A stretch of DNA of 64,000 nt, taken from a virus. The DNA lies in the IMG/VR virus record IMGVR_UViG_3300032050_000010; one strand, written 5' to 3'. Below, in pieces: positions 1 to 64,000 of this stretch. A program made the translations under genes and the position numbers. Positions within the stretch are counted from its first letter, which is position 1. Each line of letters begins with the position of its first letter. The notes beneath the pieces were generated by a model. It was not told the DNA's origin. It did no database searches and saw only the letters and a list, made by a program, of their open reading frames with translations.

Positions 1-47
1 AGAGAATAGCCAAGCCATATATACCAGGGCGTCCCTCACAGGGTGGT

Positions 48-449
48 ATGAGCACAAGTGCTGATACCACCTTTTCGATTTCGATGGGAAACACCGTACC
101 AGATCCGCAGGACGATGGATTGGACGGGCTCAACATCGACAGCATCAACACCAGCAAGCTGGCAGGACCACGGAGGCTTCCACGGTGGTTTAAGTTGAAA
201 AAGAAGCAGTACTTCCAGCGTCCGCTCAGCGAGATGATCACGGATGACATCGACCTCGAGAAGCACGAGGAGCTCGAGGCAGACCTGGAAGAGATCTCAG
301 GGGTCGGCGCGATCGCGGGATACGTCGAGCCACTCCACGGCCCGGGTGGGCCTGCACAAAGCCGCCGCAAGTTCTACGACAGGATGGCGAAGCCCTATGG
401 CGCAAAATATTTGCAGGACCCACTGAAAACAGCAAAAGGTAGGCCATAA
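48..449 (+). CDS. hypothetical protein, probably late/virion-associated
   Basis: 133 aa ORF preceded by the ATATATA late-type motif (17-23); no recognised domain. Confidence 0.6.
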   Translation: MSTSADTTFSISMGNTVPDPQDDGLDGLNIDSINTSKLAGPRRLPRWFKLKKKQYFQRPLSEMITDDIDLEKHEELEADLEEISGVGAIAGYVEPLHGPGGPAQSRRKFYDRMAKPYGAKYLQDPLKTAKGRP

Positions 450-560
450 TTATAAAATGAAGCGTGGGTTCGTACGATACCTTCGCTTCCCTTCTACGAA
501 AAAGAACTCTCTTTCTTTTAGAAGTTAAGCATTAACCATTAAACGTTAGGACATCACAAC

Positions 561-1391
561 ATGGGTATCAACTTCGACGCACTGCGTAAGCGTCTCGACA
601 ATCTGTCTGGCAATAACAAGAAGAGCAACGCCTCCTGGAAGCCCAAGGAGGGTGAGGAGTACACGGTTCGCCTCCTCTCTTTCCCAAACAACGAGGGCCA
701 GCCCTTCAAGGAGCTCTGGTTCTACTACAACATCGGCAACAACCCAGGCCTCCTCGCGCCCTACCAGTACGGCAAGCAGGATCCCATCCAAGATCTGATC
801 AACAAGCTTCGCGATGAGGGGACGAAGGAGAGCTACGAGCTTGCAAAGAAGCTCTACCCGAAGATGCGTTGCTACGCTCCCGTCGTCGTTCGCGGCGAGG
901 AGGAGAAGGGTGTGCAGATCTGGGCGTTCGGCAAGCAGGTCTACCAGTCGCTCCTCGGCATCATGCTCGACGAGGACTACGGTGACATCACTGATCCAGA
1001 GACCGGTCGCGACGTAAAGGTGAAGTGCTTCAAGCCACCCGGTAAGAAGTACTCTGAGACCGAGGTCATGCCTCGCGGTAAGTCTTCAAACCTCACCACC
1101 AACGCAGCAACTGCCAAGCAGTGGCTTAGCAACATCCCCGATGTGGGCTCGATGTTCGAGCTCAAGTCCAGCGACGAGCTCACGAAGATCGTCAACGACT
1201 GGATCAACGGTGGCATGCAGGATGGTGATGGCACCCCTCGCGGCGGTCCAGCAGCGACCGATGACGATGACACTCCTGCAGCAACCCAGAAGACGTCTGC
1301 TGTCCAGAACACTACGACCTCGACGACCAAGAAGACGGGAGGCAACTACTCCTCGATCGACGACGCCTTCGAAGATCTAATGGGCAACTGA
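561..1391 (+). CDS. single-stranded DNA-binding protein, T4 gp32-like
   Basis: VRLL..F core, DITDPETGRDV motif, acidic tail IDDAFEDLMGN; heads the recA-exonuclease-helicase cluster. Confidence 0.85.
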   Translation: MGINFDALRKRLDNLSGNNKKSNASWKPKEGEEYTVRLLSFPNNEGQPFKELWFYYNIGNNPGLLAPYQYGKQDPIQDLINKLRDEGTKESYELAKKLYPKMRCYAPVVVRGEEEKGVQIWAFGKQVYQSLLGIMLDEDYGDITDPETGRDVKVKCFKPPGKKYSETEVMPRGKSSNLTTNAATAKQWLSNIPDVGSMFELKSSDELTKIVNDWINGGMQDGDGTPRGGPAATDDDDTPAATQKTSAVQNTTTSTTKKTGGNYSSIDDAFEDLMGN

Positions 1392-1421
1392 CCTAACTAG
1401 GTCATCTGAGCAGGACGTGAG

Positions 1422-1450
1422 TTGTAATCTGGCTCACGTCCTGTTATAGT
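1422..1450 (+). promoter_or_regulatory. sigma70-like promoter overlapping an inverted repeat
   Basis: TTGTAA-17 nt-TATAGT upstream of recA; 11-bp IR CAGGACGTGAG (1411-1421) / CTCACGTCCTG (1433-1443). Confidence 0.65.
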
Positions 1451-1467
1451 ATTTGTAGAGGACAAAA

Positions 1468-2622
1468 ATGGCAAGACAAGCAAAAGAACGCAGGAGTGAT
1501 GACGGTGCAAGCGGTGATTTTACTGCTGAGCTGATCACATCACTCAATAAAGAGAACGGCTCGCGCATCGCTTACAACCTGGCGGAGGATGAGTCGCCCA
1601 CCCATGTCAAGCGGTGGGTCTCGACAGGATCAACGCTGCTCGACTACATTGTTGCAAATCGACGTAGCGGTGGCCTCCCAGAAGGTCGTATCGTTGAGAT
1701 CTTTGGCCCGCCGTCGATCGGCAAGAGCCACATTGCAACCCAGATCGCTCGCTCAACCCAGCAGATGGGTGGCATCTGCGTCTACATTGACACGGAGAAT
1801 GCAACATCGGTCGAGAACCTCCAGGCGCTGGGCGTGGATGTCACACGTCGATTTGTCTACGTTGACACGCACTGCACTGAAGAGGTGTTTGACGTCGCCG
1901 AGAAGACGATCTTGAAGGCGAAGGCGATGCAGCGTGATGTCCCGATCACCATCATCTGGGACAGTGTTGCAGCGTCGTCACCGAAGGCAGAGCTGTTGGG
2001 TGACTATGACAAGGACAGCATCGGTCTGCAGGCTCGAGCGATCTCAAAGGGCATGCGTAAGATCACAGGCGTCATCGGTGACCAGAGCGTGCTGATGGTC
2101 TGTCTTAATCAGACACGCACAAAGATCGGCGTCATGCATGGCGATCCTACAACTGTCCCAGGCGGCATGGCAATTCCATTCCACGCATCAGTTCGTCTCA
2201 AGCTAGGCGCGGGGCAGCAGATCCAGAACAAGAACGGTGATGTTGTCGGTATCCACGTTTCAGCCAAGACAGTGAAGAACAAGGTGTCACCACCCTTCAG
2301 GACAGCAAACTTCCAGATCCACTTCGGCAAGGGTATCATTGAGCACGAGGAGATCTTTGATGAGCTCCGTGATGCTGGTGAACGTCAAGTCGGCAAGCAT
2401 ATCATCTGTGTGTCTGGTGATGGTGCATGGAAGGTCTTCACGGTAACCGACGTCGAGAGAGGCGTCACAGTCATCGAGAAGAAGTTCCACAAGGCAGAGT
2501 TCGGCGAGCTACTCAGTCACCCGGAATATAAGACTTTCCTCGATGATCTGATCGAGGCGGTGATGGTGCGTACACGCAACGACTCAGACTTGACTGACGC
2601 GGCTGCTGAGGACAATGAGTGA
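1468..2622 (+). CDS. recA: RecA/UvsX recombinase
   Basis: GGLPEGRIVEIFGPPSIGKS Walker A, YIDTENA, IWDSVAA, NQTRTKIGVMHGDP, KNKVSPPFR. Confidence 0.95.
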   Translation: MARQAKERRSDDGASGDFTAELITSLNKENGSRIAYNLAEDESPTHVKRWVSTGSTLLDYIVANRRSGGLPEGRIVEIFGPPSIGKSHIATQIARSTQQMGGICVYIDTENATSVENLQALGVDVTRRFVYVDTHCTEEVFDVAEKTILKAKAMQRDVPITIIWDSVAASSPKAELLGDYDKDSIGLQARAISKGMRKITGVIGDQSVLMVCLNQTRTKIGVMHGDPTTVPGGMAIPFHASVRLKLGAGQQIQNKNGDVVGIHVSAKTVKNKVSPPFRTANFQIHFGKGIIEHEEIFDELRDAGERQVGKHIICVSGDGAWKVFTVTDVERGVTVIEKKFHKAEFGELLSHPEYKTFLDDLIEAVMVRTRNDSDLTDAAAEDNE

Positions 2623-3586
2623 TCTGAACCGATCACAGACTGTCCTGCTTGTGGATGCGATGGGGTTGTACTTGAGACACTTCGTCGCCCATCCAGCAAT
2701 GGGTAAGGACGGCCGGCACGTAGGTGGGATTGTGGGCTTTCTCCTCGATCTAAAGCGGATCGTGGAGCGCTTTAAGCCCAATCCCATCTACGTCGTCTGG
2801 GAGGGTGGTGGATCACCTCGTCGAAGAGCGATCTATAAAGACTACAAGAGCCATCGACGCCCCGAGCGGTTGAATAGGTTCTACGAGAATGATATCCCAA
2901 ATACTGTCTCCGATCGAGACAACCAGATTAAGACACTGGTGCGGCTGCTAAAGCTAACACCAATATGTCAGATCTATGTGCCTGACTGTGAGGCAGATGA
3001 TGTCATCGGTTACATGTCACGATACCACTGCAAGGATGCGCTGAAGATCATCTTATCGGCTGACAAAGATTACTACCAGTTGATCTCTGAGGGATCGATC
3101 ATCTACTCACCCACCTGGAAGAAGCTGGTGCAGGAGCAGGATGTTCTCGAGAGGTTCGGCGTCCATCCTGTCAACTTCTCAGTTGCCAAAGCGATCTGCG
3201 GTGACGACTCAGACAACATACCAGGTGTCGACGGTGTAGGGTTCAAGACACTGGCTAAGCGTTTTCCAAGTCTGTCGCAGACGAATGAAGTCACAGTGCA
3301 GGATATTCTGCAGGAAGCGAGAGCAAAAGTTGATAGCGGTTCCAAGGTGCAAGCCTACCAGCACATTGCAGAGAATGAGATCCTCATCAACCGAAACTTC
3401 TCGCTTGTTCACTTAGATACAGCGAACTTGGCTGCTTACCAGATCGATAGGATCAACGGGATCTGTGATACTTTTAAGCCTACACGCAATAAGATAGAGT
3501 TCATAAGGGCCCTCATTCACGAAGGCATCCAGACGTTCAACGTCGACCAATTCTTCCTAGCCCTCTCACACATCCAGACAGGATAA
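2615..3586 (+). CDS. 5'-3' exonuclease / flap endonuclease (T4 RNase H-like)
   Basis: LLVDA, YKSHR, EADDVIG, SADKDYYQL, GDDSDNIPGVDGVGFKT (H3TH). Confidence 0.92.
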   Translation: MSDLNRSQTVLLVDAMGLYLRHFVAHPAMGKDGRHVGGIVGFLLDLKRIVERFKPNPIYVVWEGGGSPRRRAIYKDYKSHRRPERLNRFYENDIPNTVSDRDNQIKTLVRLLKLTPICQIYVPDCEADDVIGYMSRYHCKDALKIILSADKDYYQLISEGSIIYSPTWKKLVQEQDVLERFGVHPVNFSVAKAICGDDSDNIPGVDGVGFKTLAKRFPSLSQTNEVTVQDILQEARAKVDSGSKVQAYQHIAENEILINRNFSLVHLDTANLAAYQIDRINGICDTFKPTRNKIEFIRALIHEGIQTFNVDQFFLALSHIQTG

Positions 3587-3587
3587 A

Positions 3588-4955
3588 ATGCACGATCCGC
3601 ACTTTAAACAGTACGGTAAGCAGTTCCAGGAGAAGATTTTCCAAGGACTGCTGACTGACCGATCTTGGGCGACTCAAATGATTGAGATCATGTCGCCTAC
3701 CTTCTTTGAGCTGAAGTATCTGCAGTTCCTCACACAGCGGTACTTTGACTACTATCAGAAGTACAAGGACTTTCCAACACTTAGTCTTCTTGTCACAATT
3801 ATTCGTGACGACCTGAAGGAAGGCAAGGACATTGTCCTCCGCGACCAGATCGTTGAGTTCCTCCAGCGCATTCGCGTCAACCCAGACATGGGCGATGTGC
3901 AGTACGTCAAGGATAAGACGCTTGACTTCTGCAAGAAGCAGGCGATGAAGGAGGCGTTGGAGAAAGCTGTCGAGATGATTGCGACAGACAATCTCGACTC
4001 CGTCATGGACCTGATGAAGAATGCTCTGTCAGCAGGCACACCAGCTGCAATTGGTCATGACTTCTTTGAAGACACAGAGGCACGATTCATCAGGACACGT
4101 CGTCTCACATGTCCAACTGGACTGCCACAGATTGATGCTCAGGATGTTCTCAATGGTGGCCTGGGTCGAGGAGAGCTCGGTGTAGTTATCGCACCGACAG
4201 GCGTGGGTAAGTCACACTTCCTTGTGCAAATGGGCGCGGAGGCTTTACGTGTCGGTAAGAATGTCGTTCACTATACCTTTGAGCTATCTGAAACTGCTGT
4301 TGGTCTACGTTATGACTCTAATCTCTGCGGCATTCCAAGCAGTGATGTCATAGACAGAAAAGAAGAAGTCATCGAATTCTACAAGAACAACTCGCTTGGC
4401 CGTCTAATTATCAAAGAGTATCCAACAGGCACGCCGTCTGTTCAGACACTTAGAAATCACATTGAGAAGCTTCTTCTGAAGTCGTTCGTTCCCAGTGTGA
4501 TCATCATCGACTACGCAGACATCATGAAGTCATCACGTAAATTCGATTCGCTTCGACACGAATTAAAGCTCGTCTATGAAGAGCTTCGTAATCTGTCCAT
4601 GGATCTCAATGTTCCAATCTGGACAGCATCTCAGGCAAATCGTGAAGCTTCTAACTCAGAAGTTGTAGGTCTTGAGAATATGTCGGAAGCATACGGCAAG
4701 GCGATGGTTGCTGACGTTGTGCTCTCAATCTCTCGAAAGCCCAATGAAAAGGCAACAGGCGCTGGGCGTATCTTCGTCGCAAAGAATCGAGCTGGTCGAG
4801 ATGGAATGCTCTACCCAATGAGGATCGACACATCAATGTCTAAGTTCGAGCTGATGGACACAAATGAGATGTCTGTTGACGATGTTGTCAAAGCTGACGG
4901 CTCTAGCATGAAGAAGCTTCTCAAAGAGAAGTGGGAAGAGATTAACGGTAAGTGA
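3588..4955 (+). CDS. dnaB: replicative DnaB/gp41-like helicase
   Basis: APTGVGKS Walker A, IIIDYAD Walker B, WTASQANR, KNRAG. Confidence 0.92.
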   Translation: MHDPHFKQYGKQFQEKIFQGLLTDRSWATQMIEIMSPTFFELKYLQFLTQRYFDYYQKYKDFPTLSLLVTIIRDDLKEGKDIVLRDQIVEFLQRIRVNPDMGDVQYVKDKTLDFCKKQAMKEALEKAVEMIATDNLDSVMDLMKNALSAGTPAAIGHDFFEDTEARFIRTRRLTCPTGLPQIDAQDVLNGGLGRGELGVVIAPTGVGKSHFLVQMGAEALRVGKNVVHYTFELSETAVGLRYDSNLCGIPSSDVIDRKEEVIEFYKNNSLGRLIIKEYPTGTPSVQTLRNHIEKLLLKSFVPSVIIIDYADIMKSSRKFDSLRHELKLVYEELRNLSMDLNVPIWTASQANREASNSEVVGLENMSEAYGKAMVADVVLSISRKPNEKATGAGRIFVAKNRAGRDGMLYPMRIDTSMSKFELMDTNEMSVDDVVKADGSSMKKLLKEKWEEINGK

Positions 4956-4986
4956 TCGACATGTATTGTAATGAAAGGAGTCAGGA

Positions 4987-7461
4987 ATGTCTTTAAATCA
5001 GAGTGTTGCGGAATACTTCAGGGGCGACGATCTCGCTGCTGACGTCTTCAACAAGTACGCCTTGCGCGATAATGCGGGCAATAGGATCGAGCATCTTCCT
5101 ACAGAGACGTTCCGACGTCTCGCTAAGGAGTTTGCCCGGATCGAGGCAAAGTATCCCAACCCAATGTCTGAGGAGGAGATCTTCGATCTTCTTGACGGCT
5201 TCAAGCAGGTCGTCCCACAGGGTTCACCCCTATCAGGTATTGGAAACCACTACCAACACCAGAGCCTGTCGAACTGCTTTGTTGTCGACCAGCCTCATGA
5301 TAGCTACGCCGGCATCCTCTTCACAGACCAGGAGCAGGTTCAGATCATGAAGCGCCGTGGAGGAGTGGGATTTGACATCTCCACTATCCGCCCCAAGGGC
5401 CAGCCGACCTCAAACGCTGCCCGAACCACAGACGGTATCGGTGTCTTCATGGAGAGGTTCTCGAACTCCTGCCGTGAAGTTGCTCAGGGCGGTCGACGTG
5501 GTGCGCTCATGCTCACGATCGACTGTCGCCACCCAGAGATTGAGACCTTCATCGATATCAAGCGTGACCTGAAGAAGGTGACCGGTGCCAACATCTCAAT
5601 TCGTTTCAACGACGAGTTCATGCGTGCAGTCGAGAGTGGTTCTGACTTTACGCTTCGCTGGCCCGTCGAGGCTCCCGTTGAGGAAGCACAGATCACCAAG
5701 ACGATCAATGCAAAGCAGGTCTGGGACAAGTTCATCGATGCAGCCTGGGCATCAGCTGAGCCAGGTGCTCTTTTCTGGGACACGGTAGTGAACCAGGGCA
5801 TCGTGGATTGCTATCGAGATGTAGGTTACAAGACAATCTCCACCAATCCATGCGGTGAGATCCCACTCAGCCCATACGACTCCTGTCGACTGATGGTTGT
5901 CAATCTGACCACATTCGTCAATGACCCGTTCGGCTCGAACCCCACCTTCGACTTTGGTCGATTCAACACGATTGTCATGAAGGCACAGCGCCTCATGGAC
6001 GACCTGGTGGATCTCGAGGTGGAGTGCGTTGATCGGATCCTTGAGAAGATTGAGCGTGATCCACAGCCTGAGCATGTCAAGCGAGTGGAGCGCGATCTTT
6101 GGAACAAGATCCGTGCTGCAGGTCTCAACGGACGCAGAACTGGCCTCGGCGTGACGGGTCTGGGTGACACTCTTGCTGCTCTGAACATTCAGTACGGTAG
6201 CAAGTGCTCGATCGAAGTGACCGAGGAGATCTACAAGGCTCTCGCCGCCGGTGCACATCGTTCCTCTCTCATCATGGCAAAGGAGCGCGGTGCATTCCCG
6301 GTTTGGGACTACCAGAAGGAGAAGAACCACGACTACCTACAGAAGGTGATCAACACATGCAACGGTGAATACCACAACATGTGGGAGACAACTGGCCGAC
6401 GCAACATTGCGCTCACTACGACTGCTCCTGTCGGTTCCATCTCCTGCCTCACGCAGACAACGAGCGGCATTGAGCCTGCCTTCCTCCTCTCCTACAAGCG
6501 CCGTCGCAAGATCACGCAGGGCGACACGAAGACCGTGCCTGACTTTGTCGACCAGATGGGTGACAAGTGGCAGGAGTACACTGTCTACCACCACTGGTTC
6601 AAGAAGTGGATGGACGTCACTGGCAAGACTGACCCACAGGAGAGCCCATACTGGGGCGGCACGGCAAATGACATTGACTGGGTGAAGTCGGTCGACATCC
6701 AGGCAGCAGCTCAGCGATGGATCGACCACAGCATCAGCAAGACCTGCAACCTTCCAAACTCTGCAACTCGTGAGACAGTCAACGACGTCTACATGCGTGC
6801 ATGGAAGGAGGGTTGCAAGGGCTTTACGGTCTATCGTGATGGCTGCCGCACTGGTGTCCTCATCTCCACAGAGGAGAAGAAAGAGGCACCCAAGACAGCA
6901 GCAGACTTCCACCCAAAGCGTCCCAAGGAGCTCCCCTGCGACATTCACCGCGTCAACATCAAGGATGAGAGTGGTAAGTCACAATCTTGGATGGTCCTTG
7001 TCGGTCTCAATGACGGTGTCCCGTATGAAGTCTTCAGCGGTCTTGCAGATCACATCGAGGTCCCCAAGAAGACCAAGAGTGGTGTTCTCATCAGGAACGG
7101 CAAGAAGGACGGCGTCGCCACATACAACCTCCGCGTTCCCGTTGGAAATGACGATGAGATCCTCTTCAAGGATGTTGTAAACCTATTCGCCAATCCGACG
7201 CAAGGTGCATTCACAAGGACGATCTCTCTGGCACTTCGGCACGGCATTCCGGTCAACTTCGTGGTGGATCAGCTCCAGAAGGACAAGGAGTCAGACATGT
7301 TCGCCTTCTCTCGGTGCGTCGCCCGCGTCCTTAAGGGTTACATCCCAGATGGTACAAAGTCCACGTCAGAGAAGAAGTGCAAGGAGTGCGGTAGCGACCA
7401 GGTCTTCTACATGGAAGGTTGCCTAACATGTAGCAGCTGCGGTGCCTCTAAGTGCTCTTGA
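4987..7461 (+). CDS. nrdJ: ribonucleotide reductase, probably class II (B12-dependent), with C-terminal Zn ribbon
   Basis: SNCF, TNPCGEI, TAPVGSIS, VYRDG; C-terminal CKEC..CLTCSSCGASKC; no beta subunit adjacent. Confidence 0.88.
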   Translation: MSLNQSVAEYFRGDDLAADVFNKYALRDNAGNRIEHLPTETFRRLAKEFARIEAKYPNPMSEEEIFDLLDGFKQVVPQGSPLSGIGNHYQHQSLSNCFVVDQPHDSYAGILFTDQEQVQIMKRRGGVGFDISTIRPKGQPTSNAARTTDGIGVFMERFSNSCREVAQGGRRGALMLTIDCRHPEIETFIDIKRDLKKVTGANISIRFNDEFMRAVESGSDFTLRWPVEAPVEEAQITKTINAKQVWDKFIDAAWASAEPGALFWDTVVNQGIVDCYRDVGYKTISTNPCGEIPLSPYDSCRLMVVNLTTFVNDPFGSNPTFDFGRFNTIVMKAQRLMDDLVDLEVECVDRILEKIERDPQPEHVKRVERDLWNKIRAAGLNGRRTGLGVTGLGDTLAALNIQYGSKCSIEVTEEIYKALAAGAHRSSLIMAKERGAFPVWDYQKEKNHDYLQKVINTCNGEYHNMWETTGRRNIALTTTAPVGSISCLTQTTSGIEPAFLLSYKRRRKITQGDTKTVPDFVDQMGDKWQEYTVYHHWFKKWMDVTGKTDPQESPYWGGTANDIDWVKSVDIQAAAQRWIDHSISKTCNLPNSATRETVNDVYMRAWKEGCKGFTVYRDGCRTGVLISTEEKKEAPKTAADFHPKRPKELPCDIHRVNIKDESGKSQSWMVLVGLNDGVPYEVFSGLADHIEVPKKTKSGVLIRNGKKDGVATYNLRVPVGNDDEILFKDVVNLFANPTQGAFTRTISLALRHGIPVNFVVDQLQKDKESDMFAFSRCVARVLKGYIPDGTKSTSEKKCKECGSDQVFYMEGCLTCSSCGASKCS

Positions 7462-7478
7462 TCTAAGAAGAGAACATT

Positions 7479-7506
7479 GAAAGGCTGCTTTCGGGCAGCC
7501 TTTCTT
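7479..7506 (+). terminator. intrinsic terminator
   Basis: GAAAGGCTGCT-TTCG-GGCAGCCTTTC followed by TT, just after the RNR stop. Confidence 0.8.
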
Positions 7507-7533
7507 GTAAACAAACAACACAGGAGTTAAGAT
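7505..7533 (+). promoter_or_regulatory. sigma70-like promoter giving a probably leaderless clpP transcript
   Basis: TTGTAA-17-TAAGAT; ATG starts 7 nt after the -10. Confidence 0.6.
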
Positions 7534-7539
7534 AACTAC

Positions 7540-8142
7540 ATGAACATCATCACACGCGTATCCCCCCTCATTAAGGAGTGCGAACTCCGCGCTCCTCCCA
7601 TCGTCATCCGCGTCAATAAGTTTGATGAGGATGCAGCCAAGGAGTTCAATCAGCACATGTCGATCGCCCAGTCATCTGGCCAGAGTGTTATTCCAGTCGT
7701 CATTGACAGCTACGGCGGAGAGGTATACTCACTCATGACTATGATCGATGCGATCAAGTCATCACGTGTCCCAGTCGCAACCATCGTCGAGGGTAAGGCA
7801 ATGTCTTGCGGTGCTGTCCTGCTCACTTGCGGAGCACCCGGCATGCGCTATGCATCGCCCAATGCTACCATCATGATCCACGAGGTCGCAAGCGGCAATC
7901 GTGGCAAGGTCGAGGAGATCAAGGCCGACGCTAAGGAGACAGATCGTCTCAACGAGAAGATCCTCAAGATCATGGCACAGAACATCGGCAAGGATGAGGA
8001 TTACTTCCTCGACGAGATCCACACCAAGAAGCACGCTGACTGGTACCTCGAGCCCGAGGAAGCAAAAGAGATCGGCCTTGTTAACCATGTCAAAGTGCCA
8101 GAGATGATGTTAACTGTGGATGTGAAGTACAAGTTTGAGTAG
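7540..8142 (+). CDS. clpP: ClpP-family serine protease
   Basis: IDSYGGEV, AMSCGA (Ser), MIHE (His), DWY (Asp), EAKEIGLV. Confidence 0.9.
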   Translation: MNIITRVSPLIKECELRAPPIVIRVNKFDEDAAKEFNQHMSIAQSSGQSVIPVVIDSYGGEVYSLMTMIDAIKSSRVPVATIVEGKAMSCGAVLLTCGAPGMRYASPNATIMIHEVASGNRGKVEEIKADAKETDRLNEKILKIMAQNIGKDEDYFLDEIHTKKHADWYLEPEEAKEIGLVNHVKVPEMMLTVDVKYKFE

Positions 8143-8494
8143 AAGAGCTGAGATCTTTATAAAGGTTATTGCGTGGCGGATTGTATCCACCACGCTTAGC
8201 TTCTTTGTCATCTATCATTTTACAGGTAGCGTGGCGACAACAACGCACGCACTTGCAATCGGAACAAGCATAGGAATAGTGTCCCAGTGGCTGTTTGAGA
8301 TGACGTGGGACACGTTTATACGGAGCAGATTGAGACATGCCCTTTCAGGACAACAAGGTAGAATTGATCGGTTACTACGGTGGAGACGAGGCACACGCGA
8401 TGTCAGCGTGGACGAGCACCAGCAGGGATCTGACGGAGGAGAAGCGTGGAAGGATCCCAACTCTCCTGAAAATGCTGGCCGAGAATGGACATGA
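8135..8494 (+). CDS. small membrane protein, DUF2061-like
   Basis: KVIAWRIVSTTLSFFVIYHFTGS...WLFEMTW resembles DUF2061; TTG start; 3' end overlaps thyX. Confidence 0.5.
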   Translation: MSRRAEIFIKVIAWRIVSTTLSFFVIYHFTGSVATTTHALAIGTSIGIVSQWLFEMTWDTFIRSRLRHALSGQQGRIDRLLRWRRGTRDVSVDEHQQGSDGGEAWKDPNSPENAGREWT

Positions 8495-9005
8495 GACACC
8501 CTTCGAGAAGTCAAGCCTGCACTTCCTGGTCACTGTCGATGCTGCAACTCACATCCATCTCCTGAAGCACAGGATCGGTGTCTCGATCAACGGCGAGTCA
8601 GCGCGGTACAAGGAACTTCGAGATGACAAGTATTACCTGCCGAAGGATTGGTCGCTCGAAGAGCAGGCGAAGTACATCGCCTTCATGGAGGACGCACTCA
8701 TGCGTTACCACGATGCTCTTGAACGCTTCGTCGAGGATGGCATGAGCCGCAAGCGTGCCAAGGAAAGTGCCCGGTTCTACCTGCCCTACGGCAACCAGAT
8801 CACGATGGACATCATGTTCAACTGGCGCTCCTTCCACCACTTCCTCGAGCTGCGGATGAAGCCAGATGCCCAGCGTGAAGTCCGTGAGTTATCAGAGCAG
8901 ATGCTCCAGCTTGTCCGTGACATTCCTGGTAACCCGTTCAAGCACACGCTAGAAGCGTTTGGTTATGTTGTAAAACCTAAAGAAATATTCTACCATAGTG
9001 TGTGA
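8337..9005 (+). CDS. thyX: FAD-dependent thymidylate synthase
   Basis: GHETPFE, KHRIGVSINGESARY (Ser retained), KESARFYLP, NWRSFHHFLELR, AQREVR. Confidence 0.9.
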   Translation: MPFQDNKVELIGYYGGDEAHAMSAWTSTSRDLTEEKRGRIPTLLKMLAENGHETPFEKSSLHFLVTVDAATHIHLLKHRIGVSINGESARYKELRDDKYYLPKDWSLEEQAKYIAFMEDALMRYHDALERFVEDGMSRKRAKESARFYLPYGNQITMDIMFNWRSFHHFLELRMKPDAQREVRELSEQMLQLVRDIPGNPFKHTLEAFGYVVKPKEIFYHSV

Positions 9006-9433
9006 ACGCACCTAAGTCACCCTACAACCTGATCCAAGAGACAGTGCAGTACGATCCATGGCGCGTCCTGGTCGTCTGTATTTTCTGTAATCTAACAAAG
9101 CGTGTCGTCGCAGAGCCCTACATGTGGCAGTTCTTCGATCGATGGCCCACAGCATCGGCAGCATCCCATGCAGATCCTGCTGAGATCCGTGACATGATCG
9201 CTATTCTTGGTCTTGCAGATCGACGAAGCAAGACGCTGGTCAAGCTATCGCAGGCGTACGTGCAGTGGAACGGGGTTGATGTAAGATCTCTACCAGGCGT
9301 GGGTGAGTACGCTGCAGCAGCTTACGACATCTTCTGCCTGCACCGCTGGGCACAGATCCCAGAGCCCAAGGACGGCGCGTTGAAGAACTACTGGAAGTGG
9401 ATTAACGGAAAGGAGGAAAGTCAAATTGCCTGA
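9002..9433 (+). CDS. MBD4-like HhH-GPD G:T/G:U mismatch DNA glycosylase
   Basis: SPYNLIQE..DPWRVLV..N.T, LGL..RR.KT..K.S, LPGVGEY, YDIFC, PKDGALKNY; collinear with the MBD4 catalytic domain. Confidence 0.85.
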   Translation: MNAPKSPYNLIQETVQYDPWRVLVVCIFCNLTKRVVAEPYMWQFFDRWPTASAASHADPAEIRDMIAILGLADRRSKTLVKLSQAYVQWNGVDVRSLPGVGEYAAAAYDIFCLHRWAQIPEPKDGALKNYWKWINGKEESQIA

Positions 9434-10235
9434 AGGACCTGAAGTCAAGATTGTATCTGAGTCGCTTGGCCGCGCGTTGCAAGGTCGGGCAATCGTCGGC
9501 ATCAACTATTTGGGCGGCCGCTACGCGAAGCACGGGCCTCCTGAGGGACACGCAGAAATTTCATCGGAGCTGCCCCAGAATGTGTCTGTCACATCTTGTA
9601 AGGGCAAGTTTATATACCTAACACTCCAAAATAATTGGGTAATCTGGAACACTCTGGGTATGACGGGTGGCTGGTCAAAGACGCAGCACAAACACAGCAG
9701 AGCGCAGTTTCTACTCGACGACGGGACATCTGTCTTCTTCAACGATCCACGCAACTTCGGCACGCTGAAGTACGTCCACGGGCTTGATGCACTTCAAGAG
9801 AAGTTGGATGAGCTTGGGCCCGACATGCTGGCAGAGGATGTTTCGGACGACTTGTTCATCAGACGGATGCGGAAGAAGAATAAGCGTGTGATCACAGAGA
9901 GCCTGATGGACCAGAAGGTGATCTGCGGTGTGGGCAACTACCTCAAATCTGAGAGCCTCTATTTCGCCGGGATCTCCCCTATGCGTCATGTCAACACCAT
10001 GACAGATGAAGAGCTGTCTCGGCTCAACCAGACGATTAAGGCAGTCATCCGTGCATCCTACCAGACAGGCGGCGCGACGATCTACACATTCCAGGGGTTC
10101 GACGGCGAGAAAGGACAATACAGTCGCCGCTTCGCTGTTTATAATCAAGACAAGGATCCTAAAGGGTGGGATGTGAAATCCTTCACCTCACCCGAGGGCC
10201 GCACAACATTCTGGGTTCCAGAGGAGCAAACATGA
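9426..10235 (+). CDS. Fpg/Nei DNA glycosylase/AP lyase, zincless finger type
   Basis: N-terminal PEGPEV, KGKF, LGMTG, DPRNFG, LMDQKVICGVGNYLKSE, GRTTFW; no Cys zinc finger. Confidence 0.92.
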   Translation: MPEGPEVKIVSESLGRALQGRAIVGINYLGGRYAKHGPPEGHAEISSELPQNVSVTSCKGKFIYLTLQNNWVIWNTLGMTGGWSKTQHKHSRAQFLLDDGTSVFFNDPRNFGTLKYVHGLDALQEKLDELGPDMLAEDVSDDLFIRRMRKKNKRVITESLMDQKVICGVGNYLKSESLYFAGISPMRHVNTMTDEELSRLNQTIKAVIRASYQTGGATIYTFQGFDGEKGQYSRRFAVYNQDKDPKGWDVKSFTSPEGRTTFWVPEEQT

Positions 10236-10459
10236 GTTACAGGCTATCAGATGAGACAATTGGGCAGATCGCTAAGCTTCTACAGGTCGCGATCATCACG
10301 GGCACTGACATCGTTGACAACCTTCGCACGATCCGCCTACGTGTAGGTGACGGTGAGCAGCTTGAGCCTACTGCAGATTACCTCGAGAACTTCGAGCGCA
10401 ATCTCAACAGGATGATCGAGTCACTCGCAGAGCAGACGAACACCAACCAGAGTGAGTGA
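10232..10459 (+). CDS. hypothetical protein
   Basis: GAGGAG RBS; ATGA overlap with the Nei stop (MSYRLSDETIG...). Confidence 0.7.
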   Translation: MSYRLSDETIGQIAKLLQVAIITGTDIVDNLRTIRLRVGDGEQLEPTADYLENFERNLNRMIESLAEQTNTNQSE

Positions 10460-10836
10460 CAATGGATAAGCTCGACCAGATGTTCCAGATGCGTAAGGAG
10501 TTCATGGCAGCGTTGTCTGCTCATGTCCCTAATGCATACCCACAGCAACCGATCGATCTCAGCAGCAAGCAGTCACAGCAGCACTTCAGAGATCTTGCTC
10601 TCCGCGGTGTTGAGGAGATCTTCGAGGCGCTCCAGCACTTGAAGAACACGAAGCCGCATCGTGTGACTGACATCACAGATCCAGTCGATGTTGAGGCGTT
10701 CAAGGAAGAGATGGTCGATGCTTTCAACTTCTTCTTCACGCTTCTAATCCTGATGGACGTCGATGCTGAAGATCTCTACGAGGTCTTCAAGAAGAAGGAT
10801 CAGATCATTCACGACCGCATCAAGAACAGGTACTAA
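10456..10836 (+). CDS. all-alpha NTP pyrophosphatase (MazG/dimeric dUTPase-like)
   Basis: EEIFEAL ... KEEMVDAFNF (EExxE / EExxD) pattern, end K...I..RI...Y. Confidence 0.75.
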   Translation: MTMDKLDQMFQMRKEFMAALSAHVPNAYPQQPIDLSSKQSQQHFRDLALRGVEEIFEALQHLKNTKPHRVTDITDPVDVEAFKEEMVDAFNFFFTLLILMDVDAEDLYEVFKKKDQIIHDRIKNRY

Positions 10837-11786
10837 TGGACATCAAGAAGATACTACAGCGTCAGAAGGAGTTCTCTAATCTCTTCTATGACTCGTCTAA
10901 CTTTGACGACGACAAGCGTGAGGAGATGACAAAGTCGTTCGCTCTGGCACTCCACGCTGAAGTGGCGGATCTCGTCAGCTCGATCAACTTCAAAGATCAC
11001 CACGCAAATCGACGGACACCGGATCGGGAGAAGATCCTGTACGAGTCGATTGACGTGATGAGGTACCTCCTGGCGATCATGAATGTGTGGGGGTATGAAG
11101 CTGATGAAGTTGAGACAGCTTTCAACGACAAGGACACCTTCCTGCACATGCGTCATCGAGTTGAAAACGCAAAGTGGGACGGTCGTCCTGTACTAATTGT
11201 CGATGTCGATGATGTCATCGCACACTTTAGGAAGGATTACTTTGAGTGGCTTCGAGACAGTCATGACATTGATATTCCTCTTGATTATCCTGAGTACTAT
11301 GCGTCCTCTCCCCTGAAGGAGCGCGGGATCAATCCAGAGGCGTCGTTCAAGGATTTCATCAGCGAGCGTCGTCTCCGTAAAATTGAGCCAATCGAAGGTG
11401 TCCGTGCAGTTCTAAAAGCAGCCCAAGAGCTAGGCTTCTGGGTGCAGTTGCTGACTGCTCGTCCTGACCAGAACTTGATCTGTCTCTACGACACCTACCA
11501 CTGGATCTCTGAGATGGGCGTACCATTTGATGGCCTCGCCTTCAGCGGCGAGAAGTACAGGTGGATCGTGCAGAGCCAGTTCTACGGACACGTTGCAGCA
11601 TGCATCGATGACTCACCAAAGCACGCTGCAGAGTACGCAAATCACGGTTTGCTTGTACTCTCACCTGCATTGTCTTATAATGCATCATTGGCTGGCACTT
11701 CTGGTGTCACTCGATACGAAGATCCTGATCAACTACTTCTACAACTAATTCAAATCAAAGAGGAAATCAATGCCACAAGACACTAA
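10836..11786 (+). CDS. MazG-like NTP pyrophosphatase fused to a HAD 5'(3')-nucleotidase
   Basis: N-terminal EVADL...YESIDVMRY; C-terminal IVDVDDVIA, LTAR, IDDSP, YN. Confidence 0.8.
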   Translation: MDIKKILQRQKEFSNLFYDSSNFDDDKREEMTKSFALALHAEVADLVSSINFKDHHANRRTPDREKILYESIDVMRYLLAIMNVWGYEADEVETAFNDKDTFLHMRHRVENAKWDGRPVLIVDVDDVIAHFRKDYFEWLRDSHDIDIPLDYPEYYASSPLKERGINPEASFKDFISERRLRKIEPIEGVRAVLKAAQELGFWVQLLTARPDQNLICLYDTYHWISEMGVPFDGLAFSGEKYRWIVQSQFYGHVAACIDDSPKHAAEYANHGLLVLSPALSYNASLAGTSGVTRYEDPDQLLLQLIQIKEEINATRH

Positions 11787-12720
11787 TCTCAAGCCCATCA
11801 CTCTTCCTATGGCGATCCGTTTCGGCGAGGAGCCAACTACCGAGTTCGTCAACAGCCTTGATGCACTTAAGCTCGAGCTTGTTGATGCACCAGATCCCAA
11901 GTCGATCCGCCAGGCTGTCTACTGCTTCGTTAAGTCGACCTGGGCAGACCAGCACGTTCCTTACAAGGACGCAACTGAGGCTGAGCTTAGCAAGACACTT
12001 GAGGACGTCTTCGCAGGTCGTGCGCTCCCAGCAGCGATGGAGCTGATCGGTCTCACCTTCCTCGTGGGTGGCATCGACACGCAGACTGTAACGCATCTCA
12101 TCCGTCACCGTGCAGGTTCCTTCGCAGCGCAGTGCACCGGTGACCGTTGGCTTTCACACGAGCGCAGCCTTGTTCCTGGTTCCATCCAGAACAGCCCGGA
12201 GTTCTACGCTCGCTGGCAGGCACACGTCCAGGAGGCAAAGCAGCTCTACACGGACATGGTCGACTCCAAGCAGATCAGTCTGATGGATGCTCGTCACGTC
12301 CTTCCTAAGTGCCTCGAGACGTTCTACTACATGCGTATGAACATCCGCGACGCATTTGGTTTCATCAAGCAACGCCAGGACAAGCAGATCCAGCCTGAGG
12401 AGGACAACATGCTTGCAGCGCTCATGGCACGCGAGATCCTTCGCGTCTTCCCTGAGGCACACGTGGCAATCAACCTCCGTGAGCCTGCCTGGCACTACAT
12501 CAAGACGTTCCGGAATGGCACTGGTACGAACCTCTACTGGCCCGATGAGGACAGCGAGAAGCACCTCACCTACCACCCAGACGACACGATCTATCAGGCA
12601 ACACGTGACGACATGAACGGCACAGGTGGTGGTGTCCCTCACTTCCGGAAGCTCTGGAACGAGACACTTGCTGAGATTGACACGATCGTCACCAACTACA
12701 AGAACACACGGGGCATTTAA
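11770..12720 (+). CDS. divergent ThyX-fold flavoprotein
   Basis: THLIRHRAGSFAAQCTGDR, DARHVLP, N..D..GFIKQR; motif Ser replaced by Cys; C-terminal extension. Confidence 0.75.
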   Translation: MPQDTNLKPITLPMAIRFGEEPTTEFVNSLDALKLELVDAPDPKSIRQAVYCFVKSTWADQHVPYKDATEAELSKTLEDVFAGRALPAAMELIGLTFLVGGIDTQTVTHLIRHRAGSFAAQCTGDRWLSHERSLVPGSIQNSPEFYARWQAHVQEAKQLYTDMVDSKQISLMDARHVLPKCLETFYYMRMNIRDAFGFIKQRQDKQIQPEEDNMLAALMAREILRVFPEAHVAINLREPAWHYIKTFRNGTGTNLYWPDEDSEKHLTYHPDDTIYQATRDDMNGTGGGVPHFRKLWNETLAEIDTIVTNYKNTRGI

Positions 12721-12763
12721 TACTTAGTTGGGCACTTTATATTAAAGAGAAGAGCCCAACTGA

Positions 12764-13849
12764 ATGTCTGCAGTTAGAGTAGTAGATGAACACCTCCTGT
12801 CTCCGGTACTTGTGTATTCGGGGTCAGGAGGTGTTTTTGAGAACGAGCTTCAGCTTGATACCCAGGGTGGTATCTTAAGAGAGCAGATCGGCAGCCTGCT
12901 CGTCGTCAAGAACGACTTCGGCGTGGTTGCTGCCTTGACAGGATCGGTCTTTTCCGGTCCTGTCTCTTTTTTGTCTGGTGCAACAGGGTCGATACAAGCG
13001 CTACCCGATGGATCGCCCTTCATCAGGGGTACAAGCGGGATCAATGTCACGTCTGGGTCAGACGGTAGCATCACGATCTCAACGTCCGGATCCTTTCTAA
13101 CACTTGACACGCTGACATCAGCGTCATCTGTTACGTTCAGGGGTGACGTGTACATTGAGGGAACTCTTTACGGCGGGTCACCGCTTGATGTCGCAAGTGA
13201 TATAAATGCGCTAGGAGCTGTGACATCACTAGGTGGATTGACTGGGTCGCTAACACAGTTAGCAGACGGTTCACCCTACCTCGTCGCAGGCGCAGGCATC
13301 TCGATCGTCACTGGGTCGCAGGGTCAAGTTACAATCTCTGCAACGGGCACAGGAGGAAGTGACAGATCACAGAGCACTTCCCTAATCACAGAGCTTGTCC
13401 TCAATGAAGCTCCTGTCGGTGCAATCGACGGAACAAATGCAACTTTCACGCTAGCTCACGCACCAACTTCTGCGTCATCTGTCATGCTGTGGCTGAACGG
13501 CCAGTTGCTCATGCAGGGTGCAGGTAATGACTTCACTGTCACATCGCAGACGCTGACAATGAGCTTCCCGCCTCAATTGGGTGACATCCTGCTGACGATG
13601 TACACAAAGTCATCACAGGCGAAGCTCTTCGCGATGAACGAAGCTGCTACAAAGGTGGTCACTGCGGGCGTCATCGGGTTTGAGCTGGCTAACGCTCCGT
13701 CACCGTCAACCTCCCTAATGCTCTTCTTGAACGGTCAATTGCTCACGCAGGGCAGTGACTACACACTGTCGACAAGAAGTGTGACAGTCACAAACGGCTT
13801 CATTCAAGACAGCGACGTGGTTCTTGCGACCTACTCTTATTTGAGCTGA
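12764..13849 (+). CDS. virion structural protein (fibre/baseplate-like)
   Basis: G/S/T-rich; duplicated GS..L.DGSP and LNGQLL.QG..D(F/Y)T modules; late-type promoter. Confidence 0.65.
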   Translation: MSAVRVVDEHLLSPVLVYSGSGGVFENELQLDTQGGILREQIGSLLVVKNDFGVVAALTGSVFSGPVSFLSGATGSIQALPDGSPFIRGTSGINVTSGSDGSITISTSGSFLTLDTLTSASSVTFRGDVYIEGTLYGGSPLDVASDINALGAVTSLGGLTGSLTQLADGSPYLVAGAGISIVTGSQGQVTISATGTGGSDRSQSTSLITELVLNEAPVGAIDGTNATFTLAHAPTSASSVMLWLNGQLLMQGAGNDFTVTSQTLTMSFPPQLGDILLTMYTKSSQAKLFAMNEAATKVVTAGVIGFELANAPSPSTSLMLFLNGQLLTQGSDYTLSTRSVTVTNGFIQDSDVVLATYSYLS

Positions 13850-13906
13850 ATACTTGACAAGAGCTAAGCTTCGTGATATTTAGCTTTGTAGTTTACGAGG
13901 CAGGAA

Positions 13907-14125
13907 GTGACGTACACAACATCAGAGCTGGCACTAGCTGCGTATCTAAAGATGCGTGGCGTGAGGTTGATCAGCGCAGGCAAGGCACCCACAGGGAAAT
14001 TTGAGTTCGTGTTCGACGATAAGACAGGGGTATGCTCAGGGCACTTCGTTGACTTCCTCAACGGTGAGTTCAGCACATACGATTCGAACCTCAAGTCGTT
14101 GAAGAAAATGATCTACTCAAAGTGA
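13907..14125 (+). CDS. small protein, DUF5659-like
   Basis: TSELALAAYLKMRG pattern; GTG start with GAGG/AGGA RBS. Confidence 0.55.
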   Translation: MTYTTSELALAAYLKMRGVRLISAGKAPTGKFEFVFDDKTGVCSGHFVDFLNGEFSTYDSNLKSLKKMIYSK

Positions 14126-14171
14126 TTTTTTATTGAATGTTTTAGAATGTCAAGCATATATAGAGACAGGC

Positions 14172-14276
14172 GCGTAACGCAGTTTTTGGTGATCAGAATA
14201 ATCACCAGTTCAGTTTAAACAGTTAGCTGTTAGAGTTTGATCCCGTAAGTGGTGTTCACGTGCGGGATTTTTTCTT
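14172..14276 (+). promoter_or_regulatory. structured leader or possible small RNA ending in a terminator-like hairpin
   Basis: four consecutive hairpins downstream of ATATATA (14156-14162); the last, ATCCCG..CGGGAT, is followed by a U-tract. Confidence 0.45.
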
Positions 14277-14297
14277 GAAGATAAAGGATAAAACATC

Positions 14298-15959
14298 ATG
14301 GCAATCAAGACATACAGCGGCGCCGCAGGCGTCGAAGCCGGTCGTCCATCAACAAAGATCCGCGCTGAGCAGGTCCATTCAGAAGACAGCTTTACCTCAC
14401 TCGCCGTCGACCTCGAGGCACTCCGTGGCCAGGTCAAGGACATCATCGGCGCAGCTGACTACAAGGAAGAGATCACAGGCGAGTACGCCAAGGTCCAGAT
14501 CGTGGACCTCGCCGCTCACCTCGATGCATCAGGCGCATCCTCACTCAGCGTGAAGCAGGCCGCAAACGTTGTCGGTGCTTTCTCAGTCAACACTGACAAG
14601 TTCAGCGTTGCTGCAGCAACAGGTAACACTCTTGTCGCAGGCACTCTCGGCGTCACCGGCAAGGCTGACTTCGCAGGCATCGTCGACGTCGCAACCACAC
14701 TCTCAGCATCTGAGATCAAGATCGACGGTGACGTGGCACAGCGTCTTTACCTCGTCGGCGCTAGCGGCCAGATCGAGGACGAAGCCAAGCTCGTCTTCGA
14801 CGGATCAGAGCTCGCAGTAACTGGTGACTTTGCAGCAGTCAGCGGCTCCTTCAGCGGCGACGTCGCAATGGGCGACCTCGGTGCAGTGAACGGTGCCTTC
14901 TCTGGCAACCTCACTGTCACGGGCGACCTCACCATCAACGGCACAACGACCACAATCAACTCGACAGTCGTGTCGATCGATGACAAGTCATTCGTGCTCG
15001 CACAGGGCGCAGCCGGTGTTGCTCTCGATGGCGCAGGTATCTACGTCTCTAGCGACTCTGCACCCGATGCAGCAATTGCATGGAGCAACACCAACAGCAA
15101 GTGGACAGCATCCACTAAGCTTGCTTCACCCGCAATGCAGGTCACAGGCCTCAGCTCAGCACCCCTTGCCGTTGACGGCTCTGGCAATCTCGCCGAGATG
15201 GATTTCAGCTCCTGGCTCCTGGGCACAGCTAACCAGGTGTCTGTTACTCCGAGCGGAACAGACAACCACGGTGTGACACTCAGCCTCCCCCAGAGCATCC
15301 ACACCGATGCAGACGTCGAGTTCGATAGCCTCAAGCTCGGCGACAACGTTGCTGACGCAGGCAAGGCTCTCAAGATCGGCGCCGCAGGAGAGGTGATCGC
15401 TGCAGCTTGGAACGAGTTCGTTGCAATCGAGTCCAACGTCGGTCTCGAGCTCGTCCAGAACGGCTTCAAGGCAGAGATCGGTCTTGCTCAGGACATCCGC
15501 TCTTCCGCAACGATTCGGTTCGCTCGCGTTGAGCTCGACGGCGCCGACAACTACGTCGACTCCAGCGCAGACGGCCTCGTCCTCCGCGCCACCGCCGCAG
15601 GCGACTCCATCGTCTTCGAGTACGACGCAGGCAAGACCATCTCGCTCGGCACAGCCGCTCTCTCCGGCTTCACAGCCACAGACATCATGGGCGCTCTCAA
15701 CGAGCTCAAGGCAGCAGCCTCAGCAGCTTCTAAGAAGGCCGTCTACACTGTCGCAGGCTCAGCCGTTGCATCAGGCACAGACATCAAGGCATCACTCAGC
15801 ACCGACTTCCTCGCCGAGCTCACCGGACAGAACTCACTCGTGTTCGTCAACGGTATGCTCATGCTGGCTGGCGGCGCTGACTACACGCTCGCCGGTGGCG
15901 CGCTCTCGTTTACCTTCGCCCTCCAGGTTGGTGACGTGGTCGTCGTCCAGAAGGCCTGA
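14298..15959 (+). CDS. virion fibre-like structural protein
   Basis: Ala/Gly/Ser-rich beta repeats, GNLTVTGDLTINGTTTTINST, C-terminal VFVNG...DYT module; strong codon bias. Confidence 0.7.
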   Translation: MAIKTYSGAAGVEAGRPSTKIRAEQVHSEDSFTSLAVDLEALRGQVKDIIGAADYKEEITGEYAKVQIVDLAAHLDASGASSLSVKQAANVVGAFSVNTDKFSVAAATGNTLVAGTLGVTGKADFAGIVDVATTLSASEIKIDGDVAQRLYLVGASGQIEDEAKLVFDGSELAVTGDFAAVSGSFSGDVAMGDLGAVNGAFSGNLTVTGDLTINGTTTTINSTVVSIDDKSFVLAQGAAGVALDGAGIYVSSDSAPDAAIAWSNTNSKWTASTKLASPAMQVTGLSSAPLAVDGSGNLAEMDFSSWLLGTANQVSVTPSGTDNHGVTLSLPQSIHTDADVEFDSLKLGDNVADAGKALKIGAAGEVIAAAWNEFVAIESNVGLELVQNGFKAEIGLAQDIRSSATIRFARVELDGADNYVDSSADGLVLRATAAGDSIVFEYDAGKTISLGTAALSGFTATDIMGALNELKAAASAASKKAVYTVAGSAVASGTDIKASLSTDFLAELTGQNSLVFVNGMLMLAGGADYTLAGGALSFTFALQVGDVVVVQKA

Positions 15960-15997
15960 TAGAGCAAACGCTTCGGCAGATCTAATCTGCTAAAGCT

Positions 15998-16027
15998 GGG
16001 GCGGGATCTCTTGATCCCGCCCCTTTT
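15998..16027 (+). terminator. intrinsic terminator
   Basis: GGGGCGGGATC-TCTT-GATCCCGCCCC-TTTT. Confidence 0.88.
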
Positions 16028-16087
16028 GCATTATTACTGCATGGCACCGCTATTTAACTCAATCTTGCACAAGAATATACTTCAACT

Positions 16088-16576
16088 ATGTCTGATGAGA
16101 TAATCAAGAATATCTTTAGAACTGCTTCTGCAGATGTTCAAAATCGAATTGTTAGTTTAGGAAATGATGCAAAAGAGAAGTTGGCTGGGCTTGTTGCACG
16201 TGATAAGCACTACGGCGAATTTACTCAATTTCTTAGAACGTCACTGGCAGACATCATAGCAAGAGGACGCCAGCAAGAGACAGTCAGCAGGGAGTTCTAT
16301 GAAAAAGAGATGTCTGATCTCATGTTGAAGGTCAACAAGATCATTACTGAGATCAAGGAAGAGGCACTGAAGCAGCAGGGCGCTTCATATGCATATGAGA
16401 TCGCTGCTGACCAGTTTCAAAGCTTACCTGCCACACTTGACGTCGAGCTCTCCAAAGCAAGAGATCTGCAGACACGCGCCGCTGCAGGTGAGCTAGGAAA
16501 GCGTAGAAAGCCCGGTGAAAGGCCCGACAAGCTGAAGGACATCCGCAACTACGTCGAGAAGCCCGAGGATAAGTAA
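16088..16576 (+). CDS. hypothetical helical protein
   Basis: 162 aa ORF; TTTAAC-17-TATACT promoter ends 7 nt before the ATG. Confidence 0.65.
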   Translation: MSDEIIKNIFRTASADVQNRIVSLGNDAKEKLAGLVARDKHYGEFTQFLRTSLADIIARGRQQETVSREFYEKEMSDLMLKVNKIITEIKEEALKQQGASYAYEIAADQFQSLPATLDVELSKARDLQTRAAAGELGKRRKPGERPDKLKDIRNYVEKPEDK

Positions 16577-16581
16577 GCTGC

Positions 16582-17067
16582 ATGCCCCTCACAGTCGTCA
16601 AGTCAGCAAACTTTGGTAAGACACGCGGCGGATTAGCAACTGTCGGTTACACTCTGTACAACGCAGCAGGCGCGGAAGTTGCAGCTCGCAGCACGGTGGG
16701 TGTCCACGAGGTGGGAACGGGCACAGGGATCTACGCCGCGTCAGTCACATTTCCAGACAGTTTTGCAGGTTCCGTGCTCTGGGACACAGGCCAGGGTGGA
16801 GACACAGTTTACGCATCTGAGGATCAGAACTTTGCTGACTCAGCTGCCTCCTTGACCACCGACCTCACGTCGATCAAAACATCGATCGATGCAGATCTCA
16901 CGTTCGTCAAGGATATGATCGGCGGGCGCTGGAAGATCGATCACGAGAACTTTCAGATGATCTTCTACAAGCACGACAACTCGACTGAGGTCGCGCGGTT
17001 TGACCTCCGCGACAAGAACGACGATCCTAGCTACTTGTCCGTGTTCCATCGTAATAGAGTGACTTGA
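16582..17067 (+). CDS. hypothetical protein, possibly structural
   Basis: 161 aa ORF with a beta-rich N-terminus. Confidence 0.6.
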   Translation: MPLTVVKSANFGKTRGGLATVGYTLYNAAGAEVAARSTVGVHEVGTGTGIYAASVTFPDSFAGSVLWDTGQGGDTVYASEDQNFADSAASLTTDLTSIKTSIDADLTFVKDMIGGRWKIDHENFQMIFYKHDNSTEVARFDLRDKNDDPSYLSVFHRNRVT

Positions 17068-17068
17068 T

Positions 17069-17446
17069 ATGTCACAGATGGTTCCGCTTGGTAACCCACT
17101 CATCGTGACAATGGGCATGGGTCAAGAAGGCCTGCTGGAGCCTGCGATGGCTGCGGCTGGAACTATTGAGTACTTTATCATCGTCGATGCTGTCAAGAAG
17201 GCACTGCGTGGTGATGGTGCTGAACCTCTTCTCGATGACGACATCAACGTCTACAAGATCATCGCACTGCTTACAGAAGTCAATCGTCAGCCGCTTGCTA
17301 ATCCCTTGTATAACAAGATGACACGCTTGATCATCGAGAAGAAGGTGCAGATCGACGCCGAGCTTGTCGAGCAGAAAGCACGAAAGAGCGAACCGTACAG
17401 GATAGTTATAGGGGAGCACCGCATCATAAGAGAGACAGATGAGTGA
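17069..17446 (+). CDS. hypothetical protein
   Basis: 125 aa ORF in operon packing. Confidence 0.6.
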   Translation: MSQMVPLGNPLIVTMGMGQEGLLEPAMAAAGTIEYFIIVDAVKKALRGDGAEPLLDDDINVYKIIALLTEVNRQPLANPLYNKMTRLIIEKKVQIDAELVEQKARKSEPYRIVIGEHRIIRETDE

Positions 17447-17963
17447 TATAGCACTTTACCTCGACCAGGACAATGAACTCCGCTTTAACGTGGCGATAGA
17501 GGGATCAAAGCCCGGCGCGCCCAAGTACCGCCTTGTTTTTGAGGGTAAGAACTTTTCTTACACCTTCAGTGGCCAGCAGACGGCGCCTGGCGAGGTGTCC
17601 TTCACGATCCCGACCATGAAGAACCTCATCAAGGAGGGCGCTTACCACGCTGACCTCGAGGTAATGATCGATGACCGCTACTTTACACCCTTGTCGTTCG
17701 ACGCGACGTTTGAGGAATCAGTTAAAGTTAGAGCTGAGGCAGTGACCCGAACCGTGCAGAAGAAGCCGGCCGTCACAGCTTCTATCGTCACAGCACGTGC
17801 TCCTGAGACAGCACGCCCCGTGCTTGAGTCAGCAACCCGCCCCGCCGCACCACGCCCACAGCAGAAGGTCGCAGCTCGGGAGGATGACTTCATCGCCGAG
17901 GTTGATGGTCGCAAGATCACGGCTGATGACCTTCGTAGCTTGCTTAGATCCACCAGGAGGTAA
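17439..17963 (+). CDS. hypothetical protein
   Basis: 174 aa; beta-rich N-terminus, C-terminal ITADDLRSLLR. Confidence 0.65.
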   Translation: MSDIALYLDQDNELRFNVAIEGSKPGAPKYRLVFEGKNFSYTFSGQQTAPGEVSFTIPTMKNLIKEGAYHADLEVMIDDRYFTPLSFDATFEESVKVRAEAVTRTVQKKPAVTASIVTARAPETARPVLESATRPAAPRPQQKVAAREDDFIAEVDGRKITADDLRSLLRSTRR

Positions 17964-17965
17964 AG

Positions 17966-18211
17966 ATGTTATCAGCATTATTCGCAGTCGTCGGTAGTTA
18001 CGTTGCCGTCGCCGGTGTGCTCGTCGCCAAGCGTGCATTGAAGATCACTGATCTGCACGAAGAGTACACGTTCATCCGCTCACGTGAGCAGAAGTCACAC
18101 ATCAGAGCCTATGCGATTGTATTGAAGGGCGGCTTCAAGAGCGATCTGCTCTGGATCAAACACCTTCCTAGCAAGGTCAAGACAGCACTCGCCTGGTTGA
18201 AGCCAGAGTAG
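17966..18211 (+). CDS. small membrane-anchored protein
   Basis: AGGAGG RBS; hydrophobic N-terminal helix. Confidence 0.6.
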   Translation: MLSALFAVVGSYVAVAGVLVAKRALKITDLHEEYTFIRSREQKSHIRAYAIVLKGGFKSDLLWIKHLPSKVKTALAWLKPE

Positions 18212-18215
18212 TTCC

Positions 18216-18917
18216 ATGAGCCGCGAGCTTCAGCGCGCGACGCTCTTCTTTAAGTACATTAGAGAAGAGCACGCTCACCACATCGAGATGCTTGAGCGCG
18301 GAAAGCAGCAGCTACTTGAAGCCCTGAAGTACGTGAAGGTTGATCCAAATGCTCAGCCTCGCCAGCAAAATCAGCAACAGAGCACACCACCCCAGCAGCA
18401 GCCTGCTGAGCCAGAGAAACCTCCTGTGCCCGACGATGTTGCTGCAGACGTCAAGAAGCTCTACAAGAAGATCGTCCAGGAGACACATCCCGACAAGTTG
18501 GCACAGTCAGATCACGGTCAAAAAGAGCGCGAGAAGCGCGTCAAGCTGTACATGGACGCCGTCAAGGCATTTCAAGCATCAGACAGGGACAACCTTGTGG
18601 AGATCGCGCTTGACCTCGAACTTGACACAGGCCTCGAGGTTGAGAAGATCGTTGCATCCCTTCTGACACGCAGCAAGGCACTCGAGCTCCAGATCCAACA
18701 GGTCAAGGGTTCAGTCGAGTGGCTGTGGATGCACTCTGACGAAGCAAAACGCGTCGAGGTGATCAAGGAACTGTGCAGGCGAAATGGCTGGCTCTACGTC
18801 ACAGATGAGCAGATCGTTGAGAGTGTCAGATACGCGTCCGGGATGCATCCAGGCACTAGAGAAGATGTCCGAGCAAGAGCACGCAAGATGATGCAGGAAC
18901 GGCGCAGGATTACTTGA
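18216..18917 (+). CDS. J-domain (DnaJ-like) protein
   Basis: VKKLYKKIVQETHPDKL helix II plus HPD motif. Confidence 0.75.
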   Translation: MSRELQRATLFFKYIREEHAHHIEMLERGKQQLLEALKYVKVDPNAQPRQQNQQQSTPPQQQPAEPEKPPVPDDVAADVKKLYKKIVQETHPDKLAQSDHGQKEREKRVKLYMDAVKAFQASDRDNLVEIALDLELDTGLEVEKIVASLLTRSKALELQIQQVKGSVEWLWMHSDEAKRVEVIKELCRRNGWLYVTDEQIVESVRYASGMHPGTREDVRARARKMMQERRRIT

Positions 18918-18959
18918 ACACCGCACCGGGCGCATGTAGTATTGCTTAGAGGCAATAAC

Positions 18960-19403
18960 ATGAACAACGTCTATATCGCAAGTGGTTGGTTTTCTCCAGA
19001 GTGGCTCCAGGAAGTTGAGGACATTAAGACTGTCCTCGAGGATCTCAAACTCGATTACTTCTCTCCCAAGGATTATGCGATCGCTGAGGCAACTGCAAGC
19101 AACGACACGCAGAAGCAGATCTTTGATGGCAACGTCAAACACCTTGACATCTGTGATTGGATGATCTGCAACACCCGCAACAAGGACATGGGTTCAATCT
19201 GGGAGGCAGGCTATTTCTACGCTCGCAACAAGCCCATCGTCTACTTCTGCGCTGGCCTTCCACCCGGTGCCAAGTTCAATCTCATGCTGTCAGCAAGCGG
19301 CGTCGCTGTCTGCACTTCTCTCGATGATCTCCGTGAGTACCTGACACACTGCAAGCGTGAAGGTAAGCTGATCACTCGCAACTACAGCGGTTTGATCGAG
19401 TAA
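18960..19403 (+). CDS. nucleoside 2-deoxyribosyltransferase / nucleotide N-glycosidase family
   Basis: VYIASGWF, FSP, IFDGN, DMGSIWEAGY (catalytic Glu), NLML; promoter TTGAAC-17-TAGTAT (18914-18942). Confidence 0.85.
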   Translation: MNNVYIASGWFSPEWLQEVEDIKTVLEDLKLDYFSPKDYAIAEATASNDTQKQIFDGNVKHLDICDWMICNTRNKDMGSIWEAGYFYARNKPIVYFCAGLPPGAKFNLMLSASGVAVCTSLDDLREYLTHCKREGKLITRNYSGLIE

Positions 19404-19412
19404 TGAGGATAT

Positions 19413-19452
19413 TGTGCGCTCCTGGTGGATAGTTATCTGCTAGGAGCGCACA
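19413..19452 (+). promoter_or_regulatory. RBS-occluding hairpin with a late-type promoter at its apex
   Basis: TGTGCGCTCCT / AGGAGCGCACA 11-bp perfect stem covering AGGAG and the A of ATG; ATAGTTA at 19429-19435. Confidence 0.7.
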
Positions 19453-20171
19453 TGCGTATGAATAGATTAGCCCTGCGTAAGATGATCCTCAGAGAGATGC
19501 ATGATCACATGCAAGATGAGGATATGCCAGAGATTGAAGCTGAGGTCATCGACGATGAGGAAGATGAAGAGCACGAAGACGAAGATGTTCCAGAGGAAGA
19601 TTACGACACCGACGTAGATGAAGAGGGCAACTTCGACTACGAGGATTCGAACGTCTACGAAGAAACTGGGATGATCAAGTCAAACCTCTACATGCTGTCC
19701 AAGAAGGCACATGAGCTCCATGACGAGATCGGAGATCGTGATGATCTTCCTGAGTGGGTGCAGGAGAAGATTGCAGTCGCATCCTACATGATGGACACAG
19801 TTCACGACTACCTCATGTACGAGATGGTCAAGGATGACCTCCACGAGAAGAAGGATGGGCACACCAAGAGCCGCAAGTACAAGGGCAAGGAGTACCGCGC
19901 GACACCTGCGATGGTAAGTGCAGTCAAGAAGGGTGCATCCTACAACCAGCTCGCAAAGCTCGCCAAGTGGGCTGATGAACCCGCTGCAGTCGTTCAGGCA
20001 GCAAAGATCGTGGCAAAGGGCAAGCCAATGTCCCGCGACGACGAGGAAGATGACCTCGACGAGAACGACAGCTGGGAACCACTGCGTCAGTCAACCGGTA
20101 TCATGTTCTTCGAGGACGAAGAGGGCACCGACTACCCAGCTCCCAAAGCGAAGGGTAAGAAGCGCGGTTGA
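19452..20171 (+). CDS. acidic putative internal head protein
   Basis: LRKMILREM N-terminus, D/E tract, DLPEWVQEKI...DY motif. Confidence 0.65.
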   Translation: MRMNRLALRKMILREMHDHMQDEDMPEIEAEVIDDEEDEEHEDEDVPEEDYDTDVDEEGNFDYEDSNVYEETGMIKSNLYMLSKKAHELHDEIGDRDDLPEWVQEKIAVASYMMDTVHDYLMYEMVKDDLHEKKDGHTKSRKYKGKEYRATPAMVSAVKKGASYNQLAKLAKWADEPAAVVQAAKIVAKGKPMSRDDEEDDLDENDSWEPLRQSTGIMFFEDEEGTDYPAPKAKGKKRG

Positions 20172-20232
20172 GGTAGTTAGATAACCAGCGGTCGCTGGTG
20201 TAAATAGAGGCCTCGGTGATTATAATGAGTTC

Positions 20233-21213
20233 ATGAAGATACTCATTACTGGTCACCGAGGTTTCATTGCATCTAACCTTCCACCTGCATTCGCTGATCT
20301 CGATCACGAAGTTGTCGATCCCAGCCAGCTCAGGCTGACACACAAGCTGCCGACAGGTGAGCACTGCGTCTATCGTAACAGTGAGGATGACTGGGCGCGC
20401 GAGATCAAGCGGCTCGGCGTCGATGTAGTTGTCCACAATGCAGCAGCAGTGGGCACCGATGTCGTCGCGCTCAATCCTAGCGATGCGACGCTGTCCAACG
20501 TGACAGGAACCTACAACATCTGCCGCGCTGCTGAGAAAGCACGCGCAGCCGTCCTCTACCTCGGAACGACAGTCATCTATAACACAGATCTGTATCAGGG
20601 CTCCTGGATCGCTGAGCGCTCCTCGCACGGCCCACAGACGCTCTACGGATCTCTGAAGCTGGCAGGTGAGTACATCGTCCGTGCACACAGCACGAAGTGG
20701 TCGATCGTCCGGCCCCTCTTCTGCTACGGCGGCGTGGGTGACAACAACTCACTGATCGCGAAGGGGTTCTTCGGCGCTGCACACGGCAAGGAGAAGATCG
20801 ACATGTTCCTCGATCCCAAGAAGATCAAGGATTACATGCGCGTCGAGGATTTCTGCGATGCGGTGGCAACTGTGGTCGATAAGGAGCTCTGGAACGATGA
20901 CTGGAACGTCGCTGCGGAGACGCCTGAGAACACAGGCAGGATCGTCGAGATGATGAGTGAGATCTCGTGCAAGGATCTAAAGGGTGTGGTAAAATGGCAC
21001 CCAGGAACCGACTACTTGGGTAACCATCGACTAAGCTCACAGAAGTTCAGGGATGCTTCTGGTTGGACACCAAAGTTCGACCTATATGGTGGCTTGGAAA
21101 AGTCGTGGAATGACATCCAGCGTAATCTGGGTTCCACGGATTATAATCCTCTGCGATATCTGGAAGATGCCAAGAAGCGCGGCATCGACCTCACACAATT
21201 CTTCAACCGGTGA
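20233..21213 (+). CDS. NAD-dependent NDP-sugar epimerase/dehydratase (extended SDR)
   Basis: ITGHRGFIA, HNAA, YGSLK (YxxxK); promoter GTGTAA-17-TATAAT, leaderless. Confidence 0.85.
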   Translation: MKILITGHRGFIASNLPPAFADLDHEVVDPSQLRLTHKLPTGEHCVYRNSEDDWAREIKRLGVDVVVHNAAAVGTDVVALNPSDATLSNVTGTYNICRAAEKARAAVLYLGTTVIYNTDLYQGSWIAERSSHGPQTLYGSLKLAGEYIVRAHSTKWSIVRPLFCYGGVGDNNSLIAKGFFGAAHGKEKIDMFLDPKKIKDYMRVEDFCDAVATVVDKELWNDDWNVAAETPENTGRIVEMMSEISCKDLKGVVKWHPGTDYLGNHRLSSQKFRDASGWTPKFDLYGGLEKSWNDIQRNLGSTDYNPLRYLEDAKKRGIDLTQFFNR

Positions 21214-21219
21214 AATAAC

Positions 21220-24200
21220 ATGAGTATCATTCGACCTCCGGATCGGTTTGTGGGCCTTCATGCCCACTCCGGTTTCTCGACCATGGACGGCCTCGGCTAT
21301 CCCGCCCAGCACATCGACTTCGTGCTGAAGAACGGCATGGATGCCTGGGCGTTGACTGACCACGGCAACGGCAGTGGCCTTGCCCACGCACAGTCACATG
21401 CCAAGAAGATGAAGAAGGCGGGCCAGAAGTACCGTCAGCTGAACGGGGTCGAGTTCTACTTCGTTCCATCACTGAAGAACTGGGCAGAGCAGTATCAAGA
21501 TCACAAGGACGCAGTCGCTGCTGCTCGCTCTGAGAAGAAGTCGAAGGAGGCGACTGACATCGACGCCGACGATGAGGCAGGTGCGGGTCACATCATCGAG
21601 AATGAGGATGAGACAAAGGACGCGTCATCACTCGAAGTGAAGGATGACGAGTGGAAGCGTCGCTACCACCTCGTTGTGATTGCTAAGGATAAGCGTGGCC
21701 TGTCCAACCTCTTCACGCTGGTCAAGCGGTCATTCAAGGAGGGGTACTATCGTTTCCCTCGGATTGACTTCGACATGCTCAAGCAGCACGGTGAAGGGCT
21801 TGTCGTCAGCACAGCCTGCATCGGTGGCATCATGGCGAACCGCGTCCTCCGCGGACAGGCGATGCACAAGTCAGATGCTGAGATCCAGCACGAGCTCAAG
21901 AACCTGACGGATCGGTTTGTGGACGCCGTCGGCCTCGAGAACTTCAACCTCGAGATCCAGTTCAACAAGCTGCAGGCACAGCACGACGTCAATCGGCACC
22001 TGATCGATCTGCACAAGAGCACAGGCGTCCCGCTGGTGGCGACCTGCGATAGTCACTATCCCACTCCTGACAAGTGGAAGACGCGCGAGCTCTATAAGAA
22101 GCTGGCGTGGATGAACGCAAAGGAGGAACCCAAGCCCCTCCCAGCATTCGATGAGCTGAAGTGCGAGCTCTACCCAAAGAACGCCGAGCAGATGTGGGAG
22201 GAGTTCAATCGACATACTGATGCCTACACATTCTATCAAGGCAGCGAGGAGCTGGTTCGAGATGCGATCGAGCGGACGCACGACATCGCATGGCAGCAGT
22301 GTGAGGACGTCTGGGTCGATACAGGCGCCAAGCTCCCAGTTTTCGCCACGCCTGAGAAGACAGAGTTCCAGCAGCTGGTGGATCTCGTCAAGGAGCGGAT
22401 GGGCGAGATGGGGCTGCATGAAAATCCCGAGTACATGGCGCGTGTGAAGGAGGAACTCTCAGACATCAAGCACCTGGGACACGCATCTTACTTCCTCACA
22501 ATGTACAAGATCTTCCACCGTGCTAAAGAGCGGACGCTCCTCGGGCCAGGTCGTGGATCGGCACCCGGTTCTCTCGTCAACTACATCCTTGGGATTACAC
22601 AGATTGATCCACTTCCGTTCGGCCTCCTCTGGAATCGCTTCCTTGGTCGGCATCGTGTGTCTTGGCCCGATATCGACTCCGATGCTGGTGATCGTGACGT
22701 TCTTATTGACGCGGCACGTGAGCTCTTCGGTGACGATGCTGTCATTCCCGTCTCCAACTTCAACACCCTGAAGCTGAAGTCGCTGGTGAAGGACGTCGCG
22801 AAGTTCTTCAACGTTCCGTTCGATGAGGTCAATGCGGTGACAGGACCGCTTCAGGACGAGGTCATGCCTCACGCTAAGGATGATGACCAGGAGAAGTCGG
22901 TCTTCGTCCTCAAGCACGATGACTGCATGAAGTACTCACCTGCTTACAATGCATTCATGACGAAGTACCCCGAGGTGGAGGAGCACGTTAATGCGCTCTT
23001 CATGGAGAACCGTTCGATCGGTCGTCATGCAGGCGGCGTCCTCGTTGCAGAACCCAAGGCGTTGGCTGAAGGCATGCCCATCATCGGTGTTCGCGGTGAA
23101 TTGCAGACGCCGTGGACAGAAGGTATGAACTTCCGCAACCTGGAGGACAACGGCTTCCTCAAGTTCGACTTCCTCGGCCTAACACTGCTCAAGGACGTAG
23201 AGAACTGCATCAAGCGGATCCTGATCAAACAGGGTGTCAAGAACCCGACATTCAGCCAGATCAAGGATTTCTTCGATGAGCATCTCAACTGCCGAACGGT
23301 CAAGCAGGATGATCAGCAGGTTTGGAAGCATGTCTATCACGAGGGTCGGTTCGTCGGTGTCTTCCAGTTCACAGCTGACGGTGCACGTAAGTTTTGCCTC
23401 GATGCGAAGCCCACAAACATCGGTGAGCTGGCAGCACTGACAGCAATCTACCGACCAGGCCCACTGAAGGCAAACGTCCACAAGCTGTATGTCCAGGCAA
23501 AGCGGGATGCCTCGAAGATCAAGTACGACCATCCAGTCATCCAGGAAGTGCTAGGGCCCACGTTCGGTTACGTTGTCTTCCAGGAACAGTTCATGATGCT
23601 GGCGCAGAAGCTGGCAGGGTTCTCTCCTGGTGAGGCTGACCAGCTCCGCAAGACGCTGGTCAAGAAGTCGCTGGACACGCTGGGCAAGAAGTCATCTGAG
23701 AAGGAGGCAGCGCGGAAGCAGTTCATCGACGGTGCTCTGGCACTGCACGGTGTGCCTGAGAAGGTGACTGGCCCGCTCTGGGACACGATCGAGGCTTTCT
23801 CGGTGTACGGCTTCAACAAGTCGCACTCCGTGTCCTACGCGATCGATTCCTACTATGCAGGATGGCTCCACACGCACTACGAGAAGGAGTGGTTGGCAAC
23901 AATCCTGCAGTCTGAGACAGGCAATCCCAAGGGCCTGGCAAAGGCTATTGCCGAGATCAAGGCAATCGGTTATAAGTTCTCGCAGGTCGACATCAACTAC
24001 TCAGGTACCGAGTGGACGTACTCTGATGAGATCCAGGCGTTCGTTCCGCCGCTGACATCTGTCAAGGGCCTAGGCGACTCAGCAGTGAGTGAGATCATGG
24101 AGAACAGGCCCTACCGTGCGCTGGATGACCTCCTGTTCGATGCAGAAGGTGAGTGGCGCCACTCCAAGCTGAACAAGAGCTGCCTTGAGTCGCTGATCCT

Positions 24201-24783
24201 CACTGAGAGCCTGGGTTCGCTGCAGGAGTTCAAGGACGAGCGTCTCAACAATCACAATCAGCTCCACAAGATGATCATCGAGAACTATGACACGCTCCGC
24301 AAGGGTCGCACAGGAATGACCAAGACGGCCACCAAGAAGTGGGTAAAGGAGCACGGTAAAGAGCCCGTGATCATCGACCAGCTGATCGAGGCAACAGCGG
24401 ATGTCCAAGATTGGAACCGCTACGAGAAGATCAAGAACTTCGTGGAGATCTTGACCACGGCGTCAGAAGAACTACTATTCCCACCCACCGTGATGGCAAA
24501 GATTGATCGTTCTAACGTCCCGTCTGCAATGCAGATCTCACCAGGATCGAAAGCAGTTGTCTGGTTCTGTGCGCAGGACTGGGTCAAGAAGCAGACAAAG
24601 AACGGCAAGACATTCTACACAGCATTCGCTGTTGACAATAACAGTGACACTGCAAGGATCCGTGTGTGGGGCACATTTAAAGAAGAGCCCGAGCGATACA
24701 CTATGTGGCTAGCTGAGGTAGAATATGATGCTAACTGGGGTATGTCAACCTCAGCAATGAAAATGCGAAAGATCGAGGTGTAA
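21220..24783 (+). CDS. dnaE: DNA polymerase III alpha subunit (C family)
   Basis: PHP motifs HAHS, TDHG, CDSHY; GPGRGSA, PDIDSD, KFDFLGL, YRPGP, YGFNKSHS. Confidence 0.95.
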   Translation: MSIIRPPDRFVGLHAHSGFSTMDGLGYPAQHIDFVLKNGMDAWALTDHGNGSGLAHAQSHAKKMKKAGQKYRQLNGVEFYFVPSLKNWAEQYQDHKDAVAAARSEKKSKEATDIDADDEAGAGHIIENEDETKDASSLEVKDDEWKRRYHLVVIAKDKRGLSNLFTLVKRSFKEGYYRFPRIDFDMLKQHGEGLVVSTACIGGIMANRVLRGQAMHKSDAEIQHELKNLTDRFVDAVGLENFNLEIQFNKLQAQHDVNRHLIDLHKSTGVPLVATCDSHYPTPDKWKTRELYKKLAWMNAKEEPKPLPAFDELKCELYPKNAEQMWEEFNRHTDAYTFYQGSEELVRDAIERTHDIAWQQCEDVWVDTGAKLPVFATPEKTEFQQLVDLVKERMGEMGLHENPEYMARVKEELSDIKHLGHASYFLTMYKIFHRAKERTLLGPGRGSAPGSLVNYILGITQIDPLPFGLLWNRFLGRHRVSWPDIDSDAGDRDVLIDAARELFGDDAVIPVSNFNTLKLKSLVKDVAKFFNVPFDEVNAVTGPLQDEVMPHAKDDDQEKSVFVLKHDDCMKYSPAYNAFMTKYPEVEEHVNALFMENRSIGRHAGGVLVAEPKALAEGMPIIGVRGELQTPWTEGMNFRNLEDNGFLKFDFLGLTLLKDVENCIKRILIKQGVKNPTFSQIKDFFDEHLNCRTVKQDDQQVWKHVYHEGRFVGVFQFTADGARKFCLDAKPTNIGELAALTAIYRPGPLKANVHKLYVQAKRDASKIKYDHPVIQEVLGPTFGYVVFQEQFMMLAQKLAGFSPGEADQLRKTLVKKSLDTLGKKSSEKEAARKQFIDGALALHGVPEKVTGPLWDTIEAFSVYGFNKSHSVSYAIDSYYAGWLHTHYEKEWLATILQSETGNPKGLAKAIAEIKAIGYKFSQVDINYSGTEWTYSDEIQAFVPPLTSVKGLGDSAVSEIMENRPYRALDDLLFDAEGEWRHSKLNKSCLESLILTESLGSLQEFKDERLNNHNQLHKMIIENYDTLRKGRTGMTKTATKKWVKEHGKEPVIIDQLIEATADVQDWNRYEKIKNFVEILTTASEELLFPPTVMAKIDRSNVPSAMQISPGSKAVVWFCAQDWVKKQTKNGKTFYTAFAVDNNSDTARIRVWGTFKEEPERYTMWLAEVEYDANWGMSTSAMKMRKIEV

Positions 24784-24784
24784 T

Positions 24785-25693
24785 TTGAAGTTCAATCTAA
24801 AGACAGTTGTGCTAGAAGGTGTGGATTGCAGCGGCAAGACAACACTGTTTAGGAGCTTGCATCGTGCAACAGGCTTCAAGTGGAATATCCACGATCGAAG
24901 TGCTCTCTCGATGCTCTGCTATGCAGTCATGTACGGAAGAGATGTTGACCACTGGCGGCAGCTTCTCTTGGAAGAGATCAGCGATCTGAACAATGTGATC
25001 GTTGTGCTCATGCCCCCACTGGCCACCATCAAGGATCGCCTTGCTGAAAGAGGCGACGAGTTTCAAGATCAAGTGACGATTGAGAAGTTGTACACCATCT
25101 TTGAGGATGAGGTTTCACGTCTCAGCGCATACCCTAACGTCTTAGTTTGCGCGCAATCAAAAGCTTCTAGCGATGACATCGCACGGTGGCTGCTAAACTA
25201 CGAGCGGCAGACATACAGTCGACTTGCAGAGATGACGCACGATCATGCGAGGATCAAGCTGTCTGGTGAAGCGCCTTTCCTAAAGATGACGTGGGAAGAC
25301 ACTGACTTCAAGACGCTCAGCACAAAGGCACTCTTCTACGAACCTGAGCTTGAGTACTACGAAGCAACACGCAAGAAGCTTATTGAAAAGATCCAAGCAG
25401 AGCTGGCTGGACAGAATGAGTACGAGATGAAGCAGGATCTCAAGTCGCGACGGTTTGTCATGACACAGGATAGTTGCATCTCCTATGCACACTTCATGTA
25501 TCGTGGCGGCGTGCTTCACGCCAACATCGTGTGCAGATCTTCTGAGGTGTCGCGTATCTTCCCAAATGACATCCACTTCATCGGTCACATGGGTCAGACA
25601 GCCCGACGTGAGCTCGGCCTCACCGTTGAGACACCCGTGAGGTTTAATCTCACTCTCGACTCAGCACATGTAATCTTTCAACCTACGCATTAA
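24785..25693 (+). CDS. dNMP kinase fused to a thymidylate-synthase-fold (dCMP-type) domain
   Basis: EGVDCSGKTT, HDRS..S...Y, RL..RGD; C-terminal SRR, SCIS, CRSSEVSRIFPND, SAH. Confidence 0.75.
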   Translation: MKFNLKTVVLEGVDCSGKTTLFRSLHRATGFKWNIHDRSALSMLCYAVMYGRDVDHWRQLLLEEISDLNNVIVVLMPPLATIKDRLAERGDEFQDQVTIEKLYTIFEDEVSRLSAYPNVLVCAQSKASSDDIARWLLNYERQTYSRLAEMTHDHARIKLSGEAPFLKMTWEDTDFKTLSTKALFYEPELEYYEATRKKLIEKIQAELAGQNEYEMKQDLKSRRFVMTQDSCISYAHFMYRGGVLHANIVCRSSEVSRIFPNDIHFIGHMGQTARRELGLTVETPVRFNLTLDSAHVIFQPTH

Positions 25694-25710
25694 AGTACTT
25701 AGAGGCATAA

Positions 25711-26703
25711 ATGAAGAGAGCATTAGTAACGGGCGGCGCCGGCTTCATTGGGTCAAATCTGACGCACGCGCTTGTCGATGATGGCTGGACAGTTGACGTA
25801 GTAGACGACATGTCGAACGGCCACCTCAACCTTCTTGATAATTTGAGCTATCGAGTTTTTCTGCCGGGCATGGCAGAAATCTATGAAGCACAGAAGCAGA
25901 GAACTTCGAAAGAAGTTTACGTGCATGAGTGTGACTTTGCACACCCAGTCATTCTAGACAGAATTGCTCGGAAGCAATACGACGTCGTCTTCCACCAGGC
26001 AGCTGTTCCGCAAGTTTCCTACTCTGTCGAGCAGCCTACGAAGACGACAGACGTCAATCTTCTGAGAAGCATTGAGCTTCTCCATTCTTGCGTCGGCAAC
26101 GTCGACAAGGTGGTTGTTGCATCATCATCAGCTGTCTATGGTAATACGGAGACACTGCCGACAACTGAAGAGACGCCACGTAACCCAAGATCTCCATACG
26201 GCCTCCAGAAGAGTGCTCTTGAGGATTTCTGTCGACTATTTGGTGAGCTCTACGATCTAGACACCGTCTGTCTGCGTTATTTCAACGTTTTTGGAGCAGG
26301 CCAGTACGGCGACTCACCTTATTCCACAGCAGTGTCTGCATGGTGTGATGCAATCAAACACGGACGAACACTTAGATCAGATGGTGACGGATCGCAGTCC
26401 CGTGACATGTGTCATGTTGACAATGTTGTAAGTGCCAATATTCTTGCTGCCAAGACGCCGAACCGCCTCATGGGCAAAGGGTACAACATCTGCTGCGGTG
26501 AGCGGACGACAAACCTTGAGATCCTCCAGCACCTCACAGGAGCATTTCCAACAGTTGAAGTTCGTCACGCTCCCTGGCGTCCAGGTGATGTTAAGCACAC
26601 ACTGGGTGACTGGTCAGCAGCAAATCGTGACTTCGGATACCAACCAATAGTTAAGTTCTGGGATGGGCTTGAGAAGACGCTCGCCTGGTGGGAGCTCAAG
26701 TAA
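25711..26703 (+). CDS. NAD-dependent NDP-sugar 4-epimerase (GalE/WbpP-like)
   Basis: VTGGAGFIGS, FHQAA, ASSSAVYG, SPYGLQK, LRYFNVFG, RPGDVKH. Confidence 0.92.
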   Translation: MKRALVTGGAGFIGSNLTHALVDDGWTVDVVDDMSNGHLNLLDNLSYRVFLPGMAEIYEAQKQRTSKEVYVHECDFAHPVILDRIARKQYDVVFHQAAVPQVSYSVEQPTKTTDVNLLRSIELLHSCVGNVDKVVVASSSAVYGNTETLPTTEETPRNPRSPYGLQKSALEDFCRLFGELYDLDTVCLRYFNVFGAGQYGDSPYSTAVSAWCDAIKHGRTLRSDGDGSQSRDMCHVDNVVSANILAAKTPNRLMGKGYNICCGERTTNLEILQHLTGAFPTVEVRHAPWRPGDVKHTLGDWSAANRDFGYQPIVKFWDGLEKTLAWWELK

Positions 26704-27257
26704 TGCGCATCCCACCAACATTCACTGTCTTCTGTGGGCCTATGATGTCGTCTAAGACGACACGACTGATCGGCGCGGTCGACCGCTTTCGATATCAGAA
26801 CCAGCGTGTCCTTGCATTTAAACCAAAGATGGATAGAAGGTATGCAAAAGAAGAGATCACTACACACAACGGTGGAAAACTTGAAGCTCTCATTGTTAGC
26901 ACTGGTGATGAGATACTACGCCACGTTGACGTATATGAACCAGACGTTGTAGCAGTTGACGAAGCTTTCATGATTGACGGCTCTGCAGACGCACTCATTC
27001 AGATCTACCGTAGAGGCGTGTCTGTCGTTGTGTCGTCGATCGAGATGTCTGCCAGCTGCAACTCTTTCCCAGAGATTGAGAAGATCCTTCCCTGGGCGAC
27101 AAAGGTTGAGAAGTGCACTGCCGTCTGTGTTGTATGCGGCGAGGATGCACCGTACACACAGAAGAAGATCAATGACATCGCAGAGATCACAGTTGGGGGT
27201 TCTGAGCTCTATGAGCCTCGATGCTGGTCACATCATGCGACCGCGCGCGAAGCGTGA
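26703..27257 (+). CDS. tdk: thymidine kinase (type II)
   Basis: GPMMSSKT, VDEAF, CVVCG...VGG.ELYEPRC; TAATG coupling. Confidence 0.92.
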   Translation: MRIPPTFTVFCGPMMSSKTTRLIGAVDRFRYQNQRVLAFKPKMDRRYAKEEITTHNGGKLEALIVSTGDEILRHVDVYEPDVVAVDEAFMIDGSADALIQIYRRGVSVVVSSIEMSASCNSFPEIEKILPWATKVEKCTAVCVVCGEDAPYTQKKINDIAEITVGGSELYEPRCWSHHATAREA

Positions 27258-27277
27258 TACATTAGTATCGAGGTAGC

Positions 27278-28114
27278 ATGCTAGATCCTAACAGCATCAA
27301 TCTGGTCATTTATCATGCGAGTTGCACAGATGGATTTGGAGCAGCTTGGGCAGCGTGGAAGTTACTTGGCGACCGTGCCGAATACTACGCTGCAAAGTAC
27401 GGAGAAGCACCGCCAGATGTGTCTGGAAAGAATGTCATAGTCGTAGATTTCTCATATGATAATGCTACTACCAAGCGCTTGATGAAGGAGGCAAAGGGGT
27501 TTTTCGTCCTTGACCACCACAAGTCGGCGATGGTAGAGCTCCACGATGTGTCCTGCACACACTTCGACATGAACCACAGCGGTGCAATGCTGGCCTGGAA
27601 GTTCTTCCATCCCGGCAAGGAAGCCCCACGGATGATCAAGCACATCGAGGATCGTGACCTCTGGAAGTGGGAGATCCCGTACTCGAAGGAGTTCTCAGCA
27701 GCATTTGACATGGTTCCCTTCGACTTCGAGGAATTTGATAAGTACCTCGACGACTCAGCAGTCGACGATGCTCAGGAGCGTGGTGCCTACATCCTCGCAT
27801 ATTCTAAGACAGTGATCTCCAAGATCTCCAAGCACGCAGCACCACGCAAGCTGAACGGCAAGGATGTCCTGGTGGTGAACTCACCCCACTGGATGTCCGA
27901 GATCGGAAATGCGCTGTCACCTAAGTGCGACTTCGCGGTGATCTGGTACTACGACCACGACACACGCCAGGTGAAAGTGAGCCTCCGCGCTCACCATGAT
28001 GATGCTGATGTGAGCGAGGTCGCCAAGAAGTACGGCGGAGGAGGACATCGCAAAGCTGCAGGTTTCGCTCTTGCGCCCAACATCAGTATTGAGACAATCT
28101 TCGACAAGGAGTAG
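27278..28114 (+). CDS. DHH/DHHA1 phosphoesterase
   Basis: YH..C.DG, VDF, LDHH, DRDLW, SLR, GGGGH..AAG. Confidence 0.9.
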   Translation: MLDPNSINLVIYHASCTDGFGAAWAAWKLLGDRAEYYAAKYGEAPPDVSGKNVIVVDFSYDNATTKRLMKEAKGFFVLDHHKSAMVELHDVSCTHFDMNHSGAMLAWKFFHPGKEAPRMIKHIEDRDLWKWEIPYSKEFSAAFDMVPFDFEEFDKYLDDSAVDDAQERGAYILAYSKTVISKISKHAAPRKLNGKDVLVVNSPHWMSEIGNALSPKCDFAVIWYYDHDTRQVKVSLRAHHDDADVSEVAKKYGGGGHRKAAGFALAPNISIETIFDKE

Positions 28115-28116
28115 AG

Positions 28117-28527
28117 ATGCGTCCAGGCTGGGATGAAGTGTGGATGAACATCGCACGTGAAGTATCACGCAGGTCAGCAGACGACAAGTACAAAGTTGGA
28201 ACTGTGATAGTCACTGGAGACAACACACAAGTGCTGTCGCTAGGATACAACGGCGACCACGCAGGTGGCCCAAATTGCAGAGAGTCGAGTGACCCTGGCG
28301 AGTCAGGTTTTATCCATGCCGAGATGAACGCGCTGATCAAGCTTGACTACAATAACCTAAAGCGACGTGTTATGTACGTTACGTTGTCGCCCTGTAAGAT
28401 GTGCGCTAAAGCAATCATCAATGCAGGTATCAACGAGCTCGTGTACGGCGAAGATTATAGAGATCTCAGCGGTATTGACATTCTCACAGGCGCTGGGATA
28501 AAAGTTAGAAAAATAACTCAAACTTAG
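28117..28527 (+). CDS. dCMP deaminase
   Basis: GYNG, HAEMNA, TLSPCKMC. Confidence 0.9.
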   Translation: MRPGWDEVWMNIAREVSRRSADDKYKVGTVIVTGDNTQVLSLGYNGDHAGGPNCRESSDPGESGFIHAEMNALIKLDYNNLKRRVMYVTLSPCKMCAKAIINAGINELVYGEDYRDLSGIDILTGAGIKVRKITQT

Positions 28528-28540
28528 CGGATAGATATAG

Positions 28541-28840
28541 ATGATGAAAAAGTTAACTCCACAAGATGTAAACAAACTGATCAGACGATCTCTGACCAAG
28601 GTTGTGCTTGAAAAGCTAACAGTGAAAGTGGGCAAAGAGGTCGTCGTCTCACCTGAGCTTAAGATCCGTCACGTTGGAAACAACAAAATTGAGGGCTCTA
28701 AGTATCTTTACACAATCACTGGGATTGACAACGTCGACGGTGTTCTCCAGTTGAAGATGAAGTACTACGACGACGACACTCCTGAGCCCCTTGAGACGAT
28801 CGTGGCGCAAGATGAATTTGACCAATACGAGCTGGCATAA
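28541..28840 (+). CDS. hypothetical protein with N-terminal head-targeting-like helix
   Basis: LTPQDVNKLIRRSL..VVLE; ATAGATA upstream. Confidence 0.65.
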   Translation: MMKKLTPQDVNKLIRRSLTKVVLEKLTVKVGKEVVVSPELKIRHVGNNKIEGSKYLYTITGIDNVDGVLQLKMKYYDDDTPEPLETIVAQDEFDQYELA

Positions 28841-29541
28841 TGAGTAAAGACATCACACAAATTGTCCGTCAGACACTTGGCTTAAGCGGTGAGACAGCCA
28901 AGAGCTCAAAGCGGCTCGACGAGGCGCTTGTTGCCGACCCTAAGCCTTTCAATCTTCCCACAGAGTTCCAGAGTGCTGGCACAAAACGTGCTCACTTTGA
29001 GCTGTATGAAAACTACATCAAGGCCTTCAACCGCATCAGCGCAGAACTAGACAGCGCCGATAGGACAGAAGTTAATTCCAACAACAGTCAGTTTCGCTCG
29101 TTGAAGATCGATGAAACGTACAACATGAACGCGATCTTCCTCCACGAGCTCTACTTTGCCAACATCAGTGATCTACACAGCAAGATCACAATGGACTCGC
29201 TCACTTACATGCGGCTCCAGCGTGACTTTGGCACGTTCGACAAGTGGCAGGAGGATTTCCTCGCCTGCTGTCAGGCATCCCGCTGCGGTTGGGCAGTCAC
29301 ATACTACAACCTCTTCACACAGACATACATGAATGCTGTCGTCGATCTACACAGCATTGAGATCCCGGTTGGGTGCTTTCCAGTGATTGTGATGGATGTG
29401 TGGCAGCACGCTTACTACAAGGATTATCTCCGGGATGTGAAGACATACAGCATCGCGATGATGAAGGAGCTCAACTGGCGAGTCATCGAGGATCGCTTCA
29501 AGCAATCTGAGCGCGTCGCACAAGCAATGAGGTCACTATGA
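28840..29541 (+). CDS. Fe/Mn superoxide dismutase-like protein with N-terminal extension
   Basis: HFELY..Y, LHELYF, FGTFDKW, GWA, DVWQHAYY. Confidence 0.85.
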   Translation: MSKDITQIVRQTLGLSGETAKSSKRLDEALVADPKPFNLPTEFQSAGTKRAHFELYENYIKAFNRISAELDSADRTEVNSNNSQFRSLKIDETYNMNAIFLHELYFANISDLHSKITMDSLTYMRLQRDFGTFDKWQEDFLACCQASRCGWAVTYYNLFTQTYMNAVVDLHSIEIPVGCFPVIVMDVWQHAYYKDYLRDVKTYSIAMMKELNWRVIEDRFKQSERVAQAMRSL

Positions 29542-30161
29542 GATCAAGGCAGACAAGCAGGCGCCGCAGGCTCTACGAGGAAAGCGACGTAGAAAGTGTG
29601 TCAGTTGTTGATAAGATGACAGGCAGCACCCGCCTTTCACTCGACTCAGTCGACGACCAGATCGACTCATACATCATTAAGTTCGAGGCAGAAGCTGCCG
29701 AAGCTGCTGAGTCAGAAGAGGAAATGATCTTTGAGGCGCTCAAGCGCAGGTCGCTTTTAGGTTTGCTCTATGAGCAGGACGAGGCTCCCACCGACTTGTT
29801 CACGGGAGATCCTGCTGCTCCCGCTCCAGATGACGAGGCTCCTGAGCCCGAAGACAGCTCAGAGATGAAAGATGATCTGAAGCCTGCGCCTCTCGTTAAG
29901 TCAGCGATAGACATCGACCTCTTCACAAAGAAGCTGGCTCGCTTAGTGATGAATAATAAGCGGCTGCTTGACGTCGAGTCAGTCATCATCAACCGCGCGA
30001 TGCTCTTCCTCAAGAAGAACTACAGCCAAGAGTACGTGGATCGCATGAAGGAAGTGCTGGATACGCAGTTTGACTTCAATATGGACGATCAAGATTTCCT
30101 GTACGCACCTGACGCACCCGGCTCAGAAGGCAAGCCCACAGGCGGTACTGGCGGCGCATGA
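29538..30161 (+). CDS. acidic hypothetical protein
   Basis: 207 aa, ATGA coupling, LYE motifs. Confidence 0.65.
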   Translation: MRSRQTSRRRRLYEESDVESVSVVDKMTGSTRLSLDSVDDQIDSYIIKFEAEAAEAAESEEEMIFEALKRRSLLGLLYEQDEAPTDLFTGDPAAPAPDDEAPEPEDSSEMKDDLKPAPLVKSAIDIDLFTKKLARLVMNNKRLLDVESVIINRAMLFLKKNYSQEYVDRMKEVLDTQFDFNMDDQDFLYAPDAPGSEGKPTGGTGGA

Positions 30162-30460
30162 AGAAGCAGATCGACACGCAGCGTCTGATCAGTTTTGAGA
30201 CAAAGAAGTCGGTTCACATCAACATCCCCAGAGAGACACACGGATTAGTTAGAGCACAGTGCTTCAAGTACAGCCTGACAATGCAGGACGTATTTGAGGA
30301 GCTCGCGCAGATGATTGCTGCTGAAGATCCCGATGCGCTGGAGATGATGTCGAACTTGGCAATGAAAAAGAGAGATGCATCAATAAAACGCCTTTCAGCG
30401 TCAGATGCAGAATCTATATTCAATATTATAGAAGATAACAATCCACTCTCAGACGGATGA
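30158..30460 (+). CDS. hypothetical protein, possibly ribbon-helix-helix
   Basis: KSVHINIPRETH...TMQDVFEE pattern. Confidence 0.55.
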   Translation: MKKQIDTQRLISFETKKSVHINIPRETHGLVRAQCFKYSLTMQDVFEELAQMIAAEDPDALEMMSNLAMKKRDASIKRLSASDAESIFNIIEDNNPLSDG

Positions 30461-30753
30461 TGACATTGTTCAACAAACTAAGATCTCTCTTCATCGTTGA
30501 TGAGGTCAAAGATAAGACAGATGCACTAGAGAACCAGCTGAAAGAAGCATGTGATAGAATTTCCCTGCTTGAGAGGAAGCTAGTTGATCAAGATGCCATC
30601 TTAATCGACCACCACAAGACGATCGCTGCACTTGCGATGATACAGACAAATCTGCTGGCTGAGATGGAACGTGCAGCTAAGAACGCGAGCTTGAAGCGCA
30701 CCAAGATGACTTCTCACACAACGTCATCAAAAGGTGACGATTTCATTAACTAG
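30457..30753 (+). CDS. coiled-coil hypothetical protein
   Basis: heptad pattern; ATGA coupling. Confidence 0.6.
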   Translation: MMTLFNKLRSLFIVDEVKDKTDALENQLKEACDRISLLERKLVDQDAILIDHHKTIAALAMIQTNLLAEMERAAKNASLKRTKMTSHTTSSKGDDFIN

Positions 30754-30794
30754 CTTTACGATCTGCGCGATATATTTATCTGCAGAGGTTTTAG

Positions 30795-33050
30795 ATGCAG
30801 ATTGTCGTCAAGAAGAAAGTTCTTGAGGAGATGATTGACCAAGTTGTTCGCGAGGTCAGCTCTTTTCACAGCGTAAGAATAGATGAGATCCCAGCCAAGC
30901 TCGATGACGAGGACGTCGTCAAGCCCACTGAGGAGATGGCCACACAGCTCTCGACGCAGAAGCCTAACGTTGACGATGACGCCTATAAGCCTGTCAATAC
31001 GTCAGAGCTTACAAAGGCTGCGTCAGCTGTCGCAGAGAAGGTGCCTCAGGACAAGGTGCAGAAGTTCTACAAGCAGCTTAAGGATCTTGCACAGCAGACG
31101 GTCGACGGCAAAGAAGACGACAGCATGCTGAGTGAGAGAAAGATGTCCAGCATCCTCGCATTCCTGCTCGATCGTCCTGTGTCGCTCCGTGAAGCTCGTA
31201 AAGGAGACATCGACCCACGGTCACCAGAGGGTATTGCTATCGATACGCAGATTAAAGCTTCTGATGCTAGCGTCGATAGATTTACAGGAAATATTGAGAG
31301 ACAAGATAGACGGCAATCCGGATCAGTCAGCCTAAGTCGCGTTCCTTCACTAACGATGAGTGTTGTCTACTCACTGCTTGCTGCGATTGCCAAGAAATCT
31401 GGCGAGCAGTTTAAGCGCCCACAAGATCTTGCAGACATCAAGGCAGAGCTTCTTCAACCTGGTGCAATAACACTGTCTGATGACAAACGGAAGATGAAGC
31501 TGCGCGCTCGTGGAACCACAGCAGAAGTGGGCGGCTTTGGAACGGCCCTGCACAATGTCTCAAAAGAGCAGATGATTGCTGCAGCAGAGAAGGCAATAAA
31601 CGACCACTTCGACGAGCTTGTTGAGTTCATCACAACAGGTCACCTGATGGGTGACCCATCCAGCGGCATCAAGCGCGAACGTGAAGGATCACTTAGAACT
31701 GAAGCGGGCGACCTTGCTAAAGAGATTTTAATCCAACTTGGTGAGCAGCTCCCAATCAGTGCAAGTGTACCAGATGACACACTTAGAAGTTTTGGTACTG
31801 AATTGGGCGAATTTATTAAGAATACACTCAGCCCTGAAAATAATCAGTTTTCCTACACGTTTGCTGATCTTGTTATCAAGTTGAAAAAGGGCAAGAAGGG
31901 TCAAGAGGCTGCCGAAGAAGAGGAAGAAGATGCTGATGAAGTAAGCACAGTCAAGCAGGTCATCATTGACTTGTCTAAAGTTGCCGATGACATACAGCAA
32001 CTTCCTGCAGAAGCTGGTGCCTATTCACGCGGTGACATGACAGCAATAGGACAGATGCAGATCGGTCGTGTCAACACAGCTGAATTCTTCAAGAATAAAC
32101 TTGCTCAATCCATCATGACAAACATTGAAGATCTGTTGGAAAAATTTGTCAAGGTCAAGCATGACAAGTTCGCAGCAGGCATAGAAGGCCGCAACTTAGC
32201 ATCTGACATACTTCGACGCATGGGTGGATCAAGAGCAGACATACCTGCTGAGAAAGTTAATTTGCTCATGAGAGACATCAGTCAGTCGGGTGAGGAGGAG
32301 GGACAGACACCTGAGGAGATCGAGCGCCGGCAGTTTGATGCACTCTTTGCGTCAGACGTCCTTAGCAGAGAGCGCTTTGACATGAGGGTAGGCCTCTATC
32401 AGGCTTTTATTGAAGAATTCATGGGGCCTGTAATCTTCCTTGCTTCTAAGTCATTTGAGGATAGCACCAGAGTAAGTAGGGAATTCCAGAATGCCGCATT
32501 GAAGCCACTCAACCAGATTGCAGACAAAGATCCCGTCTTCAGCATGTACACAGACGTCTTGAAGATGTTCGGAAGTAGCAGAAAGATGCAGGTGTCAAAG
32601 TTCTTTAGAACCTATGAAAAGATCCTGCAAGATCCTGGATTTAAGGCGTTCGTTGAAAATCAGACAGGTGCAACAGGAGTGTCAGATCTTAGTCGTGCAT
32701 CAACAGCCTTCTTTGATAAAGACATCACACTCGTCTTCATCGTCAATATGGCAGCTGCATATGCTAAGACAAAGCTTCGTGAACCTACCATGGTGCACGC
32801 ACTTGTTGGAAAGACACAAGATGATGAATTTAATATTGTCAAATCTTTCAAAAATTACCTGGAGAAAGACGTCATCAATGGCATCAAGGACGGCGACCCA
32901 GAGCCTCTCAAGTTACTCAAGAAAGTCGAGGACATGATCGAGGACAGCGGGATGGGTTTCGTCAAGAAGCAGCCTGAGAATAAGAAAAAGGGTGAACCCG
33001 TGAGTGAAGCTGCCATCCTGCGCAGTATAATCAGGCGTGCAATCCGCTGA
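30795..33050 (+). CDS. large putative internal virion protein
   Basis: 751 aa; ATATTTA promoter; terminal amphipathic motifs; AT-richer core. Confidence 0.65.
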   Translation: MQIVVKKKVLEEMIDQVVREVSSFHSVRIDEIPAKLDDEDVVKPTEEMATQLSTQKPNVDDDAYKPVNTSELTKAASAVAEKVPQDKVQKFYKQLKDLAQQTVDGKEDDSMLSERKMSSILAFLLDRPVSLREARKGDIDPRSPEGIAIDTQIKASDASVDRFTGNIERQDRRQSGSVSLSRVPSLTMSVVYSLLAAIAKKSGEQFKRPQDLADIKAELLQPGAITLSDDKRKMKLRARGTTAEVGGFGTALHNVSKEQMIAAAEKAINDHFDELVEFITTGHLMGDPSSGIKREREGSLRTEAGDLAKEILIQLGEQLPISASVPDDTLRSFGTELGEFIKNTLSPENNQFSYTFADLVIKLKKGKKGQEAAEEEEEDADEVSTVKQVIIDLSKVADDIQQLPAEAGAYSRGDMTAIGQMQIGRVNTAEFFKNKLAQSIMTNIEDLLEKFVKVKHDKFAAGIEGRNLASDILRRMGGSRADIPAEKVNLLMRDISQSGEEEGQTPEEIERRQFDALFASDVLSRERFDMRVGLYQAFIEEFMGPVIFLASKSFEDSTRVSREFQNAALKPLNQIADKDPVFSMYTDVLKMFGSSRKMQVSKFFRTYEKILQDPGFKAFVENQTGATGVSDLSRASTAFFDKDITLVFIVNMAAAYAKTKLREPTMVHALVGKTQDDEFNIVKSFKNYLEKDVINGIKDGDPEPLKLLKKVEDMIEDSGMGFVKKQPENKKKGEPVSEAAILRSIIRRAIR

Positions 33051-33062
33051 TTAGGAGGCGCT

Positions 33063-33398
33063 GTGAGCTTTGGATTTAAACTTCCCTTCCGCGAGGAGGG
33101 GCTTCCCGTCAAGGTCGACCAGAGCACATGGGCGCACTTCGACGATGGCAGAAAGCTGAGGAAGACATACGAGTTTGTCAAGTTCAGAGCTTTCCACTCC
33201 TTCGTCTCAGAGCTGCTCGTCAAAGCCCGACAGATGCACCACGAGCCGCACATCGAGCTCGAGGGGCTGAAGGTCACGATCACGCTGCAGACCCGTGTGA
33301 TCGACGATGTGTCAGAGCAAGATCTCGTCCTGTCACGGTTCTGTGACGACCTCTACAACGACGTCCGTTACTACTACGGCACTGATAAGGTCGCCTGA
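33063..33398 (+). CDS. pterin-4a-carbinolamine dehydratase-like protein
   Basis: LRKTYEF..F, HHEP, V.I.L.T, S..D..L. Confidence 0.75.
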   Translation: MSFGFKLPFREEGLPVKVDQSTWAHFDDGRKLRKTYEFVKFRAFHSFVSELLVKARQMHHEPHIELEGLKVTITLQTRVIDDVSEQDLVLSRFCDDLYNDVRYYYGTDKVA

Positions 33399-33763
33399 TG
33401 CTACTAATGAGTGACGATCTGACAGATCGAATAATTTTGGCACACGACGAAGATGATGACGGCCAAGTCGACACCATCACGTCTGTTGACGTCACATTCC
33501 ACCTCGACGGTTCACAAATCACCATTCCGCTCAAGAAGATGAGTTTCTCGACCGATGAGATCACATTGTCCTTCACAGCAGTACCTGCTCTACCCGTCAT
33601 GATGCACCAGCATGTGGGCGCCGTGAAGTGCGTTGTCACAGCAGGCCACCACATGCTAGATTTTGACCTGAAAAACTGTGCAGTCACGTGGGATAATACG
33701 GAAGGAAAGCAACTTTGCACGATAGTTAATAGATTAGAGCAGCATGCTAGGAGATCTGAATGA
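33398..33763 (+). CDS. hypothetical protein
   Basis: 121 aa ORF, TGATG coupling. Confidence 0.55.
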   Translation: MLLMSDDLTDRIILAHDEDDDGQVDTITSVDVTFHLDGSQITIPLKKMSFSTDEITLSFTAVPALPVMMHQHVGAVKCVVTAGHHMLDFDLKNCAVTWDNTEGKQLCTIVNRLEQHARRSE

Positions 33764-33933
33764 GCCAAGAGTTCGACTTCAGTAAGTTTATGGAAGACAT
33801 CGTTGAGCGCGAGGAGCACCAAGCCGAGCGCGTCGTTGAGTGGCAGCGCGACCAGGATCAACATCCTGCCCGCATCTACAACAAGCTCTACCGAGAGCTT
33901 CCCCAGAACCGCACAAAGTGGAGCGGACGATGA
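33760..33933 (+). CDS. small hypothetical protein (57 aa, not in ORF track)
   Basis: AGGAG RBS, MSQEFDFSKFMEDIVER...; ATGA overlaps at both ends. Confidence 0.7.
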   Translation: MSQEFDFSKFMEDIVEREEHQAERVVEWQRDQDQHPARIYNKLYRELPQNRTKWSGR

Positions 33934-34658
33934 GCACGATCAAGATCAAGAACGCCAGCCAGTTGGCGCAGTTTCTGAAGGTGCTCGCTGAGGAGAGCGT
34001 CACCACGGCGCAGGTCGACATCGACGACGAGCGTCGCCGGCAGAAGAGCGCTGCAAGCGCCGCCAAGCGCGATCTGGGACGCTTCATGCAGGAAGAGGAC
34101 GCGCCCGGAGCAGCACCCGCTGCGGCACCCGCCCCTGAGCCGCCCGCCGACCTGGCCGCTGATCCTACTATGACAGCTCCACCCAAGGAAAAGGCAGCCG
34201 CTGCTCCTGCGCCTACACCAGGCGAGCAAGATCCTCTTGAGCCCTCCTTTGACGCGATGACACGAGCGATCCTCGACCTGCGCAGCGGCAAGTCAGTGCG
34301 GGACAGTGCGATCGAGACGGAGCTTGAGGCCTACTACGACCGGCTCCAGGACGCTGAGCGATATGCTATGATCATCTTCCTACGTGCCCTGTCGGGCATC
34401 GTCACAGGCAAGATGACGGGCGCCCAGGCAGCTGAGCCCGGTGATGAGCCCCACAGCATCACCATCAGCCGTGCAGGTGAGGAAGAGGCCGCGCCCGAGG
34501 CACCTCCTGCTGGAGAGCCTGCAGCAGGAGCAGCTCCGCCAGCTGCTCCCCCTGCTCCTGAGGAGCCACCAGCGCCAGCCGGCCCAATCCAGGTGGGCAG
34601 CCCGGTCACCGAGGCATTCCGCGAGCGGATCAGGCAGCTGATCAGAGCCAACAAGTAA
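33930..34658 (+). CDS. Pro/Ala-rich putative head protein
   Basis: start MSTIKIK by ATGA coupling; PA linkers; C-terminal VTEAFRERIRQLIR. Confidence 0.7.
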   Translation: MSTIKIKNASQLAQFLKVLAEESVTTAQVDIDDERRRQKSAASAAKRDLGRFMQEEDAPGAAPAAAPAPEPPADLAADPTMTAPPKEKAAAAPAPTPGEQDPLEPSFDAMTRAILDLRSGKSVRDSAIETELEAYYDRLQDAERYAMIIFLRALSGIVTGKMTGAQAAEPGDEPHSITISRAGEEEAAPEAPPAGEPAAGAAPPAAPPAPEEPPAPAGPIQVGSPVTEAFRERIRQLIRANK

Positions 34659-34662
34659 GCTC

Positions 34663-34878
34663 ATGCCCCGGCGCCCCGAGCACTACGGTTCGATCCAGTA
34701 CCTCGAGGAGATGGACAAGATCCTCAGGACGCTGGACGAGCTGCGCCACTGCATGGGACGGGATGAGCGTAAAGAGAGGTATACAGTGTCGAGAGCGATG
34801 GACAGCATCAGACACCTGCGTGGGAAGGCGAAGCGACACGGCGTGCGGTTAGGCTTGATCGCCGAGGAGGATGTGTGA
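34663..34878 (+). CDS. hypothetical protein
   Basis: 71 aa ORF in operon. Confidence 0.55.
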   Translation: MPRRPEHYGSIQYLEEMDKILRTLDELRHCMGRDERKERYTVSRAMDSIRHLRGKAKRHGVRLGLIAEEDV

Positions 34879-35645
34879 TGTTACGCAACCATGATCTAAT
34901 AAGACAACTGATCCGTGAAGTTCTCGCTGAAGAGCGCGGACCCGTCTCACAGACTGTTGTAATCGGCCCAGTCGGTAGTACGTTTCGTCCTGTTGCTGCT
35001 CCTGGGCTCGGCAAGATCATCATCGCGTCAGCATTTGCGAAGGCGTATGGGTGGCTTGGTGACTACACAGGTGAAGGCTGCATTATGGCCAATCCAAACT
35101 ACCCATGCACAAGGTCACAGCCCCTCTTTGAAGCATACAGCGGTGCAGCGGCATCTACTGGAACCACGGGCACTACACCCGCACCTGCGGGAGATTTTCA
35201 ATCAAATACATACACAACTGCTTTAGGCGGCGACAAAGTTGATCTGATCGCGTCTTATACCGCAGCGTCAGTTGCGGCGCAGCAGTGGGTCCTTGATAAT
35301 AAACAGGAATTTAGCCAACTCACCTTTGACGCTGCCCGACAGGAAGTTGTTGATAGCGTCAGTACGATGCTGAGCAAGACGTGCCTCGTCAGCACAAGTC
35401 TTGACAATAAAAAGATAGACGATATGATACTCAATAAGCTGAACAAGCGCGCCGACTTCAAAGCATTTCTCTTAAAGTTTGTCGACTCTGCACACTCTGA
35501 CTTCATTTCAATCACAAACGGTCATAGTTCTAAGTTCAAGATGGACACAAAATTCAGCGGCTCACTACCAGCTCAAATTCAAACTATCCAAAAAGAAGAG
35601 ACAGCAGAGTACAATAGCGCAAAAGCAGAGATCAAAAAACTTTAA
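34875..35645 (+). CDS. putative internal head protein
   Basis: LIRQLIREVLAEE N-terminus; GAGGAGG RBS. Confidence 0.65.
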   Translation: MMLRNHDLIRQLIREVLAEERGPVSQTVVIGPVGSTFRPVAAPGLGKIIIASAFAKAYGWLGDYTGEGCIMANPNYPCTRSQPLFEAYSGAAASTGTTGTTPAPAGDFQSNTYTTALGGDKVDLIASYTAASVAAQQWVLDNKQEFSQLTFDAARQEVVDSVSTMLSKTCLVSTSLDNKKIDDMILNKLNKRADFKAFLLKFVDSAHSDFISITNGHSSKFKMDTKFSGSLPAQIQTIQKEETAEYNSAKAEIKKL

Positions 35646-35678
35646 TTAACAATAGGTGTGTCTTACTATATTAGAGAT

Positions 35679-36047
35679 ATGAGCAACACTAATCAGCGCA
35701 ATTGGCTACCAGAGATCGTCTACGAGGAGATGGAGGGCGGTGGCTCCTCCAAGATCCCATTCATCCACGTCCCTGACGACGTCGATGACCCACCCCTTCT
35801 CTTCATCTTCCTGACACGTAAGACAGGAGAAGTTGAGCCCGGTCCCGAGGGTGAGGAAGTTCCCGTCGTCGACATGACACTTCACCAGTTCGTCGACATG
35901 CAGCGTCTCCAGGAGAAGCTGACACCTGACGTCTTTGATCAGGTTCGCGCCGCTGTGGGCCTCGAGCCACGGGCTGACGCCGCGAGGAAGGGTAAGGGCA
36001 TCACGTCAAATATCAGAGCACGTGTGGAAAGTTCCCAAGCTGAGTGA
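35679..36047 (+). CDS. hypothetical protein
   Basis: ATG at 35679 (MSNTNQRNWLPE). Confidence 0.65.
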   Translation: MSNTNQRNWLPEIVYEEMEGGGSSKIPFIHVPDDVDDPPLLFIFLTRKTGEVEPGPEGEEVPVVDMTLHQFVDMQRLQEKLTPDVFDQVRAAVGLEPRADAARKGKGITSNIRARVESSQAE

Positions 36048-36066
36048 TAGATAATCTCAGAGGATA

Positions 36067-36426
36067 ATGACCATGTTCGATATCAACCGCATCTGCCAGC
36101 TCGCCGGTCTTGAGGCACCTGCTGGTTCCAACGTCATCCGCGAGGGACGCGCCCCCGCCGCACGTAAGCCACTTCGTGAGTCAGCTGACAAGCAGCTCGA
36201 CGTCGTCTACGAGATCGACGACCGTGAGCTCATGGCCGAGGCGAAGCGCGCCGAGAAGAACCTCGTCGAGCACGACTTCCGCATGGCAGTCCGTGAGGAG
36301 ATCGGCCAGATCCTGAACGGCCTCGAGCACGGCAGCCGCTGGATCTACGGCACGAAGGAGAACCAGCCCCGCAACAGCCGCATGGGCCAGATCGCCCGTG
36401 GTGGCCTCGGCATCGGCTTCAAGTAA
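36067..36426 (+). CDS. putative head-associated protein
   Basis: INRICQLAGL, LRES, FRMAVREEI; ATAGATA promoter; strong codon bias. Confidence 0.7.
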   Translation: MTMFDINRICQLAGLEAPAGSNVIREGRAPAARKPLRESADKQLDVVYEIDDRELMAEAKRAEKNLVEHDFRMAVREEIGQILNGLEHGSRWIYGTKENQPRNSRMGQIARGGLGIGFK

Positions 36427-36473
36427 GATCATTCTTATTTGAACAAACTTGACCGACTTCGTATTATGCGTTT

Positions 36474-36788
36474 ATGCAGAACTACGAAGTCGGTCAAATT
36501 GTCTATCTACTCGTCAAGGGCGAGATGAAGGTCATTCCCACTCGGGTGGTCGAGGCGATCACCCGGAAGACACTTGAGGGAGTGGCAACTACCTACATGG
36601 TCCAGCTGCCGGACAAGGACAGGTCGGTCATGGATCTAACAGAGCTTGACGCTGAGCCCTACAACGACCTGAACAGGGTGCGTGAGGTAATGTTGGAGCG
36701 AGTCACTGCGTCCATTGAGGGAACAATCAAGCGCTCAGAAGCCCTGGCTCGTGCTCTGATGGGCAACACGCAGAGCGACGCCGCCTGA
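36474..36788 (+). CDS. small SH3/KOW-like protein
   Basis: YEVGQIVY; TTGAAC-17-TATTAT promoter, leaderless. Confidence 0.65.
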   Translation: MQNYEVGQIVYLLVKGEMKVIPTRVVEAITRKTLEGVATTYMVQLPDKDRSVMDLTELDAEPYNDLNRVREVMLERVTASIEGTIKRSEALARALMGNTQSDAA

Positions 36789-36819
36789 CCCGTGCGCGCT
36801 CACACAGCTGTGGTATGAT
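36788..36819 (+). promoter_or_regulatory. CCCGTGC-class promoter
   Basis: ACCCGTGCGC...TGGTATGAT; same architecture at 40744, 54508, 58144, 60894. Confidence 0.6.
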
Positions 36820-36835
36820 GGCTGCAGGAGATACG

Positions 36836-37651
36836 ATGCGACACCTTCTTCTCGACGGCTACAACCTCATGCACCGTGCACGCTTCGGCATGCGTAACGG
36901 TGACCACTACGTCATCTTCAACTTCTTCCGGTCGCTTCGCCCACTGGTCGAGCAGTTTGCACCCTGCAAGGTGACGCTCTTCCTGGAGGGTGTCCCACAG
37001 CACCGGATCAACTTGGACGGCGAGTACAAGGCAAACCGGGTCGCCGAGCCAGGCACGAAGCAGCACGCTGAGTTGGCCGAGTTCCGTAAGCAGAAGCGGG
37101 TGATCCTGGAGCTCCTCCAGCACCTGCCTGTGGATCTTGTCAAGCACGACCACCTCGAGTGCGACGACGCGATCGGCAGTTGGGTGCAGGCCCACCGTGA
37201 CACGGATGAGTGCGTCGTTGTCTCAACTGACACTGACTTCATCCAGCTGCTAGTGCACCCAAACGTCAAGCTCTACAACCCAGTGCGTAAGGCCTTCATC
37301 GATCCGGCTCCCCACGACTACGTCCTCTGGAAGGCACTGCGCGGTGACAAGACGGACAATATTCCTGGCCTTCCAGGCATCACGGACGGCAAGGCGACCA
37401 AGATCTGCGCCGACGAGCGCCTCCTAAAAAATCTACGGGATGACCCAGAGATGGCGCCGTTGCTCGAGCGCAACCTCACCTTGGTTGCCTTCAAGTACAC
37501 ACCCCTCGATGATCCTGGTTACAACAGGGTGGTACCGACGGTGGATTACGATGCACTCAAGCAGGCTTTCACCGATCTTGGCTTCTATTCCATCGTCAAC
37601 ACGACTTCGTGGCCCAAGTACTGCAAGACGTTCGACTCCGTATACAAATAG
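36836..37651 (+). CDS. second 5'-3' exonuclease (RNase H/FEN-like)
   Basis: LLLDGYNL, YKANR, ECDDAI, STDTDFIQL, GDKTDNIPG; GGAG RBS. Confidence 0.9.
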   Translation: MRHLLLDGYNLMHRARFGMRNGDHYVIFNFFRSLRPLVEQFAPCKVTLFLEGVPQHRINLDGEYKANRVAEPGTKQHAELAEFRKQKRVILELLQHLPVDLVKHDHLECDDAIGSWVQAHRDTDECVVVSTDTDFIQLLVHPNVKLYNPVRKAFIDPAPHDYVLWKALRGDKTDNIPGLPGITDGKATKICADERLLKNLRDDPEMAPLLERNLTLVAFKYTPLDDPGYNRVVPTVDYDALKQAFTDLGFYSIVNTTSWPKYCKTFDSVYK

Positions 37652-37674
37652 CATACGGTGATTACTTTTAGGGT

Positions 37675-37863
37675 ATGAATCCACTACCCGACGATAAGCA
37701 GAAGTTACTGAGAGAGAACGGCCTAATGAGGGAAAACGAGGTTGCGTATGCAGCCGGTGACCTCTTAGTCGTTGAGAATGTCATCACCCGCGAGCGCCGG
37801 ACACTGCAAGTTGCAACCGTCCAGCCCCTCTTCGAGAGCTCCAAGCGTCTGTTGAGAGGTTGA
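37675..37863 (+). CDS. hypothetical protein
   Basis: 62 aa; ends LFESSKRLLRG. Confidence 0.6.
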   Translation: MNPLPDDKQKLLRENGLMRENEVAYAAGDLLVVENVITRERRTLQVATVQPLFESSKRLLRG

Positions 37864-37864
37864 G

Positions 37865-39460
37865 ATGGAAGAGACAGACAAGTTAGTCGTCTTTGATGCA
37901 GCTGCTCGTGAGAAGCTCCTCGCGGGTGTCAATACTTTGGCCGATGCTGTCCGAGTGACGATGGGCCCACGAGGTCGCAACGTCCTGATCGAGCAGCGCG
38001 GTCAACACCCGATCGTCACTAAGGACGGCGTCACTGTTGCGAAGTCGATCAATCTCCGCGACAAGTTGCAGAACTTGGGCGCCCAGATGATCAAGGAGGC
38101 AGCGTCCCGTTCGGCTGATGAAGCAGGAGATGGGACAACCACAGCAACTGTCCTCACGCAGGCGATCTTCAGCGAAGGCCTAAAGCTTGTTCTAGCAGGC
38201 TACCCATCGACTGACATCAAGGCGGGTATCGACCAAGCAGTCGAGCAGATCATCAGTAAGATTGACCAGATCGCTGTGCCTGCGGGATCACCAGAGGTAC
38301 TGCGTCGTGTTGCAGTCATCTCAGCCAACGGCGAAGAGAGCCTGGGCGAGCTGATTGAGAATGCCATCAGGACAGTGGGTGAGGACGGTGTCGTCACAGT
38401 CGAGGAAGCAAAGGGTTACAACAGCAGCTTGACTGTCGTCGATGGCACTCGCATTGACCGCGGATACACGTCTCCCTACTTCGTCACCGATCAAGATCGG
38501 ATGGTGTGTGAGATGGAGAAGCCTGCTGTGCTCCTCCTGAATAGGCGGATTGAGACGATCAAGGACATTGTGGGCCTCCTCGAGAAGAGCCTGTCCAACA
38601 AGCGCCCACTCCTCATCATCGCAGACGACATCGACGGCGAAGCAATGCAGACACTCGTCCTTAACAGAGTGCGTGGTGCATTGAGCGTTTGTGCCATCAG
38701 AGCTCCTGGGGCTGGCGCAGGTCGATATGATCAGATGCAGGATCTTGCTGTCCTGCTCGGCACTCGTGTCTTCTCTGCTGCTGATGCTGAGGATCTGTCA
38801 AAGGTGCAACTCACAGAGTTAGGCACATGCAACAAGGCGCTGATCGGGCGCACCGAGACAGTTCTAGTAGGCGCCAATGCTGACAGAGATCGGGTAGGTG
38901 AACGCCTCGACGAGATCCGGAAGCAGTATGCAGAGGCGATCGATGAGGGTGAGCGGCTGCAGACAAAGCAGCGTCTTGCCCGCCTATCAGGTGGCGTTGC
39001 CATCCTCCGTGTTGGCGGTGCCACCGAGGCGGAGCTTAAGGAACGTAAGGATCGTGCTGACGACGCACTGCACGCTGTGCAAGCTGCCATGAAGGAGGGT
39101 GTCGTCCCCGGCGGTGGCACAACACTCGTCAGAGCAGCCAACGATGTCCCGCTTCCTGCTGGTGACTTCACACCTGTTCAGGCGGGCTTTCAGGTTGTCA
39201 AGACAGCATGCCGTGCACCGTTCAGGCAGATCGTCACAAATAGCGGTGGAACACCCGAGATTGTGCTCAACCACTTGAACACGTTAAGCAGCACACACGT
39301 CTACGATGCCTTCCACGGCACTTATGGAGAGATGCTCGAGCTTGGGATCGTTGATCCTGCGCGGGTCGTCAAGTGTGCTCTGAGAAATGCCGCCTCTGCA
39401 GCAGGCATGATGCTCACTGTAGGATGCGCTCTCGTTGAGGATGAAGCGCCTGCAACGTGA
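37865..39460 (+). CDS. groEL: GroEL-like chaperonin
   Basis: TMGPRGRNV, TKDGVTVA, GDGTTTAT, VGGATEAE, GVVPGGG. Confidence 0.95.
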   Translation: MEETDKLVVFDAAAREKLLAGVNTLADAVRVTMGPRGRNVLIEQRGQHPIVTKDGVTVAKSINLRDKLQNLGAQMIKEAASRSADEAGDGTTTATVLTQAIFSEGLKLVLAGYPSTDIKAGIDQAVEQIISKIDQIAVPAGSPEVLRRVAVISANGEESLGELIENAIRTVGEDGVVTVEEAKGYNSSLTVVDGTRIDRGYTSPYFVTDQDRMVCEMEKPAVLLLNRRIETIKDIVGLLEKSLSNKRPLLIIADDIDGEAMQTLVLNRVRGALSVCAIRAPGAGAGRYDQMQDLAVLLGTRVFSAADAEDLSKVQLTELGTCNKALIGRTETVLVGANADRDRVGERLDEIRKQYAEAIDEGERLQTKQRLARLSGGVAILRVGGATEAELKERKDRADDALHAVQAAMKEGVVPGGGTTLVRAANDVPLPAGDFTPVQAGFQVVKTACRAPFRQIVTNSGGTPEIVLNHLNTLSSTHVYDAFHGTYGEMLELGIVDPARVVKCALRNAASAAGMMLTVGCALVEDEAPAT

Positions 39461-39484
39461 TAAGTATTCAAGCGGAGTCGTAGT

Positions 39485-39829
39485 ATGCGCTTGCTGAATG
39501 AGGAGAACAAGCATCTCACATCCAAGATGATCAAGGTCACCTTGTCTGTGAAGATGAACCAGGACGCTCACGTTCCTGACACGATGACACGTATCCGCGT
39601 CCTCCCAACCGTCGCTGTTGTGGGTCAGTCGGATCGTGTTGAGCGCTCCTCAGCGGGCGGTACTGTCATGGATGTCTACGTCAAGTTCCTGCCCAATCCA
39701 GGCAGCCTCTTCTACAACCTGATGACGCTCTGCAAGCTGATCAAGTCGCTTCCTGGCGTCCGCGTCGTCCGGGTCGTCGCAGTCGGGAACCGTCCTGTGA
39801 TCTTCAAGGGTCGCCCGATCGTCGTATGA
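39485..39829 (+). CDS. hypothetical protein
   Basis: 114 aa; GGAG RBS; ATAAGTA upstream. Confidence 0.65.
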   Translation: MRLLNEENKHLTSKMIKVTLSVKMNQDAHVPDTMTRIRVLPTVAVVGQSDRVERSSAGGTVMDVYVKFLPNPGSLFYNLMTLCKLIKSLPGVRVVRVVAVGNRPVIFKGRPIVV

Positions 39830-40032
39830 TGAACATCGTCGCAGGTTACCAGACAGATCTGGAGATGGCTTTAAATTGGCTGCGTCTCAAGAAAGCACTG
39901 CAAGATGTCAGTGAGCAGAGAAAGGAAGGCAACTTGTACATTGCCACCATACGCACTAAGATGAATAGGTCAGAAGTGCAAAAACTCCTCACGGATCGCT
40001 TCGGGCACTACGTCAAAGTCGCACCTCGTTAG
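39826..40032 (+). CDS. hypothetical protein
   Basis: 68 aa, ATGA coupling. Confidence 0.55.
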   Translation: MMNIVAGYQTDLEMALNWLRLKKALQDVSEQRKEGNLYIATIRTKMNRSEVQKLLTDRFGHYVKVAPR

Positions 40033-40075
40033 GTGCATATCATCAACAACAAGCTAGTATCAAGAGTAGTTAGAA

Positions 40076-40297
40076 ATGAACATCGGAACAAGTGACGATC
40101 TCGCACGCATGGAGACGTCTGACCTCGAGCGACTTCAGAACATCCTGAAGGATCGTATCAACCAAGCACGTCGTCGTCGAGATGACAGCATTCCACTTGA
40201 GATTGATCTCACATATGTCCAGCGCGAGCTTACTGACAGGCAGCGCCGATCCGAGTGGGTGGCTCGCAACATTGTTGCAAAAAGTGAGCAAGAGTAG
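40076..40297 (+). CDS. hypothetical helical protein
   Basis: 73 aa; GTGCAT-16-TAGTAT upstream. Confidence 0.6.
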   Translation: MNIGTSDDLARMETSDLERLQNILKDRINQARRRRDDSIPLEIDLTYVQRELTDRQRRSEWVARNIVAKSEQE

Positions 40298-40341
40298 TTT
40301 TCACCGGCAAAACGGTGTTTAAATCAAGCTCAGGAGGAAAC

Positions 40342-40704
40342 ATGGCATACACATTCTACAAGTACGACTACAACACACCCCACCCTGACACGGCTCGTGC
40401 AAACATCCTAAGCAACGACAAGGGCATGACGATCGAGCTTGAAGCACCAGGCTTCAGCCGTAGCGACATCACTGTCGAGACGAAGGGGTCAACACTGACA
40501 GTGACAGCAAAGCGCACTGACGCTCCCGAGGAGAAGTATCGCATTCAGGAGTTTAACGCACACCACTTGACACGGTCGTGGACACTTCCCAAGTCGATCG
40601 ACGTTGACAAGATCGTTGCAGCGTACGATGCAGGCATCCTCACGTTGACGATGCCCTACCGCAGCGACTCCGTCTTCGAGACACGTCGCATCGAGATCGC
40701 CTGA
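40342..40704 (+). CDS. small heat-shock protein (Hsp20)
   Basis: EAPGF....I.V, LTV, RSWTLP, A.YDAGILTL.MP, RIEI; AGGAGG RBS. Confidence 0.9.
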   Translation: MAYTFYKYDYNTPHPDTARANILSNDKGMTIELEAPGFSRSDITVETKGSTLTVTAKRTDAPEEKYRIQEFNAHHLTRSWTLPKSIDVDKIVAAYDAGILTLTMPYRSDSVFETRRIEIA

Positions 40705-40713
40705 TCTCACTCT

Positions 40714-40741
40714 AGGGCGCCCTTCTATGGGCGCCCTTTTT
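40714..40741 (+). terminator. intrinsic terminator
   Basis: AGGGCGCCC-TTCTAT-GGGCGCCCT-TTTT. Confidence 0.85.
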
Positions 40742-40743
40742 GT

Positions 40744-40775
40744 GCCCGTGCGGGCCCAGCGCAACATGGTATAAT
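40744..40775 (+). promoter_or_regulatory. CCCGTGC-class promoter of the sigma factor gene
   Basis: GCCCGTGCGG-16-TATAAT with TG extension. Confidence 0.65.
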
Positions 40776-40800
40776 AAAGACAGGAGGCAAGGAAGCAAGA

Positions 40801-41535
40801 ATGAACGACTCACTCGACCAATACTTCAAGCAGATCGCAACTGGTAAGCTTCTCACACACGCAGAGGAGATCGAGCTCTCACAGCGGATCGAGGCAGGTG
40901 ATAATGAGGCACGTCGGATCATGATCCAGTCGAACCTTCGTCTGGCGATCTCGATCGCCAAGAAGTACCAGCGGAGCGGCTGCAACCTGGAGGATCTCAT
41001 CCAGGAGTCGAACGTGGGCCTGATCAAGGCAGTCGATCGATTTGATTGGCGTCGGGGTTTCAAGTTCAGCACCTACGCATCCTGGTGGATCAAGCAGGCC
41101 GTCCGTCGGCACGTGACTGACTCGATGTCTGACGTTCGGATGCCTTCTCACGCCGTGTCGCTGGCCTACAAGATCAGCAATTTCATCCGCGACTACGAGA
41201 ACGAGTTCAACAACAGGCCCACGAACACTGAAATCGCTGAGATGCTGGGTGTCTCTGAGGAGACGGTCAAGGAGTCGCTGTACAACACTGGGCTCACTTC
41301 GACGATCTCTCTTGACACTCCCGTAGGTGACGAGTCGGATCGCACACTGATGGAGACGATCGTCGACGACCGCGGGACGCACATCGATGAGCTGCTCGAT
41401 CGAGCTCGTGTCTTTGATGTGGTCAAGCAGTGCATGCATCTTCTCACTCCCCGCGAGGAGCAGGTACTTCGTCTTCGGTTCGGCATCACTGATATCTCTG
41501 ACATCGACGCACTTCCCAACACTCTTCAGGTTTGA
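40801..41535 (+). CDS. RpoD/RpoS-like sigma70 factor lacking region 4.2
   Basis: LL..EEI, NLRLAISIAKKY, DLIQE.N.GLIKAVDRFD..RGFKFSTYASWWIKQ, SLDTP, LTPREEQVLRLRFG then stop. Confidence 0.92.
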   Translation: MNDSLDQYFKQIATGKLLTHAEEIELSQRIEAGDNEARRIMIQSNLRLAISIAKKYQRSGCNLEDLIQESNVGLIKAVDRFDWRRGFKFSTYASWWIKQAVRRHVTDSMSDVRMPSHAVSLAYKISNFIRDYENEFNNRPTNTEIAEMLGVSEETVKESLYNTGLTSTISLDTPVGDESDRTLMETIVDDRGTHIDELLDRARVFDVVKQCMHLLTPREEQVLRLRFGITDISDIDALPNTLQV

Positions 41536-41552
41536 TAAGGAGCAGAAATAAA

Positions 41553-41828
41553 ATGGCTATGCCTATGGGTCACAAGTCCGAGAATGGTTACTCCACTGTC
41601 GCCGAGATCGACAACGGCCTGGGTTATCGTGAGATCGCGGAGGCAATGTCTTCTCGAGGTCACAAGATGAACCACTCGACCGCCCGCAATGTGCTCGTCT
41701 CGGCACTATCTAAGCTGGCAACCGGTGTCTGCAAGGCGTACGGCTCTGAGCCGTCGGAGGCAGAGATCAAGCGCGTCGCGTCAGATCCGCGCTTCCAGGC
41801 AGGCCTCTATGAGATCCTGTATAAGTAA
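41553..41828 (+). CDS. stand-alone sigma region-4-like HTH protein
   Basis: LGYREIAEAM....STARNVLVSALSKL; AAGGAG RBS. Confidence 0.6.
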   Translation: MAMPMGHKSENGYSTVAEIDNGLGYREIAEAMSSRGHKMNHSTARNVLVSALSKLATGVCKAYGSEPSEAEIKRVASDPRFQAGLYEILYK

Positions 41829-41843
41829 ATACCAGGAGAAGAC

Positions 41844-42149
41844 ATGGCAATTTCACTCAAGTTCTTTATGATCAAGCGTGGATTAAGTTTTGACAAGCTT
41901 GTAGAAAAGTCGGGTGCAAAGTCAGCTGAAGATCTTGTCAGATACATGAGGGGCCTCTCTGTGGGCGTTACAGCAAACGATGAAGCTGACGTGCGCAATT
42001 ACTTTGCATCAATTAAAACCGCACCACCCGATCCGCCCGCATCCGCTGTAGAGCAGGTTGAGGCTGCACCAGACGACCTGGACACAGTCGCACAAGATGA
42101 CAAGCCCAAGCGCCGACGCTCAAAGAAGTCAGGCGGCTCTGATGTTTAG
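41844..42149 (+). CDS. hypothetical protein
   Basis: AGGAG RBS, basic C-terminal tail. Confidence 0.65.
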   Translation: MAISLKFFMIKRGLSFDKLVEKSGAKSAEDLVRYMRGLSVGVTANDEADVRNYFASIKTAPPDPPASAVEQVEAAPDDLDTVAQDDKPKRRRSKKSGGSDV

Positions 42150-42369
42150 CGGCTGGTACGACGACGAGCAAAAGACAGCTTACATCCAGGTGGGTCGCAC
42201 TGTCTTCATGGTGACAGCTGAGGAATTCATGGATTTCTTCGATCTAATCGGAGAATTGCAGCAGGACATGCTGGAGGATCCAGAGCTTGAATTGGGAACA
42301 GTCACCGACGAAGATGGCAATGAGTACCAAGAATTTGTAATTAAGAAGAAAGACGAAGAATATAGCTAA
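42142..42369 (+). CDS. acidic hypothetical protein
   Basis: MFSGWYDDEQK...; overlaps the upstream stop. Confidence 0.6.
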   Translation: MFSGWYDDEQKTAYIQVGRTVFMVTAEEFMDFFDLIGELQQDMLEDPELELGTVTDEDGNEYQEFVIKKKDEEYS

Positions 42370-42382
42370 AGGAGAAACACAC

Positions 42383-42598
42383 ATGACCAAAGAAATCGTT
42401 CAAGAGCTCATCGAGAAGATCACAACCATCGACAACGAGATCAAGCTTCTTCAGGAAGATCGCAAGACGCTTCTTGAGGATTACAAGGACAAGCTCGACA
42501 TCAAGGCGTTCAAGGCGGCAGTTCGTATCATCAAGCTGCGTGAGAATGTCGACAACGGTGAGCTTGATAACATCCTCGGAGTTCTGGACAACAACTAA
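42383..42598 (+). CDS. GapR/DUF2312/T4 DsbA-like dsDNA-binding protein
   Basis: IEKI..IDNEIK.LQED.K......K..D.KA....RI.K pattern. Confidence 0.65.
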   Translation: MTKEIVQELIEKITTIDNEIKLLQEDRKTLLEDYKDKLDIKAFKAAVRIIKLRENVDNGELDNILGVLDNN

Positions 42599-43101
42599 TG
42601 GACAACACTATCTCTGTGACACAGACAGGTTACAATCGCGTTAGCAAGCAGATCAACGATCTGAAGCGCGAACACACACAGCTCAATGCAGACATTGCTG
42701 CTGCACTTGAGGGCAAGAGCTCTGAGGAGAATGATGAGTTCCTGCTTGCGAAGCAGCGCCAGCACCAGATCGAGACAAGCATCACAAAGCTGAGTGCGCT
42801 GCTGGAGAACTTTGAAGTCGTCGAGACGATCGACTTCACAGGGCGGGCAGATTTTGGCACAGTTGTGACAGTGCGCAATCTCGACACTGACGTTGAGAAG
42901 ACATACACACTCCTCAGTGAGTATGACTCGAACGCAAAGGCAGGCATCATTTCAACTGCCTCCCCGATCGGTGCAGGACTGCTTGGTCGTCGAGCAGGCG
43001 ACTCAGTTGAGATCGAGATGCCTAACGGATCTGTCATCCCATTCGAGGTGCTCAGTGTCGGTGTCAGCAGCTTTGTCACTCGTTCGCAGCCAGACGCGTA
43101 G
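42598..43101 (+). CDS. greA: transcription elongation factor GreA
   Basis: T..GY, EENDEF..AK, FGTVV, IS..SPIG.GLLG...GD. Confidence 0.88.
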   Translation: MDNTISVTQTGYNRVSKQINDLKREHTQLNADIAAALEGKSSEENDEFLLAKQRQHQIETSITKLSALLENFEVVETIDFTGRADFGTVVTVRNLDTDVEKTYTLLSEYDSNAKAGIISTASPIGAGLLGRRAGDSVEIEMPNGSVIPFEVLSVGVSSFVTRSQPDA

Positions 43102-43624
43102 GCAGAGATACGACCAGAAGAAGGAGACGGCGCAGCGGAGCAACATCTCTGTCTGCGCCGTTAACTTTGGATGTGATGAAAATTTAGGTTATCTGATCAG
43201 AGCTGCAGCGTGCTTCGGTGTTGACACAGTTCACGTGATTGGAAATGTTCCAGAGCGCAAGCATCTCGTGCCGGTGTCAGGTAGCCTGATAGATTACGTC
43301 ACAATCGTGCAGCACAGTAACCCCCACAACTTTCTCGAGATGATGCGACAGCAAAATGTGTCTGTCGTCTCAGCAGAATTAACTGACATTGCTGTCTCTG
43401 TTCACGACTACGAGTTTGACGCAGAGCGTGCTGTCTGCATCGCTGTGGGCAATGAGCACAGCGGCGTCCCAGCTGAGATCCTGCACAACAGCGATGTCGT
43501 CTACATTCCAATGCCCGGTGTTGGGTTCTGCTTGAACACTGCACAGACCGCCAATATAATGCTCTTCGAGTTCAACCGCCAACAAAATGTGAGGAAGGCA
43601 AGTGAACATCTTTGTGCTGGATAA
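43073..43624 (+). CDS. SpoU/TrmH-family RNA 2'-O-methyltransferase
   Basis: ENLGYLIRAAACFG, GNEHSGV, IPM.G...LN; start uncertain (TTG 43073). Confidence 0.85.
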   Translation: MSLVRSQTRRQRYDQKKETAQRSNISVCAVNFGCDENLGYLIRAAACFGVDTVHVIGNVPERKHLVPVSGSLIDYVTIVQHSNPHNFLEMMRQQNVSVVSAELTDIAVSVHDYEFDAERAVCIAVGNEHSGVPAEILHNSDVVYIPMPGVGFCLNTAQTANIMLFEFNRQQNVRKASEHLCAG

Positions 43625-44180
43625 GGATCCCCGGCGTGCCGCTGAGTATCACTGCGACAAGCATGCAGTAAAGATGATACTAGAGAGTGCGCAAATGCTG
43701 TGCACAGCGCACTGGCTCGGATGGGCCCGCATGCTTAAGGCACCACCCATGAAGAAGAAAGATCTCCAGCAGTGGCTCTACAAGAACGTACCCAAGGATC
43801 TTCAGCCACCCTGGAAGATGACGCATGTCAATCACCCCTGCACTCAGTGGACACAGTATGTGTGGGGCAACTACTTCTGGCACAGTCGTCTGGGCCTGGC
43901 ACTCTGTGATGTCTACACTGAGCGCTATGGAAAGGTGCACAAGTCACATGAAGTGCACCGCTGGCTGAATCGACACATCCCGCCCACATTCGAGGCAACT
44001 GTAGAGAACCCGGTCGGTACGACGCAGTTTGCTGTGTGCATGCCCGATGAGTGTAAAGTGCCTGATGACCCTGTTGAATCGTACCGCAGCTACTATCGCA
44101 TGCACAAGGTAAAAATGGCTCGATGGGCCCACAGCGAAAAACCCGTCTGGTTTAACCAGATTAAGCAGGAGACACTTTGA
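43602..44180 (+). CDS. pyrimidine-dimer DNA glycosylase (DenV-like) family protein
   Basis: MNIFVLD, HCDKH.VKMILESAQML, HVNHPC..W, RYGK.HKS, MPDE.K...V.SYR.YY. Confidence 0.8.
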   Translation: MNIFVLDKDPRRAAEYHCDKHAVKMILESAQMLCTAHWLGWARMLKAPPMKKKDLQQWLYKNVPKDLQPPWKMTHVNHPCTQWTQYVWGNYFWHSRLGLALCDVYTERYGKVHKSHEVHRWLNRHIPPTFEATVENPVGTTQFAVCMPDECKVPDDPVESYRSYYRMHKVKMARWAHSEKPVWFNQIKQETL

Positions 44181-45814
44181 GCACAATTAATGTAGATACA
44201 TGGGTCGAGTACTTCCCGTTCAAGGCGCCTCGCGCAGAGCAGGTCGACGCGATTAATTTCATCCTCCGATCATTTCTCGAGGACGGAAAGCGCTTCGTCA
44301 TTGCGGATCTAGGCACCGGTGTGGGTAAGTCGGCGATCGCGGTGACAGTCGCGAGATACCTGAATGCTCATTCACCACCATCTTCACCGGATGAAGCTGC
44401 TCCCGGCGCGTGGTTCATGACGACCCAGAAGATCCTCCAGGAGCAGTACTGCGAGGATTTCGGCGCCCCATTGGGTGCCATGCGGTCGATCCGCTCTGCA
44501 ACCAACTACACCTGCGACTTCCTCAAGAAGCACAACTGCAGTGAGGGCCAGCAGATGCTCCGCGGTGCAGACAAGAGCTCAAAGTTCTGGAAGGCGTGCA
44601 TGTTCAGCTGCCGCTACAAGCAGGAGCGAAAGGCATTCCTTGAAGCACCCGAGTCGGTGACCAACTTCTCCTACGCACTGACAGCAGCGAACTACGGCGA
44701 CAAGATCCTAAAGCGGAACTTGCTCGTCCTTGATGAGTGTCACAACACCGAGACAGAGCTGGCGAAGTTCATCGAGATCTCGATCTCTGAGAAGGCAGCG
44801 AGTGCCGTGGGGCTTGATTGGCCCGACTTGAGCACATACTTACAGACTGTGAAGTGGATCCGTGACACGTATGTTCCCACTTCACGCGGTGTTCTTCGAG
44901 ACATGGAAGCTGACCTCGAGCAGTTTAAGGAGCTCGAGGGGCAGTCGAAGGAGTACGCTGACATGGCACGGCGATACGAGATCCTCAATGGTCACGTTCA
45001 GAAGGTGGAGACGTTCCTCCAGCTGCAAGATCCCGACAACTGGGTGTTTGAGAACCTCCCATCAGTCGGCAAGAACACTGCTAAGATCACCTTCAAGCCG
45101 ATCGACATCTCACCCTTTGCCGAGCAGTATCTCTTCAGGCTGGGCAAGCGTGTCCTCCTGATGTCCGCGACTGTGATCAACTGTGACATCTACGCTGAGT
45201 CGCTGGGGTTACCCAAGGATCAGTACACTGCGATCTCGAAGCCCACACCCTTCCCAGTCGAGAACCGACCCATCTACTTCTCACCCGTCGGGCTGATGAG
45301 CGCTGATCACATTGACGCATCGCTACCCAAGCTCGCGGAGGCCGTGAAGGAGATCCTGAAGGAACACAAGGGACAGAAGGGCATCATCCACTCCCACAGC
45401 TACAAGATCACCAACTTCCTCCGGAAGAACATCCGCGATAAGCGCCTCATCTTCCACGACGCTGACGACCGTGAGGAGGCACTTCGGAAGCACATGTCGT
45501 CGACCACTGCCACCGTCCTCGTCTCACCCAGCATGGCTGAGGGCGTCGACCTGCGGGATGACCTATCACGCTTCCAGATCATCATGAAGGTACCCTACCC
45601 ATCGCTAGGTGACAAGCTGGTCAAGAAGCGGATGCACCGCTGGTCGTGGTGGTACCCGATGCAGACGATCAAGACGATTGTGCAGGCCGTGGGACGCTCA
45701 ATTAGAAATGAAAAGGATCAGGCGGTCACGTATATTTTAGATGCTGATTGGCAGCGTTTCTACAACAAGAACAGCAACATCTTTCCAGATAGCTTCAAGC
45801 AAGCTCTCAAGTGA
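44177..45814 (+). CDS. DinG/XPD-like SF2 helicase with putative Fe-S cysteines
   Basis: GTGVGKS, four Cys, DECHN, MSAT, EGVD, KVPYP, QAVGRSIR...D. Confidence 0.9.
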   Translation: MSTINVDTWVEYFPFKAPRAEQVDAINFILRSFLEDGKRFVIADLGTGVGKSAIAVTVARYLNAHSPPSSPDEAAPGAWFMTTQKILQEQYCEDFGAPLGAMRSIRSATNYTCDFLKKHNCSEGQQMLRGADKSSKFWKACMFSCRYKQERKAFLEAPESVTNFSYALTAANYGDKILKRNLLVLDECHNTETELAKFIEISISEKAASAVGLDWPDLSTYLQTVKWIRDTYVPTSRGVLRDMEADLEQFKELEGQSKEYADMARRYEILNGHVQKVETFLQLQDPDNWVFENLPSVGKNTAKITFKPIDISPFAEQYLFRLGKRVLLMSATVINCDIYAESLGLPKDQYTAISKPTPFPVENRPIYFSPVGLMSADHIDASLPKLAEAVKEILKEHKGQKGIIHSHSYKITNFLRKNIRDKRLIFHDADDREEALRKHMSSTTATVLVSPSMAEGVDLRDDLSRFQIIMKVPYPSLGDKLVKKRMHRWSWWYPMQTIKTIVQAVGRSIRNEKDQAVTYILDADWQRFYNKNSNIFPDSFKQALK

Positions 45815-45820
45815 CATCCA

Positions 45821-45994
45821 ATGTTTGCACCTGTATTTCACGCAATTTTAGCAGCTTTGAACGTCTTTCTTGTAATCTTCAACTATCGTTCAGAAGATTA
45901 TCTTGACGCAGGAGTGCACGTCTTGTTCGTGATCAACTTCTTCATCATGTTCTTAATAACGATAGGAGAGGCCAGAGATGGATCTGCAGATTGA
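45821..45994 (+). CDS. small two-TM membrane protein (57 aa, not in ORF track)
   Basis: MFAPVFHAILAALNVFLVIF...GVHVLFVINFFIMFLITI. Confidence 0.5.
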   Translation: MFAPVFHAILAALNVFLVIFNYRSEDYLDAGVHVLFVINFFIMFLITIGEARDGSAD

Positions 45995-46484
45995 CAGCTG
46001 GTGCAGCGGTAGTGGTACAACCTCCGACTGGCTGGGTGTGCTCGATGACGTGAAGCAGTCGATCCTGCAGGGCTGTAGGATCTTTGTGGGTGCTGACAGC
46101 GTCAAGGAGCAGAAAGATTGCACGTTCGTGGTGACTGTCTGCATATACAATCCCGGCGCAGGAGGTAGATATTACTTCAAGCGCTTTAAGCAGCCTACCA
46201 AGATCTTCCCGTCGCTTCGTGCGCGGATATTTCAAGAAGCTGCTGAGGCGATTGAGGTCACTCTGAAGTTGCTGCAAGAGATACCAGATGCGCCTGTCGA
46301 GATCCACCTCGACGTCAACCGCGACAAGAGGCATGAGACAGGCACCTTCAGTGAGCAGGTGGTCGGCTACGCAAAGTCGATCGGCGTCGACTGTAAGATC
46401 AAACCCGACTCCTGGGCCTCATCTGACATTGCAGATAAACACACCCGCCACAGATATAATAAGAGACAAACAGAGAAAAGGTGA
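45978..46484 (+). CDS. RNase H-like YkuK (DUF458) family protein
   Basis: IFVGADS, GGRYY, L..RI..E, EIHLDVN, KIKP...ASS..AD.H. Confidence 0.8.
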   Translation: MDLQIDSWCSGSGTTSDWLGVLDDVKQSILQGCRIFVGADSVKEQKDCTFVVTVCIYNPGAGGRYYFKRFKQPTKIFPSLRARIFQEAAEAIEVTLKLLQEIPDAPVEIHLDVNRDKRHETGTFSEQVVGYAKSIGVDCKIKPDSWASSDIADKHTRHRYNKRQTEKR

Positions 46485-46488
46485 CACA

Positions 46489-46683
46489 ATGATGAACAAG
46501 TATGACATGGCCGACATCATCCTAAGCGAGCCCCTTCTTGGGGGAAAGAAGATGGATCCCAAAGCTGTCCTGCTCGACATGATCGAGGCACTCGACGATC
46601 GTGCGGCCGAGAGAGCACTCCGATCAGTTGCGAAGACGTGGGGCATCTCTCTCTCAGCCGAGCGCGACCGCAATGACGACTGA
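46489..46683 (+). CDS. hypothetical protein
   Basis: ATG 46489 after AGGTG. Confidence 0.5.
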   Translation: MMNKYDMADIILSEPLLGGKKMDPKAVLLDMIEALDDRAAERALRSVAKTWGISLSAERDRNDD

Positions 46684-46945
46684 AGCGCCCCCAAAGACGA
46701 AGATCTTCCGCAAGAAGAAGGGCAGCGACGAGGATGTCATTGCCAAGATGACCAAGCTCCTACAGAAGAAGTTTCCCAAGCGGGAGATCGAGGTGAAGAT
46801 CACGTCAGACGACGGTGGGCGACTCATCGAGGTTCACATCAATGAAGCCAAACTCTCAAGGTCAGTGCGTGAATTTCTGCCCCTCAACTGGGAAGGTTGG
46901 CGCACGGTAGTGATAAATAGATATGCAGCATCAGGTGCAGAATGA
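46673..46945 (+). CDS. hypothetical protein
   Basis: MTTEAPPK..., operon packing. Confidence 0.55.
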   Translation: MTTEAPPKTKIFRKKKGSDEDVIAKMTKLLQKKFPKREIEVKITSDDGGRLIEVHINEAKLSRSVREFLPLNWEGWRTVVINRYAASGAE

Positions 46946-47139
46946 TTAAGAGCGGTGATAGAGTATACCCATACTACAACATGGGCCAGAAGGGACGCGT
47001 GGTTCGCGTCCAGCGGTCAAACGTGACAGCGAACGCAGTGGGTGGCACACTCGCTGCTGAGTTTCTTGCTGAGATCCTCCTTGACGACGGGCAGACAGTT
47101 GTTGTCCACCGTGTGCAGGACCTGATGAGGGAGGAGTGA
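46942..47139 (+). CDS. small SH3/KOW-like protein
   Basis: IKSGDRVY...G.V. Confidence 0.6.
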   Translation: MIKSGDRVYPYYNMGQKGRVVRVQRSNVTANAVGGTLAAEFLAEILLDDGQTVVVHRVQDLMREE

Positions 47140-47140
47140 G

Positions 47141-50100
47141 ATGAAGACGAAAGTTACCCTATCTGAGCAGCAATTAAGATCGCTGATACGTGATGTGTTA
47201 ATTGAAGCACCCGTTCCTGAGGGTGCTGGAGATGATTTTAATTCTCTAGTTACTCCAGCAGTCAGAGATCAGCTTGAAACTACGATCCAATATCTTGGGA
47301 AATTCATAGATCCCACGGGCGTTGCGGGAAGCACTAGGTTCAAAGCAAAACTGTGGGTGCACATCATGAATTCGCCGCCTCACATTTGCAAGTCAGGCAA
47401 TACGGAGATGGAAGGAGGCATAAAGTTTATAGGCTATCAAGTTCCTGAAGCTGCTTCAAATGATTTAGGTCCCGATGCACTTCTCATTAATTTGGTCAAT
47501 TTTATCGCGTGCGCCTTCGCGCAGGGTAAAGAAGTTTCTATTAACACGTTTAGTGGTCCAAAGAAACTAAAACCTAACTGCTCTCTGTATTCACTTGCAA
47601 TTGGTGATAGTGCTTACATTGGATCAATGGATCCAGGACAGGTAGAGATCTACAGAGATCCCGCGATTAATTTCACAGTACATGATGTTAAAACTCCAGC
47701 GGGTCAATCAGAATACATCAAAAATGTTGTCGCAAAGCCAGATGTTCTTAGTAAGATCATTCCTGAAATCAAGATGATAGAGGGTGCCGGTGGTAAACCA
47801 ATCCCTAAGCTAGATTATGCTAATGAAGATGCAAAGAAAAAGCTAGGTGATCTTATCAAGCAACAACTTGAAGGTGTTCAAGCAAGACTCCGCGAGCAGA
47901 TCAATAAATTCAACACACCGCAGATGCAATACTATCTCTACGAGCCACTTCTGCGGCCAACTGCATGGATGTCTAATCCTGATTTATCTGAGCCCACATC
48001 ATCACCGTGGTGGGCGGCATGGGAAGCGTGCAACATTTTTGCTAGGACAGTTGATACCTATAAAGACCCAGTGAGCCAGAATGCAGCATGCGCTGCAATG
48101 GTGTTAAACATGGCCAATCAGGCAAAGAAGGGTGTTGCGTTTAGAGCAACAGATAGAGGTTGGTCATCAGAGGCACGCGGTGGAAGTTATCAGACACTTC
48201 TTGAATCGCTATCGGGTAATGAATTACGTGTCTTCTTAACTGAGGCACAATTAAAGAGATTAATACACTCGGCACTGTCTTTATCAAGACTAGATGAAGT
48301 AACACCGCCGCCGTCCTGGTCGTCGGCACTAGATATTGCTGAGAAAATTCCTGGTGTTGGGGGTTTAGTAAAAGCTGCTAGATCGATTGGATCACTTGGC
48401 GGTGATGCAGAACAAGCAACGGGCGCAGCAGGAGCAGCCGCAAGAGACACAGAAGCGATTAGAGCGCTTGCAGGTGCAGTAAAGACTAAGACAGCTGCAG
48501 CAGGACTTGATACAGCGCTGGTAGGTGCATCAAGAGTTGTCAAAGCAATTAATCCAAGTGAAGCAGATCAAAGAATTGCTGCACTAACGACACGGCTCGT
48601 ACAGCAAACTTATGACACTCTATTCAGAACCACTGATGCTATGGACGTTTTTATTGATAATTTAGCAAATAGCGTTGGTGACCAGGTTGGAAGACTCGCT
48701 GCAAGTCGAAATTTTAATCAGACTCAAGTTGATGCTGTTGTTAATTTCTGTGTCGAGTCTGTCAAGTTCACCCTAAGAGAGACCTTAGCAGGAAATGCCG
48801 ATGCTGCGGGTCTAGATGCTGCAAGAAATGCATTGATTGCGGCAGATCCTCAAGACCTTTTAGGTACATTCCTGACAAGTCCATCAACTACACCCATGGT
48901 TAAAGAAGCTGTAAAAGGGCAAATTATAGAAGTTTCTGACAGTATCCTTAAAGATCCAAGCTTCGCACCTGTTTCAACATTTGCAAAATCAACAGTCATC
49001 GACACTCTCAACGGTCAACTTGATGATGTGGGTCTAAAACTTTCTCCCGATGGAACAAAAATTACATTTCCAAGAAGCAATTCGCCAACCACAGAATATG
49101 CTGTTCTAGATATAAGAAGAACACTTGAGAAATATGAAAGTCAACTAGCACAAGCTGCATCATCCGGCGCTCCGCCAATATTTACGACTGATACTGTAAA
49201 GCTGCGGTCTTTTCTTGATTCAACATTTAAGAGATCTGATGCCGACGGAATTGCTAAGTTTAGAGAAATTCTAGACGGTATTGATGAAACTGTAGGTGCA
49301 CAGCCTGCCAAGAAAATAACGACTGATTTACTGGAGACTGTAAGCGGTGGGGTTGTTGATCTTTTAGAGATAACTTTGTATCCTACGTTGACAAGTCAGG
49401 CAACGAAGGCAGCTAGACAAGTCCCAGGTGCAACAGGTGCAGCAAAGGCATCTAGGTATGCGGACTTAATATTGGGCGGAGGAACGTCATCGACAGCGTC
49501 TTGGCTTCAATCAAAAATGGTGATTCAAGATATTCTCGGCACATGGCGCCGCGGCGGCGTCCTCTCAAAAGGATCAGCTGTACTTAAAGTTGCCTCTGTT
49601 GCGCTCTTCACAGCGCCTAAGACTAGAGCCGATATTGGACGTGGAATTTTGACAGGATCAGGTTGGATACTTACAAAATTAGGAGCGTCTAGCTTCGGTC
49701 CCAAGCTTATGAGAGCAGGCCGTCTTAACAAATACCTCATACCTAGGATTGTCGGAGATGGCGCCATTTTTTTGCTCTTTTCTCCGCTTGTTGCCGATAA
49801 AGTTATGCAAAACGATCCTCTAGCAAGAGCTTTATATGCAGATTTATTTGAGAGAGGCGGCTATACAGAATTTGGCGGTCTTGCTAGAATGGCATTTGAT
49901 GTGATCAATGAGTTAGGAAGATCTCTAGATGTTGATCAAGAATTAAAAGATTACTTGAAGTTTGTTGCGGACGGGCAGGCACCCGAAACAATGCGTTTAG
50001 GTTTTCGAAATTTATTAGCGACACAGCTGGGCACACTTTCTGATACACAGCTTGAACAGATGTTTGAAATTATAGAACCTGATGCAAATCTTAGTAGATT

Positions 50101-50818
50101 AGGACCTACAGCTGAGTTTATAACACAACAAACTGACAAATTAGGCGGCGATTTTGGTGATGCACTAAAAGGCTTAGCAGACTTAACCTTTGATCAATCA
50201 CAAGAAGACATATCAGGCTTAATTGTAGACGTTGAAAACTTAAAGCAGGAAGCTGCACAACTTGCTGCTGAGATCAGTAGATTTGGTCAATCGGCGCAAA
50301 ACAATAAGACATTGACAGCACTTAAGCAAAGTAGAGTGCAAGTTATCAGTCAAGTTCTTCGTCTGCTTGACAACATGATGCCAAGTGGGACATCAATACC
50401 GCTCGTTGATGCGAGCTCAGCAGTCTCGCAAATTGCAAAATATGAAGATGCACTGACAAAAGATTATAGAAGAGAGCTTGCGGCAGGACCCACGTCAGGA
50501 CTATTTAATTGGGCTGATCGTGTTAATCCCGATAATCTATTTTACTTAGCTGTTACTGCAGGAAGTCCCGTTATACCCGACGTCGAAGATCCTGCTATTA
50601 TGAGTCAGCTTGGTGCTTCAGCCCTATACAATGGGCCTGGTCGTTATCAAGACCCGGGTGAGCTTGCTGACCTCCCACAAGACTTGCAAGTTGATATCGG
50701 AACACTGACTCAAAAAATGACAGAGCTCTTTGCAGATGTCTATAAGATTAACATGGCTGTTAATCCACCACCTCCACCAGAGAGCGGAACAGAGGCAAAA
50801 GGTGAACAAAATCCCTAG
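47141..50818 (+). CDS. very large putative internal/ejected virion protein
   Basis: 1225 aa; LSEQQLRSLIRDVLIE at the N-terminus and a second copy internally; AT-richer codon usage. Confidence 0.7.
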   Translation: MKTKVTLSEQQLRSLIRDVLIEAPVPEGAGDDFNSLVTPAVRDQLETTIQYLGKFIDPTGVAGSTRFKAKLWVHIMNSPPHICKSGNTEMEGGIKFIGYQVPEAASNDLGPDALLINLVNFIACAFAQGKEVSINTFSGPKKLKPNCSLYSLAIGDSAYIGSMDPGQVEIYRDPAINFTVHDVKTPAGQSEYIKNVVAKPDVLSKIIPEIKMIEGAGGKPIPKLDYANEDAKKKLGDLIKQQLEGVQARLREQINKFNTPQMQYYLYEPLLRPTAWMSNPDLSEPTSSPWWAAWEACNIFARTVDTYKDPVSQNAACAAMVLNMANQAKKGVAFRATDRGWSSEARGGSYQTLLESLSGNELRVFLTEAQLKRLIHSALSLSRLDEVTPPPSWSSALDIAEKIPGVGGLVKAARSIGSLGGDAEQATGAAGAAARDTEAIRALAGAVKTKTAAAGLDTALVGASRVVKAINPSEADQRIAALTTRLVQQTYDTLFRTTDAMDVFIDNLANSVGDQVGRLAASRNFNQTQVDAVVNFCVESVKFTLRETLAGNADAAGLDAARNALIAADPQDLLGTFLTSPSTTPMVKEAVKGQIIEVSDSILKDPSFAPVSTFAKSTVIDTLNGQLDDVGLKLSPDGTKITFPRSNSPTTEYAVLDIRRTLEKYESQLAQAASSGAPPIFTTDTVKLRSFLDSTFKRSDADGIAKFREILDGIDETVGAQPAKKITTDLLETVSGGVVDLLEITLYPTLTSQATKAARQVPGATGAAKASRYADLILGGGTSSTASWLQSKMVIQDILGTWRRGGVLSKGSAVLKVASVALFTAPKTRADIGRGILTGSGWILTKLGASSFGPKLMRAGRLNKYLIPRIVGDGAIFLLFSPLVADKVMQNDPLARALYADLFERGGYTEFGGLARMAFDVINELGRSLDVDQELKDYLKFVADGQAPETMRLGFRNLLATQLGTLSDTQLEQMFEIIEPDANLSRLGPTAEFITQQTDKLGGDFGDALKGLADLTFDQSQEDISGLIVDVENLKQEAAQLAAEISRFGQSAQNNKTLTALKQSRVQVISQVLRLLDNMMPSGTSIPLVDASSAVSQIAKYEDALTKDYRRELAAGPTSGLFNWADRVNPDNLFYLAVTAGSPVIPDVEDPAIMSQLGASALYNGPGRYQDPGELADLPQDLQVDIGTLTQKMTELFADVYKINMAVNPPPPPESGTEAKGEQNP

Positions 50819-51099
50819 TGACACGGTACCACGTCTACATCGTCACTTGCGCTGATGGGTCGCTCTACACCGGCATCACAACCGACGTGGAGCGACGTCT
50901 CCATGAGCACAACTGCACATCCCGAGGTGCAAAATACACTCGATCTCGCCGCCCTGTGACGCTCGCCGTGTCCTGGTCAGTTGCAGATCGATCGGCTGCT
51001 CTGCGTGAGGAAGCGAGGATCAAGCGGCTGACGAGAAAGCAGAAGTTGGAGCTGATAGATAACCTTATCGAGGAAACTAGAGTTGAGAAAGGTGTATGA
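50818..51099 (+). CDS. GIY-YIG nuclease (UPF0213/Slx1-like)
   Basis: VYIV.C.DGSLYTGITTD..RR..EHN..GAKYTR.R.P, E..IK.L. Confidence 0.9.
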   Translation: MTRYHVYIVTCADGSLYTGITTDVERRLHEHNCTSRGAKYTRSRRPVTLAVSWSVADRSAALREEARIKRLTRKQKLELIDNLIEETRVEKGV

Positions 51100-51409
51100 C
51101 GGCCCGACGCTTCCCATGTGGGCCCATGTTGAAGTTGAGACGTTCTGCGGTGTGAAGATCAAGTGCGAGATCATCGAGGTTCGCCGCATGGCATCGTGTG
51201 TTGCCTACACTGTCAAACCCCGTGAGGATAGAGAGGAAGAGCTCCGTAGAGCAGGAGTTCCCAAAGGAGATTGGCAGACACCATTCACCGCCTTCGACTG
51301 GCAGGTGCGAGCGCAGCAACCTGATTTATCTGTAACCAAACCCGATGCCCAGCAGGCCCGTGTCATCCGGCGAGCACAGCACAAGGGTGCAGGATACATA
51401 TCTACATGA
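51083..51409 (+). CDS. hypothetical protein
   Basis: 108 aa; GAGG RBS, TTG start. Confidence 0.55.
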   Translation: MRKVYDGPTLPMWAHVEVETFCGVKIKCEIIEVRRMASCVAYTVKPREDREEELRRAGVPKGDWQTPFTAFDWQVRAQQPDLSVTKPDAQQARVIRRAQHKGAGYIST

Positions 51410-51945
51410 TGCACGACACACCACGTATGACAGGCCAGGGCTTCGTCGTCATGGACATCTACGGTCCAGAGACAGACGGCAAGCTCTACAACTACATGTT
51501 CTCGCAGATCTGCTACATGAGAGCGATCCACCTCTGGTTCCACGGCGCGCACCACGTCACCCGCGGTGCCTCTTTCTCAGGTGACCACTCCTTCCTGTAC
51601 GACAAGATCTACACAGGTGTGGATGAAGCGATCGACGGTGTGATCGAGAAGGCCATTGGCCTCTGCGGTGCAGACATCGCATGCCCAAGCCACATCGCGA
51701 CTGGCGCTGCGCAGGTGATCTGCGCGTACCCATCTCCCAACAAGCTGAACTCTGCTGGCATCGCCGCCGCAGGGATGGCGATCATCAAGGACTTCATCGA
51801 GTTCCTCGAGTGCATGAAGAGTGAGCTGGATGAGTGTGGCTCAATGACGCTGGGCCTTGAGGATCAGATCGGAGGCATTGCCAACGACCACGAGGGCTAC
51901 TACTACCTGCTCAAGCAGCGGGCTTGTGACGACCTCACGGGTTGA
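51406..51945 (+). CDS. Dps/ferritin-like protein
   Basis: H..H..TRG.SF..DH..Y...Y.......D...E. Confidence 0.75.
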   Translation: MMHDTPRMTGQGFVVMDIYGPETDGKLYNYMFSQICYMRAIHLWFHGAHHVTRGASFSGDHSFLYDKIYTGVDEAIDGVIEKAIGLCGADIACPSHIATGAAQVICAYPSPNKLNSAGIAAAGMAIIKDFIEFLECMKSELDECGSMTLGLEDQIGGIANDHEGYYYLLKQRACDDLTG

Positions 51946-51980
51946 TGTAAACATAGATGGGTGCTTTGTATGATGCTTCT

Positions 51981-52457
51981 ATGAAGCACATCTATAAAGA
52001 TCCCTATGATCTTATCAAGCAACAGGACGTAAAGGGCTGCGTGGTCACTAGCGGTGGATTTGATCCGATGCATGTGGGTCACCTTCGCTGCCTGCAGGAG
52101 AGCGCAATCATCGCATCAGCCCACAAGCTCCCGCTTGTCGTGATCGTCAACGGTGACGGATTTCTCCAGCGCAAGAAGGGTTTTGCGTTCATGCCCCACG
52201 AGGAGCGGATGGAGATCATTGCTGGTGTCCGTGGCGTCGACTACGTTGTCGGCTGGGATGACGGCAGTCAGACTGTGACCGGCGCGCTGGGCGTCCTCCA
52301 CCCACTGATCTTCACCAAGGGCGGTGATCGAGACAGCGCACAGAACGTGCCTGAGTTCATCCTGTGTCAGGAGATCGGCTGCCACGTCTACTTCGGCATC
52401 GGTGGCGGCAAGATCCAGTCATCATCTGACCTTGTCAAAGCTGTTAGGGGAGGTTGA
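51981..52457 (+). CDS. HIGH-family nucleotidyltransferase (cytidylyltransferase-like)
   Basis: SGGFDPMHVGH, VIVN.D..L.RKKG, ERMEI, KGGDR, KIQSSS. Confidence 0.88.
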   Translation: MKHIYKDPYDLIKQQDVKGCVVTSGGFDPMHVGHLRCLQESAIIASAHKLPLVVIVNGDGFLQRKKGFAFMPHEERMEIIAGVRGVDYVVGWDDGSQTVTGALGVLHPLIFTKGGDRDSAQNVPEFILCQEIGCHVYFGIGGGKIQSSSDLVKAVRGG

Positions 52458-52458
52458 G

Positions 52459-52800
52459 ATGCGTCTTGTGAAGAAGCCCTGGGGTCACGAGGAGATTTGG
52501 GCGGAGACAGACAAGTATTGTGGCAAGGTTCTATACATCCAGGCAGGACACAGGCTAAGCCTGCAGTACCACGAGAAGAAGATGGAGACAATCCGTGTCA
52601 TGCAGGGGACGCTGCATCTCACGCTCCAGGAGAAGAACGGCATCATCTTTGACAAGAAGCTGCAGGCTGGTGAGTCGTTTCACGTTGCGCCGCTGACTGT
52701 CCATCGTTTCGGTGCAGGTGAGCACGACGTTGTGATCGTTGAGGTATCCACAACAGAACTTGATGATGTCGTCAGGCTCCAAGATGACTACGCACGGTGA
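52459..52800 (+). CDS. cupin, mannose-6-phosphate isomerase type II-like
   Basis: KPWG.E, LSLQYH..K.ET, P...HR, EVST...DDVVRL.DDY.R. Confidence 0.8.
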   Translation: MRLVKKPWGHEEIWAETDKYCGKVLYIQAGHRLSLQYHEKKMETIRVMQGTLHLTLQEKNGIIFDKKLQAGESFHVAPLTVHRFGAGEHDVVIVEVSTTELDDVVRLQDDYAR

Positions 52801-52849
52801 TACTTTCTTAGCATAGCACGTATGATGCTAATATGAAGGAAGGTATCTC

Positions 52850-53428
52850 ATGGCTAAGAAGAGTAGGGTGCAGACTGCACCGGAGGTGTCTGCAGGCGTA
52901 GTCATCTTACGTAACGACGATAAGAAGGGTTGGTGCTTCTTGGCATTGAAGGTGTACGGCAGATTTGATGTCTGCAAGGGGCACGTTGACATGCAGGATG
53001 CAGATGTTGTCAGCCCGGCAGGATCGATTGGGCAGATCATGAACACAGCTGTTCGTGAAGCACGTGAGGAGTGTGGTTATACACTCACTTTTGATCCGGG
53101 GGCACCGCTATCGTCAGATGAGCGCATTGCTAGAATGTCCTGGGGAAATGAGCACTATGTGTGCAGGAACTTCAACAAGGACGGATCTCCAAAGAAGGAC
53201 GTCTTCCTTTTTGCTGCCGAGACGCAGTGCGCCAACTTTAAGATTGGCGTCAACGACAAGGGAATTCGAGAGCACGACGACGGTGTCTGGGTTCCCATCA
53301 GTGACATCGATCGCGTTCCACTACACAACTACTTGAAGCCCGGTGTCAGGTGGGCGGTGGAGACGATGCAGATTGGCCTAAAATCGCAAGCTTTGCTAGA
53401 GCGTCTGCAGGAGCTCTCGGAGGATTAA
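52850..53428 (+). CDS. NUDIX hydrolase (Ap4A hydrolase-like)
   Basis: SAGVV, KGHVD..(insertion)..TAVREAREECG, EH...W. Confidence 0.8.
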   Translation: MAKKSRVQTAPEVSAGVVILRNDDKKGWCFLALKVYGRFDVCKGHVDMQDADVVSPAGSIGQIMNTAVREAREECGYTLTFDPGAPLSSDERIARMSWGNEHYVCRNFNKDGSPKKDVFLFAAETQCANFKIGVNDKGIREHDDGVWVPISDIDRVPLHNYLKPGVRWAVETMQIGLKSQALLERLQELSED

Positions 53429-54199
53429 TTGGCCCGTGGCAAGTACAGATCCCTGGTCAGACGTGTGTCCAGGGACATCATGCACACTATCCTTGACAAT
53501 GCAGATACGAGACGGTTTAAGACAACTCTGCCGGCACCAGGTTACTACTACCTTTGGGATGCTCGGTGTTACAATAGCACCCGCGTTAAGACAGCAGTCG
53601 GTTTCGACGTCTCGCTGAAAGTAGTGAGAACACGCGGACGTCGCTATGATGTCTTCGCATCTGTCCACTCGGATGACAACGGTAACAGTCACATCGAAGT
53701 TGCAATCCACCACGATCCTACGCGGAAGGCGCATCTATCTGATCTCTATCCAGAGTTGTGTGGGAGCATCAGGCATGAGCTGGAGCACATAGCTGACGAG
53801 GGCGGGCTCGCGGGTCGGGCGCCTAAGCAGAGATCATTCGTTCCCCACACACCGAGCAGCGGTAAGATCGTCCACACGATCAACAAGCGGGCCAAGTTGT
53901 TCAGCTGCGACTATAGATCTCTGGATGAGTGGGGTCGTGAGGAAGCAGATCGGCTTGCGAGGTCGATCAATGGAGATCTATTCAGTTATCTAACATGCTA
54001 TGAAGAGGTGGGCCCAATCACGCAGGGCATCTTCTACGAGGCGAAGAAGCGTCGCTGCACTGTCGATGAAGTGCTCATCCGCTACCTCGACCGACTGCAG
54101 GCTGCTGACATGATCTCAGACGATGAGTACGACGCAGCATACGACCACCTGATCGCATGGACAAAGTTGACCTTGCCGACCGCGCTCACACTCGATTGA
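53429..54199 (+). CDS. hypothetical protein with HExxH motif
   Basis: IRHELEH and a downstream Y.....EE; GGAGG RBS, TTG start. Confidence 0.6.
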   Translation: MARGKYRSLVRRVSRDIMHTILDNADTRRFKTTLPAPGYYYLWDARCYNSTRVKTAVGFDVSLKVVRTRGRRYDVFASVHSDDNGNSHIEVAIHHDPTRKAHLSDLYPELCGSIRHELEHIADEGGLAGRAPKQRSFVPHTPSSGKIVHTINKRAKLFSCDYRSLDEWGREEADRLARSINGDLFSYLTCYEEVGPITQGIFYEAKKRRCTVDEVLIRYLDRLQAADMISDDEYDAAYDHLIAWTKLTLPTALTLD

Positions 54200-54223
54200 C
54201 CTACTTATAGACAGGAGGTGTGC

Positions 54224-54508
54224 ATGCTTTTTAGTTCAGTCAAGATGCGGCAATTTGTCTTTGGTGTCCTGTGTGACACGCTGAACCACCAGCTTGACAC
54301 GCACGCTTCTGCTTGCGTGGCATCATGATGCAAGTGCAGCATGGAAAAGAGCACACTACAGGAGCGTCAATCGCTCTGGGCGTCTGTCTTCGCTGAGAAC
54401 GTACTGATCAGCTACGCGACCTACATCTTCTGCTGCGACTTTGTCACCACACGTCGAGTCACACGCGGTGACTATGAAAAGCTCGGCGATCTAAGCATCG
54501 ATGAGTGA
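54224..54508 (+). pseudogene. small ORF interrupted by an in-frame TGA (or two tiny ORFs)
   Basis: AGGAGGTG RBS, ATG 54224, TGA 54326-54328; the same frame stays open to 54508. Confidence 0.35.
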
Positions 54509-54555
54509 CCCGTGCACCGCAGTGCAGGTCGTGTTATAATGTATTTGAGGTGACG

Positions 54556-54786
54556 ATGAGCTGGAAGCATGAAGGTAGTTTCGCAAGCGGTATCACGATC
54601 TGGACGCTCGAGGAGCAGACGGACAAGTACAGTGAGGTGTCGATCCACACGTTTGGCGGCAATGAGGGATACACACTGACACTCGGAATGCACCAGGCGT
54701 CCCGCTTCAAGACACTAGAGGATGCGCAAGCTTGCGCATCCGCGATCCTCAATGCTCAACCCAAGACGAGAAAGAAGAATGGCTGA
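54556..54786 (+). CDS. hypothetical protein
   Basis: GAGGTG RBS, MSWKHEG; promoter ACCCGTGCAC-17-TATAAT. Confidence 0.65.
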   Translation: MSWKHEGSFASGITIWTLEEQTDKYSEVSIHTFGGNEGYTLTLGMHQASRFKTLEDAQACASAILNAQPKTRKKNG

Positions 54787-55306
54787 GACATGGCTCACAT
54801 CTGACCTGCACCTGTTCCACAGGAACATCATCGTCTACTGCGGGCGCCCACATGCTAACGAGTACGAGATGAACGACGACATCGTCCGTGCATGGAACAG
54901 TGTGGTCGCTGATGATGATCGCGTGATCATGGTCGGCGATCTATCAGCAGGTGTGATGGGACGCTATGACGAGCTACGTGCCCTGATTGGTCGCCTCCGT
55001 GGGAGAAAGACGATGATCCGCGGCAACCACGACCACCAGACAGACGCGTGGTATAAGTCAGCAGGTTTTGCTGAGGTGCACGATTGGCTCATCATTGGTG
55101 ACAAGCTGTTCATCCACAAGCCCGCGACGAGTATGAGCCCTGACGTGATCAGCCTCATCGAGCAAGTGCGCCCACAGCTTGTCGTGCACGGTCACATCCA
55201 TGACGACCGGCCCAACATCCCGGGCCACTTCAACGTCGCCTGGGATCGTCACAAGCGCCTCATCAAGATGTCAGAGATTGATACACTGGGTGCACACGTT
55301 GTATAG
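54779..55306 (+). CDS. calcineurin-like metallophosphoesterase
   Basis: SDLH..H, GD, RGNHD, H.P, HGHIH. Confidence 0.9.
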   Translation: MAETWLTSDLHLFHRNIIVYCGRPHANEYEMNDDIVRAWNSVVADDDRVIMVGDLSAGVMGRYDELRALIGRLRGRKTMIRGNHDHQTDAWYKSAGFAEVHDWLIIGDKLFIHKPATSMSPDVISLIEQVRPQLVVHGHIHDDRPNIPGHFNVAWDRHKRLIKMSEIDTLGAHVV

Positions 55307-55312
55307 TTTGTT

Positions 55313-55543
55313 GTGACAGGGCAGAAGAAGAGAACAGGGCGAAGACGACTTGCTGTGGGTGATCTTGTTGAACACATCAATAAGCAGCATCCAGATCATG
55401 GTAAGATCGGCATGGTTACCCGAGTCACTGACCAGACACAGATGATGAGAATAGCTTTTGTGATGGTTGAAGGCACAGAGCGTGTCTGGTTCATGGGTGA
55501 CTTTGTGAAACTGAAGGGAGGCGAAGATGATGAAGCCGTCTGA
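55313..55543 (+). CDS. small SH3/KOW-like protein
   Basis: LAVGDLVEH...GKIGMV. Confidence 0.6.
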   Translation: MTGQKKRTGRRRLAVGDLVEHINKQHPDHGKIGMVTRVTDQTQMMRIAFVMVEGTERVWFMGDFVKLKGGEDDEAV

Positions 55544-56045
55544 GATGGAAGAGAAGTTCCTTGAGTTCACTACACCACGCCTCGTCCTGGCGATCAAGGA
55601 TCACGGCTATGCGCCTCGTTTCACATTTAAACCGGGACGAGAGTGGCACAGGATCCTGCACCAGACAGGCGGAATAGGGTGTCACCATGCCCGGATGTGG
55701 TGCACTTTCTTGACACCAAAGCCCAACGTCATTCCAGTACTCAGCGAGATCAATGAAACCTGGCTTGACTCAAATGCAGGTGTCTTAAACGTTCGTCTCG
55801 ACGAGGTGATCAAGTATCGCACCCTAATCAATGAGAAGTTGGGCGCTGACTGCAATGTGAGCTACCCTGACTTTGAAGAAGCGATCTATCCGCTTGACTG
55901 CACCGTGGAGACGATCCGTGCACTGTGTGAGGATGATCTACCTGACGACCTTAACGATCTACTACACTTTGATAATAATTTCAGCATCGTGTTAGGATTA
56001 GCTAATCGATGGAACTTGTACATTCTTGGAGAGAATTGTGACTAA
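55527..56045 (+). CDS. hypothetical protein
   Basis: GGAGG RBS; HQTGG..C motif. Confidence 0.65.
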   Translation: MMKPSEMEEKFLEFTTPRLVLAIKDHGYAPRFTFKPGREWHRILHQTGGIGCHHARMWCTFLTPKPNVIPVLSEINETWLDSNAGVLNVRLDEVIKYRTLINEKLGADCNVSYPDFEEAIYPLDCTVETIRALCEDDLPDDLNDLLHFDNNFSIVLGLANRWNLYILGENCD

Positions 56046-56559
56046 GAGAATTGAAGATCAGCCTGCACCCACAGGTGATGGAACACCTGTCTGGGATCTT
56101 GTCGTCTCTGATATGAAGGAGAGAGACAACTTGGGTAGGCAGCGTTATGGCACGCCGCTTCGAACCTGGAACGGTCGTGATGCGCTTGTCGATGCCTACC
56201 AGGAGATCCTCGACCTTGCTGTCTACGTCCGCCAGGAGATTGAGGAGCGGCGGTCGATCCAGCAGATCTGCGAGCACGTGGCTCTCATTCCAGGCGCTGA
56301 AGATTGCACATCCCAGAATGTCATAGAGACGCTGGGAGAGATTGAAGAACGTGTCCACATGCTTGAAGCATCCAACAAGGATCTGAGGAAGCGCCTGACA
56401 GCACTGCAGAACGAGTCGTCCTACGACGCAGGATTTAGGCGTGGATGCCAGGCGACATTGGAGCTAGTGGAGCGAGTGCAAGGAAAGCACGTCAGCAACG
56501 AGCTACTTGAGAGCGCGATGAACCTACGGAGCAACCACAGTGGACGCTCGGAAGGATGA
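56026..56559 (+). CDS. MazG-like helical domain plus coiled coil
   Basis: G.QRYGT.L...NGRDAL.DAYQE.LD.AVY; true start may be GTG 56038. Confidence 0.55.
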   Translation: MERIVTKRIEDQPAPTGDGTPVWDLVVSDMKERDNLGRQRYGTPLRTWNGRDALVDAYQEILDLAVYVRQEIEERRSIQQICEHVALIPGAEDCTSQNVIETLGEIEERVHMLEASNKDLRKRLTALQNESSYDAGFRRGCQATLELVERVQGKHVSNELLESAMNLRSNHSGRSEG

Positions 56560-56734
56560 GATCCGCGAGGGTGATCTTGTCCGTGTCTGGGAGACGCGAG
56601 AGGGTGTCGTTGTGGGCCGTTATGGCGACGGATACTACGAGGTTCTCGTAAAGCTGCCCCAGGGAAGGTCACTCGTTAGGGCATGTCGGGAGCAGGATCT
56701 CTCTCTTGTGCAGCATCCTGCTGTAAATGAGTGA
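56540..56734 (+). CDS. small SH3/KOW-like protein
   Basis: IREGDLVRV...GVVV...YEVL. Confidence 0.55.
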   Translation: MDARKDEIREGDLVRVWETREGVVVGRYGDGYYEVLVKLPQGRSLVRACREQDLSLVQHPAVNE

Positions 56735-56745
56735 TAGTTATCTGC

Positions 56746-57195
56746 ATGCTACGTAGATACATCATCAATGAGATTAGAAAGGTCATCCTCAACGAGAAAG
56801 CGAAGGAAGACAAGAAGAGCGGCGGCACCTGTCCTCGAGCAACGCAGGACTCTGTCCTTAACACAAAGAACCGCAACAAGGCGATCAAGAAGCTGGGCTA
56901 CGGTCCTGCTAATCCTGCAAAGCCTGGTGACTTCTGGGAAGAGAAAGCAGAGATGTGGGATGACATTCCTGTCTCTGAAGCGGAGGATATGCTGTGCGGG
57001 AACTGCGCTGCCTTCGACATCTCACCCAAGATGCTTAACTGCATCGAGAAGGGGCTTGAGGGCGGTGATACCAACGTGAAGGGTTGGGACACGATCAAGG
57101 CGGGCAAGTTGGGCTACTGCAAGATGCACCACTTCAAGTGTGCTGCCAAGAGGACGTGTGACACATGGGTCACGGGCGGACCGATCAAGAAGTGA
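56746..57195 (+). CDS. Cys-rich putative virion protein (HiPIP-like Cys pattern)
   Basis: MLRRYIINEIRKVILNE; CGNCAAF...GYC....C....TC..W. Confidence 0.6.
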   Translation: MLRRYIINEIRKVILNEKAKEDKKSGGTCPRATQDSVLNTKNRNKAIKKLGYGPANPAKPGDFWEEKAEMWDDIPVSEAEDMLCGNCAAFDISPKMLNCIEKGLEGGDTNVKGWDTIKAGKLGYCKMHHFKCAAKRTCDTWVTGGPIKK

Positions 57196-57222
57196 CCTGA
57201 TACTTAGCGTCAGGAGGCACAC

Positions 57223-57924
57223 ATGCCAGTAAGCGACAGCCAGAAGAAAGTGATCGATTCAGTCCTGACGATCTTTGAGACAGGTAGATTACCTACACCC
57301 GGTGCATATGCAACATGCGCAATCTTGTCAGACGGAGCCGGTATTTCCTACGGTAAGCACCAGTCAACAGATAGGTCAGGAACCCTAGATAAGATCGTTG
57401 ACTTGTACATTGCGAAGGGTGGTAAGCAGGCTGACGAGCTCAAGCAGTTCGTTCCTAAACTTGCGCTGAACGAGACGGCGAAGCTGGATCCCAAGAACAT
57501 TCCATCCTGGGCGAAGTACCTGATGGGCGTGCTGAAGACAGCGGGTGCTGACCCCGTCATGCAAGCAGCGCAGGATGAAGTGTTTGATGCCAACTACTGG
57601 GTGCCTGCGATGGGCCACGTCCAGCGGATCGGCCTGCAGACCGGCCTCGGTGCGCTCGTCGTCTACGACACCTGCATCCACAGTGGCAGCGGCGGTGTGG
57701 CAATCATCCGAGCCCGTTTCCCAGAGGCTGCTCCCTGCAACGGCGGCGATGAGAAGGCTTGGGTGCTGGCCTACATCAAGGCACGCAGAGAGTGGCTTGC
57801 AGCCAACAAGAACCCAATCGTCCAGAGGACGGTGTATCGCATGGATGCCTTCAACGAGATCGCACGGTCAGGCAATTGGGAGTTGGCGACACCTCTCACT
57901 GTCCGCGGCGTGAAGATCGTGTGA
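57223..57924 (+). CDS. GH46 chitosanase-like lysin
   Basis: FETG, DGAGISYG, QAAQD..F...Y..PA, YDT.IH.G, DEKAW...Y..AR, YR. Confidence 0.8.
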   Translation: MPVSDSQKKVIDSVLTIFETGRLPTPGAYATCAILSDGAGISYGKHQSTDRSGTLDKIVDLYIAKGGKQADELKQFVPKLALNETAKLDPKNIPSWAKYLMGVLKTAGADPVMQAAQDEVFDANYWVPAMGHVQRIGLQTGLGALVVYDTCIHSGSGGVAIIRARFPEAAPCNGGDEKAWVLAYIKARREWLAANKNPIVQRTVYRMDAFNEIARSGNWELATPLTVRGVKIV

Positions 57925-57948
57925 GATAGATATACTTGGGAGGCAGAC

Positions 57949-58134
57949 ATGGCACTATCACCAGACGAACTGATTGACATCGCACCCGAGGCGATCGATC
58001 TTGTAAAGGCAATCTCTGAGGCGCTTAAGAAGGACGCGGACGGCAAGGTCCGTGTGACACGTGAGGAAGCCCGTGAGATCCGCACCAAGGTGTTCAAGCT
58101 CGCAGTCGAAGTCGCACAGCACGCTATCGACTAA
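57949..58134 (+). CDS. small lysis-region protein
   Basis: GGAGG RBS, ATAGATA motif, DADGKV. Confidence 0.6.
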   Translation: MALSPDELIDIAPEAIDLVKAISEALKKDADGKVRVTREEAREIRTKVFKLAVEVAQHAID

Positions 58135-58156
58135 GGCACAATAACACGTGCGTCAC

Positions 58157-58194
58157 TGTCGCCACGATCTATAATGATCGTGGCGACACTTTTT
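58157..58194 (+). terminator. terminator hairpin whose loop is a TATAAT -10 box
   Basis: TGTCGCCACGATC-TATAAT-GATCGTGGCGACA-CTTTTT. Confidence 0.75.
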
Positions 58195-58204
58195 AGGAGG
58201 CGAC

Positions 58205-58297
58205 ATGCGGTTCACGGTCGACACGACAATCAAGGCGGTGTTCATCCTCTTCTTCTACTTGCTCTTCTCGGCAATTCGCATCCAGCTAGGTTACTAG
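58205..58297 (+). CDS. 30-aa single-TM peptide (not in ORF track)
   Basis: AGGAGG RBS; MRFTVDTTIKAVFILFFYLLFSAIRIQLGY. Confidence 0.55.
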   Translation: MRFTVDTTIKAVFILFFYLLFSAIRIQLGY

Positions 58298-58315
58298 CAG
58301 AGCACACATGACTTA

Positions 58316-58537
58316 ATGCAGGCGATCAAGAACCGCTACACACCCGGTGATCTGTACGAAGTGATCGACCAGTTCGGATCTTCAAAGGGTCGCTGCATCT
58401 TCGTGGAGCTCATCGAGCCTGGCACACTCGATCTGGTTCAGGTCGTCCGACCGATGCACTGGCACTTTAAAGTTCTACACAAGAGCAAGATCGAGCTCTA
58501 CGACACATCGCTTTATTCATTGATCGACATCTTGTAA
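58316..58537 (+). CDS. small SH3/KOW-like protein
   Basis: YTPGDLYEV. Confidence 0.55.
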   Translation: MQAIKNRYTPGDLYEVIDQFGSSKGRCIFVELIEPGTLDLVQVVRPMHWHFKVLHKSKIELYDTSLYSLIDIL

Positions 58538-58579
58538 AAATCTATACCAACCCGTAAGATCATAACAAAAGAGAGAAGA

Positions 58580-59695
58580 ATGAAGTTCCTTAAGCATGGT
58601 AATGCCTGGTCACTCACCCCCAACGCTCGGATGGATGTTCGAGACACATTGCCCGCAGGCAACTACACCGTCTGTAAGAACCCACTTACAGGCGAGTACT
58701 TCCTAGAGGAGAGTGAGCGTTTCACTCTACCCCGAAAGCTCTACGGCAAGACGGAGCGGCACGGTGAGCGCATTCTCAGCTCCTTCAAGGGGCGCCAGCC
58801 CGGATCGCAGGTAGGTGTCTTTCTCAGCGGTACCAAGGGATCCGGTAAGACACTCCTGGCAAAGTATGTCGCGATCCAGTCGGGCCTCCCGGTAATTATT
58901 GTCAATACACCCTACACGGACGAGCGCTTCATGCGCACCATCCAGGGCATCGAGCAACCCGCAGTTGTCCTGTTTGATGAGTTCGAGAAGCTCTACAATC
59001 AGGAGGATCAGGAGTCGATCCTCACCCTGTTCGACGGTGTCTACACTGCTCAGAACAAGATCATGATCATCACCTGCAACGACAAGTGGGCAGTCCGTGA
59101 GTTCTTCCACAACCGCCCGTCTCGCCTCCGCTACTCGATCAACTTCGAGGGTCTCACCGCAGAGTTTGTGGAGGAGTACTGTGATGACCAGCTGCAGGAC
59201 CGCAAGTACCTGAAGAGCATCCTCACCCTGCTTGGAACAACCGACGAGTTCAACTTCGACATGCTTCAGACGTTGGTCGATGAGCTCAACCGATGGGGCG
59301 GTGACTTCGAGGAGACGCTTGAGATCCTCAACGTGAAGCCTATCACCACCGCTCGGTCCAAGTGGACACTCAGCGTTGCGACACCCGACGAACCCAGTTC
59401 CAAGTGGAAGTTCAGCTACGGAGAAACAGTGAGCCGCAGTCCTCTCATGTACATGCAGGTCGGTAAGCACGGTCACGGTTGTCTCGAGGTGGGCGTCAAG
59501 CGGATCGGTGATGATGAGGATGATGACCATGAGGAGATCGATCTTGCACTCCGTAGTGAGCACCTCTATAAGGTTGATCCCGCGAGCGGAACGATGGTCC
59601 TTAAGATCACTCAGCGAGGCCACAACTTCGTGGTCACCATCAAGGAGGAACGGATGGGCAATGGCTGGGGCTTCTTCGACCGGGATGCATTCTGA
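58580..59695 (+). CDS. AAA+ ATPase
   Basis: GTKGSGKT, LFDEFEK, TCN, NRPSR; promoter TTGTAA-17-TAAGAT (58532-58560). Confidence 0.88.
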   Translation: MKFLKHGNAWSLTPNARMDVRDTLPAGNYTVCKNPLTGEYFLEESERFTLPRKLYGKTERHGERILSSFKGRQPGSQVGVFLSGTKGSGKTLLAKYVAIQSGLPVIIVNTPYTDERFMRTIQGIEQPAVVLFDEFEKLYNQEDQESILTLFDGVYTAQNKIMIITCNDKWAVREFFHNRPSRLRYSINFEGLTAEFVEEYCDDQLQDRKYLKSILTLLGTTDEFNFDMLQTLVDELNRWGGDFEETLEILNVKPITTARSKWTLSVATPDEPSSKWKFSYGETVSRSPLMYMQVGKHGHGCLEVGVKRIGDDEDDDHEEIDLALRSEHLYKVDPASGTMVLKITQRGHNFVVTIKEERMGNGWGFFDRDAF

Positions 59696-59925
59696 TGGGC
59701 AAGATGGTGACACACGCGATCACAGTCAAAGGGATCGTCTACGGCACGATGCACGTCACATGTTCAGAGGATGAGCACCGGCCTGAGAAGCTAGGTGACG
59801 AGGTCGATTGGGACTGGGATAGCGTCGAGATGGTCGAAGTCGTCGACAGTGAGATCATTGATGGGTGGGAAGAGCCGGACGAGGAGGAGGAAGATCAGTC
59901 GACCGTGAACGGGGGTGCCAAGTGA
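59695..59925 (+). CDS. acidic hypothetical protein
   Basis: TGATG coupling. Confidence 0.55.
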   Translation: MGKMVTHAITVKGIVYGTMHVTCSEDEHRPEKLGDEVDWDWDSVEMVEVVDSEIIDGWEEPDEEEEDQSTVNGGAK

Positions 59926-60329
59926 TGGTCCTGATCGCGTCGCTCCTCGGGTGTCTGACAACGTCTCACTACAACGCTCGTGCTGAGGTGCGCTCTGTGA
60001 CGTCAGGCGGCGGCTCACGAGAGTTCTACGTCGCAGCCGACATGTTCTGCGGTCCCGCTCTCTTTCCGATGGTGAGGAGTGGGCAGTGGCATCCCGTCAC
60101 GATCAGGATCATGAGGTGTGAGATCGTCTCGTCGGGCAAGGCGACCAAGACGCAGTGCGACGCTGTCGCTGACACTGAGACACTGGGCATCGCGTCAACC
60201 GCGGCAAACGGGGATCGATTCAAGATCACGAGCGGAAACGTGATGTGTCCCTACCTCAAGCTCGGCGGCATGGACGTGTCGGGCTTCACGCCCTACGATC
60301 CTGAGACAGCGAGCGACGTAGACTTTTAG
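59925..60329 (+). CDS. putative lipoprotein
   Basis: MVLIASLLGC lipobox-like; additional Cys residues. Confidence 0.45.
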   Translation: MVLIASLLGCLTTSHYNARAEVRSVTSGGGSREFYVAADMFCGPALFPMVRSGQWHPVTIRIMRCEIVSSGKATKTQCDAVADTETLGIASTAANGDRFKITSGNVMCPYLKLGGMDVSGFTPYDPETASDVDF

Positions 60330-60469
60330 GTGGAGGACAGGACAGCATGACCAGTGTACTATGAGGAGGTCAGGCGCGCGGCGATGGGAAACGGGGAGCT
60401 GTTCCACGTCGCGGCCTTCGTCGCAATCATCGACGGATGGGAAGAAGATCCTGAGTAGGAGAGCCTGAC

Positions 60470-60712
60470 ATGAAGGCAGGTGACATCGTCAAGCTGAACA
60501 GCTGGTTTCATCAAACTGTCTCAGTATTCCCAGAGCCTAATCCACAGACAACAATCGGTGACATTGAGTATCCAAGAGGGACGATTGCTCTAATTCTCGA
60601 GGTTCTCGACAGTCACGAAGATGACGGCCCAAGCATGAATACGTACATGCGTGTTCTTGTCGGAGGAAAGGTGGGTTATGTCCGTGCATATTCCTGCGAG
60701 GAGATCAAGTGA
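60470..60712 (+). CDS. small SH3/KOW-like protein
   Basis: MKAGDIVKL; AGGAG RBS. Confidence 0.65.
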   Translation: MKAGDIVKLNSWFHQTVSVFPEPNPQTTIGDIEYPRGTIALILEVLDSHEDDGPSMNTYMRVLVGGKVGYVRAYSCEEIK

Positions 60713-60924
60713 ACGTGGGTGACCTGGTCAGGTTCTGGACACCTGCGGTCCCAAAGAGCCTGCAACACAATGGGATCATCATAGATGTCACTCACGAGAA
60801 TGTGGGCGGTCTAAAGATGGGGAGCATGTACCACGTGCTCACATCCCGTGGGCAGATCGTGACAATGACTGTGGGTGGCCTGGAGCTCGTGTCACCCGTG
60901 CAAGACAACTTGAGCGTGGTATGA
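60709..60924 (+). CDS. small SH3/KOW-like protein
   Basis: MNVGDLVRF...GIII...YHVL. Confidence 0.65.
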   Translation: MNVGDLVRFWTPAVPKSLQHNGIIIDVTHENVGGLKMGSMYHVLTSRGQIVTMTVGGLELVSPVQDNLSVV

Positions 60925-60944
60925 TGCAGCTGTGAGGAGAGGCA

Positions 60945-61145
60945 ATGAAGCCCGGTGACCTTGTGCAATACACACTACGGCGAAGAGGTTCGACTGCGCC
61001 CTACCCAATCGGGATCCTGCTTGAGATCCGGCCTAAGTCGCATCCACTCATTCGGGAACGCGAGCACGACTACATCGTCCTAATCGGTGGCGAGACACGA
61101 ACTACGACACGACGATATCTAAAACCGATCGAGGAGGCACAATGA
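60945..61145 (+). CDS. small SH3/KOW-like protein
   Basis: MKPGDLVQY...GILL...YIVL; CCCGTGC promoter at 60894. Confidence 0.65.
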   Translation: MKPGDLVQYTLRRRGSTAPYPIGILLEIRPKSHPLIREREHDYIVLIGGETRTTTRRYLKPIEEAQ

Positions 61146-61816
61146 AGATCTGGCATTTGAGCGACACTCACATGAACCACGACCAGCTCGTCATTCCCGA
61201 TGGTATCGACATGGTGATCCACAGCGGAGACGCCTCGAACTGGCGTGACCCGTACCGTAACGAGTCAGAACTTCGTGCCTTCATCGACTGGTTTGCTACC
61301 CTGTCGATTCCCCACAAGATCTTCGTCCCAGGAAACCACGACACGTCCCTTGAGAAGGGCCTGATCACGCGTGAGCTGATTGAGCACCGTGGGATCCACC
61401 TCCTCATCAACGAAGAGAAGACGATCGAGGGGCTGCGGATCTGGGGAAGCCCATTCACGCCACGCTACGGCGACTGGTCATACATGCGGGACCGTGGGAC
61501 GATCAACCGGCTCTGGGATGAGATCCCGGAGAGCCTCGACATCCTCGTCACGCACGGCCCACCCTACGGCGTCCTCGACGCAACCTACACCCATCACAAC
61601 AAGGTGGAGCTTGTGGGTTGCAGTGCACTCCGGAAGCGGGTCGCGAAGGTCCCGCCCCGGTTCATGCTCTTCGGGCACGTCCACTCAACGGATGACATCC
61701 GCAATGCGGGAACGCGGACGGTGTGCGGGCTCCCTACGATCTTCAGCAACGGATCCTGCTGTGACGACGGACGGATGGGTGTGGTGACGAGCCACGGGAA
61801 CGTGTTGGAAGTGTGA
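61142..61816 (+). CDS. metallophosphoesterase (MPPED-like)
   Basis: SDTH, HSGD, GNHD, THGPP, FGHVH. Confidence 0.9.
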   Translation: MKIWHLSDTHMNHDQLVIPDGIDMVIHSGDASNWRDPYRNESELRAFIDWFATLSIPHKIFVPGNHDTSLEKGLITRELIEHRGIHLLINEEKTIEGLRIWGSPFTPRYGDWSYMRDRGTINRLWDEIPESLDILVTHGPPYGVLDATYTHHNKVELVGCSALRKRVAKVPPRFMLFGHVHSTDDIRNAGTRTVCGLPTIFSNGSCCDDGRMGVVTSHGNVLEV

Positions 61817-61851
61817 TAGGATAGCCTATTTAATTGCTAGAGGATGATGCA

Positions 61852-62589
61852 ATGAGATCAGGTTTCGGCAAAGGTTTTCAAGGACCTAATGTGGGCCTCA
61901 CGGCAGGTTTCAACTTCGGGTTCAATCGGCCCGATCAACTCAGCACGTCTGGCCTCATGCTACACCTTGATGCGTCAAATGCTCTCAGTTACCCCGGATC
62001 AGGTGCAACCTGGTTCGACCTCGCGACAGATCCTGCAGTGAACAACGCAACGCTCATCAACACACCCACTTTCTCAACTGACAAGGGCGGAAGCTTCAAC
62101 TTCGCGAAAGCCTCATCCGAGAGTGCCACAGTCTCAGGAACCGGGCTCGTTCCACAGACTGCCTACACGAAGGCAGTCTGGTTCAACCTTACCGATCTGG
62201 TGAGTGACAACAACCTCGTAAGCTCCGAGACGGGTGGTCACTTCATGTATTTTGCAGGTACGAACCGCCTCTACTCAGGCCACACAAACTGGGCCGTCTT
62301 CTCTGCATATCCGTCAAGCCGGACTTTCTCTGCAGGTGTGTGGTACTTTGCAACTCTCACTTTCAACACGACCGACGGGATGACGCTCTATGTCAATGGT
62401 GCTTTCGACAGCTCCTACACGGCGAACAAGGCTGCCCACGGTGGCGACGGGTCGGTGAACATCGGTCGTTTTGGCGTCGGTAACTTCCTCAATGGCAACA
62501 TCGCGCAGGTCCTCACGTACAACAGGTCACTTACATCGACCGAAGTTGCTGACCTCTTCAACATCACTAAGGGAAGATTTGGTATCTGA
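61852..62589 (+). CDS. LamG/concanavalin A-like lectin domain virion protein
   Basis: GL.LHLDA....SYPGSG..W.DL, W....T, LYVNG, GNIA....YNR.L...EV. Confidence 0.8.
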   Translation: MRSGFGKGFQGPNVGLTAGFNFGFNRPDQLSTSGLMLHLDASNALSYPGSGATWFDLATDPAVNNATLINTPTFSTDKGGSFNFAKASSESATVSGTGLVPQTAYTKAVWFNLTDLVSDNNLVSSETGGHFMYFAGTNRLYSGHTNWAVFSAYPSSRTFSAGVWYFATLTFNTTDGMTLYVNGAFDSSYTANKAAHGGDGSVNIGRFGVGNFLNGNIAQVLTYNRSLTSTEVADLFNITKGRFGI

Positions 62590-62651
62590 TTAATAATTTG
62601 GTTGAACATCTGCACAATCAAAAGCTAAGATAAACTAAATTAGGAGTAAAA

Positions 62652-63350
62652 GTGTACCCTCAAGATGAGTTTGTCAAGCTGCTAAATGATCTTCCAGACT
62701 GGTTTGTTGAGAAAGTTGTAAGCTTCGGCCAGTCTAGTAAGATTACGGCAGGCAATGAGCAAGAGGTTATTATAGAGAAACTTTTTAATAACCTAGGTGT
62801 CCCAGGAATTTCAGCTACGTGCGGTGACGCAATAGACAATACAACACGTGTCAAGAAGTCACACGTAGATGTTGCTGTTTTCCATAACAATCGGCCTATT
62901 ATTGCAATTGATGTGAAAAATGGTGGTGCAAATGGCACGGAATCTGCAGGATCTCGTGCTAATGATGTTGAAGCACGTGTAGAGGGAGCAGCCCAGAAAG
63001 GATATGAATACTATGTCTATCTCTTTACACCGCAGTCGGCATGCAATACTCTTGATCACGTTGACATTGCAATGAAGAGATTGGCAACCTCAACGATCAG
63101 TTGTAAGTTGATTACCGCGAGCTTAAAAGAGAATGACCCTAACCTGCAGGTATTGTGCAATGTAATCGCTCAGAATACTGGCGTAAGCGTTGACACAACG
63201 ATGGTCATGAATGTCTACAATAAGTTGAATGTGCAGCCAAGTCTCAAGGATAGAATTAAAAGCAAGTCAGAGAAAGTCTACCGTACTGCACTTGAAAGAG
63301 AAGAAAAGAAGATAACTAGATCAGGCAAGAAAGCTTCGCGCAATCGTTGA
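62652..63350 (+). CDS. putative PD-(D/E)xK restriction-like endonuclease
   Basis: E...VDVAV...IAIDVK; AT-rich; directly upstream of a methylase. Confidence 0.5.
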   Translation: MYPQDEFVKLLNDLPDWFVEKVVSFGQSSKITAGNEQEVIIEKLFNNLGVPGISATCGDAIDNTTRVKKSHVDVAVFHNNRPIIAIDVKNGGANGTESAGSRANDVEARVEGAAQKGYEYYVYLFTPQSACNTLDHVDIAMKRLATSTISCKLITASLKENDPNLQVLCNVIAQNTGVSVDTTMVMNVYNKLNVQPSLKDRIKSKSEKVYRTALEREEKKITRSGKKASRNR

Positions 63351-63398
63351 TAAATTAATAAACATCTCTAACCCATCTATAATTGTCTAGGAGACAAG

Positions 63399-64000
63399 AT
63401 GAAAAAGCTTTTTAAGTGGCCAGGCGGTAAATCATCTGAGATCAAGCAGATCACAGCCTTGATGCCAACCTCATATGATAGGATCGTTGAACCTTTTGCA
63501 GGTTCTGCAGCGCTGTCATTTCACTTAGAGCGACCTGCCATTATAAATGATCTTGATGCGCAGGTGATGAATTTTTACGCCTGTCTCCAGAAAGATTGGC
63601 AGCAGTTGCACAGCCTTATTGAACAAGACAGGAAGTGTCCATACATGCTAAACAGCGATCCTGCCAGAGAGACAACACGATCACTTGAAGACGCATACTA
63701 TGCTGCTAGAACACGTCTAAATTCTGCAAAGTCTCTTAGCTTGTCTAGTCTTGACTTTCAATCGGCATCTGACTTCTATGTGACGCGCGCGCTCTCGTTC
63801 TCAGGCATGATCAGAAACTCACCTAAAGGTGGGTCGAATGTCCCTTATGGGTGGTATAAGGACTTTAAAAATAGCTTAAATGTTAATGTGAGCAATCTTA
63901 TTAGCTCTTGGACGATCTTAAACGGATCTTATAGCGCCGTGTCTGCACACCTCACTGATGGTGATTTTGTGTTTCTAGACCCGCCATACCGCAGCAGAGC
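63399..64000 (+). CDS. D12-class (Dam-like) N6-adenine DNA methyltransferase, 3' truncated by the window (not in ORF track)
   Basis: KWPGGK, VEPFAGSAA, INDLD, FVFLDPPY; AGGAG RBS. Confidence 0.92.
   Translation, partial: MKKLFKWPGGKSSEIKQITALMPTSYDRIVEPFAGSAALSFHLERPAIINDLDAQVMNFYACLQKDWQQLHSLIEQDRKCPYMLNSDPARETTRSLEDAYYAARTRLNSAKSLSLSSLDFQSASDFYVTRALSFSGMIRNSPKGGSNVPYGWYKDFKNSLNVNVSNLISSWTILNGSYSAVSAHLTDGDFVFLDPPYRSR

What the first reader, a model, noticed from the sequence alone, without database searches (positions are those of the whole stretch)
8337..28527. Candidate undescribed cytosine (sugar-)hypermodification pathway built around the DNA polymerase
Seen: besides a canonical ThyX and TK, the phage carries a second altered ThyX (11770), a MazG-like enzyme and a MazG-HAD fusion (10456-11786), a nucleotide N-glycosidase/NDT (18960), and a dNMP kinase fused to a TS-fold domain (24785). 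Two NDP-sugar epimerases lie either side of the dnaE plus kinase-TS pair. No DNA glycosyltransferase is visible in the window. Known: phages that replace a base typically pair a TS-family modifier, a dedicated kinase and a dNTPase that removes the canonical nucleotide (T4 gp42/gp1/gp56). Inference: a modified dCMP, possibly sugar-bearing, is made at nucleotide level, phosphorylated by the fused kinase and incorporated by the phage DnaE. This combination does not match a pathway I recognise.
Basis: partly seen in the sequence, partly recalled or inferred. Interest (0 to 1): 0.88.

Follow-up and report, generated by a model that had tools for sequence, protein, structure and literature searches.

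The report
Phage kinase–mini-TS cytosine-modification module
An uncultured T4-like giant phage carries, next to its DNA polymerase, a conserved gene set built around a kinase fused to a miniature thymidylate-synthase-like enzyme and an unusual second ThyX; it most likely makes a chemically modified cytosine for the phage DNA, and the same set occurs in a culturable Geobacillus phage where this can be tested.

Summary
The 302-aa protein after DnaE is a YorR/TMK-type kinase fused to a 160-aa minimal thymidylate-synthase fold. That fold keeps the catalytic Cys, the phosphate-binding Arg/Ser residues and an invariant Asp at the base-selecting position, which marks it as dCMP-type. Its nearest solved relatives are phage HY126 AfhB (a flavin-dependent 5-hydroxy-dCMP synthase) and T4 dCMP hydroxymethylase.

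ThyX2 defines a large family with an invariant Cys-x-Gly-Asp substrate loop. Six of six genomes of this phage lineage also keep a canonical ThyX.

A core set of deoxynucleotidase, NDT, kinase, ThyX2 and mini-TS beside a DnaE polymerase recurs in three unrelated phage lineages. The fusions differ between them: kinase–TS, kinase–NDT, or separate genes with ThyX2 abutting mini-TS. One of these lineages includes cultured Geobacillus phage GR1.

My best reading is pre-replicative C5 modification of dCMP (about 55%). This would be a new variant of the TS-homologue plus kinase systems of T4 and RB69. The product is unknown.

The sugar part is not supported. The two SDR epimerases occur only in the T4-like lineage, no glycosyltransferase is conserved with the module, and a separate glycan locus exists in this phage.

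First-stage readers of this scan had already noted the kinase–TS fusion and ThyX2 on this same genome.

The parts
8337..9005 (+). ThyX1, canonical flavin-dependent thymidylate synthase (KHR..S....SxRY motif)
   Evidence: Thy1 E 1.7e-36. TIGR02170 104.5 bits, above the 87.9 cut-off. PDB ThyX hits E 1e-11 to 1e-9. A canonical ThyX is also present elsewhere in 5 of 5 long relatives.
9002..10235 (+). HhH-GPD glycosylase (9002-9433) and Fpg/Nei glycosylase (9426-10235), often upstream of the ThyX2 sub-module
   Evidence: Pfam. Within 10 kb of ThyX2 in 37 and 46 of 80 loci respectively.
10166..10459 (+). Conserved 97-aa ORF of unknown function that precedes the MazG genes
   Evidence: No family hit. 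Present in 69 of 80 ThyX2 loci.
10456..10836 (+). MazG-like all-alpha NTP pyrophosphohydrolase (candidate dCTPase/dUTPase)
   Evidence: phrog_12184 E 6e-14. Relatives in cultured phages are annotated dUTPase or dCTP pyrophosphatase. Present in 76 of 80 ThyX2 loci.
10836..11786 (+). Fusion of a MazG/dimeric-dUTPase-like NTP pyrophosphatase (res 1-103) with an NT5C-type HAD 5'-deoxynucleotidase (res 108-305)
   Evidence: dUTPase_2 E 6e-7 and NT5C E 1.5e-8. DVDDV and DD motifs present. Present in 71 of 80 ThyX2 loci.
11770..12720 (+). ThyX2: divergent ThyX paralogue with N- and C-terminal extensions and an invariant A-x-C122-(T/S)-G124-D125-(R/K) loop in place of S-x-R
   Evidence: Thy1 72.7 bits, but TIGR02170 below cut-off. 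Best PDB match of the family profile is the T. maritima S88C mutant 3g4c. C122 and D125 are present in 239 of 239 members.
18942..19403 (+). Nucleoside 2-deoxyribosyltransferase family protein (catalytic Glu in the WEAG motif kept)
   Evidence: PF05014 E 1.3e-16. PDB 6evs NDT E 5e-10. Next to or near ThyX2 in 74 of 80 loci, and in 50 of 50 full-length loci.
20233..21213 (+). Extended SDR (RmlB/RmlD-like, YxxxK present, no dehydratase TDE motif); substrate unknown
   Evidence: Epimerase E 2e-26. Far below every NCBIfam equivalog cut-off. PDB best hit 2hun, E 6e-13.
21220..24783 (+). DnaE-type (Pol III alpha) replicative polymerase
   Evidence: PHP, DNA_pol3_alpha, finger and HHH_6 domains. Adjacent to the kinase-TS gene in most of the 82 loci.
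24785..25693 (+). KinTS: YorR/TMK/dNK-type P-loop kinase (res 1-142) fused to a minimal TS-fold domain (res 143-302). E. coli ThyA equivalents: R222/R223 = R126'/R127', C231 = C146, R251/S252 = R166/S167, E254 = D169, D262 = N177, H295 = H207
   Evidence: Model pLDDT 92.5. Fold matches. The C-domain profile hits only AfhB and T4 dCMP hydroxymethylase in the PDB. hhalign to RB69 gp48 E 2.6e-4. Residue invariance in 78 homologues.
25711..26703 (+). Extended SDR closest to UDP-hexose/HexNAc 4-epimerases (WbgU, WbpP, GalE)
   Evidence: Epimerase E 1.8e-50. PDB 6dnt E 2e-47 and WbgU E 2e-44. Below equivalog cut-offs. Follows KinTS in most T4-like loci.
26688..27257 (+). Thymidine kinase
   Evidence: TK E 8.8e-36. 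Present in 68 of 82 KinTS loci.
27278..28114 (+). DHH/DHHA1 phosphoesterase
   Evidence: Pfam. Present in 52 of 82 loci.
28117..28527 (+). dCMP deaminase
   Evidence: dCMP_cyt_deam_1 E 9e-24. Present in 68 of 82 loci.

Best explanation
The stretch is the nucleotide-precursor and replicase block of an uncultured T4-like jumbo-phage lineage. It has gp23/gp20-type structural genes but a DnaE polymerase.

Embedded in the block is a core set of five functions that travels with a DnaE polymerase in three unrelated phage lineages:
- a 5'-deoxynucleotidase (here NT5C fused to MazG);
- an NDT;
- a YorR-type kinase;
- the Cys/Asp ThyX paralogue (ThyX2);
- a minimal TS-fold protein.

Proposed mechanism, all inferred rather than shown:
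1. The mini-TS domain of the 302-aa protein binds dCMP. Asp262 reads the cytosine; Arg222/223/251 and Ser252 hold the phosphate.
2. Cys231 adds to C6, and a small C5 substituent is installed. This could be hydroxyl, as in AfhB, or a one-carbon group.
3. The chemistry probably uses a flavin, for which ThyX2 is the candidate partner or parallel catalyst.
4. The fused kinase passes the product on towards the triphosphate, and DnaE incorporates it.
5. The MazG-like enzymes, the nucleotidase and dCMP deaminase drain canonical dCTP and dCMP.
6. NDT and TK recycle the deoxyribose.

The two SDR epimerases are lineage-specific additions whose acceptor is unknown. Glycosylation of the base is possible but unproven.
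For: - Fold and catalytic residues of the TS domain. The only PDB sequences its profile finds are 5-hydroxy-dCMP synthase AfhB and T4 dCMP hydroxymethylase. hhalign to RB69 gp48 covers the SRR, Cys, RS, Asp and SAH motifs.
- Both the kinase P-loop/LID residues and the TS residues E188, R222, C231, R240, R251, S252, D262 and H295 are invariant in 78 of 78 homologues.
- The domain ends a few residues after the SAH motif, as AfhB and RB69 gp48 do.
- Published 5hoC clusters place a YorR-like kinase next to the TS homologue and include a MazG-type dCTPase (PMC13326640).
- All six genomes of the lineage that were examined hold two ThyX genes, one canonical and one ThyX2, and the five long relatives have no ThyA.
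- ThyX2's Cys122 and Asp125 are invariant in 239 sequences.
- The core recurs with different fusions. In GR1 and a Bacillus contig the genes are separate and ThyX2 abuts mini-TS just upstream of DnaE. In a roughly 45-kb phage contig the order is kinase-NDT fusion, HD nucleotidase, ThyX2, mini-TS, DnaE.
- That contig's mini-TS hits T4-type gp42 directly by tblastn.
- KinTS is essentially virus-only: one full-length hit in 185,579 species genomes.
Against: - No chemistry is shown and no DNA composition data exist.
- The TS domain is about 60-100 residues shorter than any characterised family member. It is not detected by PF00303, so activity is an inference.
- The D169N signature proposed for 5-hydroxy-dCMP synthases is Glu in this protein. 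Across the family it is mixed: N 36, D 27, E 15.
- The phage keeps a canonical ThyX, TK and dCMP deaminase, and much of the block is ordinary nucleotide metabolism interleaved with DnaJ/DnaK, GMP-reductase-like, dUTPase and PRTase genes in relatives. Synteny within the T4-like lineage alone could therefore be inheritance.
- No glycosyltransferase is conserved with the module.
- MazG substrate specificity is unknown.
Confidence: 0.55

Rival explanations
1. Ordinary precursor metabolism with canonical DNA. KinTS is the phage's dNMP kinase, and its degenerate TS-like domain only binds nucleotides for regulation or channelling. ThyX2 is a second thymidylate synthase. MazG, NT5C, NDT and TK are pool-sanitising and salvage enzymes.
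For: - The block is interleaved with standard nucleotide and chaperone genes in relatives.
- ThyX2 keeps RHR and the dUMP-binding Arg equivalents R175 and R202.
- The T. maritima S88C mutant, deposited as 3g4c, is the best PDB match of the ThyX2 profile; from my own recollection, not checked here, that mutant remains active.
- The TS domain lacks much of the classical fold.
- Restriction-site palindromes are only mildly depleted, which is uninformative.
Against: - Invariance of the catalytic Cys, the Asp and the whole phosphate cradle in 78 of 78 sequences is not expected of a decayed domain.
- Retention of two ThyX types in all six genomes examined argues against redundancy.
- The same genes re-associate in three unrelated lineages with different fusions.
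Confidence: 0.25
2. The module targets thymine or uracil rather than cytosine. ThyX2 converts dUMP to 5-hydroxymethyl-dUMP or another 5-substituted dUMP, the MazG-NT5C fusion removes dTTP and dTMP, and the kinase activates the product, as in SPO1-type hmU phages.
For: - ThyX enzymes act on dUMP.
- NT5C- and YfbR-type nucleotidases favour dUMP and dTMP (general knowledge).
- dCMP deaminase supplies dUMP.
- GR1 carries amidoligase and gamma-glutamylcyclotransferase genes about 10 kb downstream, reminiscent of thymidine hypermodification (PMC8989533).
Against: - The mini-TS base-selecting residue is Asp in 78 of 78 sequences, and also in the GR1-like and 45-kb-contig forms.
- The T4-like lineage keeps a canonical ThyX and TK, which would refill dTMP.
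- ThyX2 gains an invariant Asp in its substrate loop.
Confidence: 0.12
3. One reading: the two SDR enzymes make a special NDP-sugar that ends up on the modified cytosine, so the DNA is glycosylated.
For: - SDR2 directly follows KinTS in most T4-like loci. An SDR lies within five genes downstream in 51 of 70 loci that have enough sequence.
- One sub-lineage has a GT8 between SDR1 and DnaE.
- This phage has two GT4 genes, one matching PF20706 'GT4-conflict'.
- The known 5hoC and 5hmC systems are glycosylated.
Against: - The SDRs are absent from the two other lineages that carry the core.
- GT loci are present in only 3 of 5 long relatives, and tens of kb away from the module.
- The GT4 genes of this phage lie in a nonulosonic-acid and GDP-sugar locus that an unchecked first-stage note places beside tail-fibre genes. 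This fits virion or surface glycosylation at least as well.
Confidence: 0.15

Closest known systems
5-hydroxy-dCMP synthase systems (HY126 AfhB, RB69 gp48, DLP3 gp80) with the adjacent YorR-like kinase (RB69 gp45, DLP3 gp78)
   Same: - TS-superfamily enzyme with a catalytic Cys and the N177D cytosine selector.
- The chain ends just after the SAH motif.
- Best structural and sequence match in the PDB.
- A YorR-type kinase is the immediate partner.
- A MazG-type dCTPase is present in the genome.
- The cluster lies next to the DNA polymerase gene.
   Different: - The TS domain is only about 160 aa (AfhB chains 234-238 aa in the PDB sequence file, 217-234 modelled residues) and is fused to the kinase.
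- The D169N signature is absent here (Glu) and variable across the family.
- There are no arabinose-pathway genes and no conserved glycosyltransferase.
- It is accompanied by ThyX2, NDT and a nucleotidase.
- The polymerase is DnaE, not family B.
T4 hydroxymethylcytosine pathway (gp42 dCMP hydroxymethylase, gp1 dNMP kinase, gp56 dCTPase, cd dCMP deaminase, alpha/beta-GT)
   Same: - The logic is the same: TS homologue plus kinase plus all-alpha NTPase plus dCMP deaminase acting before replication.
- The mini-TS of one lineage hits gp42 by tblastn.
- The profile hits 1b49.
   Different: - The mini-TS has no recognisable folate-binding or C-terminal segment.
- The kinase is YorR/TMK-type, not gp1-type.
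- There are no T4-type DNA glucosyltransferases.
Canonical ThyX (T. maritima TM0449, PBCV-1 A674R) and the ThyX homologue PolB of polyoxin biosynthesis
   Same: - ThyX2 has the Thy1 fold signature, the RHR motif and the Arg residues equivalent to R147 and R174.
   Different: - Ser88 is replaced by an invariant Cys.
- A two-residue insertion adds an invariant Gly-Asp.
- There are about 70-aa N-terminal and 90-aa C-terminal conserved extensions.
- It scores below the TIGR02170 cut-off.
- It is always accompanied by a canonical ThyX in the T4-like lineage.

Membership tests
Thymidylate synthase superfamily (ThyA / dCMP hydroxymethylase / 5hodCMP synthase) | TS alpha/beta fold | tested here: met
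   Model residues 142-301 align to 9iqu (Z 11.7, 152 residues, rmsd 3.2), to MilA 5b6e (Z 11.2) and to ThyA 3v8h (Z 11.2). Foldseek probability 1.0.
Thymidylate synthase superfamily (ThyA / dCMP hydroxymethylase / 5hodCMP synthase) | Catalytic Cys (E. coli C146) with the R126'/R127', R166/S167 phosphate cradle and H207 | tested here: met
   C231, R222/R223, R251/S252 and H295 have the correct spacing (C to R 20 residues, R to D 11). They are invariant in 78 homologues, except R223 at 77 of 78.
Thymidylate synthase superfamily (ThyA / dCMP hydroxymethylase / 5hodCMP synthase) | Reaches the Pfam PF00303 model | tested here: not met
   No Pfam TS hit for the protein. PF00303 finds nothing in five related genomes that carry it.
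dCMP-specific branch of the TS superfamily | Asp at the position of E. coli N177 | tested here: met
   D262 is present in 78 of 78 homologues. It aligns with the Asp of AfhB and of T4 dCMP hydroxymethylase.
5hodCMP synthase (AfhB / RB69 gp48 type) | Asn at the position of E. coli D169 (signature proposed in PMC13326640) | tested here: not met
   Glu254 in the window's protein. Across the family: N 36, D 27, E 15 of 78. The GR1-like form has RSSN; the 45-kb-contig form has RSCD.
5hodCMP synthase (AfhB / RB69 gp48 type) | Bound flavin and O2-dependent hydroxylation | not testable with these tools
   Needs purified protein and 18O2 labelling.
ThyX (flavin-dependent thymidylate synthase), for ThyX2 | Pfam Thy1 domain above the gathering score | tested here: met
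   72.7 bits against a 24.8 cut-off.
ThyX (flavin-dependent thymidylate synthase), for ThyX2 | ThyX motif RHRxxSxxxxSxR and the equivalog score | tested here: not met
   The motif reads RHRAGSFAAQCTGDR: the second Ser is Cys and the Arg is displaced by two residues. TIGR02170 gives 51.7 bits against an 87.9 cut-off.
T4-type pre-replicative cytosine replacement pathway | dCTPase that removes the canonical dCTP | tested here: inconclusive
   Two MazG-like domains are present and conserved. Relatives are annotated dUTPase or dCTP pyrophosphatase. Specificity was not determined.
T4-type pre-replicative cytosine replacement pathway | DNA glycosyltransferase acting on the modified base | tested here: inconclusive
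   None in the window. There are two GT4 genes in a distant sugar locus and a GT8 near DnaE in one sub-lineage. No GT is conserved across the lineage.
Nucleoside 2-deoxyribosyltransferase | PF05014 domain with the catalytic Glu | tested here: met
   61.2 bits against a 28.8 cut-off. The WEAG motif aligns with the WELG motif of 6evs.

The most novel reading that the evidence does not exclude
ThyX2 and the mini-TS protein form a two-part enzyme system not seen before. In it, a ThyX-derived flavoprotein with a new Cys/Asp substrate loop supplies flavin chemistry (a flavin-N5-methylene or flavin-hydroperoxide species) to a stripped-down TS fold that activates dCMP through its cysteine. The product would be a cytosine derivative, or a route to one, that is not among the known 5mC, 5hmC and 5hoC pathways, with a dedicated DnaE-type polymerase to incorporate it.
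Probability: 0.2. Interest if true: 0.9.

Novelty: new variant of a known kind. Interest (0 to 1): 0.72.

Why it matters
Known pre-replicative pyrimidine modifications in phages all start from full-size ThyA homologues. This module has two different features.
- It has a much smaller TS-fold protein, fused or adjacent to its kinase.
- It always comes with a remodelled ThyX that has an invariant Cys and Asp, which suggests the ThyX scaffold has also been recruited for base modification.

The module is widespread in metagenomes:
- about 395 clusters at 50% identity for the mini-TS domain;
- more than 1,200 clusters at 90% identity for ThyX2;
- 131 KinTS-encoding and 172 ThyX2-encoding stretches in IMG/VR.

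It is almost absent from cultured phages, so a common DNA chemistry may be going unseen. This matters for restriction and CRISPR evasion, for sequencing bias in viromes, and as a source of new nucleotide-modifying enzymes.

Geobacillus phage GR1 and its host are in culture, so the question can be tested directly.

Tried and rejected
- **ThyX2 as the lineage's only thymidylate synthase.** I first read it this way because ThyX1 appeared in only 1 of 82 KinTS loci. I rejected this when all five long relatives proved to hold a canonical ThyX elsewhere in the genome.
- **Complex prediction of ThyX2 with the mini-TS domain.** No verdict. This is not evidence either way.
- **ThyX2 monomer model.** Only pLDDT 68, with the substrate loop disordered, so it was not used for active-site reasoning.
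- **Megablast of the region against 50,697 phage records.** No match.
- **tblastn of KinTS against the same phage records.** No match.
- **Upstream flank.** I tried to fetch it with an exact 51-mer in JGI metagenomes and found no match. I used a 99%-identical IMG/VR relative instead.
- **The 248-aa ORF at 19425-20171 as a candidate glycosyltransferase.** No Pfam, PHROG or NCBIfam hit, and only unnamed viral clusters in the Atlas.
- **GR1's annotated 'glycosyltransferase'.** No Pfam or PDB support, and it is unrelated to the 460-aa protein at the analogous place in L004.
- **Residue 254 (N/D/E) against presence of SDR genes.** No clean pattern.
- **Palindrome avoidance in the 164-kb record.** Mild and uninformative: the lowest 4-mers are CTAG 0.70 and CATG 0.79, and GATC is 1.06.
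- **FAD-synthetase-like hit at window 51957-52457.** Absent from five relatives, so not treated as part of the module.

Full report
**Where the window lies.** The window is bases 67,652-131,651 of a 163,948-bp IMG/VR record. The record is labelled provirus, with a CheckV completeness of 49%. Nearly all genes are on the + strand. The structural genes are T4-like: gp23 capsid, gp20 portal, baseplate, gp15 and a T4-type terminase. The replicase, however, is a DnaE-type Pol III alpha. No cultured phage is close. Megablast finds nothing, and the best DnaE match is below 30% identity.

- canonical ThyX1, which passes the TIGR02170 equivalog cut-off;
- a MazG-like protein;
- a MazG/dUTPase_2 + NT5C(HAD) fusion with intact DxD and DD motifs;
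- ThyX2, which carries the Thy1 domain but falls below the equivalog cut-off;
- an NDT whose catalytic Glu aligns with that of the solved NDT 6evs;
- two extended SDRs either side of DnaE and the 302-aa protein;
- TK, a DHH phosphoesterase and dCMP deaminase.

No glycosyltransferase was found among the window ORFs scanned.

**The 302-aa protein (KinTS).**
- *Family size and fold.* It has about 230 full-length homologues in the first search. AlphaFold with 22 of them gives pLDDT 92.5. Residues 1-142 form a dNK/TMK/YorR-type kinase (Z 12-12.8). Residues 142-301 form a minimal TS fold. The best TS-fold matches are HY126 AfhB, a 5-hydroxy-dCMP synthase (9iqu, Z 11.7, 152 residues aligned), MilA (Z 11.2) and a ThyA (Z 11.2).
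- *Sequence relatives.* A profile of the C-terminal domain finds only AfhB (E 0.019) and T4 dCMP hydroxymethylase (E 0.11) among all PDB sequences. It aligns to RB69 gp48 across the SRR, Cys, RS, Asp and SAH motifs (E 2.6e-4).
- *Active-site residues.* The equivalents of the E. coli ThyA residues are R222/R223 (R126'/R127'), C231 (C146), R251/S252 (R166/S167), E254 (D169), D262 (N177) and H295 (H207), with matching spacing. In 78 homologues the kinase P-loop and LID residues, R222, C231, R251, S252, D262 and H295 are all invariant. Position 254 varies: N 36, D 27, E 15. Asp at the N177 position is the established determinant of dCMP over dUMP (PMC13326640).
- *Size.* The domain ends about seven residues after SAH, as AfhB and gp48 do. 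It is 60-100 residues shorter than any characterised family member and is invisible to PF00303.
- *Spread.* An exhaustive profile search finds about 395 clusters at 50% identity. Most are 300-aa fusions and some are 165-170-aa stand-alone forms. Only one full-length hit occurs in 185,579 prokaryotic species genomes.

**ThyX2.**
- The family has more than 1,200 members at 90% clustering.
- It keeps RHR and the Arg residues equivalent to T. maritima R147 and R174.
- The substrate loop reads A-x-C-(T/S)-G-D-(R/K). Cys122 and Asp125 are invariant in 239 of 239 sequences.
- The best PDB hit of the family profile is the T. maritima S88C mutant.
- It also has conserved N- and C-terminal extensions.
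- In five long relatives (200-284 kb, one of them 100% complete) there are always two ThyX genes. One is canonical (129-174 bits) and lies elsewhere; the other is ThyX2-type (66-70 bits) and sits in the module. None has a ThyA. Two types kept side by side argue that ThyX2 does something the canonical enzyme does not.

**Co-occurrence within the T4-like lineage.**
- Around KinTS, in 80 IMG/VR loci plus two others with 10-kb flanks, the counts out of 82 are: DnaE 77, TK 68, dCMP deaminase 68, SDR2 57, DHH 52, NDT 51 and ThyX2 39. The ThyX2 count is limited by the flank length.
- Around ThyX2, out of 80 loci: MazG 76, MazG-HAD 71 and NDT 74. NDT is present in 50 of 50 full-length loci.
- The consensus gene order is Fpg, o97, MazG, MazG-HAD, ThyX2, NDT, (DnaJ/DnaK or SDR1), DnaE, KinTS, SDR2, (GMP-reductase-like), TK, DHH, dCMP deaminase.
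- On its own this could be inherited gene order.

**Recurrence in other lineages.** The stronger evidence comes from two other phage lineages.
- In cultured Geobacillus phage GR1 the order is NDT, thioredoxin, HD nucleotidase, a 459-aa protein, a P-loop kinase (A2 profile E 9e-15), RNase H, an NfsB-type nitroreductase, ThyX2 (46% identical), a 151-aa mini-TS (A3 profile E 2e-8) that starts where ThyX2 ends, and DnaE. GR1 has no other ThyX or ThyA.
- A Bacillus wiedmannii assembly contig has much the same layout as GR1, without the nitroreductase.
- A third lineage, an approximately 45-kb contig, has a kinase-NDT fusion, an HD (YfbR-like) nucleotidase, ThyX2, a 189-aa mini-TS with RSCD...D...SLHVY motifs, and DnaE. 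Its mini-TS hits T4-type gp42 directly by tblastn.
- The same five functions therefore re-associate with a DnaE polymerase under three different fusion arrangements. The nucleotidase role is filled by two unrelated folds, HAD and HD.

**Comparison with known systems.**
- The NAR 2026 paper (PMC13326640) shows that TS homologues of RB69, DLP3, RL38J1 and metaviromic sequences make 5-hydroxy-dCMP with a flavin.
- It also reports that a YorR-like kinase sits next to the TS homologue, that a MazG-type dCTPase is present, and that the cluster abuts the polymerase gene. I confirmed the last point for RB69.
- The present module follows the same logic but differs in several ways: the TS domain is miniature and fused, the D169N signature is not fixed, there are no arabinose genes, and ThyX2, NDT and a nucleotidase are constant companions.
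- I found no paper describing ThyX2 or the fusion. The GR1 paper reports nothing on DNA chemistry.

**The sugar question.**
- SDR2 is closest to UDP-HexNAc/hexose 4-epimerases such as WbgU, WbpP and GalE (E 1e-38 to 1e-47). SDR1 is a distant RmlB/RmlD-like enzyme without the dehydratase motif. Neither reaches any equivalog cut-off.
- Both SDRs are confined to the T4-like lineage.
- GT1 and GT2 genes occur in clusters in 3 of 5 long relatives, tens of kilobases from the module. One sub-lineage has a GT8 next to DnaE.
- In a 99%-identical relative, the 10 kb upstream of the start of this record encode a CMP-sugar cytidylyltransferase, a methyltransferase, an aminotransferase, an SDR, NeuB, Gmd, a UDP-sugar dehydrogenase and two GT4 enzymes. 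One of the GT4s passes PF20706. The first gene of the record itself is the second GT4.
- First-stage notes place this locus beside tail-fibre genes. I could not check that.
- The epimerases therefore have an alternative sink, and DNA glycosylation is neither shown nor excluded.

**Verdict.**
- Most likely (about 55%), the module makes a C5-modified dCMP before replication, with the product still open between hydroxyl, hydroxymethyl and methyl.
- An ordinary-metabolism reading keeps about 25%.
- A thymine-directed reading keeps about 12%.
- The most novel reading not excluded is a ThyX2/mini-TS two-part flavin system, at about 20%. It is a more specific version of the leading reading, not a further alternative.

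First-stage readers of this scan had already noted the fusion and ThyX2 on this same genome. The recurrence in GR1 and in the third lineage, and the dual-ThyX rule, are new here.

Noticed in passing
L092:1-11041 (a 99%-identical relative; corresponds to the 10 kb upstream of the start of G000) and G000:C1:117-1157: A sugar locus containing a CMP-sugar cytidylyltransferase, a methyltransferase, a class IV aminotransferase, an SDR, NeuB, Gmd, a UDP-sugar dehydrogenase, a PD-(D/E)XK nuclease and two GT4 glycosyltransferases, one of which passes PF20706 'GT4-conflict'. IMG/VR cut the 'provirus' record inside this locus.
   Followed up: partly
L198:6561-7481: In a roughly 45-kb phage contig, the YorR/TMK-type kinase is fused to the NDT domain instead of to the mini-TS. 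An HD (YfbR-like) nucleotidase replaces the NT5C domain.
   Followed up: partly
L006, L007, L016, L018, L023, L025, L047, L052, L065-L068, L076, L080, L083 (relatives): The DnaE gene appears as two or three separate ORFs, often with 200-500-aa ORFs between them. This suggests inteins, introns or homing-endonuclease insertions in the polymerase of many relatives. The window's DnaE is one uninterrupted 1187-aa frame.
   Followed up: no
window 28840-29541 and 29538-30161: A 233-aa protein whose C-terminal half resembles the Fe/Mn superoxide dismutase C-domain (E 3.7e-15), and a 207-aa protein of unknown function. They are conserved downstream of the module in 61 and 54 of 82 loci respectively.
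   Followed up: no
window 37865-39460, 40801-41535, 42893-43624: A phage-encoded GroEL-type chaperonin, a sigma-70-type factor and a SpoU-family RNA methyltransferase. Relatives also carry DnaJ and DnaK between NDT and DnaE.
   Followed up: no
G000:C1:162689-163657 (outside the window): A di-haem cytochrome c peroxidase (CCP_MauG, E 1.5e-49) near the right end of the record. It looks like a host gene and may explain the 'provirus' label or mark host flank.
   Followed up: no
window 51957-52457 and 52850-53428: A small nucleotidyltransferase hitting FAD_syn and CTP_transf_like (32.8 bits) lies next to a NUDIX protein. The FAD_syn hit is absent from five long relatives.
   Followed up: partly
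L001:26306-27538 (Geobacillus phage GR1): Amidoligase and gamma-glutamylcyclotransferase genes lie about 10 kb downstream of the ThyX2/mini-TS/DnaE cluster. They could indicate further tailoring of a modified base in GR1.
   Followed up: no
window 57223-57924: A glycoside hydrolase family 46 (chitosanase-like) protein, E 3.6e-21.
   Followed up: no

What the first reader, a model, noticed from the sequence alone, without database searches (positions are those of the whole stretch)
24785..25693. Kinase fused to a minimal thymidylate-synthase fold with the cytosine-specifying Asp
Seen: the C-terminal ~150 aa contain SRR, a Cys (SCIS), CRSSEVSRIFPND and SAH. Known: ThyA has RSxD...PFN, where Asn selects dUMP; T4 dCMP hydroxymethylase has RSND...FRND, where Asp selects dCMP. 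Here the position is Asp, RSxD has become RSSE, and the domain looks too short to hold the usual folate-binding parts. Inference: a dCMP-acting enzyme that may use a non-folate donor such as an NDP-sugar, channelled to its own kinase.
Basis: partly seen in the sequence, partly recalled or inferred. Interest (0 to 1): 0.8.

Follow-up and report, generated by a model that had tools for sequence, protein, structure and literature searches.

The report
Kinase fused to miniature cytosine-type thymidylate synthase
A large uncultured phage encodes, right behind its DNA polymerase gene, a nucleotide kinase fused to a stripped-down thymidylate-synthase-like enzyme built to grip dCMP, which probably makes a modified cytosine nucleotide for the phage's DNA.

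Summary
Observation confirmed. The ORF at 24785-25693 (+) encodes 302 aa. Residues 1-142 are a Tmk/YorR-like P-loop kinase. Residues 143-302 are a confidently modelled (pLDDT 94) thymidylate-synthase (TS) core of only about 160 aa.

It keeps the catalytic Cys231, the SRR pair, R251-S252, His295 and a probable Glu58 equivalent. Asp sits at the ThyA Asn177 position in 247 of 247 relatives. ThyA residues about 66-124 and 210-264, which hold most folate contacts, are missing.

By sequence, the only solved relatives are two dCMP enzymes: the flavin/O2-dependent phage dCMP 5-hydroxylase (AfhB, RB69 gp48) and T4 dCMP hydroxymethylase.

The family is large (410 clusters) and metagenome-only. It also occurs as two overlapping genes (kinase, then mini-TS). 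It always lies near a divergent long ThyX-like gene.

Best reading: a bifunctional enzyme that modifies dCMP at C5 and phosphorylates a nucleotide in the same pathway. I lean towards flavin-dependent 5-hydroxylation over folate chemistry. The product and cofactor are not shown.

The first stage flagged the same architecture in another genome. I rate it a new variant of a known kind, of moderately high interest.

The parts
24785..25693 (+). Whole gene: 302-aa kinase / mini-TS fusion. TTG start, translationally coupled to dnaE.
   Evidence: There are 228 full-length homologs of about 300 aa. The AF2 model has pLDDT 94 and pTM 0.88.
24772..24787 (+). GAGGTG Shine-Dalgarno, TAA stop of dnaE, and the TTG start 1 nt later.
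   Evidence: Sequence. In relatives the two genes overlap by 4 nt.
24785..25210 (+). Residues 1-142: Tmk/YorR-like P-loop nucleotide kinase. P-loop G12-T20 is at 24818-24844, D37-R38 at 24893-24898, and LID R85/R89-G-D at 25037-25057.
   Evidence: phrog_761 'thymidylate kinase' 1.6e-12. Domain profile to YorR 2axp E 2.1e-11. VIA Z 12.6 to 2jaq, 12.5 to YorR and 12.3 to Tmk. Invariant residues.
25211..25690 (+). Residues 143-302: miniature thymidylate-synthase fold (helix A, strand, long helix B, SRR strand, Cys strand, R-S strand, helix J, SAH strand).
   Evidence: Foldseek top hits 9iqu and 9iqc. VIA Z 11.7 to 9iqu, 11.2 to ThyA and MilA. Profile to PDB finds only 9iqc/9iqu (0.004) and 1b49 (0.023). 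Secondary structure.
25346..25360 (+). E188-L-E-Y-Y, the probable equivalent of ThyA E58-L-L-W-F and T4 gp42 E60-L-E-W-Y at the start of helix B.
   Evidence: E188 is in 232 of 247 and Y192 in 225 of 247, and both are invariant in stand-alone forms. The equivalence rests on motif and secondary-structure order, so it is inferred.
25448..25453 (+). R222-R223, equivalent to ThyA R126'-R127' (phosphate-binding pair donated across the dimer).
   Evidence: Alignments. In the predicted homodimer, domain residues 83 and 84 touch the partner's 112 and 113.
25475..25483 (+). C231-I232-S233: the catalytic-Cys position (ThyA C146).
   Evidence: Aligned Cys-to-Cys with 9iqc, 1b49, RB69 gp48, T4 gp42 and ThyA. 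Cys is kept in 244 of 247.
25535..25546 (+). R251-S252-S253-E254, equivalent to ThyA R166-S167-C168-D169. The last position varies in the family.
   Evidence: R in 245 of 247, S in 246 of 247, and position 254 is N 86, E 79, D 75.
25568..25570 (+). D262 at the ThyA Asn177 position, the base-selecting residue (Asp selects cytosine).
   Evidence: Asp in 247 of 247. Aligned with the Asp of 9iqc, T4 gp42 and RB69 gp48. The role of N177D is described in PMC13326640.
25661..25669 (+). S293-A294-H295, equivalent to ThyA H207 (AfhB and RB69 gp48 have SAH, T4 has SLH). The protein ends 7 residues later.
   Evidence: His in 244 of 247.
21220..24783 (+). Context: DnaE-type replicative polymerase directly upstream.
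   Evidence: DnaE precedes the fusion in every relative examined.
11770..12720 (+). Context: long divergent ThyX-like gene, co-conserved with the mini-TS. A functional link is inferred, not shown.
   Evidence: Present in 11 of 11 large records and beside the stand-alone mini-TS in L018, L020 and L021.
25711..26703 (+). Context: SDR resembling a UDP-sugar 4-epimerase (TviC/GalE-like, below family cut-offs). A second SDR lies at 20233-21213.
   Evidence: Usually flanking, but absent in L016 (SDR2) and L017 (SDR1).
28117..28527 (+). Context: dCMP deaminase, conserved a few genes downstream. It is adjacent to the stand-alone mini-TS in L018.
10836..11786 (+). Context: dUTPase_2 (all-alpha NTP pyrophosphatase, the Pfam family that T4 gp56 dCTPase also hits) fused to an NT5C 5'-nucleotidase.

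Best explanation
The gene encodes a bifunctional enzyme of a phage pathway that remodels deoxypyrimidine nucleotides.

The C-terminal domain is a dimeric, miniature TS-fold enzyme. It binds dCMP: Asp262 reads the cytosine N3/N4 face, and R251/S252 together with R222'/R223' from the partner subunit hold the phosphate. Cys231 attacks C6, which makes C5 nucleophilic so that a C5 substituent can be installed.

The fused Tmk/YorR-like kinase then converts the modified dCMP to the diphosphate, as T4 gp1 does for hm-dCMP. This feeds the DnaE polymerase, whose gene is translationally coupled to this one. The other order, where the kinase supplies the mini-TS with its substrate, is less likely.

The substituent I think most likely is a hydroxyl delivered by a reduced flavin plus O2, as in the phage 5-hydroxy-dCMP synthases AfhB and RB69 gp48. 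The canonical folate pocket is largely missing.

Shown here: the fold, the residue set, the conservation, the fused and split architecture, and the gene context.

Inferred: the substrate, the catalysis, the direction of flux and, most weakly, the cofactor and product.

My odds are about 0.55 for 'dCMP C5-modifying enzyme plus pathway kinase', and about 0.35 of the total for 5-hydroxylation specifically.
For: - Fold: AF2 pLDDT 94, pTM 0.88. The top Foldseek PDB hits are dCMP hydroxylase AfhB 9iqu (5e-6) and 9iqc. VIA Z is 11.7 to 9iqu (150 aligned, rmsd 3.1) and 11.2 to ThyA and MilA, which is a tie.
- Sequence: the C-domain profile finds only 9iqc/9iqu (E 0.004) and T4 dCMP hydroxymethylase (E 0.023) among 177,635 PDB sequences. 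hhalign gives probability 75 for RB69 gp48, 71 for T4 gp42 and 32 for E. coli ThyA.
- Conservation: Asp262 in 247 of 247, plus Cys, Arg-Ser, Arg-Arg and His near-invariant. The same set is invariant in stand-alone forms.
- Dimer: the predicted homodimer scores 0.52 against a best control of 0.00. That mark was reached by 20 of 30 proteins solved as pairs of one chain and by 1 of 23 solved as single chains. The runs share at least 94% of contacts and the partner's pLDDT is at least 86. R222/R223 touch the partner's R251/S252. TS dimers are solved, so this pass may come from the model's memory of them and shows likeness only.
- Kinase competence: the P-loop, D37-R38 and R85/R89-G-D are invariant. 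YorR matches at E 2e-11.
- Rosetta stone: in L018 the kinase (P0269) and the mini-TS (P0256) are overlapping separate genes. hhalign probability is 97.
- Precedent: the 5hoC gene clusters of DLP3, RB69 and RL38J1 each carry a YorR/Tmk-like 'nucleotide kinase' next to the TS-homolog synthase (PMC13326640).
- T4-like logic in the neighbourhood: a dUTPase_2 family gene (T4 gp56 hits the same family) and a dCMP deaminase. ThyX supplies dTMP and no ThyA is present.
- Like AfhB and gp48, the protein ends just after the SAH strand.
Against: - No activity, product or cofactor has been observed.
- The proposed diagnostic of 5hodCMP synthases, Asn at ThyA D169 (PMC13326640), is Glu here and is N, E or D in roughly equal thirds of the family.
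- The domain also lacks the middle region that AfhB and gp48 retain, about 60 more residues before the Cys. A flavin site is therefore not assured.
- Structural Z-scores do not separate AfhB from ThyA or MilA.
- Pfam's TS model does not detect the domain, although it does detect RB69 gp48.
- PF01613 flavin reductase is in 0 of 11 related genomes. GT1 glycosyltransferases are in only 5 of 11 and are not linked to the gene.
- One phage (L018) carries a second Asp-type TS homolog beside the mini-TS, so the two may not do the same job.
- The kinase's substrate and the order of the two steps are unknown.
Confidence: 0.55

Rival explanations
1. It is a folate-dependent dCMP hydroxymethylase or methylase (like T4 gp42, or the XP12-type dCMP methylase) fused to its kinase. 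CH2-THF would bind in a reduced or remodelled pocket, perhaps completed by the kinase domain or the dimer partner.
For: - T4 gp42 is nearly as close as the hydroxylase (E 0.023 against 0.004; hhalign probability 71 against 75).
- The ELEYY motif resembles T4's E60-L-E-W-Y.
- The ThyA D169 position keeps a carboxylate or amide (N, E or D), which could still bond a pterin ring.
- The ThyA L143 position is polar, as in hydroxymethylases (PMC13326640).
Against: - The segments equivalent to ThyA 66-124 (with W80 and W83) and 210-264 (the C-terminal lid) are absent.
- No folate-handling gene was seen; DHFR is in 0 of 11 related genomes, though this is weak evidence because hydroxymethylation does not oxidise folate.
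Confidence: 0.15
2. It represents a new cofactor arrangement. The pocket-less mini-TS only activates dCMP through Cys231, and the electrophile comes from a partner. The partner could be the co-conserved long ThyX-like flavoprotein (as flavin reductase or flavin-methylene carrier). Alternatively it could be a small tetrahydropterin plus O2, with the conserved pterin-4a-carbinolamine dehydratase recycling the by-product. The product could be a cytosine modification not yet described.
For: - The long ThyX-like gene is in 11 of 11 large records and lies beside every stand-alone mini-TS examined. It overlaps the mini-TS gene in L021.
- Its substrate loop differs from canonical ThyX, and a canonical ThyX is present as well.
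- Pterin_4a is in 11 of 11 records, 8-13 kb from the fusion, while an aromatic amino-acid hydroxylase is in only 1 of 11.
- L018 has another Asp-type TS homolog beside the mini-TS.
Against: - Gene order is conserved across this whole clade, so proximity is weak evidence.
- Pterin_4a was not seen near the stand-alone forms.
- One genome does carry a phage aromatic amino-acid hydroxylase, which gives the dehydratase an ordinary partner.
- No interaction between the proteins was tested.
Confidence: 0.15
3. It is an ordinary phage thymidylate or dNMP kinase. The TS-like domain would be a non-catalytic dimerisation or dCMP-sensing (regulatory) module.
For: - Public sources name some members 'thymidylate kinase'.
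- No other Tmk was found in the 164-kb record.
- The cofactor pocket is missing.
Against: - Near-perfect conservation of the full catalytic set (Cys, Glu, Arg-Ser, Arg-Arg, Asp, His) across fused and stand-alone forms at about 25-30% identity is not expected of a mere scaffold.
- The mini-TS also exists as a gene of its own.
Confidence: 0.1
4. One reading: the TS-fold domain transfers a sugar from an NDP-sugar directly onto C5 of dCMP.
For: Two SDR genes of the NDP-sugar epimerase/dehydratase type usually flank dnaE and the fusion.
Against: - I found no precedent for a TS fold using NDP-sugars.
- In the known systems, sugars are added by GT-B glycosyltransferases to a pre-installed 5-OH or 5-CH2OH group (PMC13326640).
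- Either SDR can be absent.
Confidence: 0.03

Closest known systems
Phage 5-hydroxy-dCMP synthase / dCMP hydroxylase (HY126 AfhB, PDB 9iqu and 9iqc; RB69 gp48; DLP3 gp80)
   Same: - TS fold with a catalytic Cys, Asp at the Asn177 position, an R-D/G-G motif after the Cys strand, and an SAH motif.
- The chain ends right after the SAH strand.
- It is the best Foldseek and best HMM match.
- Its gene clusters contain a YorR/Tmk-like kinase.
   Different: - The mini-TS has about 60 fewer residues before the Cys.
- Pfam's TS model does not detect it, whereas gp48 scores 2.4e-15.
- The ThyA D169 position is Glu here rather than the diagnostic Asn.
- It is fused to the kinase.
- No flavin evidence exists for it.
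T4 gp42 dCMP hydroxymethylase (PDB 1b49)
   Same: - Specific for dCMP through Asp.
- Shares the Cys, R-S, SRR and ELE(W/Y)Y motifs.
- Sits in a T4-like pathway with a dCTPase-family gene, a dCMP deaminase and a dNMP kinase.
   Different: gp42 is 246 aa with the folate-binding middle region and a 28-aa C-terminal extension. It is not fused to a kinase.
ThyA thymidylate synthase (E. coli, L. casei)
   Same: Same core fold (Z 11.2 for the fusion, 14.6 for the stand-alone form), the same phosphate-binding arginines, and the same predicted dimer.
   Different: - ThyA has Asn177 where the mini-TS has Asp.
- About 105 residues are missing: ThyA 66-124, an 11-residue loop between SRR and Cys, and 210-264.
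- ThyA His147 is Ile here and Tyr209 is not kept.
MilA CMP hydroxymethylase with MilB (mildiomycin pathway)
   Same: An Asp-type TS homolog (Z 11.2, and 14.7 for the stand-alone form). A Nuc_deoxyrib_tr-family gene, the family I recall MilB belonging to, is conserved nearby.
   Different: MilA is 318 aa, folate-dependent and acts on the ribonucleotide. The pairing with MilB's family is only an analogy here.
SPbeta YorR and thymidylate kinases; functional analogue T4 gp1 dNMP kinase
   Same: P-loop, DR motif and LID arginines. YorR matches at E 2e-11 and Z is 12.3-12.6.
   Different: - Only 142 aa.
- It scores below the Pfam and NCBIfam Tmk cut-offs.
- Its substrate is unknown.
- The match to RB69 gp45 covers the P-loop only.

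Membership tests
Thymidylate synthase / dCMP hydroxymethylase superfamily | TS alpha/beta core fold | tested here: met
   VIA Z 11.7 to 9iqu (150 aligned, rmsd 3.1) and 11.2 to ThyA and MilA. The stand-alone relative scores Z 14.7 to MilA and 14.6 to ThyA.
Thymidylate synthase / dCMP hydroxymethylase superfamily | Catalytic Cys (ThyA C146) on the central strand | tested here: met
   C231 aligns with the Cys of 9iqc, 1b49, RB69 gp48, T4 gp42 and ThyA. It is kept in 244 of 247.
Thymidylate synthase / dCMP hydroxymethylase superfamily | Phosphate-binding R166-S167 and R126'-R127' donated across an obligate dimer | tested here: met
   R251-S252 and R222-R223 are conserved. The homodimer model scores 0.52 against a best control of 0.00. 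The mark was reached by 20 of 30 proteins solved as pairs of one chain and 1 of 23 solved as single chains. Contacts agree by at least 94% and pLDDT is at least 86. R222/R223 contact the partner's R251/S252. The pass may reflect the model's memory of solved TS dimers.
Thymidylate synthase / dCMP hydroxymethylase superfamily | Glu58 on helix B | tested here: inconclusive
   The near-invariant E188-L-E-Y-Y resembles T4 E60-L-E-W-Y and ThyA E58-L-L-W-F, and it sits at the start of the matching helix. No tool produced a residue-level structural alignment.
Thymidylate synthase / dCMP hydroxymethylase superfamily | Scores above the gathering threshold of Pfam PF00303 | tested here: not met
   No PF00303 hit even at E <= 10. 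A genome search with PF00303 finds nothing in the own record or in 11 relatives. phrog_160 matches only weakly (0.0023).
dCMP/CMP-specific TS homologs | Asp in place of ThyA Asn177 | tested here: met
   D262, with Asp in 247 of 247 family members.
5-hydroxy-dCMP synthase (AfhB / RB69 gp48 type) | Asn at the ThyA D169 position (the diagnostic proposed in PMC13326640) | tested here: not met
   This protein has E254. Across the family the position is N 86, E 79, D 75.
5-hydroxy-dCMP synthase (AfhB / RB69 gp48 type) | Acidic or polar residue at the ThyA L143 position | tested here: inconclusive
   This protein has Q228. The family has Q, S, D, E or N, which are polar but not consistently acidic.
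5-hydroxy-dCMP synthase (AfhB / RB69 gp48 type) | Binds a flavin and uses O2 to hydroxylate C5 | not testable with these tools
   This needs protein, spectroscopy and LC-MS. No coordinates were available for mapping the 9iqc FAD site.
Folate-dependent TS / dCMP hydroxymethylase | Folate-binding elements: the W80/W83 helix region, the C-terminal lid, and an invariant Asp169 | tested here: not met
   The regions equivalent to ThyA 66-124 and 210-264 are absent. The D169 position varies.
Thymidylate kinase / YorR-like nucleotide kinases | P-loop, DR motif after strand 3, and LID arginines on the kinase fold | tested here: met
   G12-x4-G17-K18-T, D37-R38 and R85/R89-G-D are invariant. Z is 12.3-12.6. 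YorR matches at E 2.1e-11.
Thymidylate kinase / YorR-like nucleotide kinases | Scores above the curated cut-off of PF02223 or TIGR00041 | tested here: not met
   PF02223 scores 14.8 bits against a cut-off of 27. TIGR00041 scores 19.9 against 83.

The most novel reading that the evidence does not exclude
[quoted passage not shown] It would activate dCMP with its Cys and take the electrophile from a partner or a small diffusible cofactor. Candidates are reduced flavin from the co-conserved long ThyX-like protein, or a tetrahydropterin recycled by the conserved pterin-4a dehydratase. The result would be a cytosine modification, possibly an undescribed one, that is widespread in uncultured aquatic jumbo phages and in smaller PolA- and PolB-type phages.
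Probability: 0.2. Interest if true: 0.85.

Novelty: new variant of a known kind. Interest (0 to 1): 0.65.

Why it matters
TS homologs are the entry point of nearly every known pyrimidine hypermodification in phage DNA. The flavin-dependent 5-hydroxylating branch was recognised only in 2025-26.

This family is about 40% smaller than ThyA, is invisible to Pfam's TS model, and is annotated at best as 'thymidylate kinase'. It nevertheless forms 410 clusters at 50% identity, spread over phages with DnaE, PolA or PolB replication.

If it is active, three things follow:
- It marks a large set of uncultured phages whose DNA probably carries modified cytosine. That matters for restriction and CRISPR evasion, and for sequencing bias in viromes.
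- It defines the minimal catalytic core of the TS fold.
- It offers a natural synthase-kinase fusion for making modified dCDP or dCTP.

Tried and rejected
- **Cultured relatives.** Megablast of the locus and tblastn of P0001 and P0111 against 50,697 phage records found nothing. No cultured phage is available for known DNA chemistry. The stand-alone P0256 only grazes the 'thymidylate synthase' of Bacteroides phages (E 4e-3).
- **Pfam.** Nothing on the C-domain or on ten stand-alone members.
- **Cluster kinase.** I tried to tie the kinase domain to RB69 gp45, the kinase of the 5hoC cluster. hhalign matched the P-loop only, so no specific kinship was shown.
- **Hydroxylase versus hydroxymethylase.** Structural Z-scores are tied. 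hhalign gives probability 75 against 71, which is too close to decide.
- **Co-occurrence in 11 large related records.**
  - GT1 is in 5 of 11 and is unlinked.
  - DHFR is in 0 of 11.
  - Flavin_Reduct is in 0 of 11.
  - ThyA is in 0 of 11.
  - None of these discriminates between cofactors.
- **FAD_syn-like gene.** The ORF at 51957-52457 matches the generic cytidylyltransferase family equally well, so I did not use it as flavin evidence.
- **MAFFT.** It could not align the N-terminal half of the mini-TS to ThyA, gp42 or gp48. The Glu58 assignment therefore rests on a motif.
- **Literature.** Searches for a described kinase/TS fusion found none. The He et al. paper on AfhB is not in the library.
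- **NDP-sugar donor.** Considered and rejected; see the rival explanations.
Full report
**What is there.** The ORF at 24785-25693 (+) encodes 302 aa. It starts at a TTG one nucleotide after the TAA stop of a 1187-aa DnaE-type polymerase gene, behind a GAGGTG ribosome-binding site. In relatives the two genes overlap by 4 nt.

The window lies in a 163,948-bp virus record that CheckV estimates to be 49% complete. The record has T4-like capsid, portal, sheath and terminase genes. The window itself is a replication and nucleotide-metabolism block with RecA, DnaB, ribonucleotide reductase, GroEL and a sigma-70 factor. This is a large T4-related myovirus that replicates with DnaE.

**Two domains.** AlphaFold2 with a 28-sequence alignment gives pLDDT 94 and pTM 0.88.

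Residues 1-142 are a small P-loop nucleotide kinase:
- phrog_761 'thymidylate kinase' scores 1.6e-12.
- The domain profile finds SPbeta YorR at E 2.1e-11 and then thymidylate kinases.
- VIA Z is 12.6 to deoxyadenosine kinase 2jaq, 12.5 to YorR and 12.3 to Tmk.
- The P-loop, D37-R38 and the LID R85/R89-G-D are invariant, so the kinase looks competent.
- It stays below the Pfam and NCBIfam Tmk cut-offs.

Residues 143-302 are a thymidylate-synthase core:
- The top Foldseek PDB hits are the phage HY126 dCMP hydroxylase AfhB (9iqu, 5e-6) and 9iqc.
- VIA Z is 11.7 to 9iqu, with 150 residues aligned at rmsd 3.1. It is 11.2 to ThyA and to MilA, which is effectively a tie.
- By sequence, the domain profile finds only four distinct PDB sequences. 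These are 9iqc and 9iqu (E about 0.004) and T4 dCMP hydroxymethylase (E 0.023 and 0.36). Cys, Arg-Ser, Asp and Ser-x-His are in register in each alignment.
- hhalign gives probability 75 for RB69 gp48, 71 for T4 gp42 and 32 for E. coli ThyA.
- Pfam's TS model does not see the domain, although it does see RB69 gp48.

**What is kept and what is lost.** I aligned 247 relatives that have a full core. The counts are:

| Residue here | ThyA equivalent | Kept in |
|---|---|---|
| D262 | N177 | 247 |
| C231 | C146 | 244 |
| R251 | R166 | 245 |
| S252 | S167 | 246 |
| R222 | R126 | 245 |
| R223 | R127 | R 219, K 17, Q 11 |
| H295 | H207 | 244 |
| E188 | probably E58 | 232 |
| R240 | none (shared with gp42 and gp48) | 239 |

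E188 begins an E-L-E-Y-Y motif that resembles T4 gp42's E60-L-E-W-Y and ThyA's E58-L-L-W-F. It sits at the start of the matching helix. I inferred this equivalence from the motif and the order of secondary structure, because MAFFT could not align that half.

Three segments are lost. The stretch between helix B and the SRR strand (ThyA about 66-124, including W80 and W83) is gone. Eleven residues between SRR and the Cys are gone. Everything after the His strand (ThyA 210-264) is gone. AfhB and gp48 also end just after SAH, but they keep about 60 more residues before the Cys.

The ThyA D169 position, which binds the pterin in ThyA, is Glu here. In the family it is N 86, E 79, D 75. The L143 position is polar.

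**Dimer.** Two copies of the domain are predicted to pair with a score of 0.52 against a best control of 0.00. That mark was reached by 20 of 30 proteins solved as pairs of one chain and by 1 of 23 solved as single chains. The runs share at least 94% of contacts, and the partner's pLDDT is at least 86. R222/R223 touch the partner's R251/S252, which is the ThyA arrangement. TS dimers are solved, so this shows likeness and not proof of binding.

**The family.** There are 228 full-length homologs of about 300 aa. The domain profile finds 410 clusters at 50% identity, and IMG/VR holds 131 loci. None is in 50,697 cultured-phage records.

The domain also exists alone, as proteins of 164-216 aa with the same invariant set. 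One of these folds on its own with pLDDT 94.3, and scores Z 14.7 to MilA, 14.6 to ThyA and 14.1 to AfhB.

In L018 a 159-aa kinase gene overlaps the stand-alone mini-TS gene. hhalign to the fusion's kinase domain gives probability 97. The kinase/mini-TS pairing is therefore conserved in both fused and split forms.

**Context.** In relatives down to 36-42% identity, the gene order is: long ThyX-like, Nuc_deoxyrib_tr, (SDR), DnaE, fusion, (SDR), TK, DHH, dCMP deaminase, then a SOD-like gene. Either SDR can be missing.

The stand-alone forms sit beside PolA, PolB or UDG-PolB genes. They again have a long ThyX-like gene, a 5'-nucleotidase and a small kinase nearby.

I searched 11 large related records, one of them 100% complete:
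- All 11 have the long ThyX-like gene, and 7 also have a canonical ThyX.
- None has ThyA, DHFR or a PF01613 flavin reductase.
- GT1 glycosyltransferases occur in 5 of 11 and are not linked to the fusion.

The own record has one GT1 gene, 66 kb upstream of the window. The window also has a dUTPase_2/NT5C fusion. T4's dCTPase gp56 hits the same Pfam family. Together with the dCMP deaminase, this mirrors the T4 scheme of dCTPase, dCMP-modifying TS homolog, dNMP kinase and deaminase. That parallel is my inference.

**Comparison with what is known.** PMC13326640 shows that RB69 gp48 and DLP3 gp80 are TS homologs carrying N177D, L143E and D169N. They make 5-hydroxy-dCMP with a flavin and O2. Their gene clusters contain a YorR/Tmk-like 'nucleotide kinase', glycosyltransferases and NDP-sugar genes.

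The present protein shares the Asp, the C-terminal truncation and the kinase link. It fails the D169N diagnostic and is much smaller. I therefore do not file it as a 5hodCMP synthase. I say only that it most likely works like one of the dCMP-specific TS homologs.

The best explanation is a bifunctional enzyme that modifies dCMP at C5 and acts as the pathway's kinase (about 0.55). Flavin/O2 5-hydroxylation is the leading chemistry, at about 0.35 of the total. The rivals are folate chemistry (0.15), a partner-supplied or pterin cofactor with a possibly new product (0.15), a scaffold or regulatory domain (0.10), and direct sugar transfer (0.03).

First-stage notes show the same architecture was flagged in another genome. 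The motif quoted there, RSSECSQTFHRD, is the one in P0054 of my alignment.

Noticed in passing
window 11770-12720 (+); canonical copy at 8337-9005 (+): A long (316 aa) divergent ThyX-like protein keeps the RHR motif, but the canonical S-x-N-x-E-S-x-R-Y substrate loop reads SFAAQCTGDR. It occurs in 11 of 11 large related records and beside every stand-alone mini-TS examined. A normal ThyX is present as well. It may be a partner of the mini-TS or a separate pyrimidine-modifying enzyme.
   Followed up: partly
window 33063-33398 (+): A pterin-4a-carbinolamine dehydratase (PF01329, 1.8e-13) lies directly after a conserved 751-aa protein that has no Pfam or PHROG match. It is present in 11 of 11 related records, always 8-13 kb from the fusion. 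An aromatic amino-acid hydroxylase is present in only 1 of 11. It looks like an orphan pterin-recycling enzyme.
   Followed up: partly
window 28840-29541 (+): A 233-aa protein with only the C-terminal domain of Fe/Mn superoxide dismutase. It is conserved in the same block in all relatives examined.
   Followed up: no
window 10836-11786 (+): A fusion of a dUTPase_2 (all-alpha NTP pyrophosphatase) domain with an NT5C 5'-deoxynucleotidase. T4 gp56 dCTPase hits the same Pfam family, so this may be the enzyme that clears dCTP and dUTP from the pool.
   Followed up: partly
window 18942-19403 (+): A Nuc_deoxyrib_tr family protein (1.3e-16) is conserved next to the long ThyX-like gene. From memory, this family includes dNMP and hm-CMP N-glycosidases such as DNPH1 and MilB, the partner of the TS homolog MilA.
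   Followed up: no
window 20233-21213 (+) and 25711-26703 (+): Two SDR genes of the NDP-sugar epimerase/dehydratase type bracket dnaE and the fusion. One resembles RmlB/RmlD and the other TviC/GalE, and both score below family cut-offs. Each is missing in some relatives.
   Followed up: partly
L018:4157-4825 (+), protein P0271: A 222-aa ThyA-family protein in a PolA-type phage contig also has Asp at the Asn177 position, Glu at the D169 position and T-R-Q in place of S-R-R. It sits 3 kb from a stand-alone mini-TS and next to a long ThyX-like gene. That makes three TS-type genes in one small contig.
   Followed up: partly
G002:C1:71689-72171 and G004:C1:116459-116899 (related IMG/VR records): The match to the mini-TS domain carries one in-frame stop in each record (TAG in G002, TAA in G004). 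This could be a pseudogene, a split gene, a sequencing error or recoding.
   Followed up: no
L006:5085-10004 compared with L005:6417-10004: The DnaE gene upstream of identical fusion proteins is intact (1195 aa) in one contig. In the other it is split into pieces of 995, 118 and 368 aa, which suggests an insertion such as a homing element or intein.
   Followed up: no
L021:6488-9364 (+): A uracil-DNA glycosylase domain fused to a family-B DNA polymerase lies directly after a stand-alone mini-TS gene.
   Followed up: no
window 9002-10235 (+), 7540-8142 (+), 37865-39460 (+), 40801-41535 (+), 42893-43624 (+): The phage carries HhH-GPD and Fpg/Nei DNA glycosylases, ClpP, a GroEL chaperonin, a sigma-70 factor and a SpoU-type RNA methylase.
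   Followed up: no
G000:C1:131000-163948 (right of the window): This region has genes on both strands, including a Dam methylase, a di-haem cytochrome c peroxidase, GreA and topoisomerase subunits. IMG/VR labels the record 'provirus', so part of this region may be host DNA.
   Followed up: no
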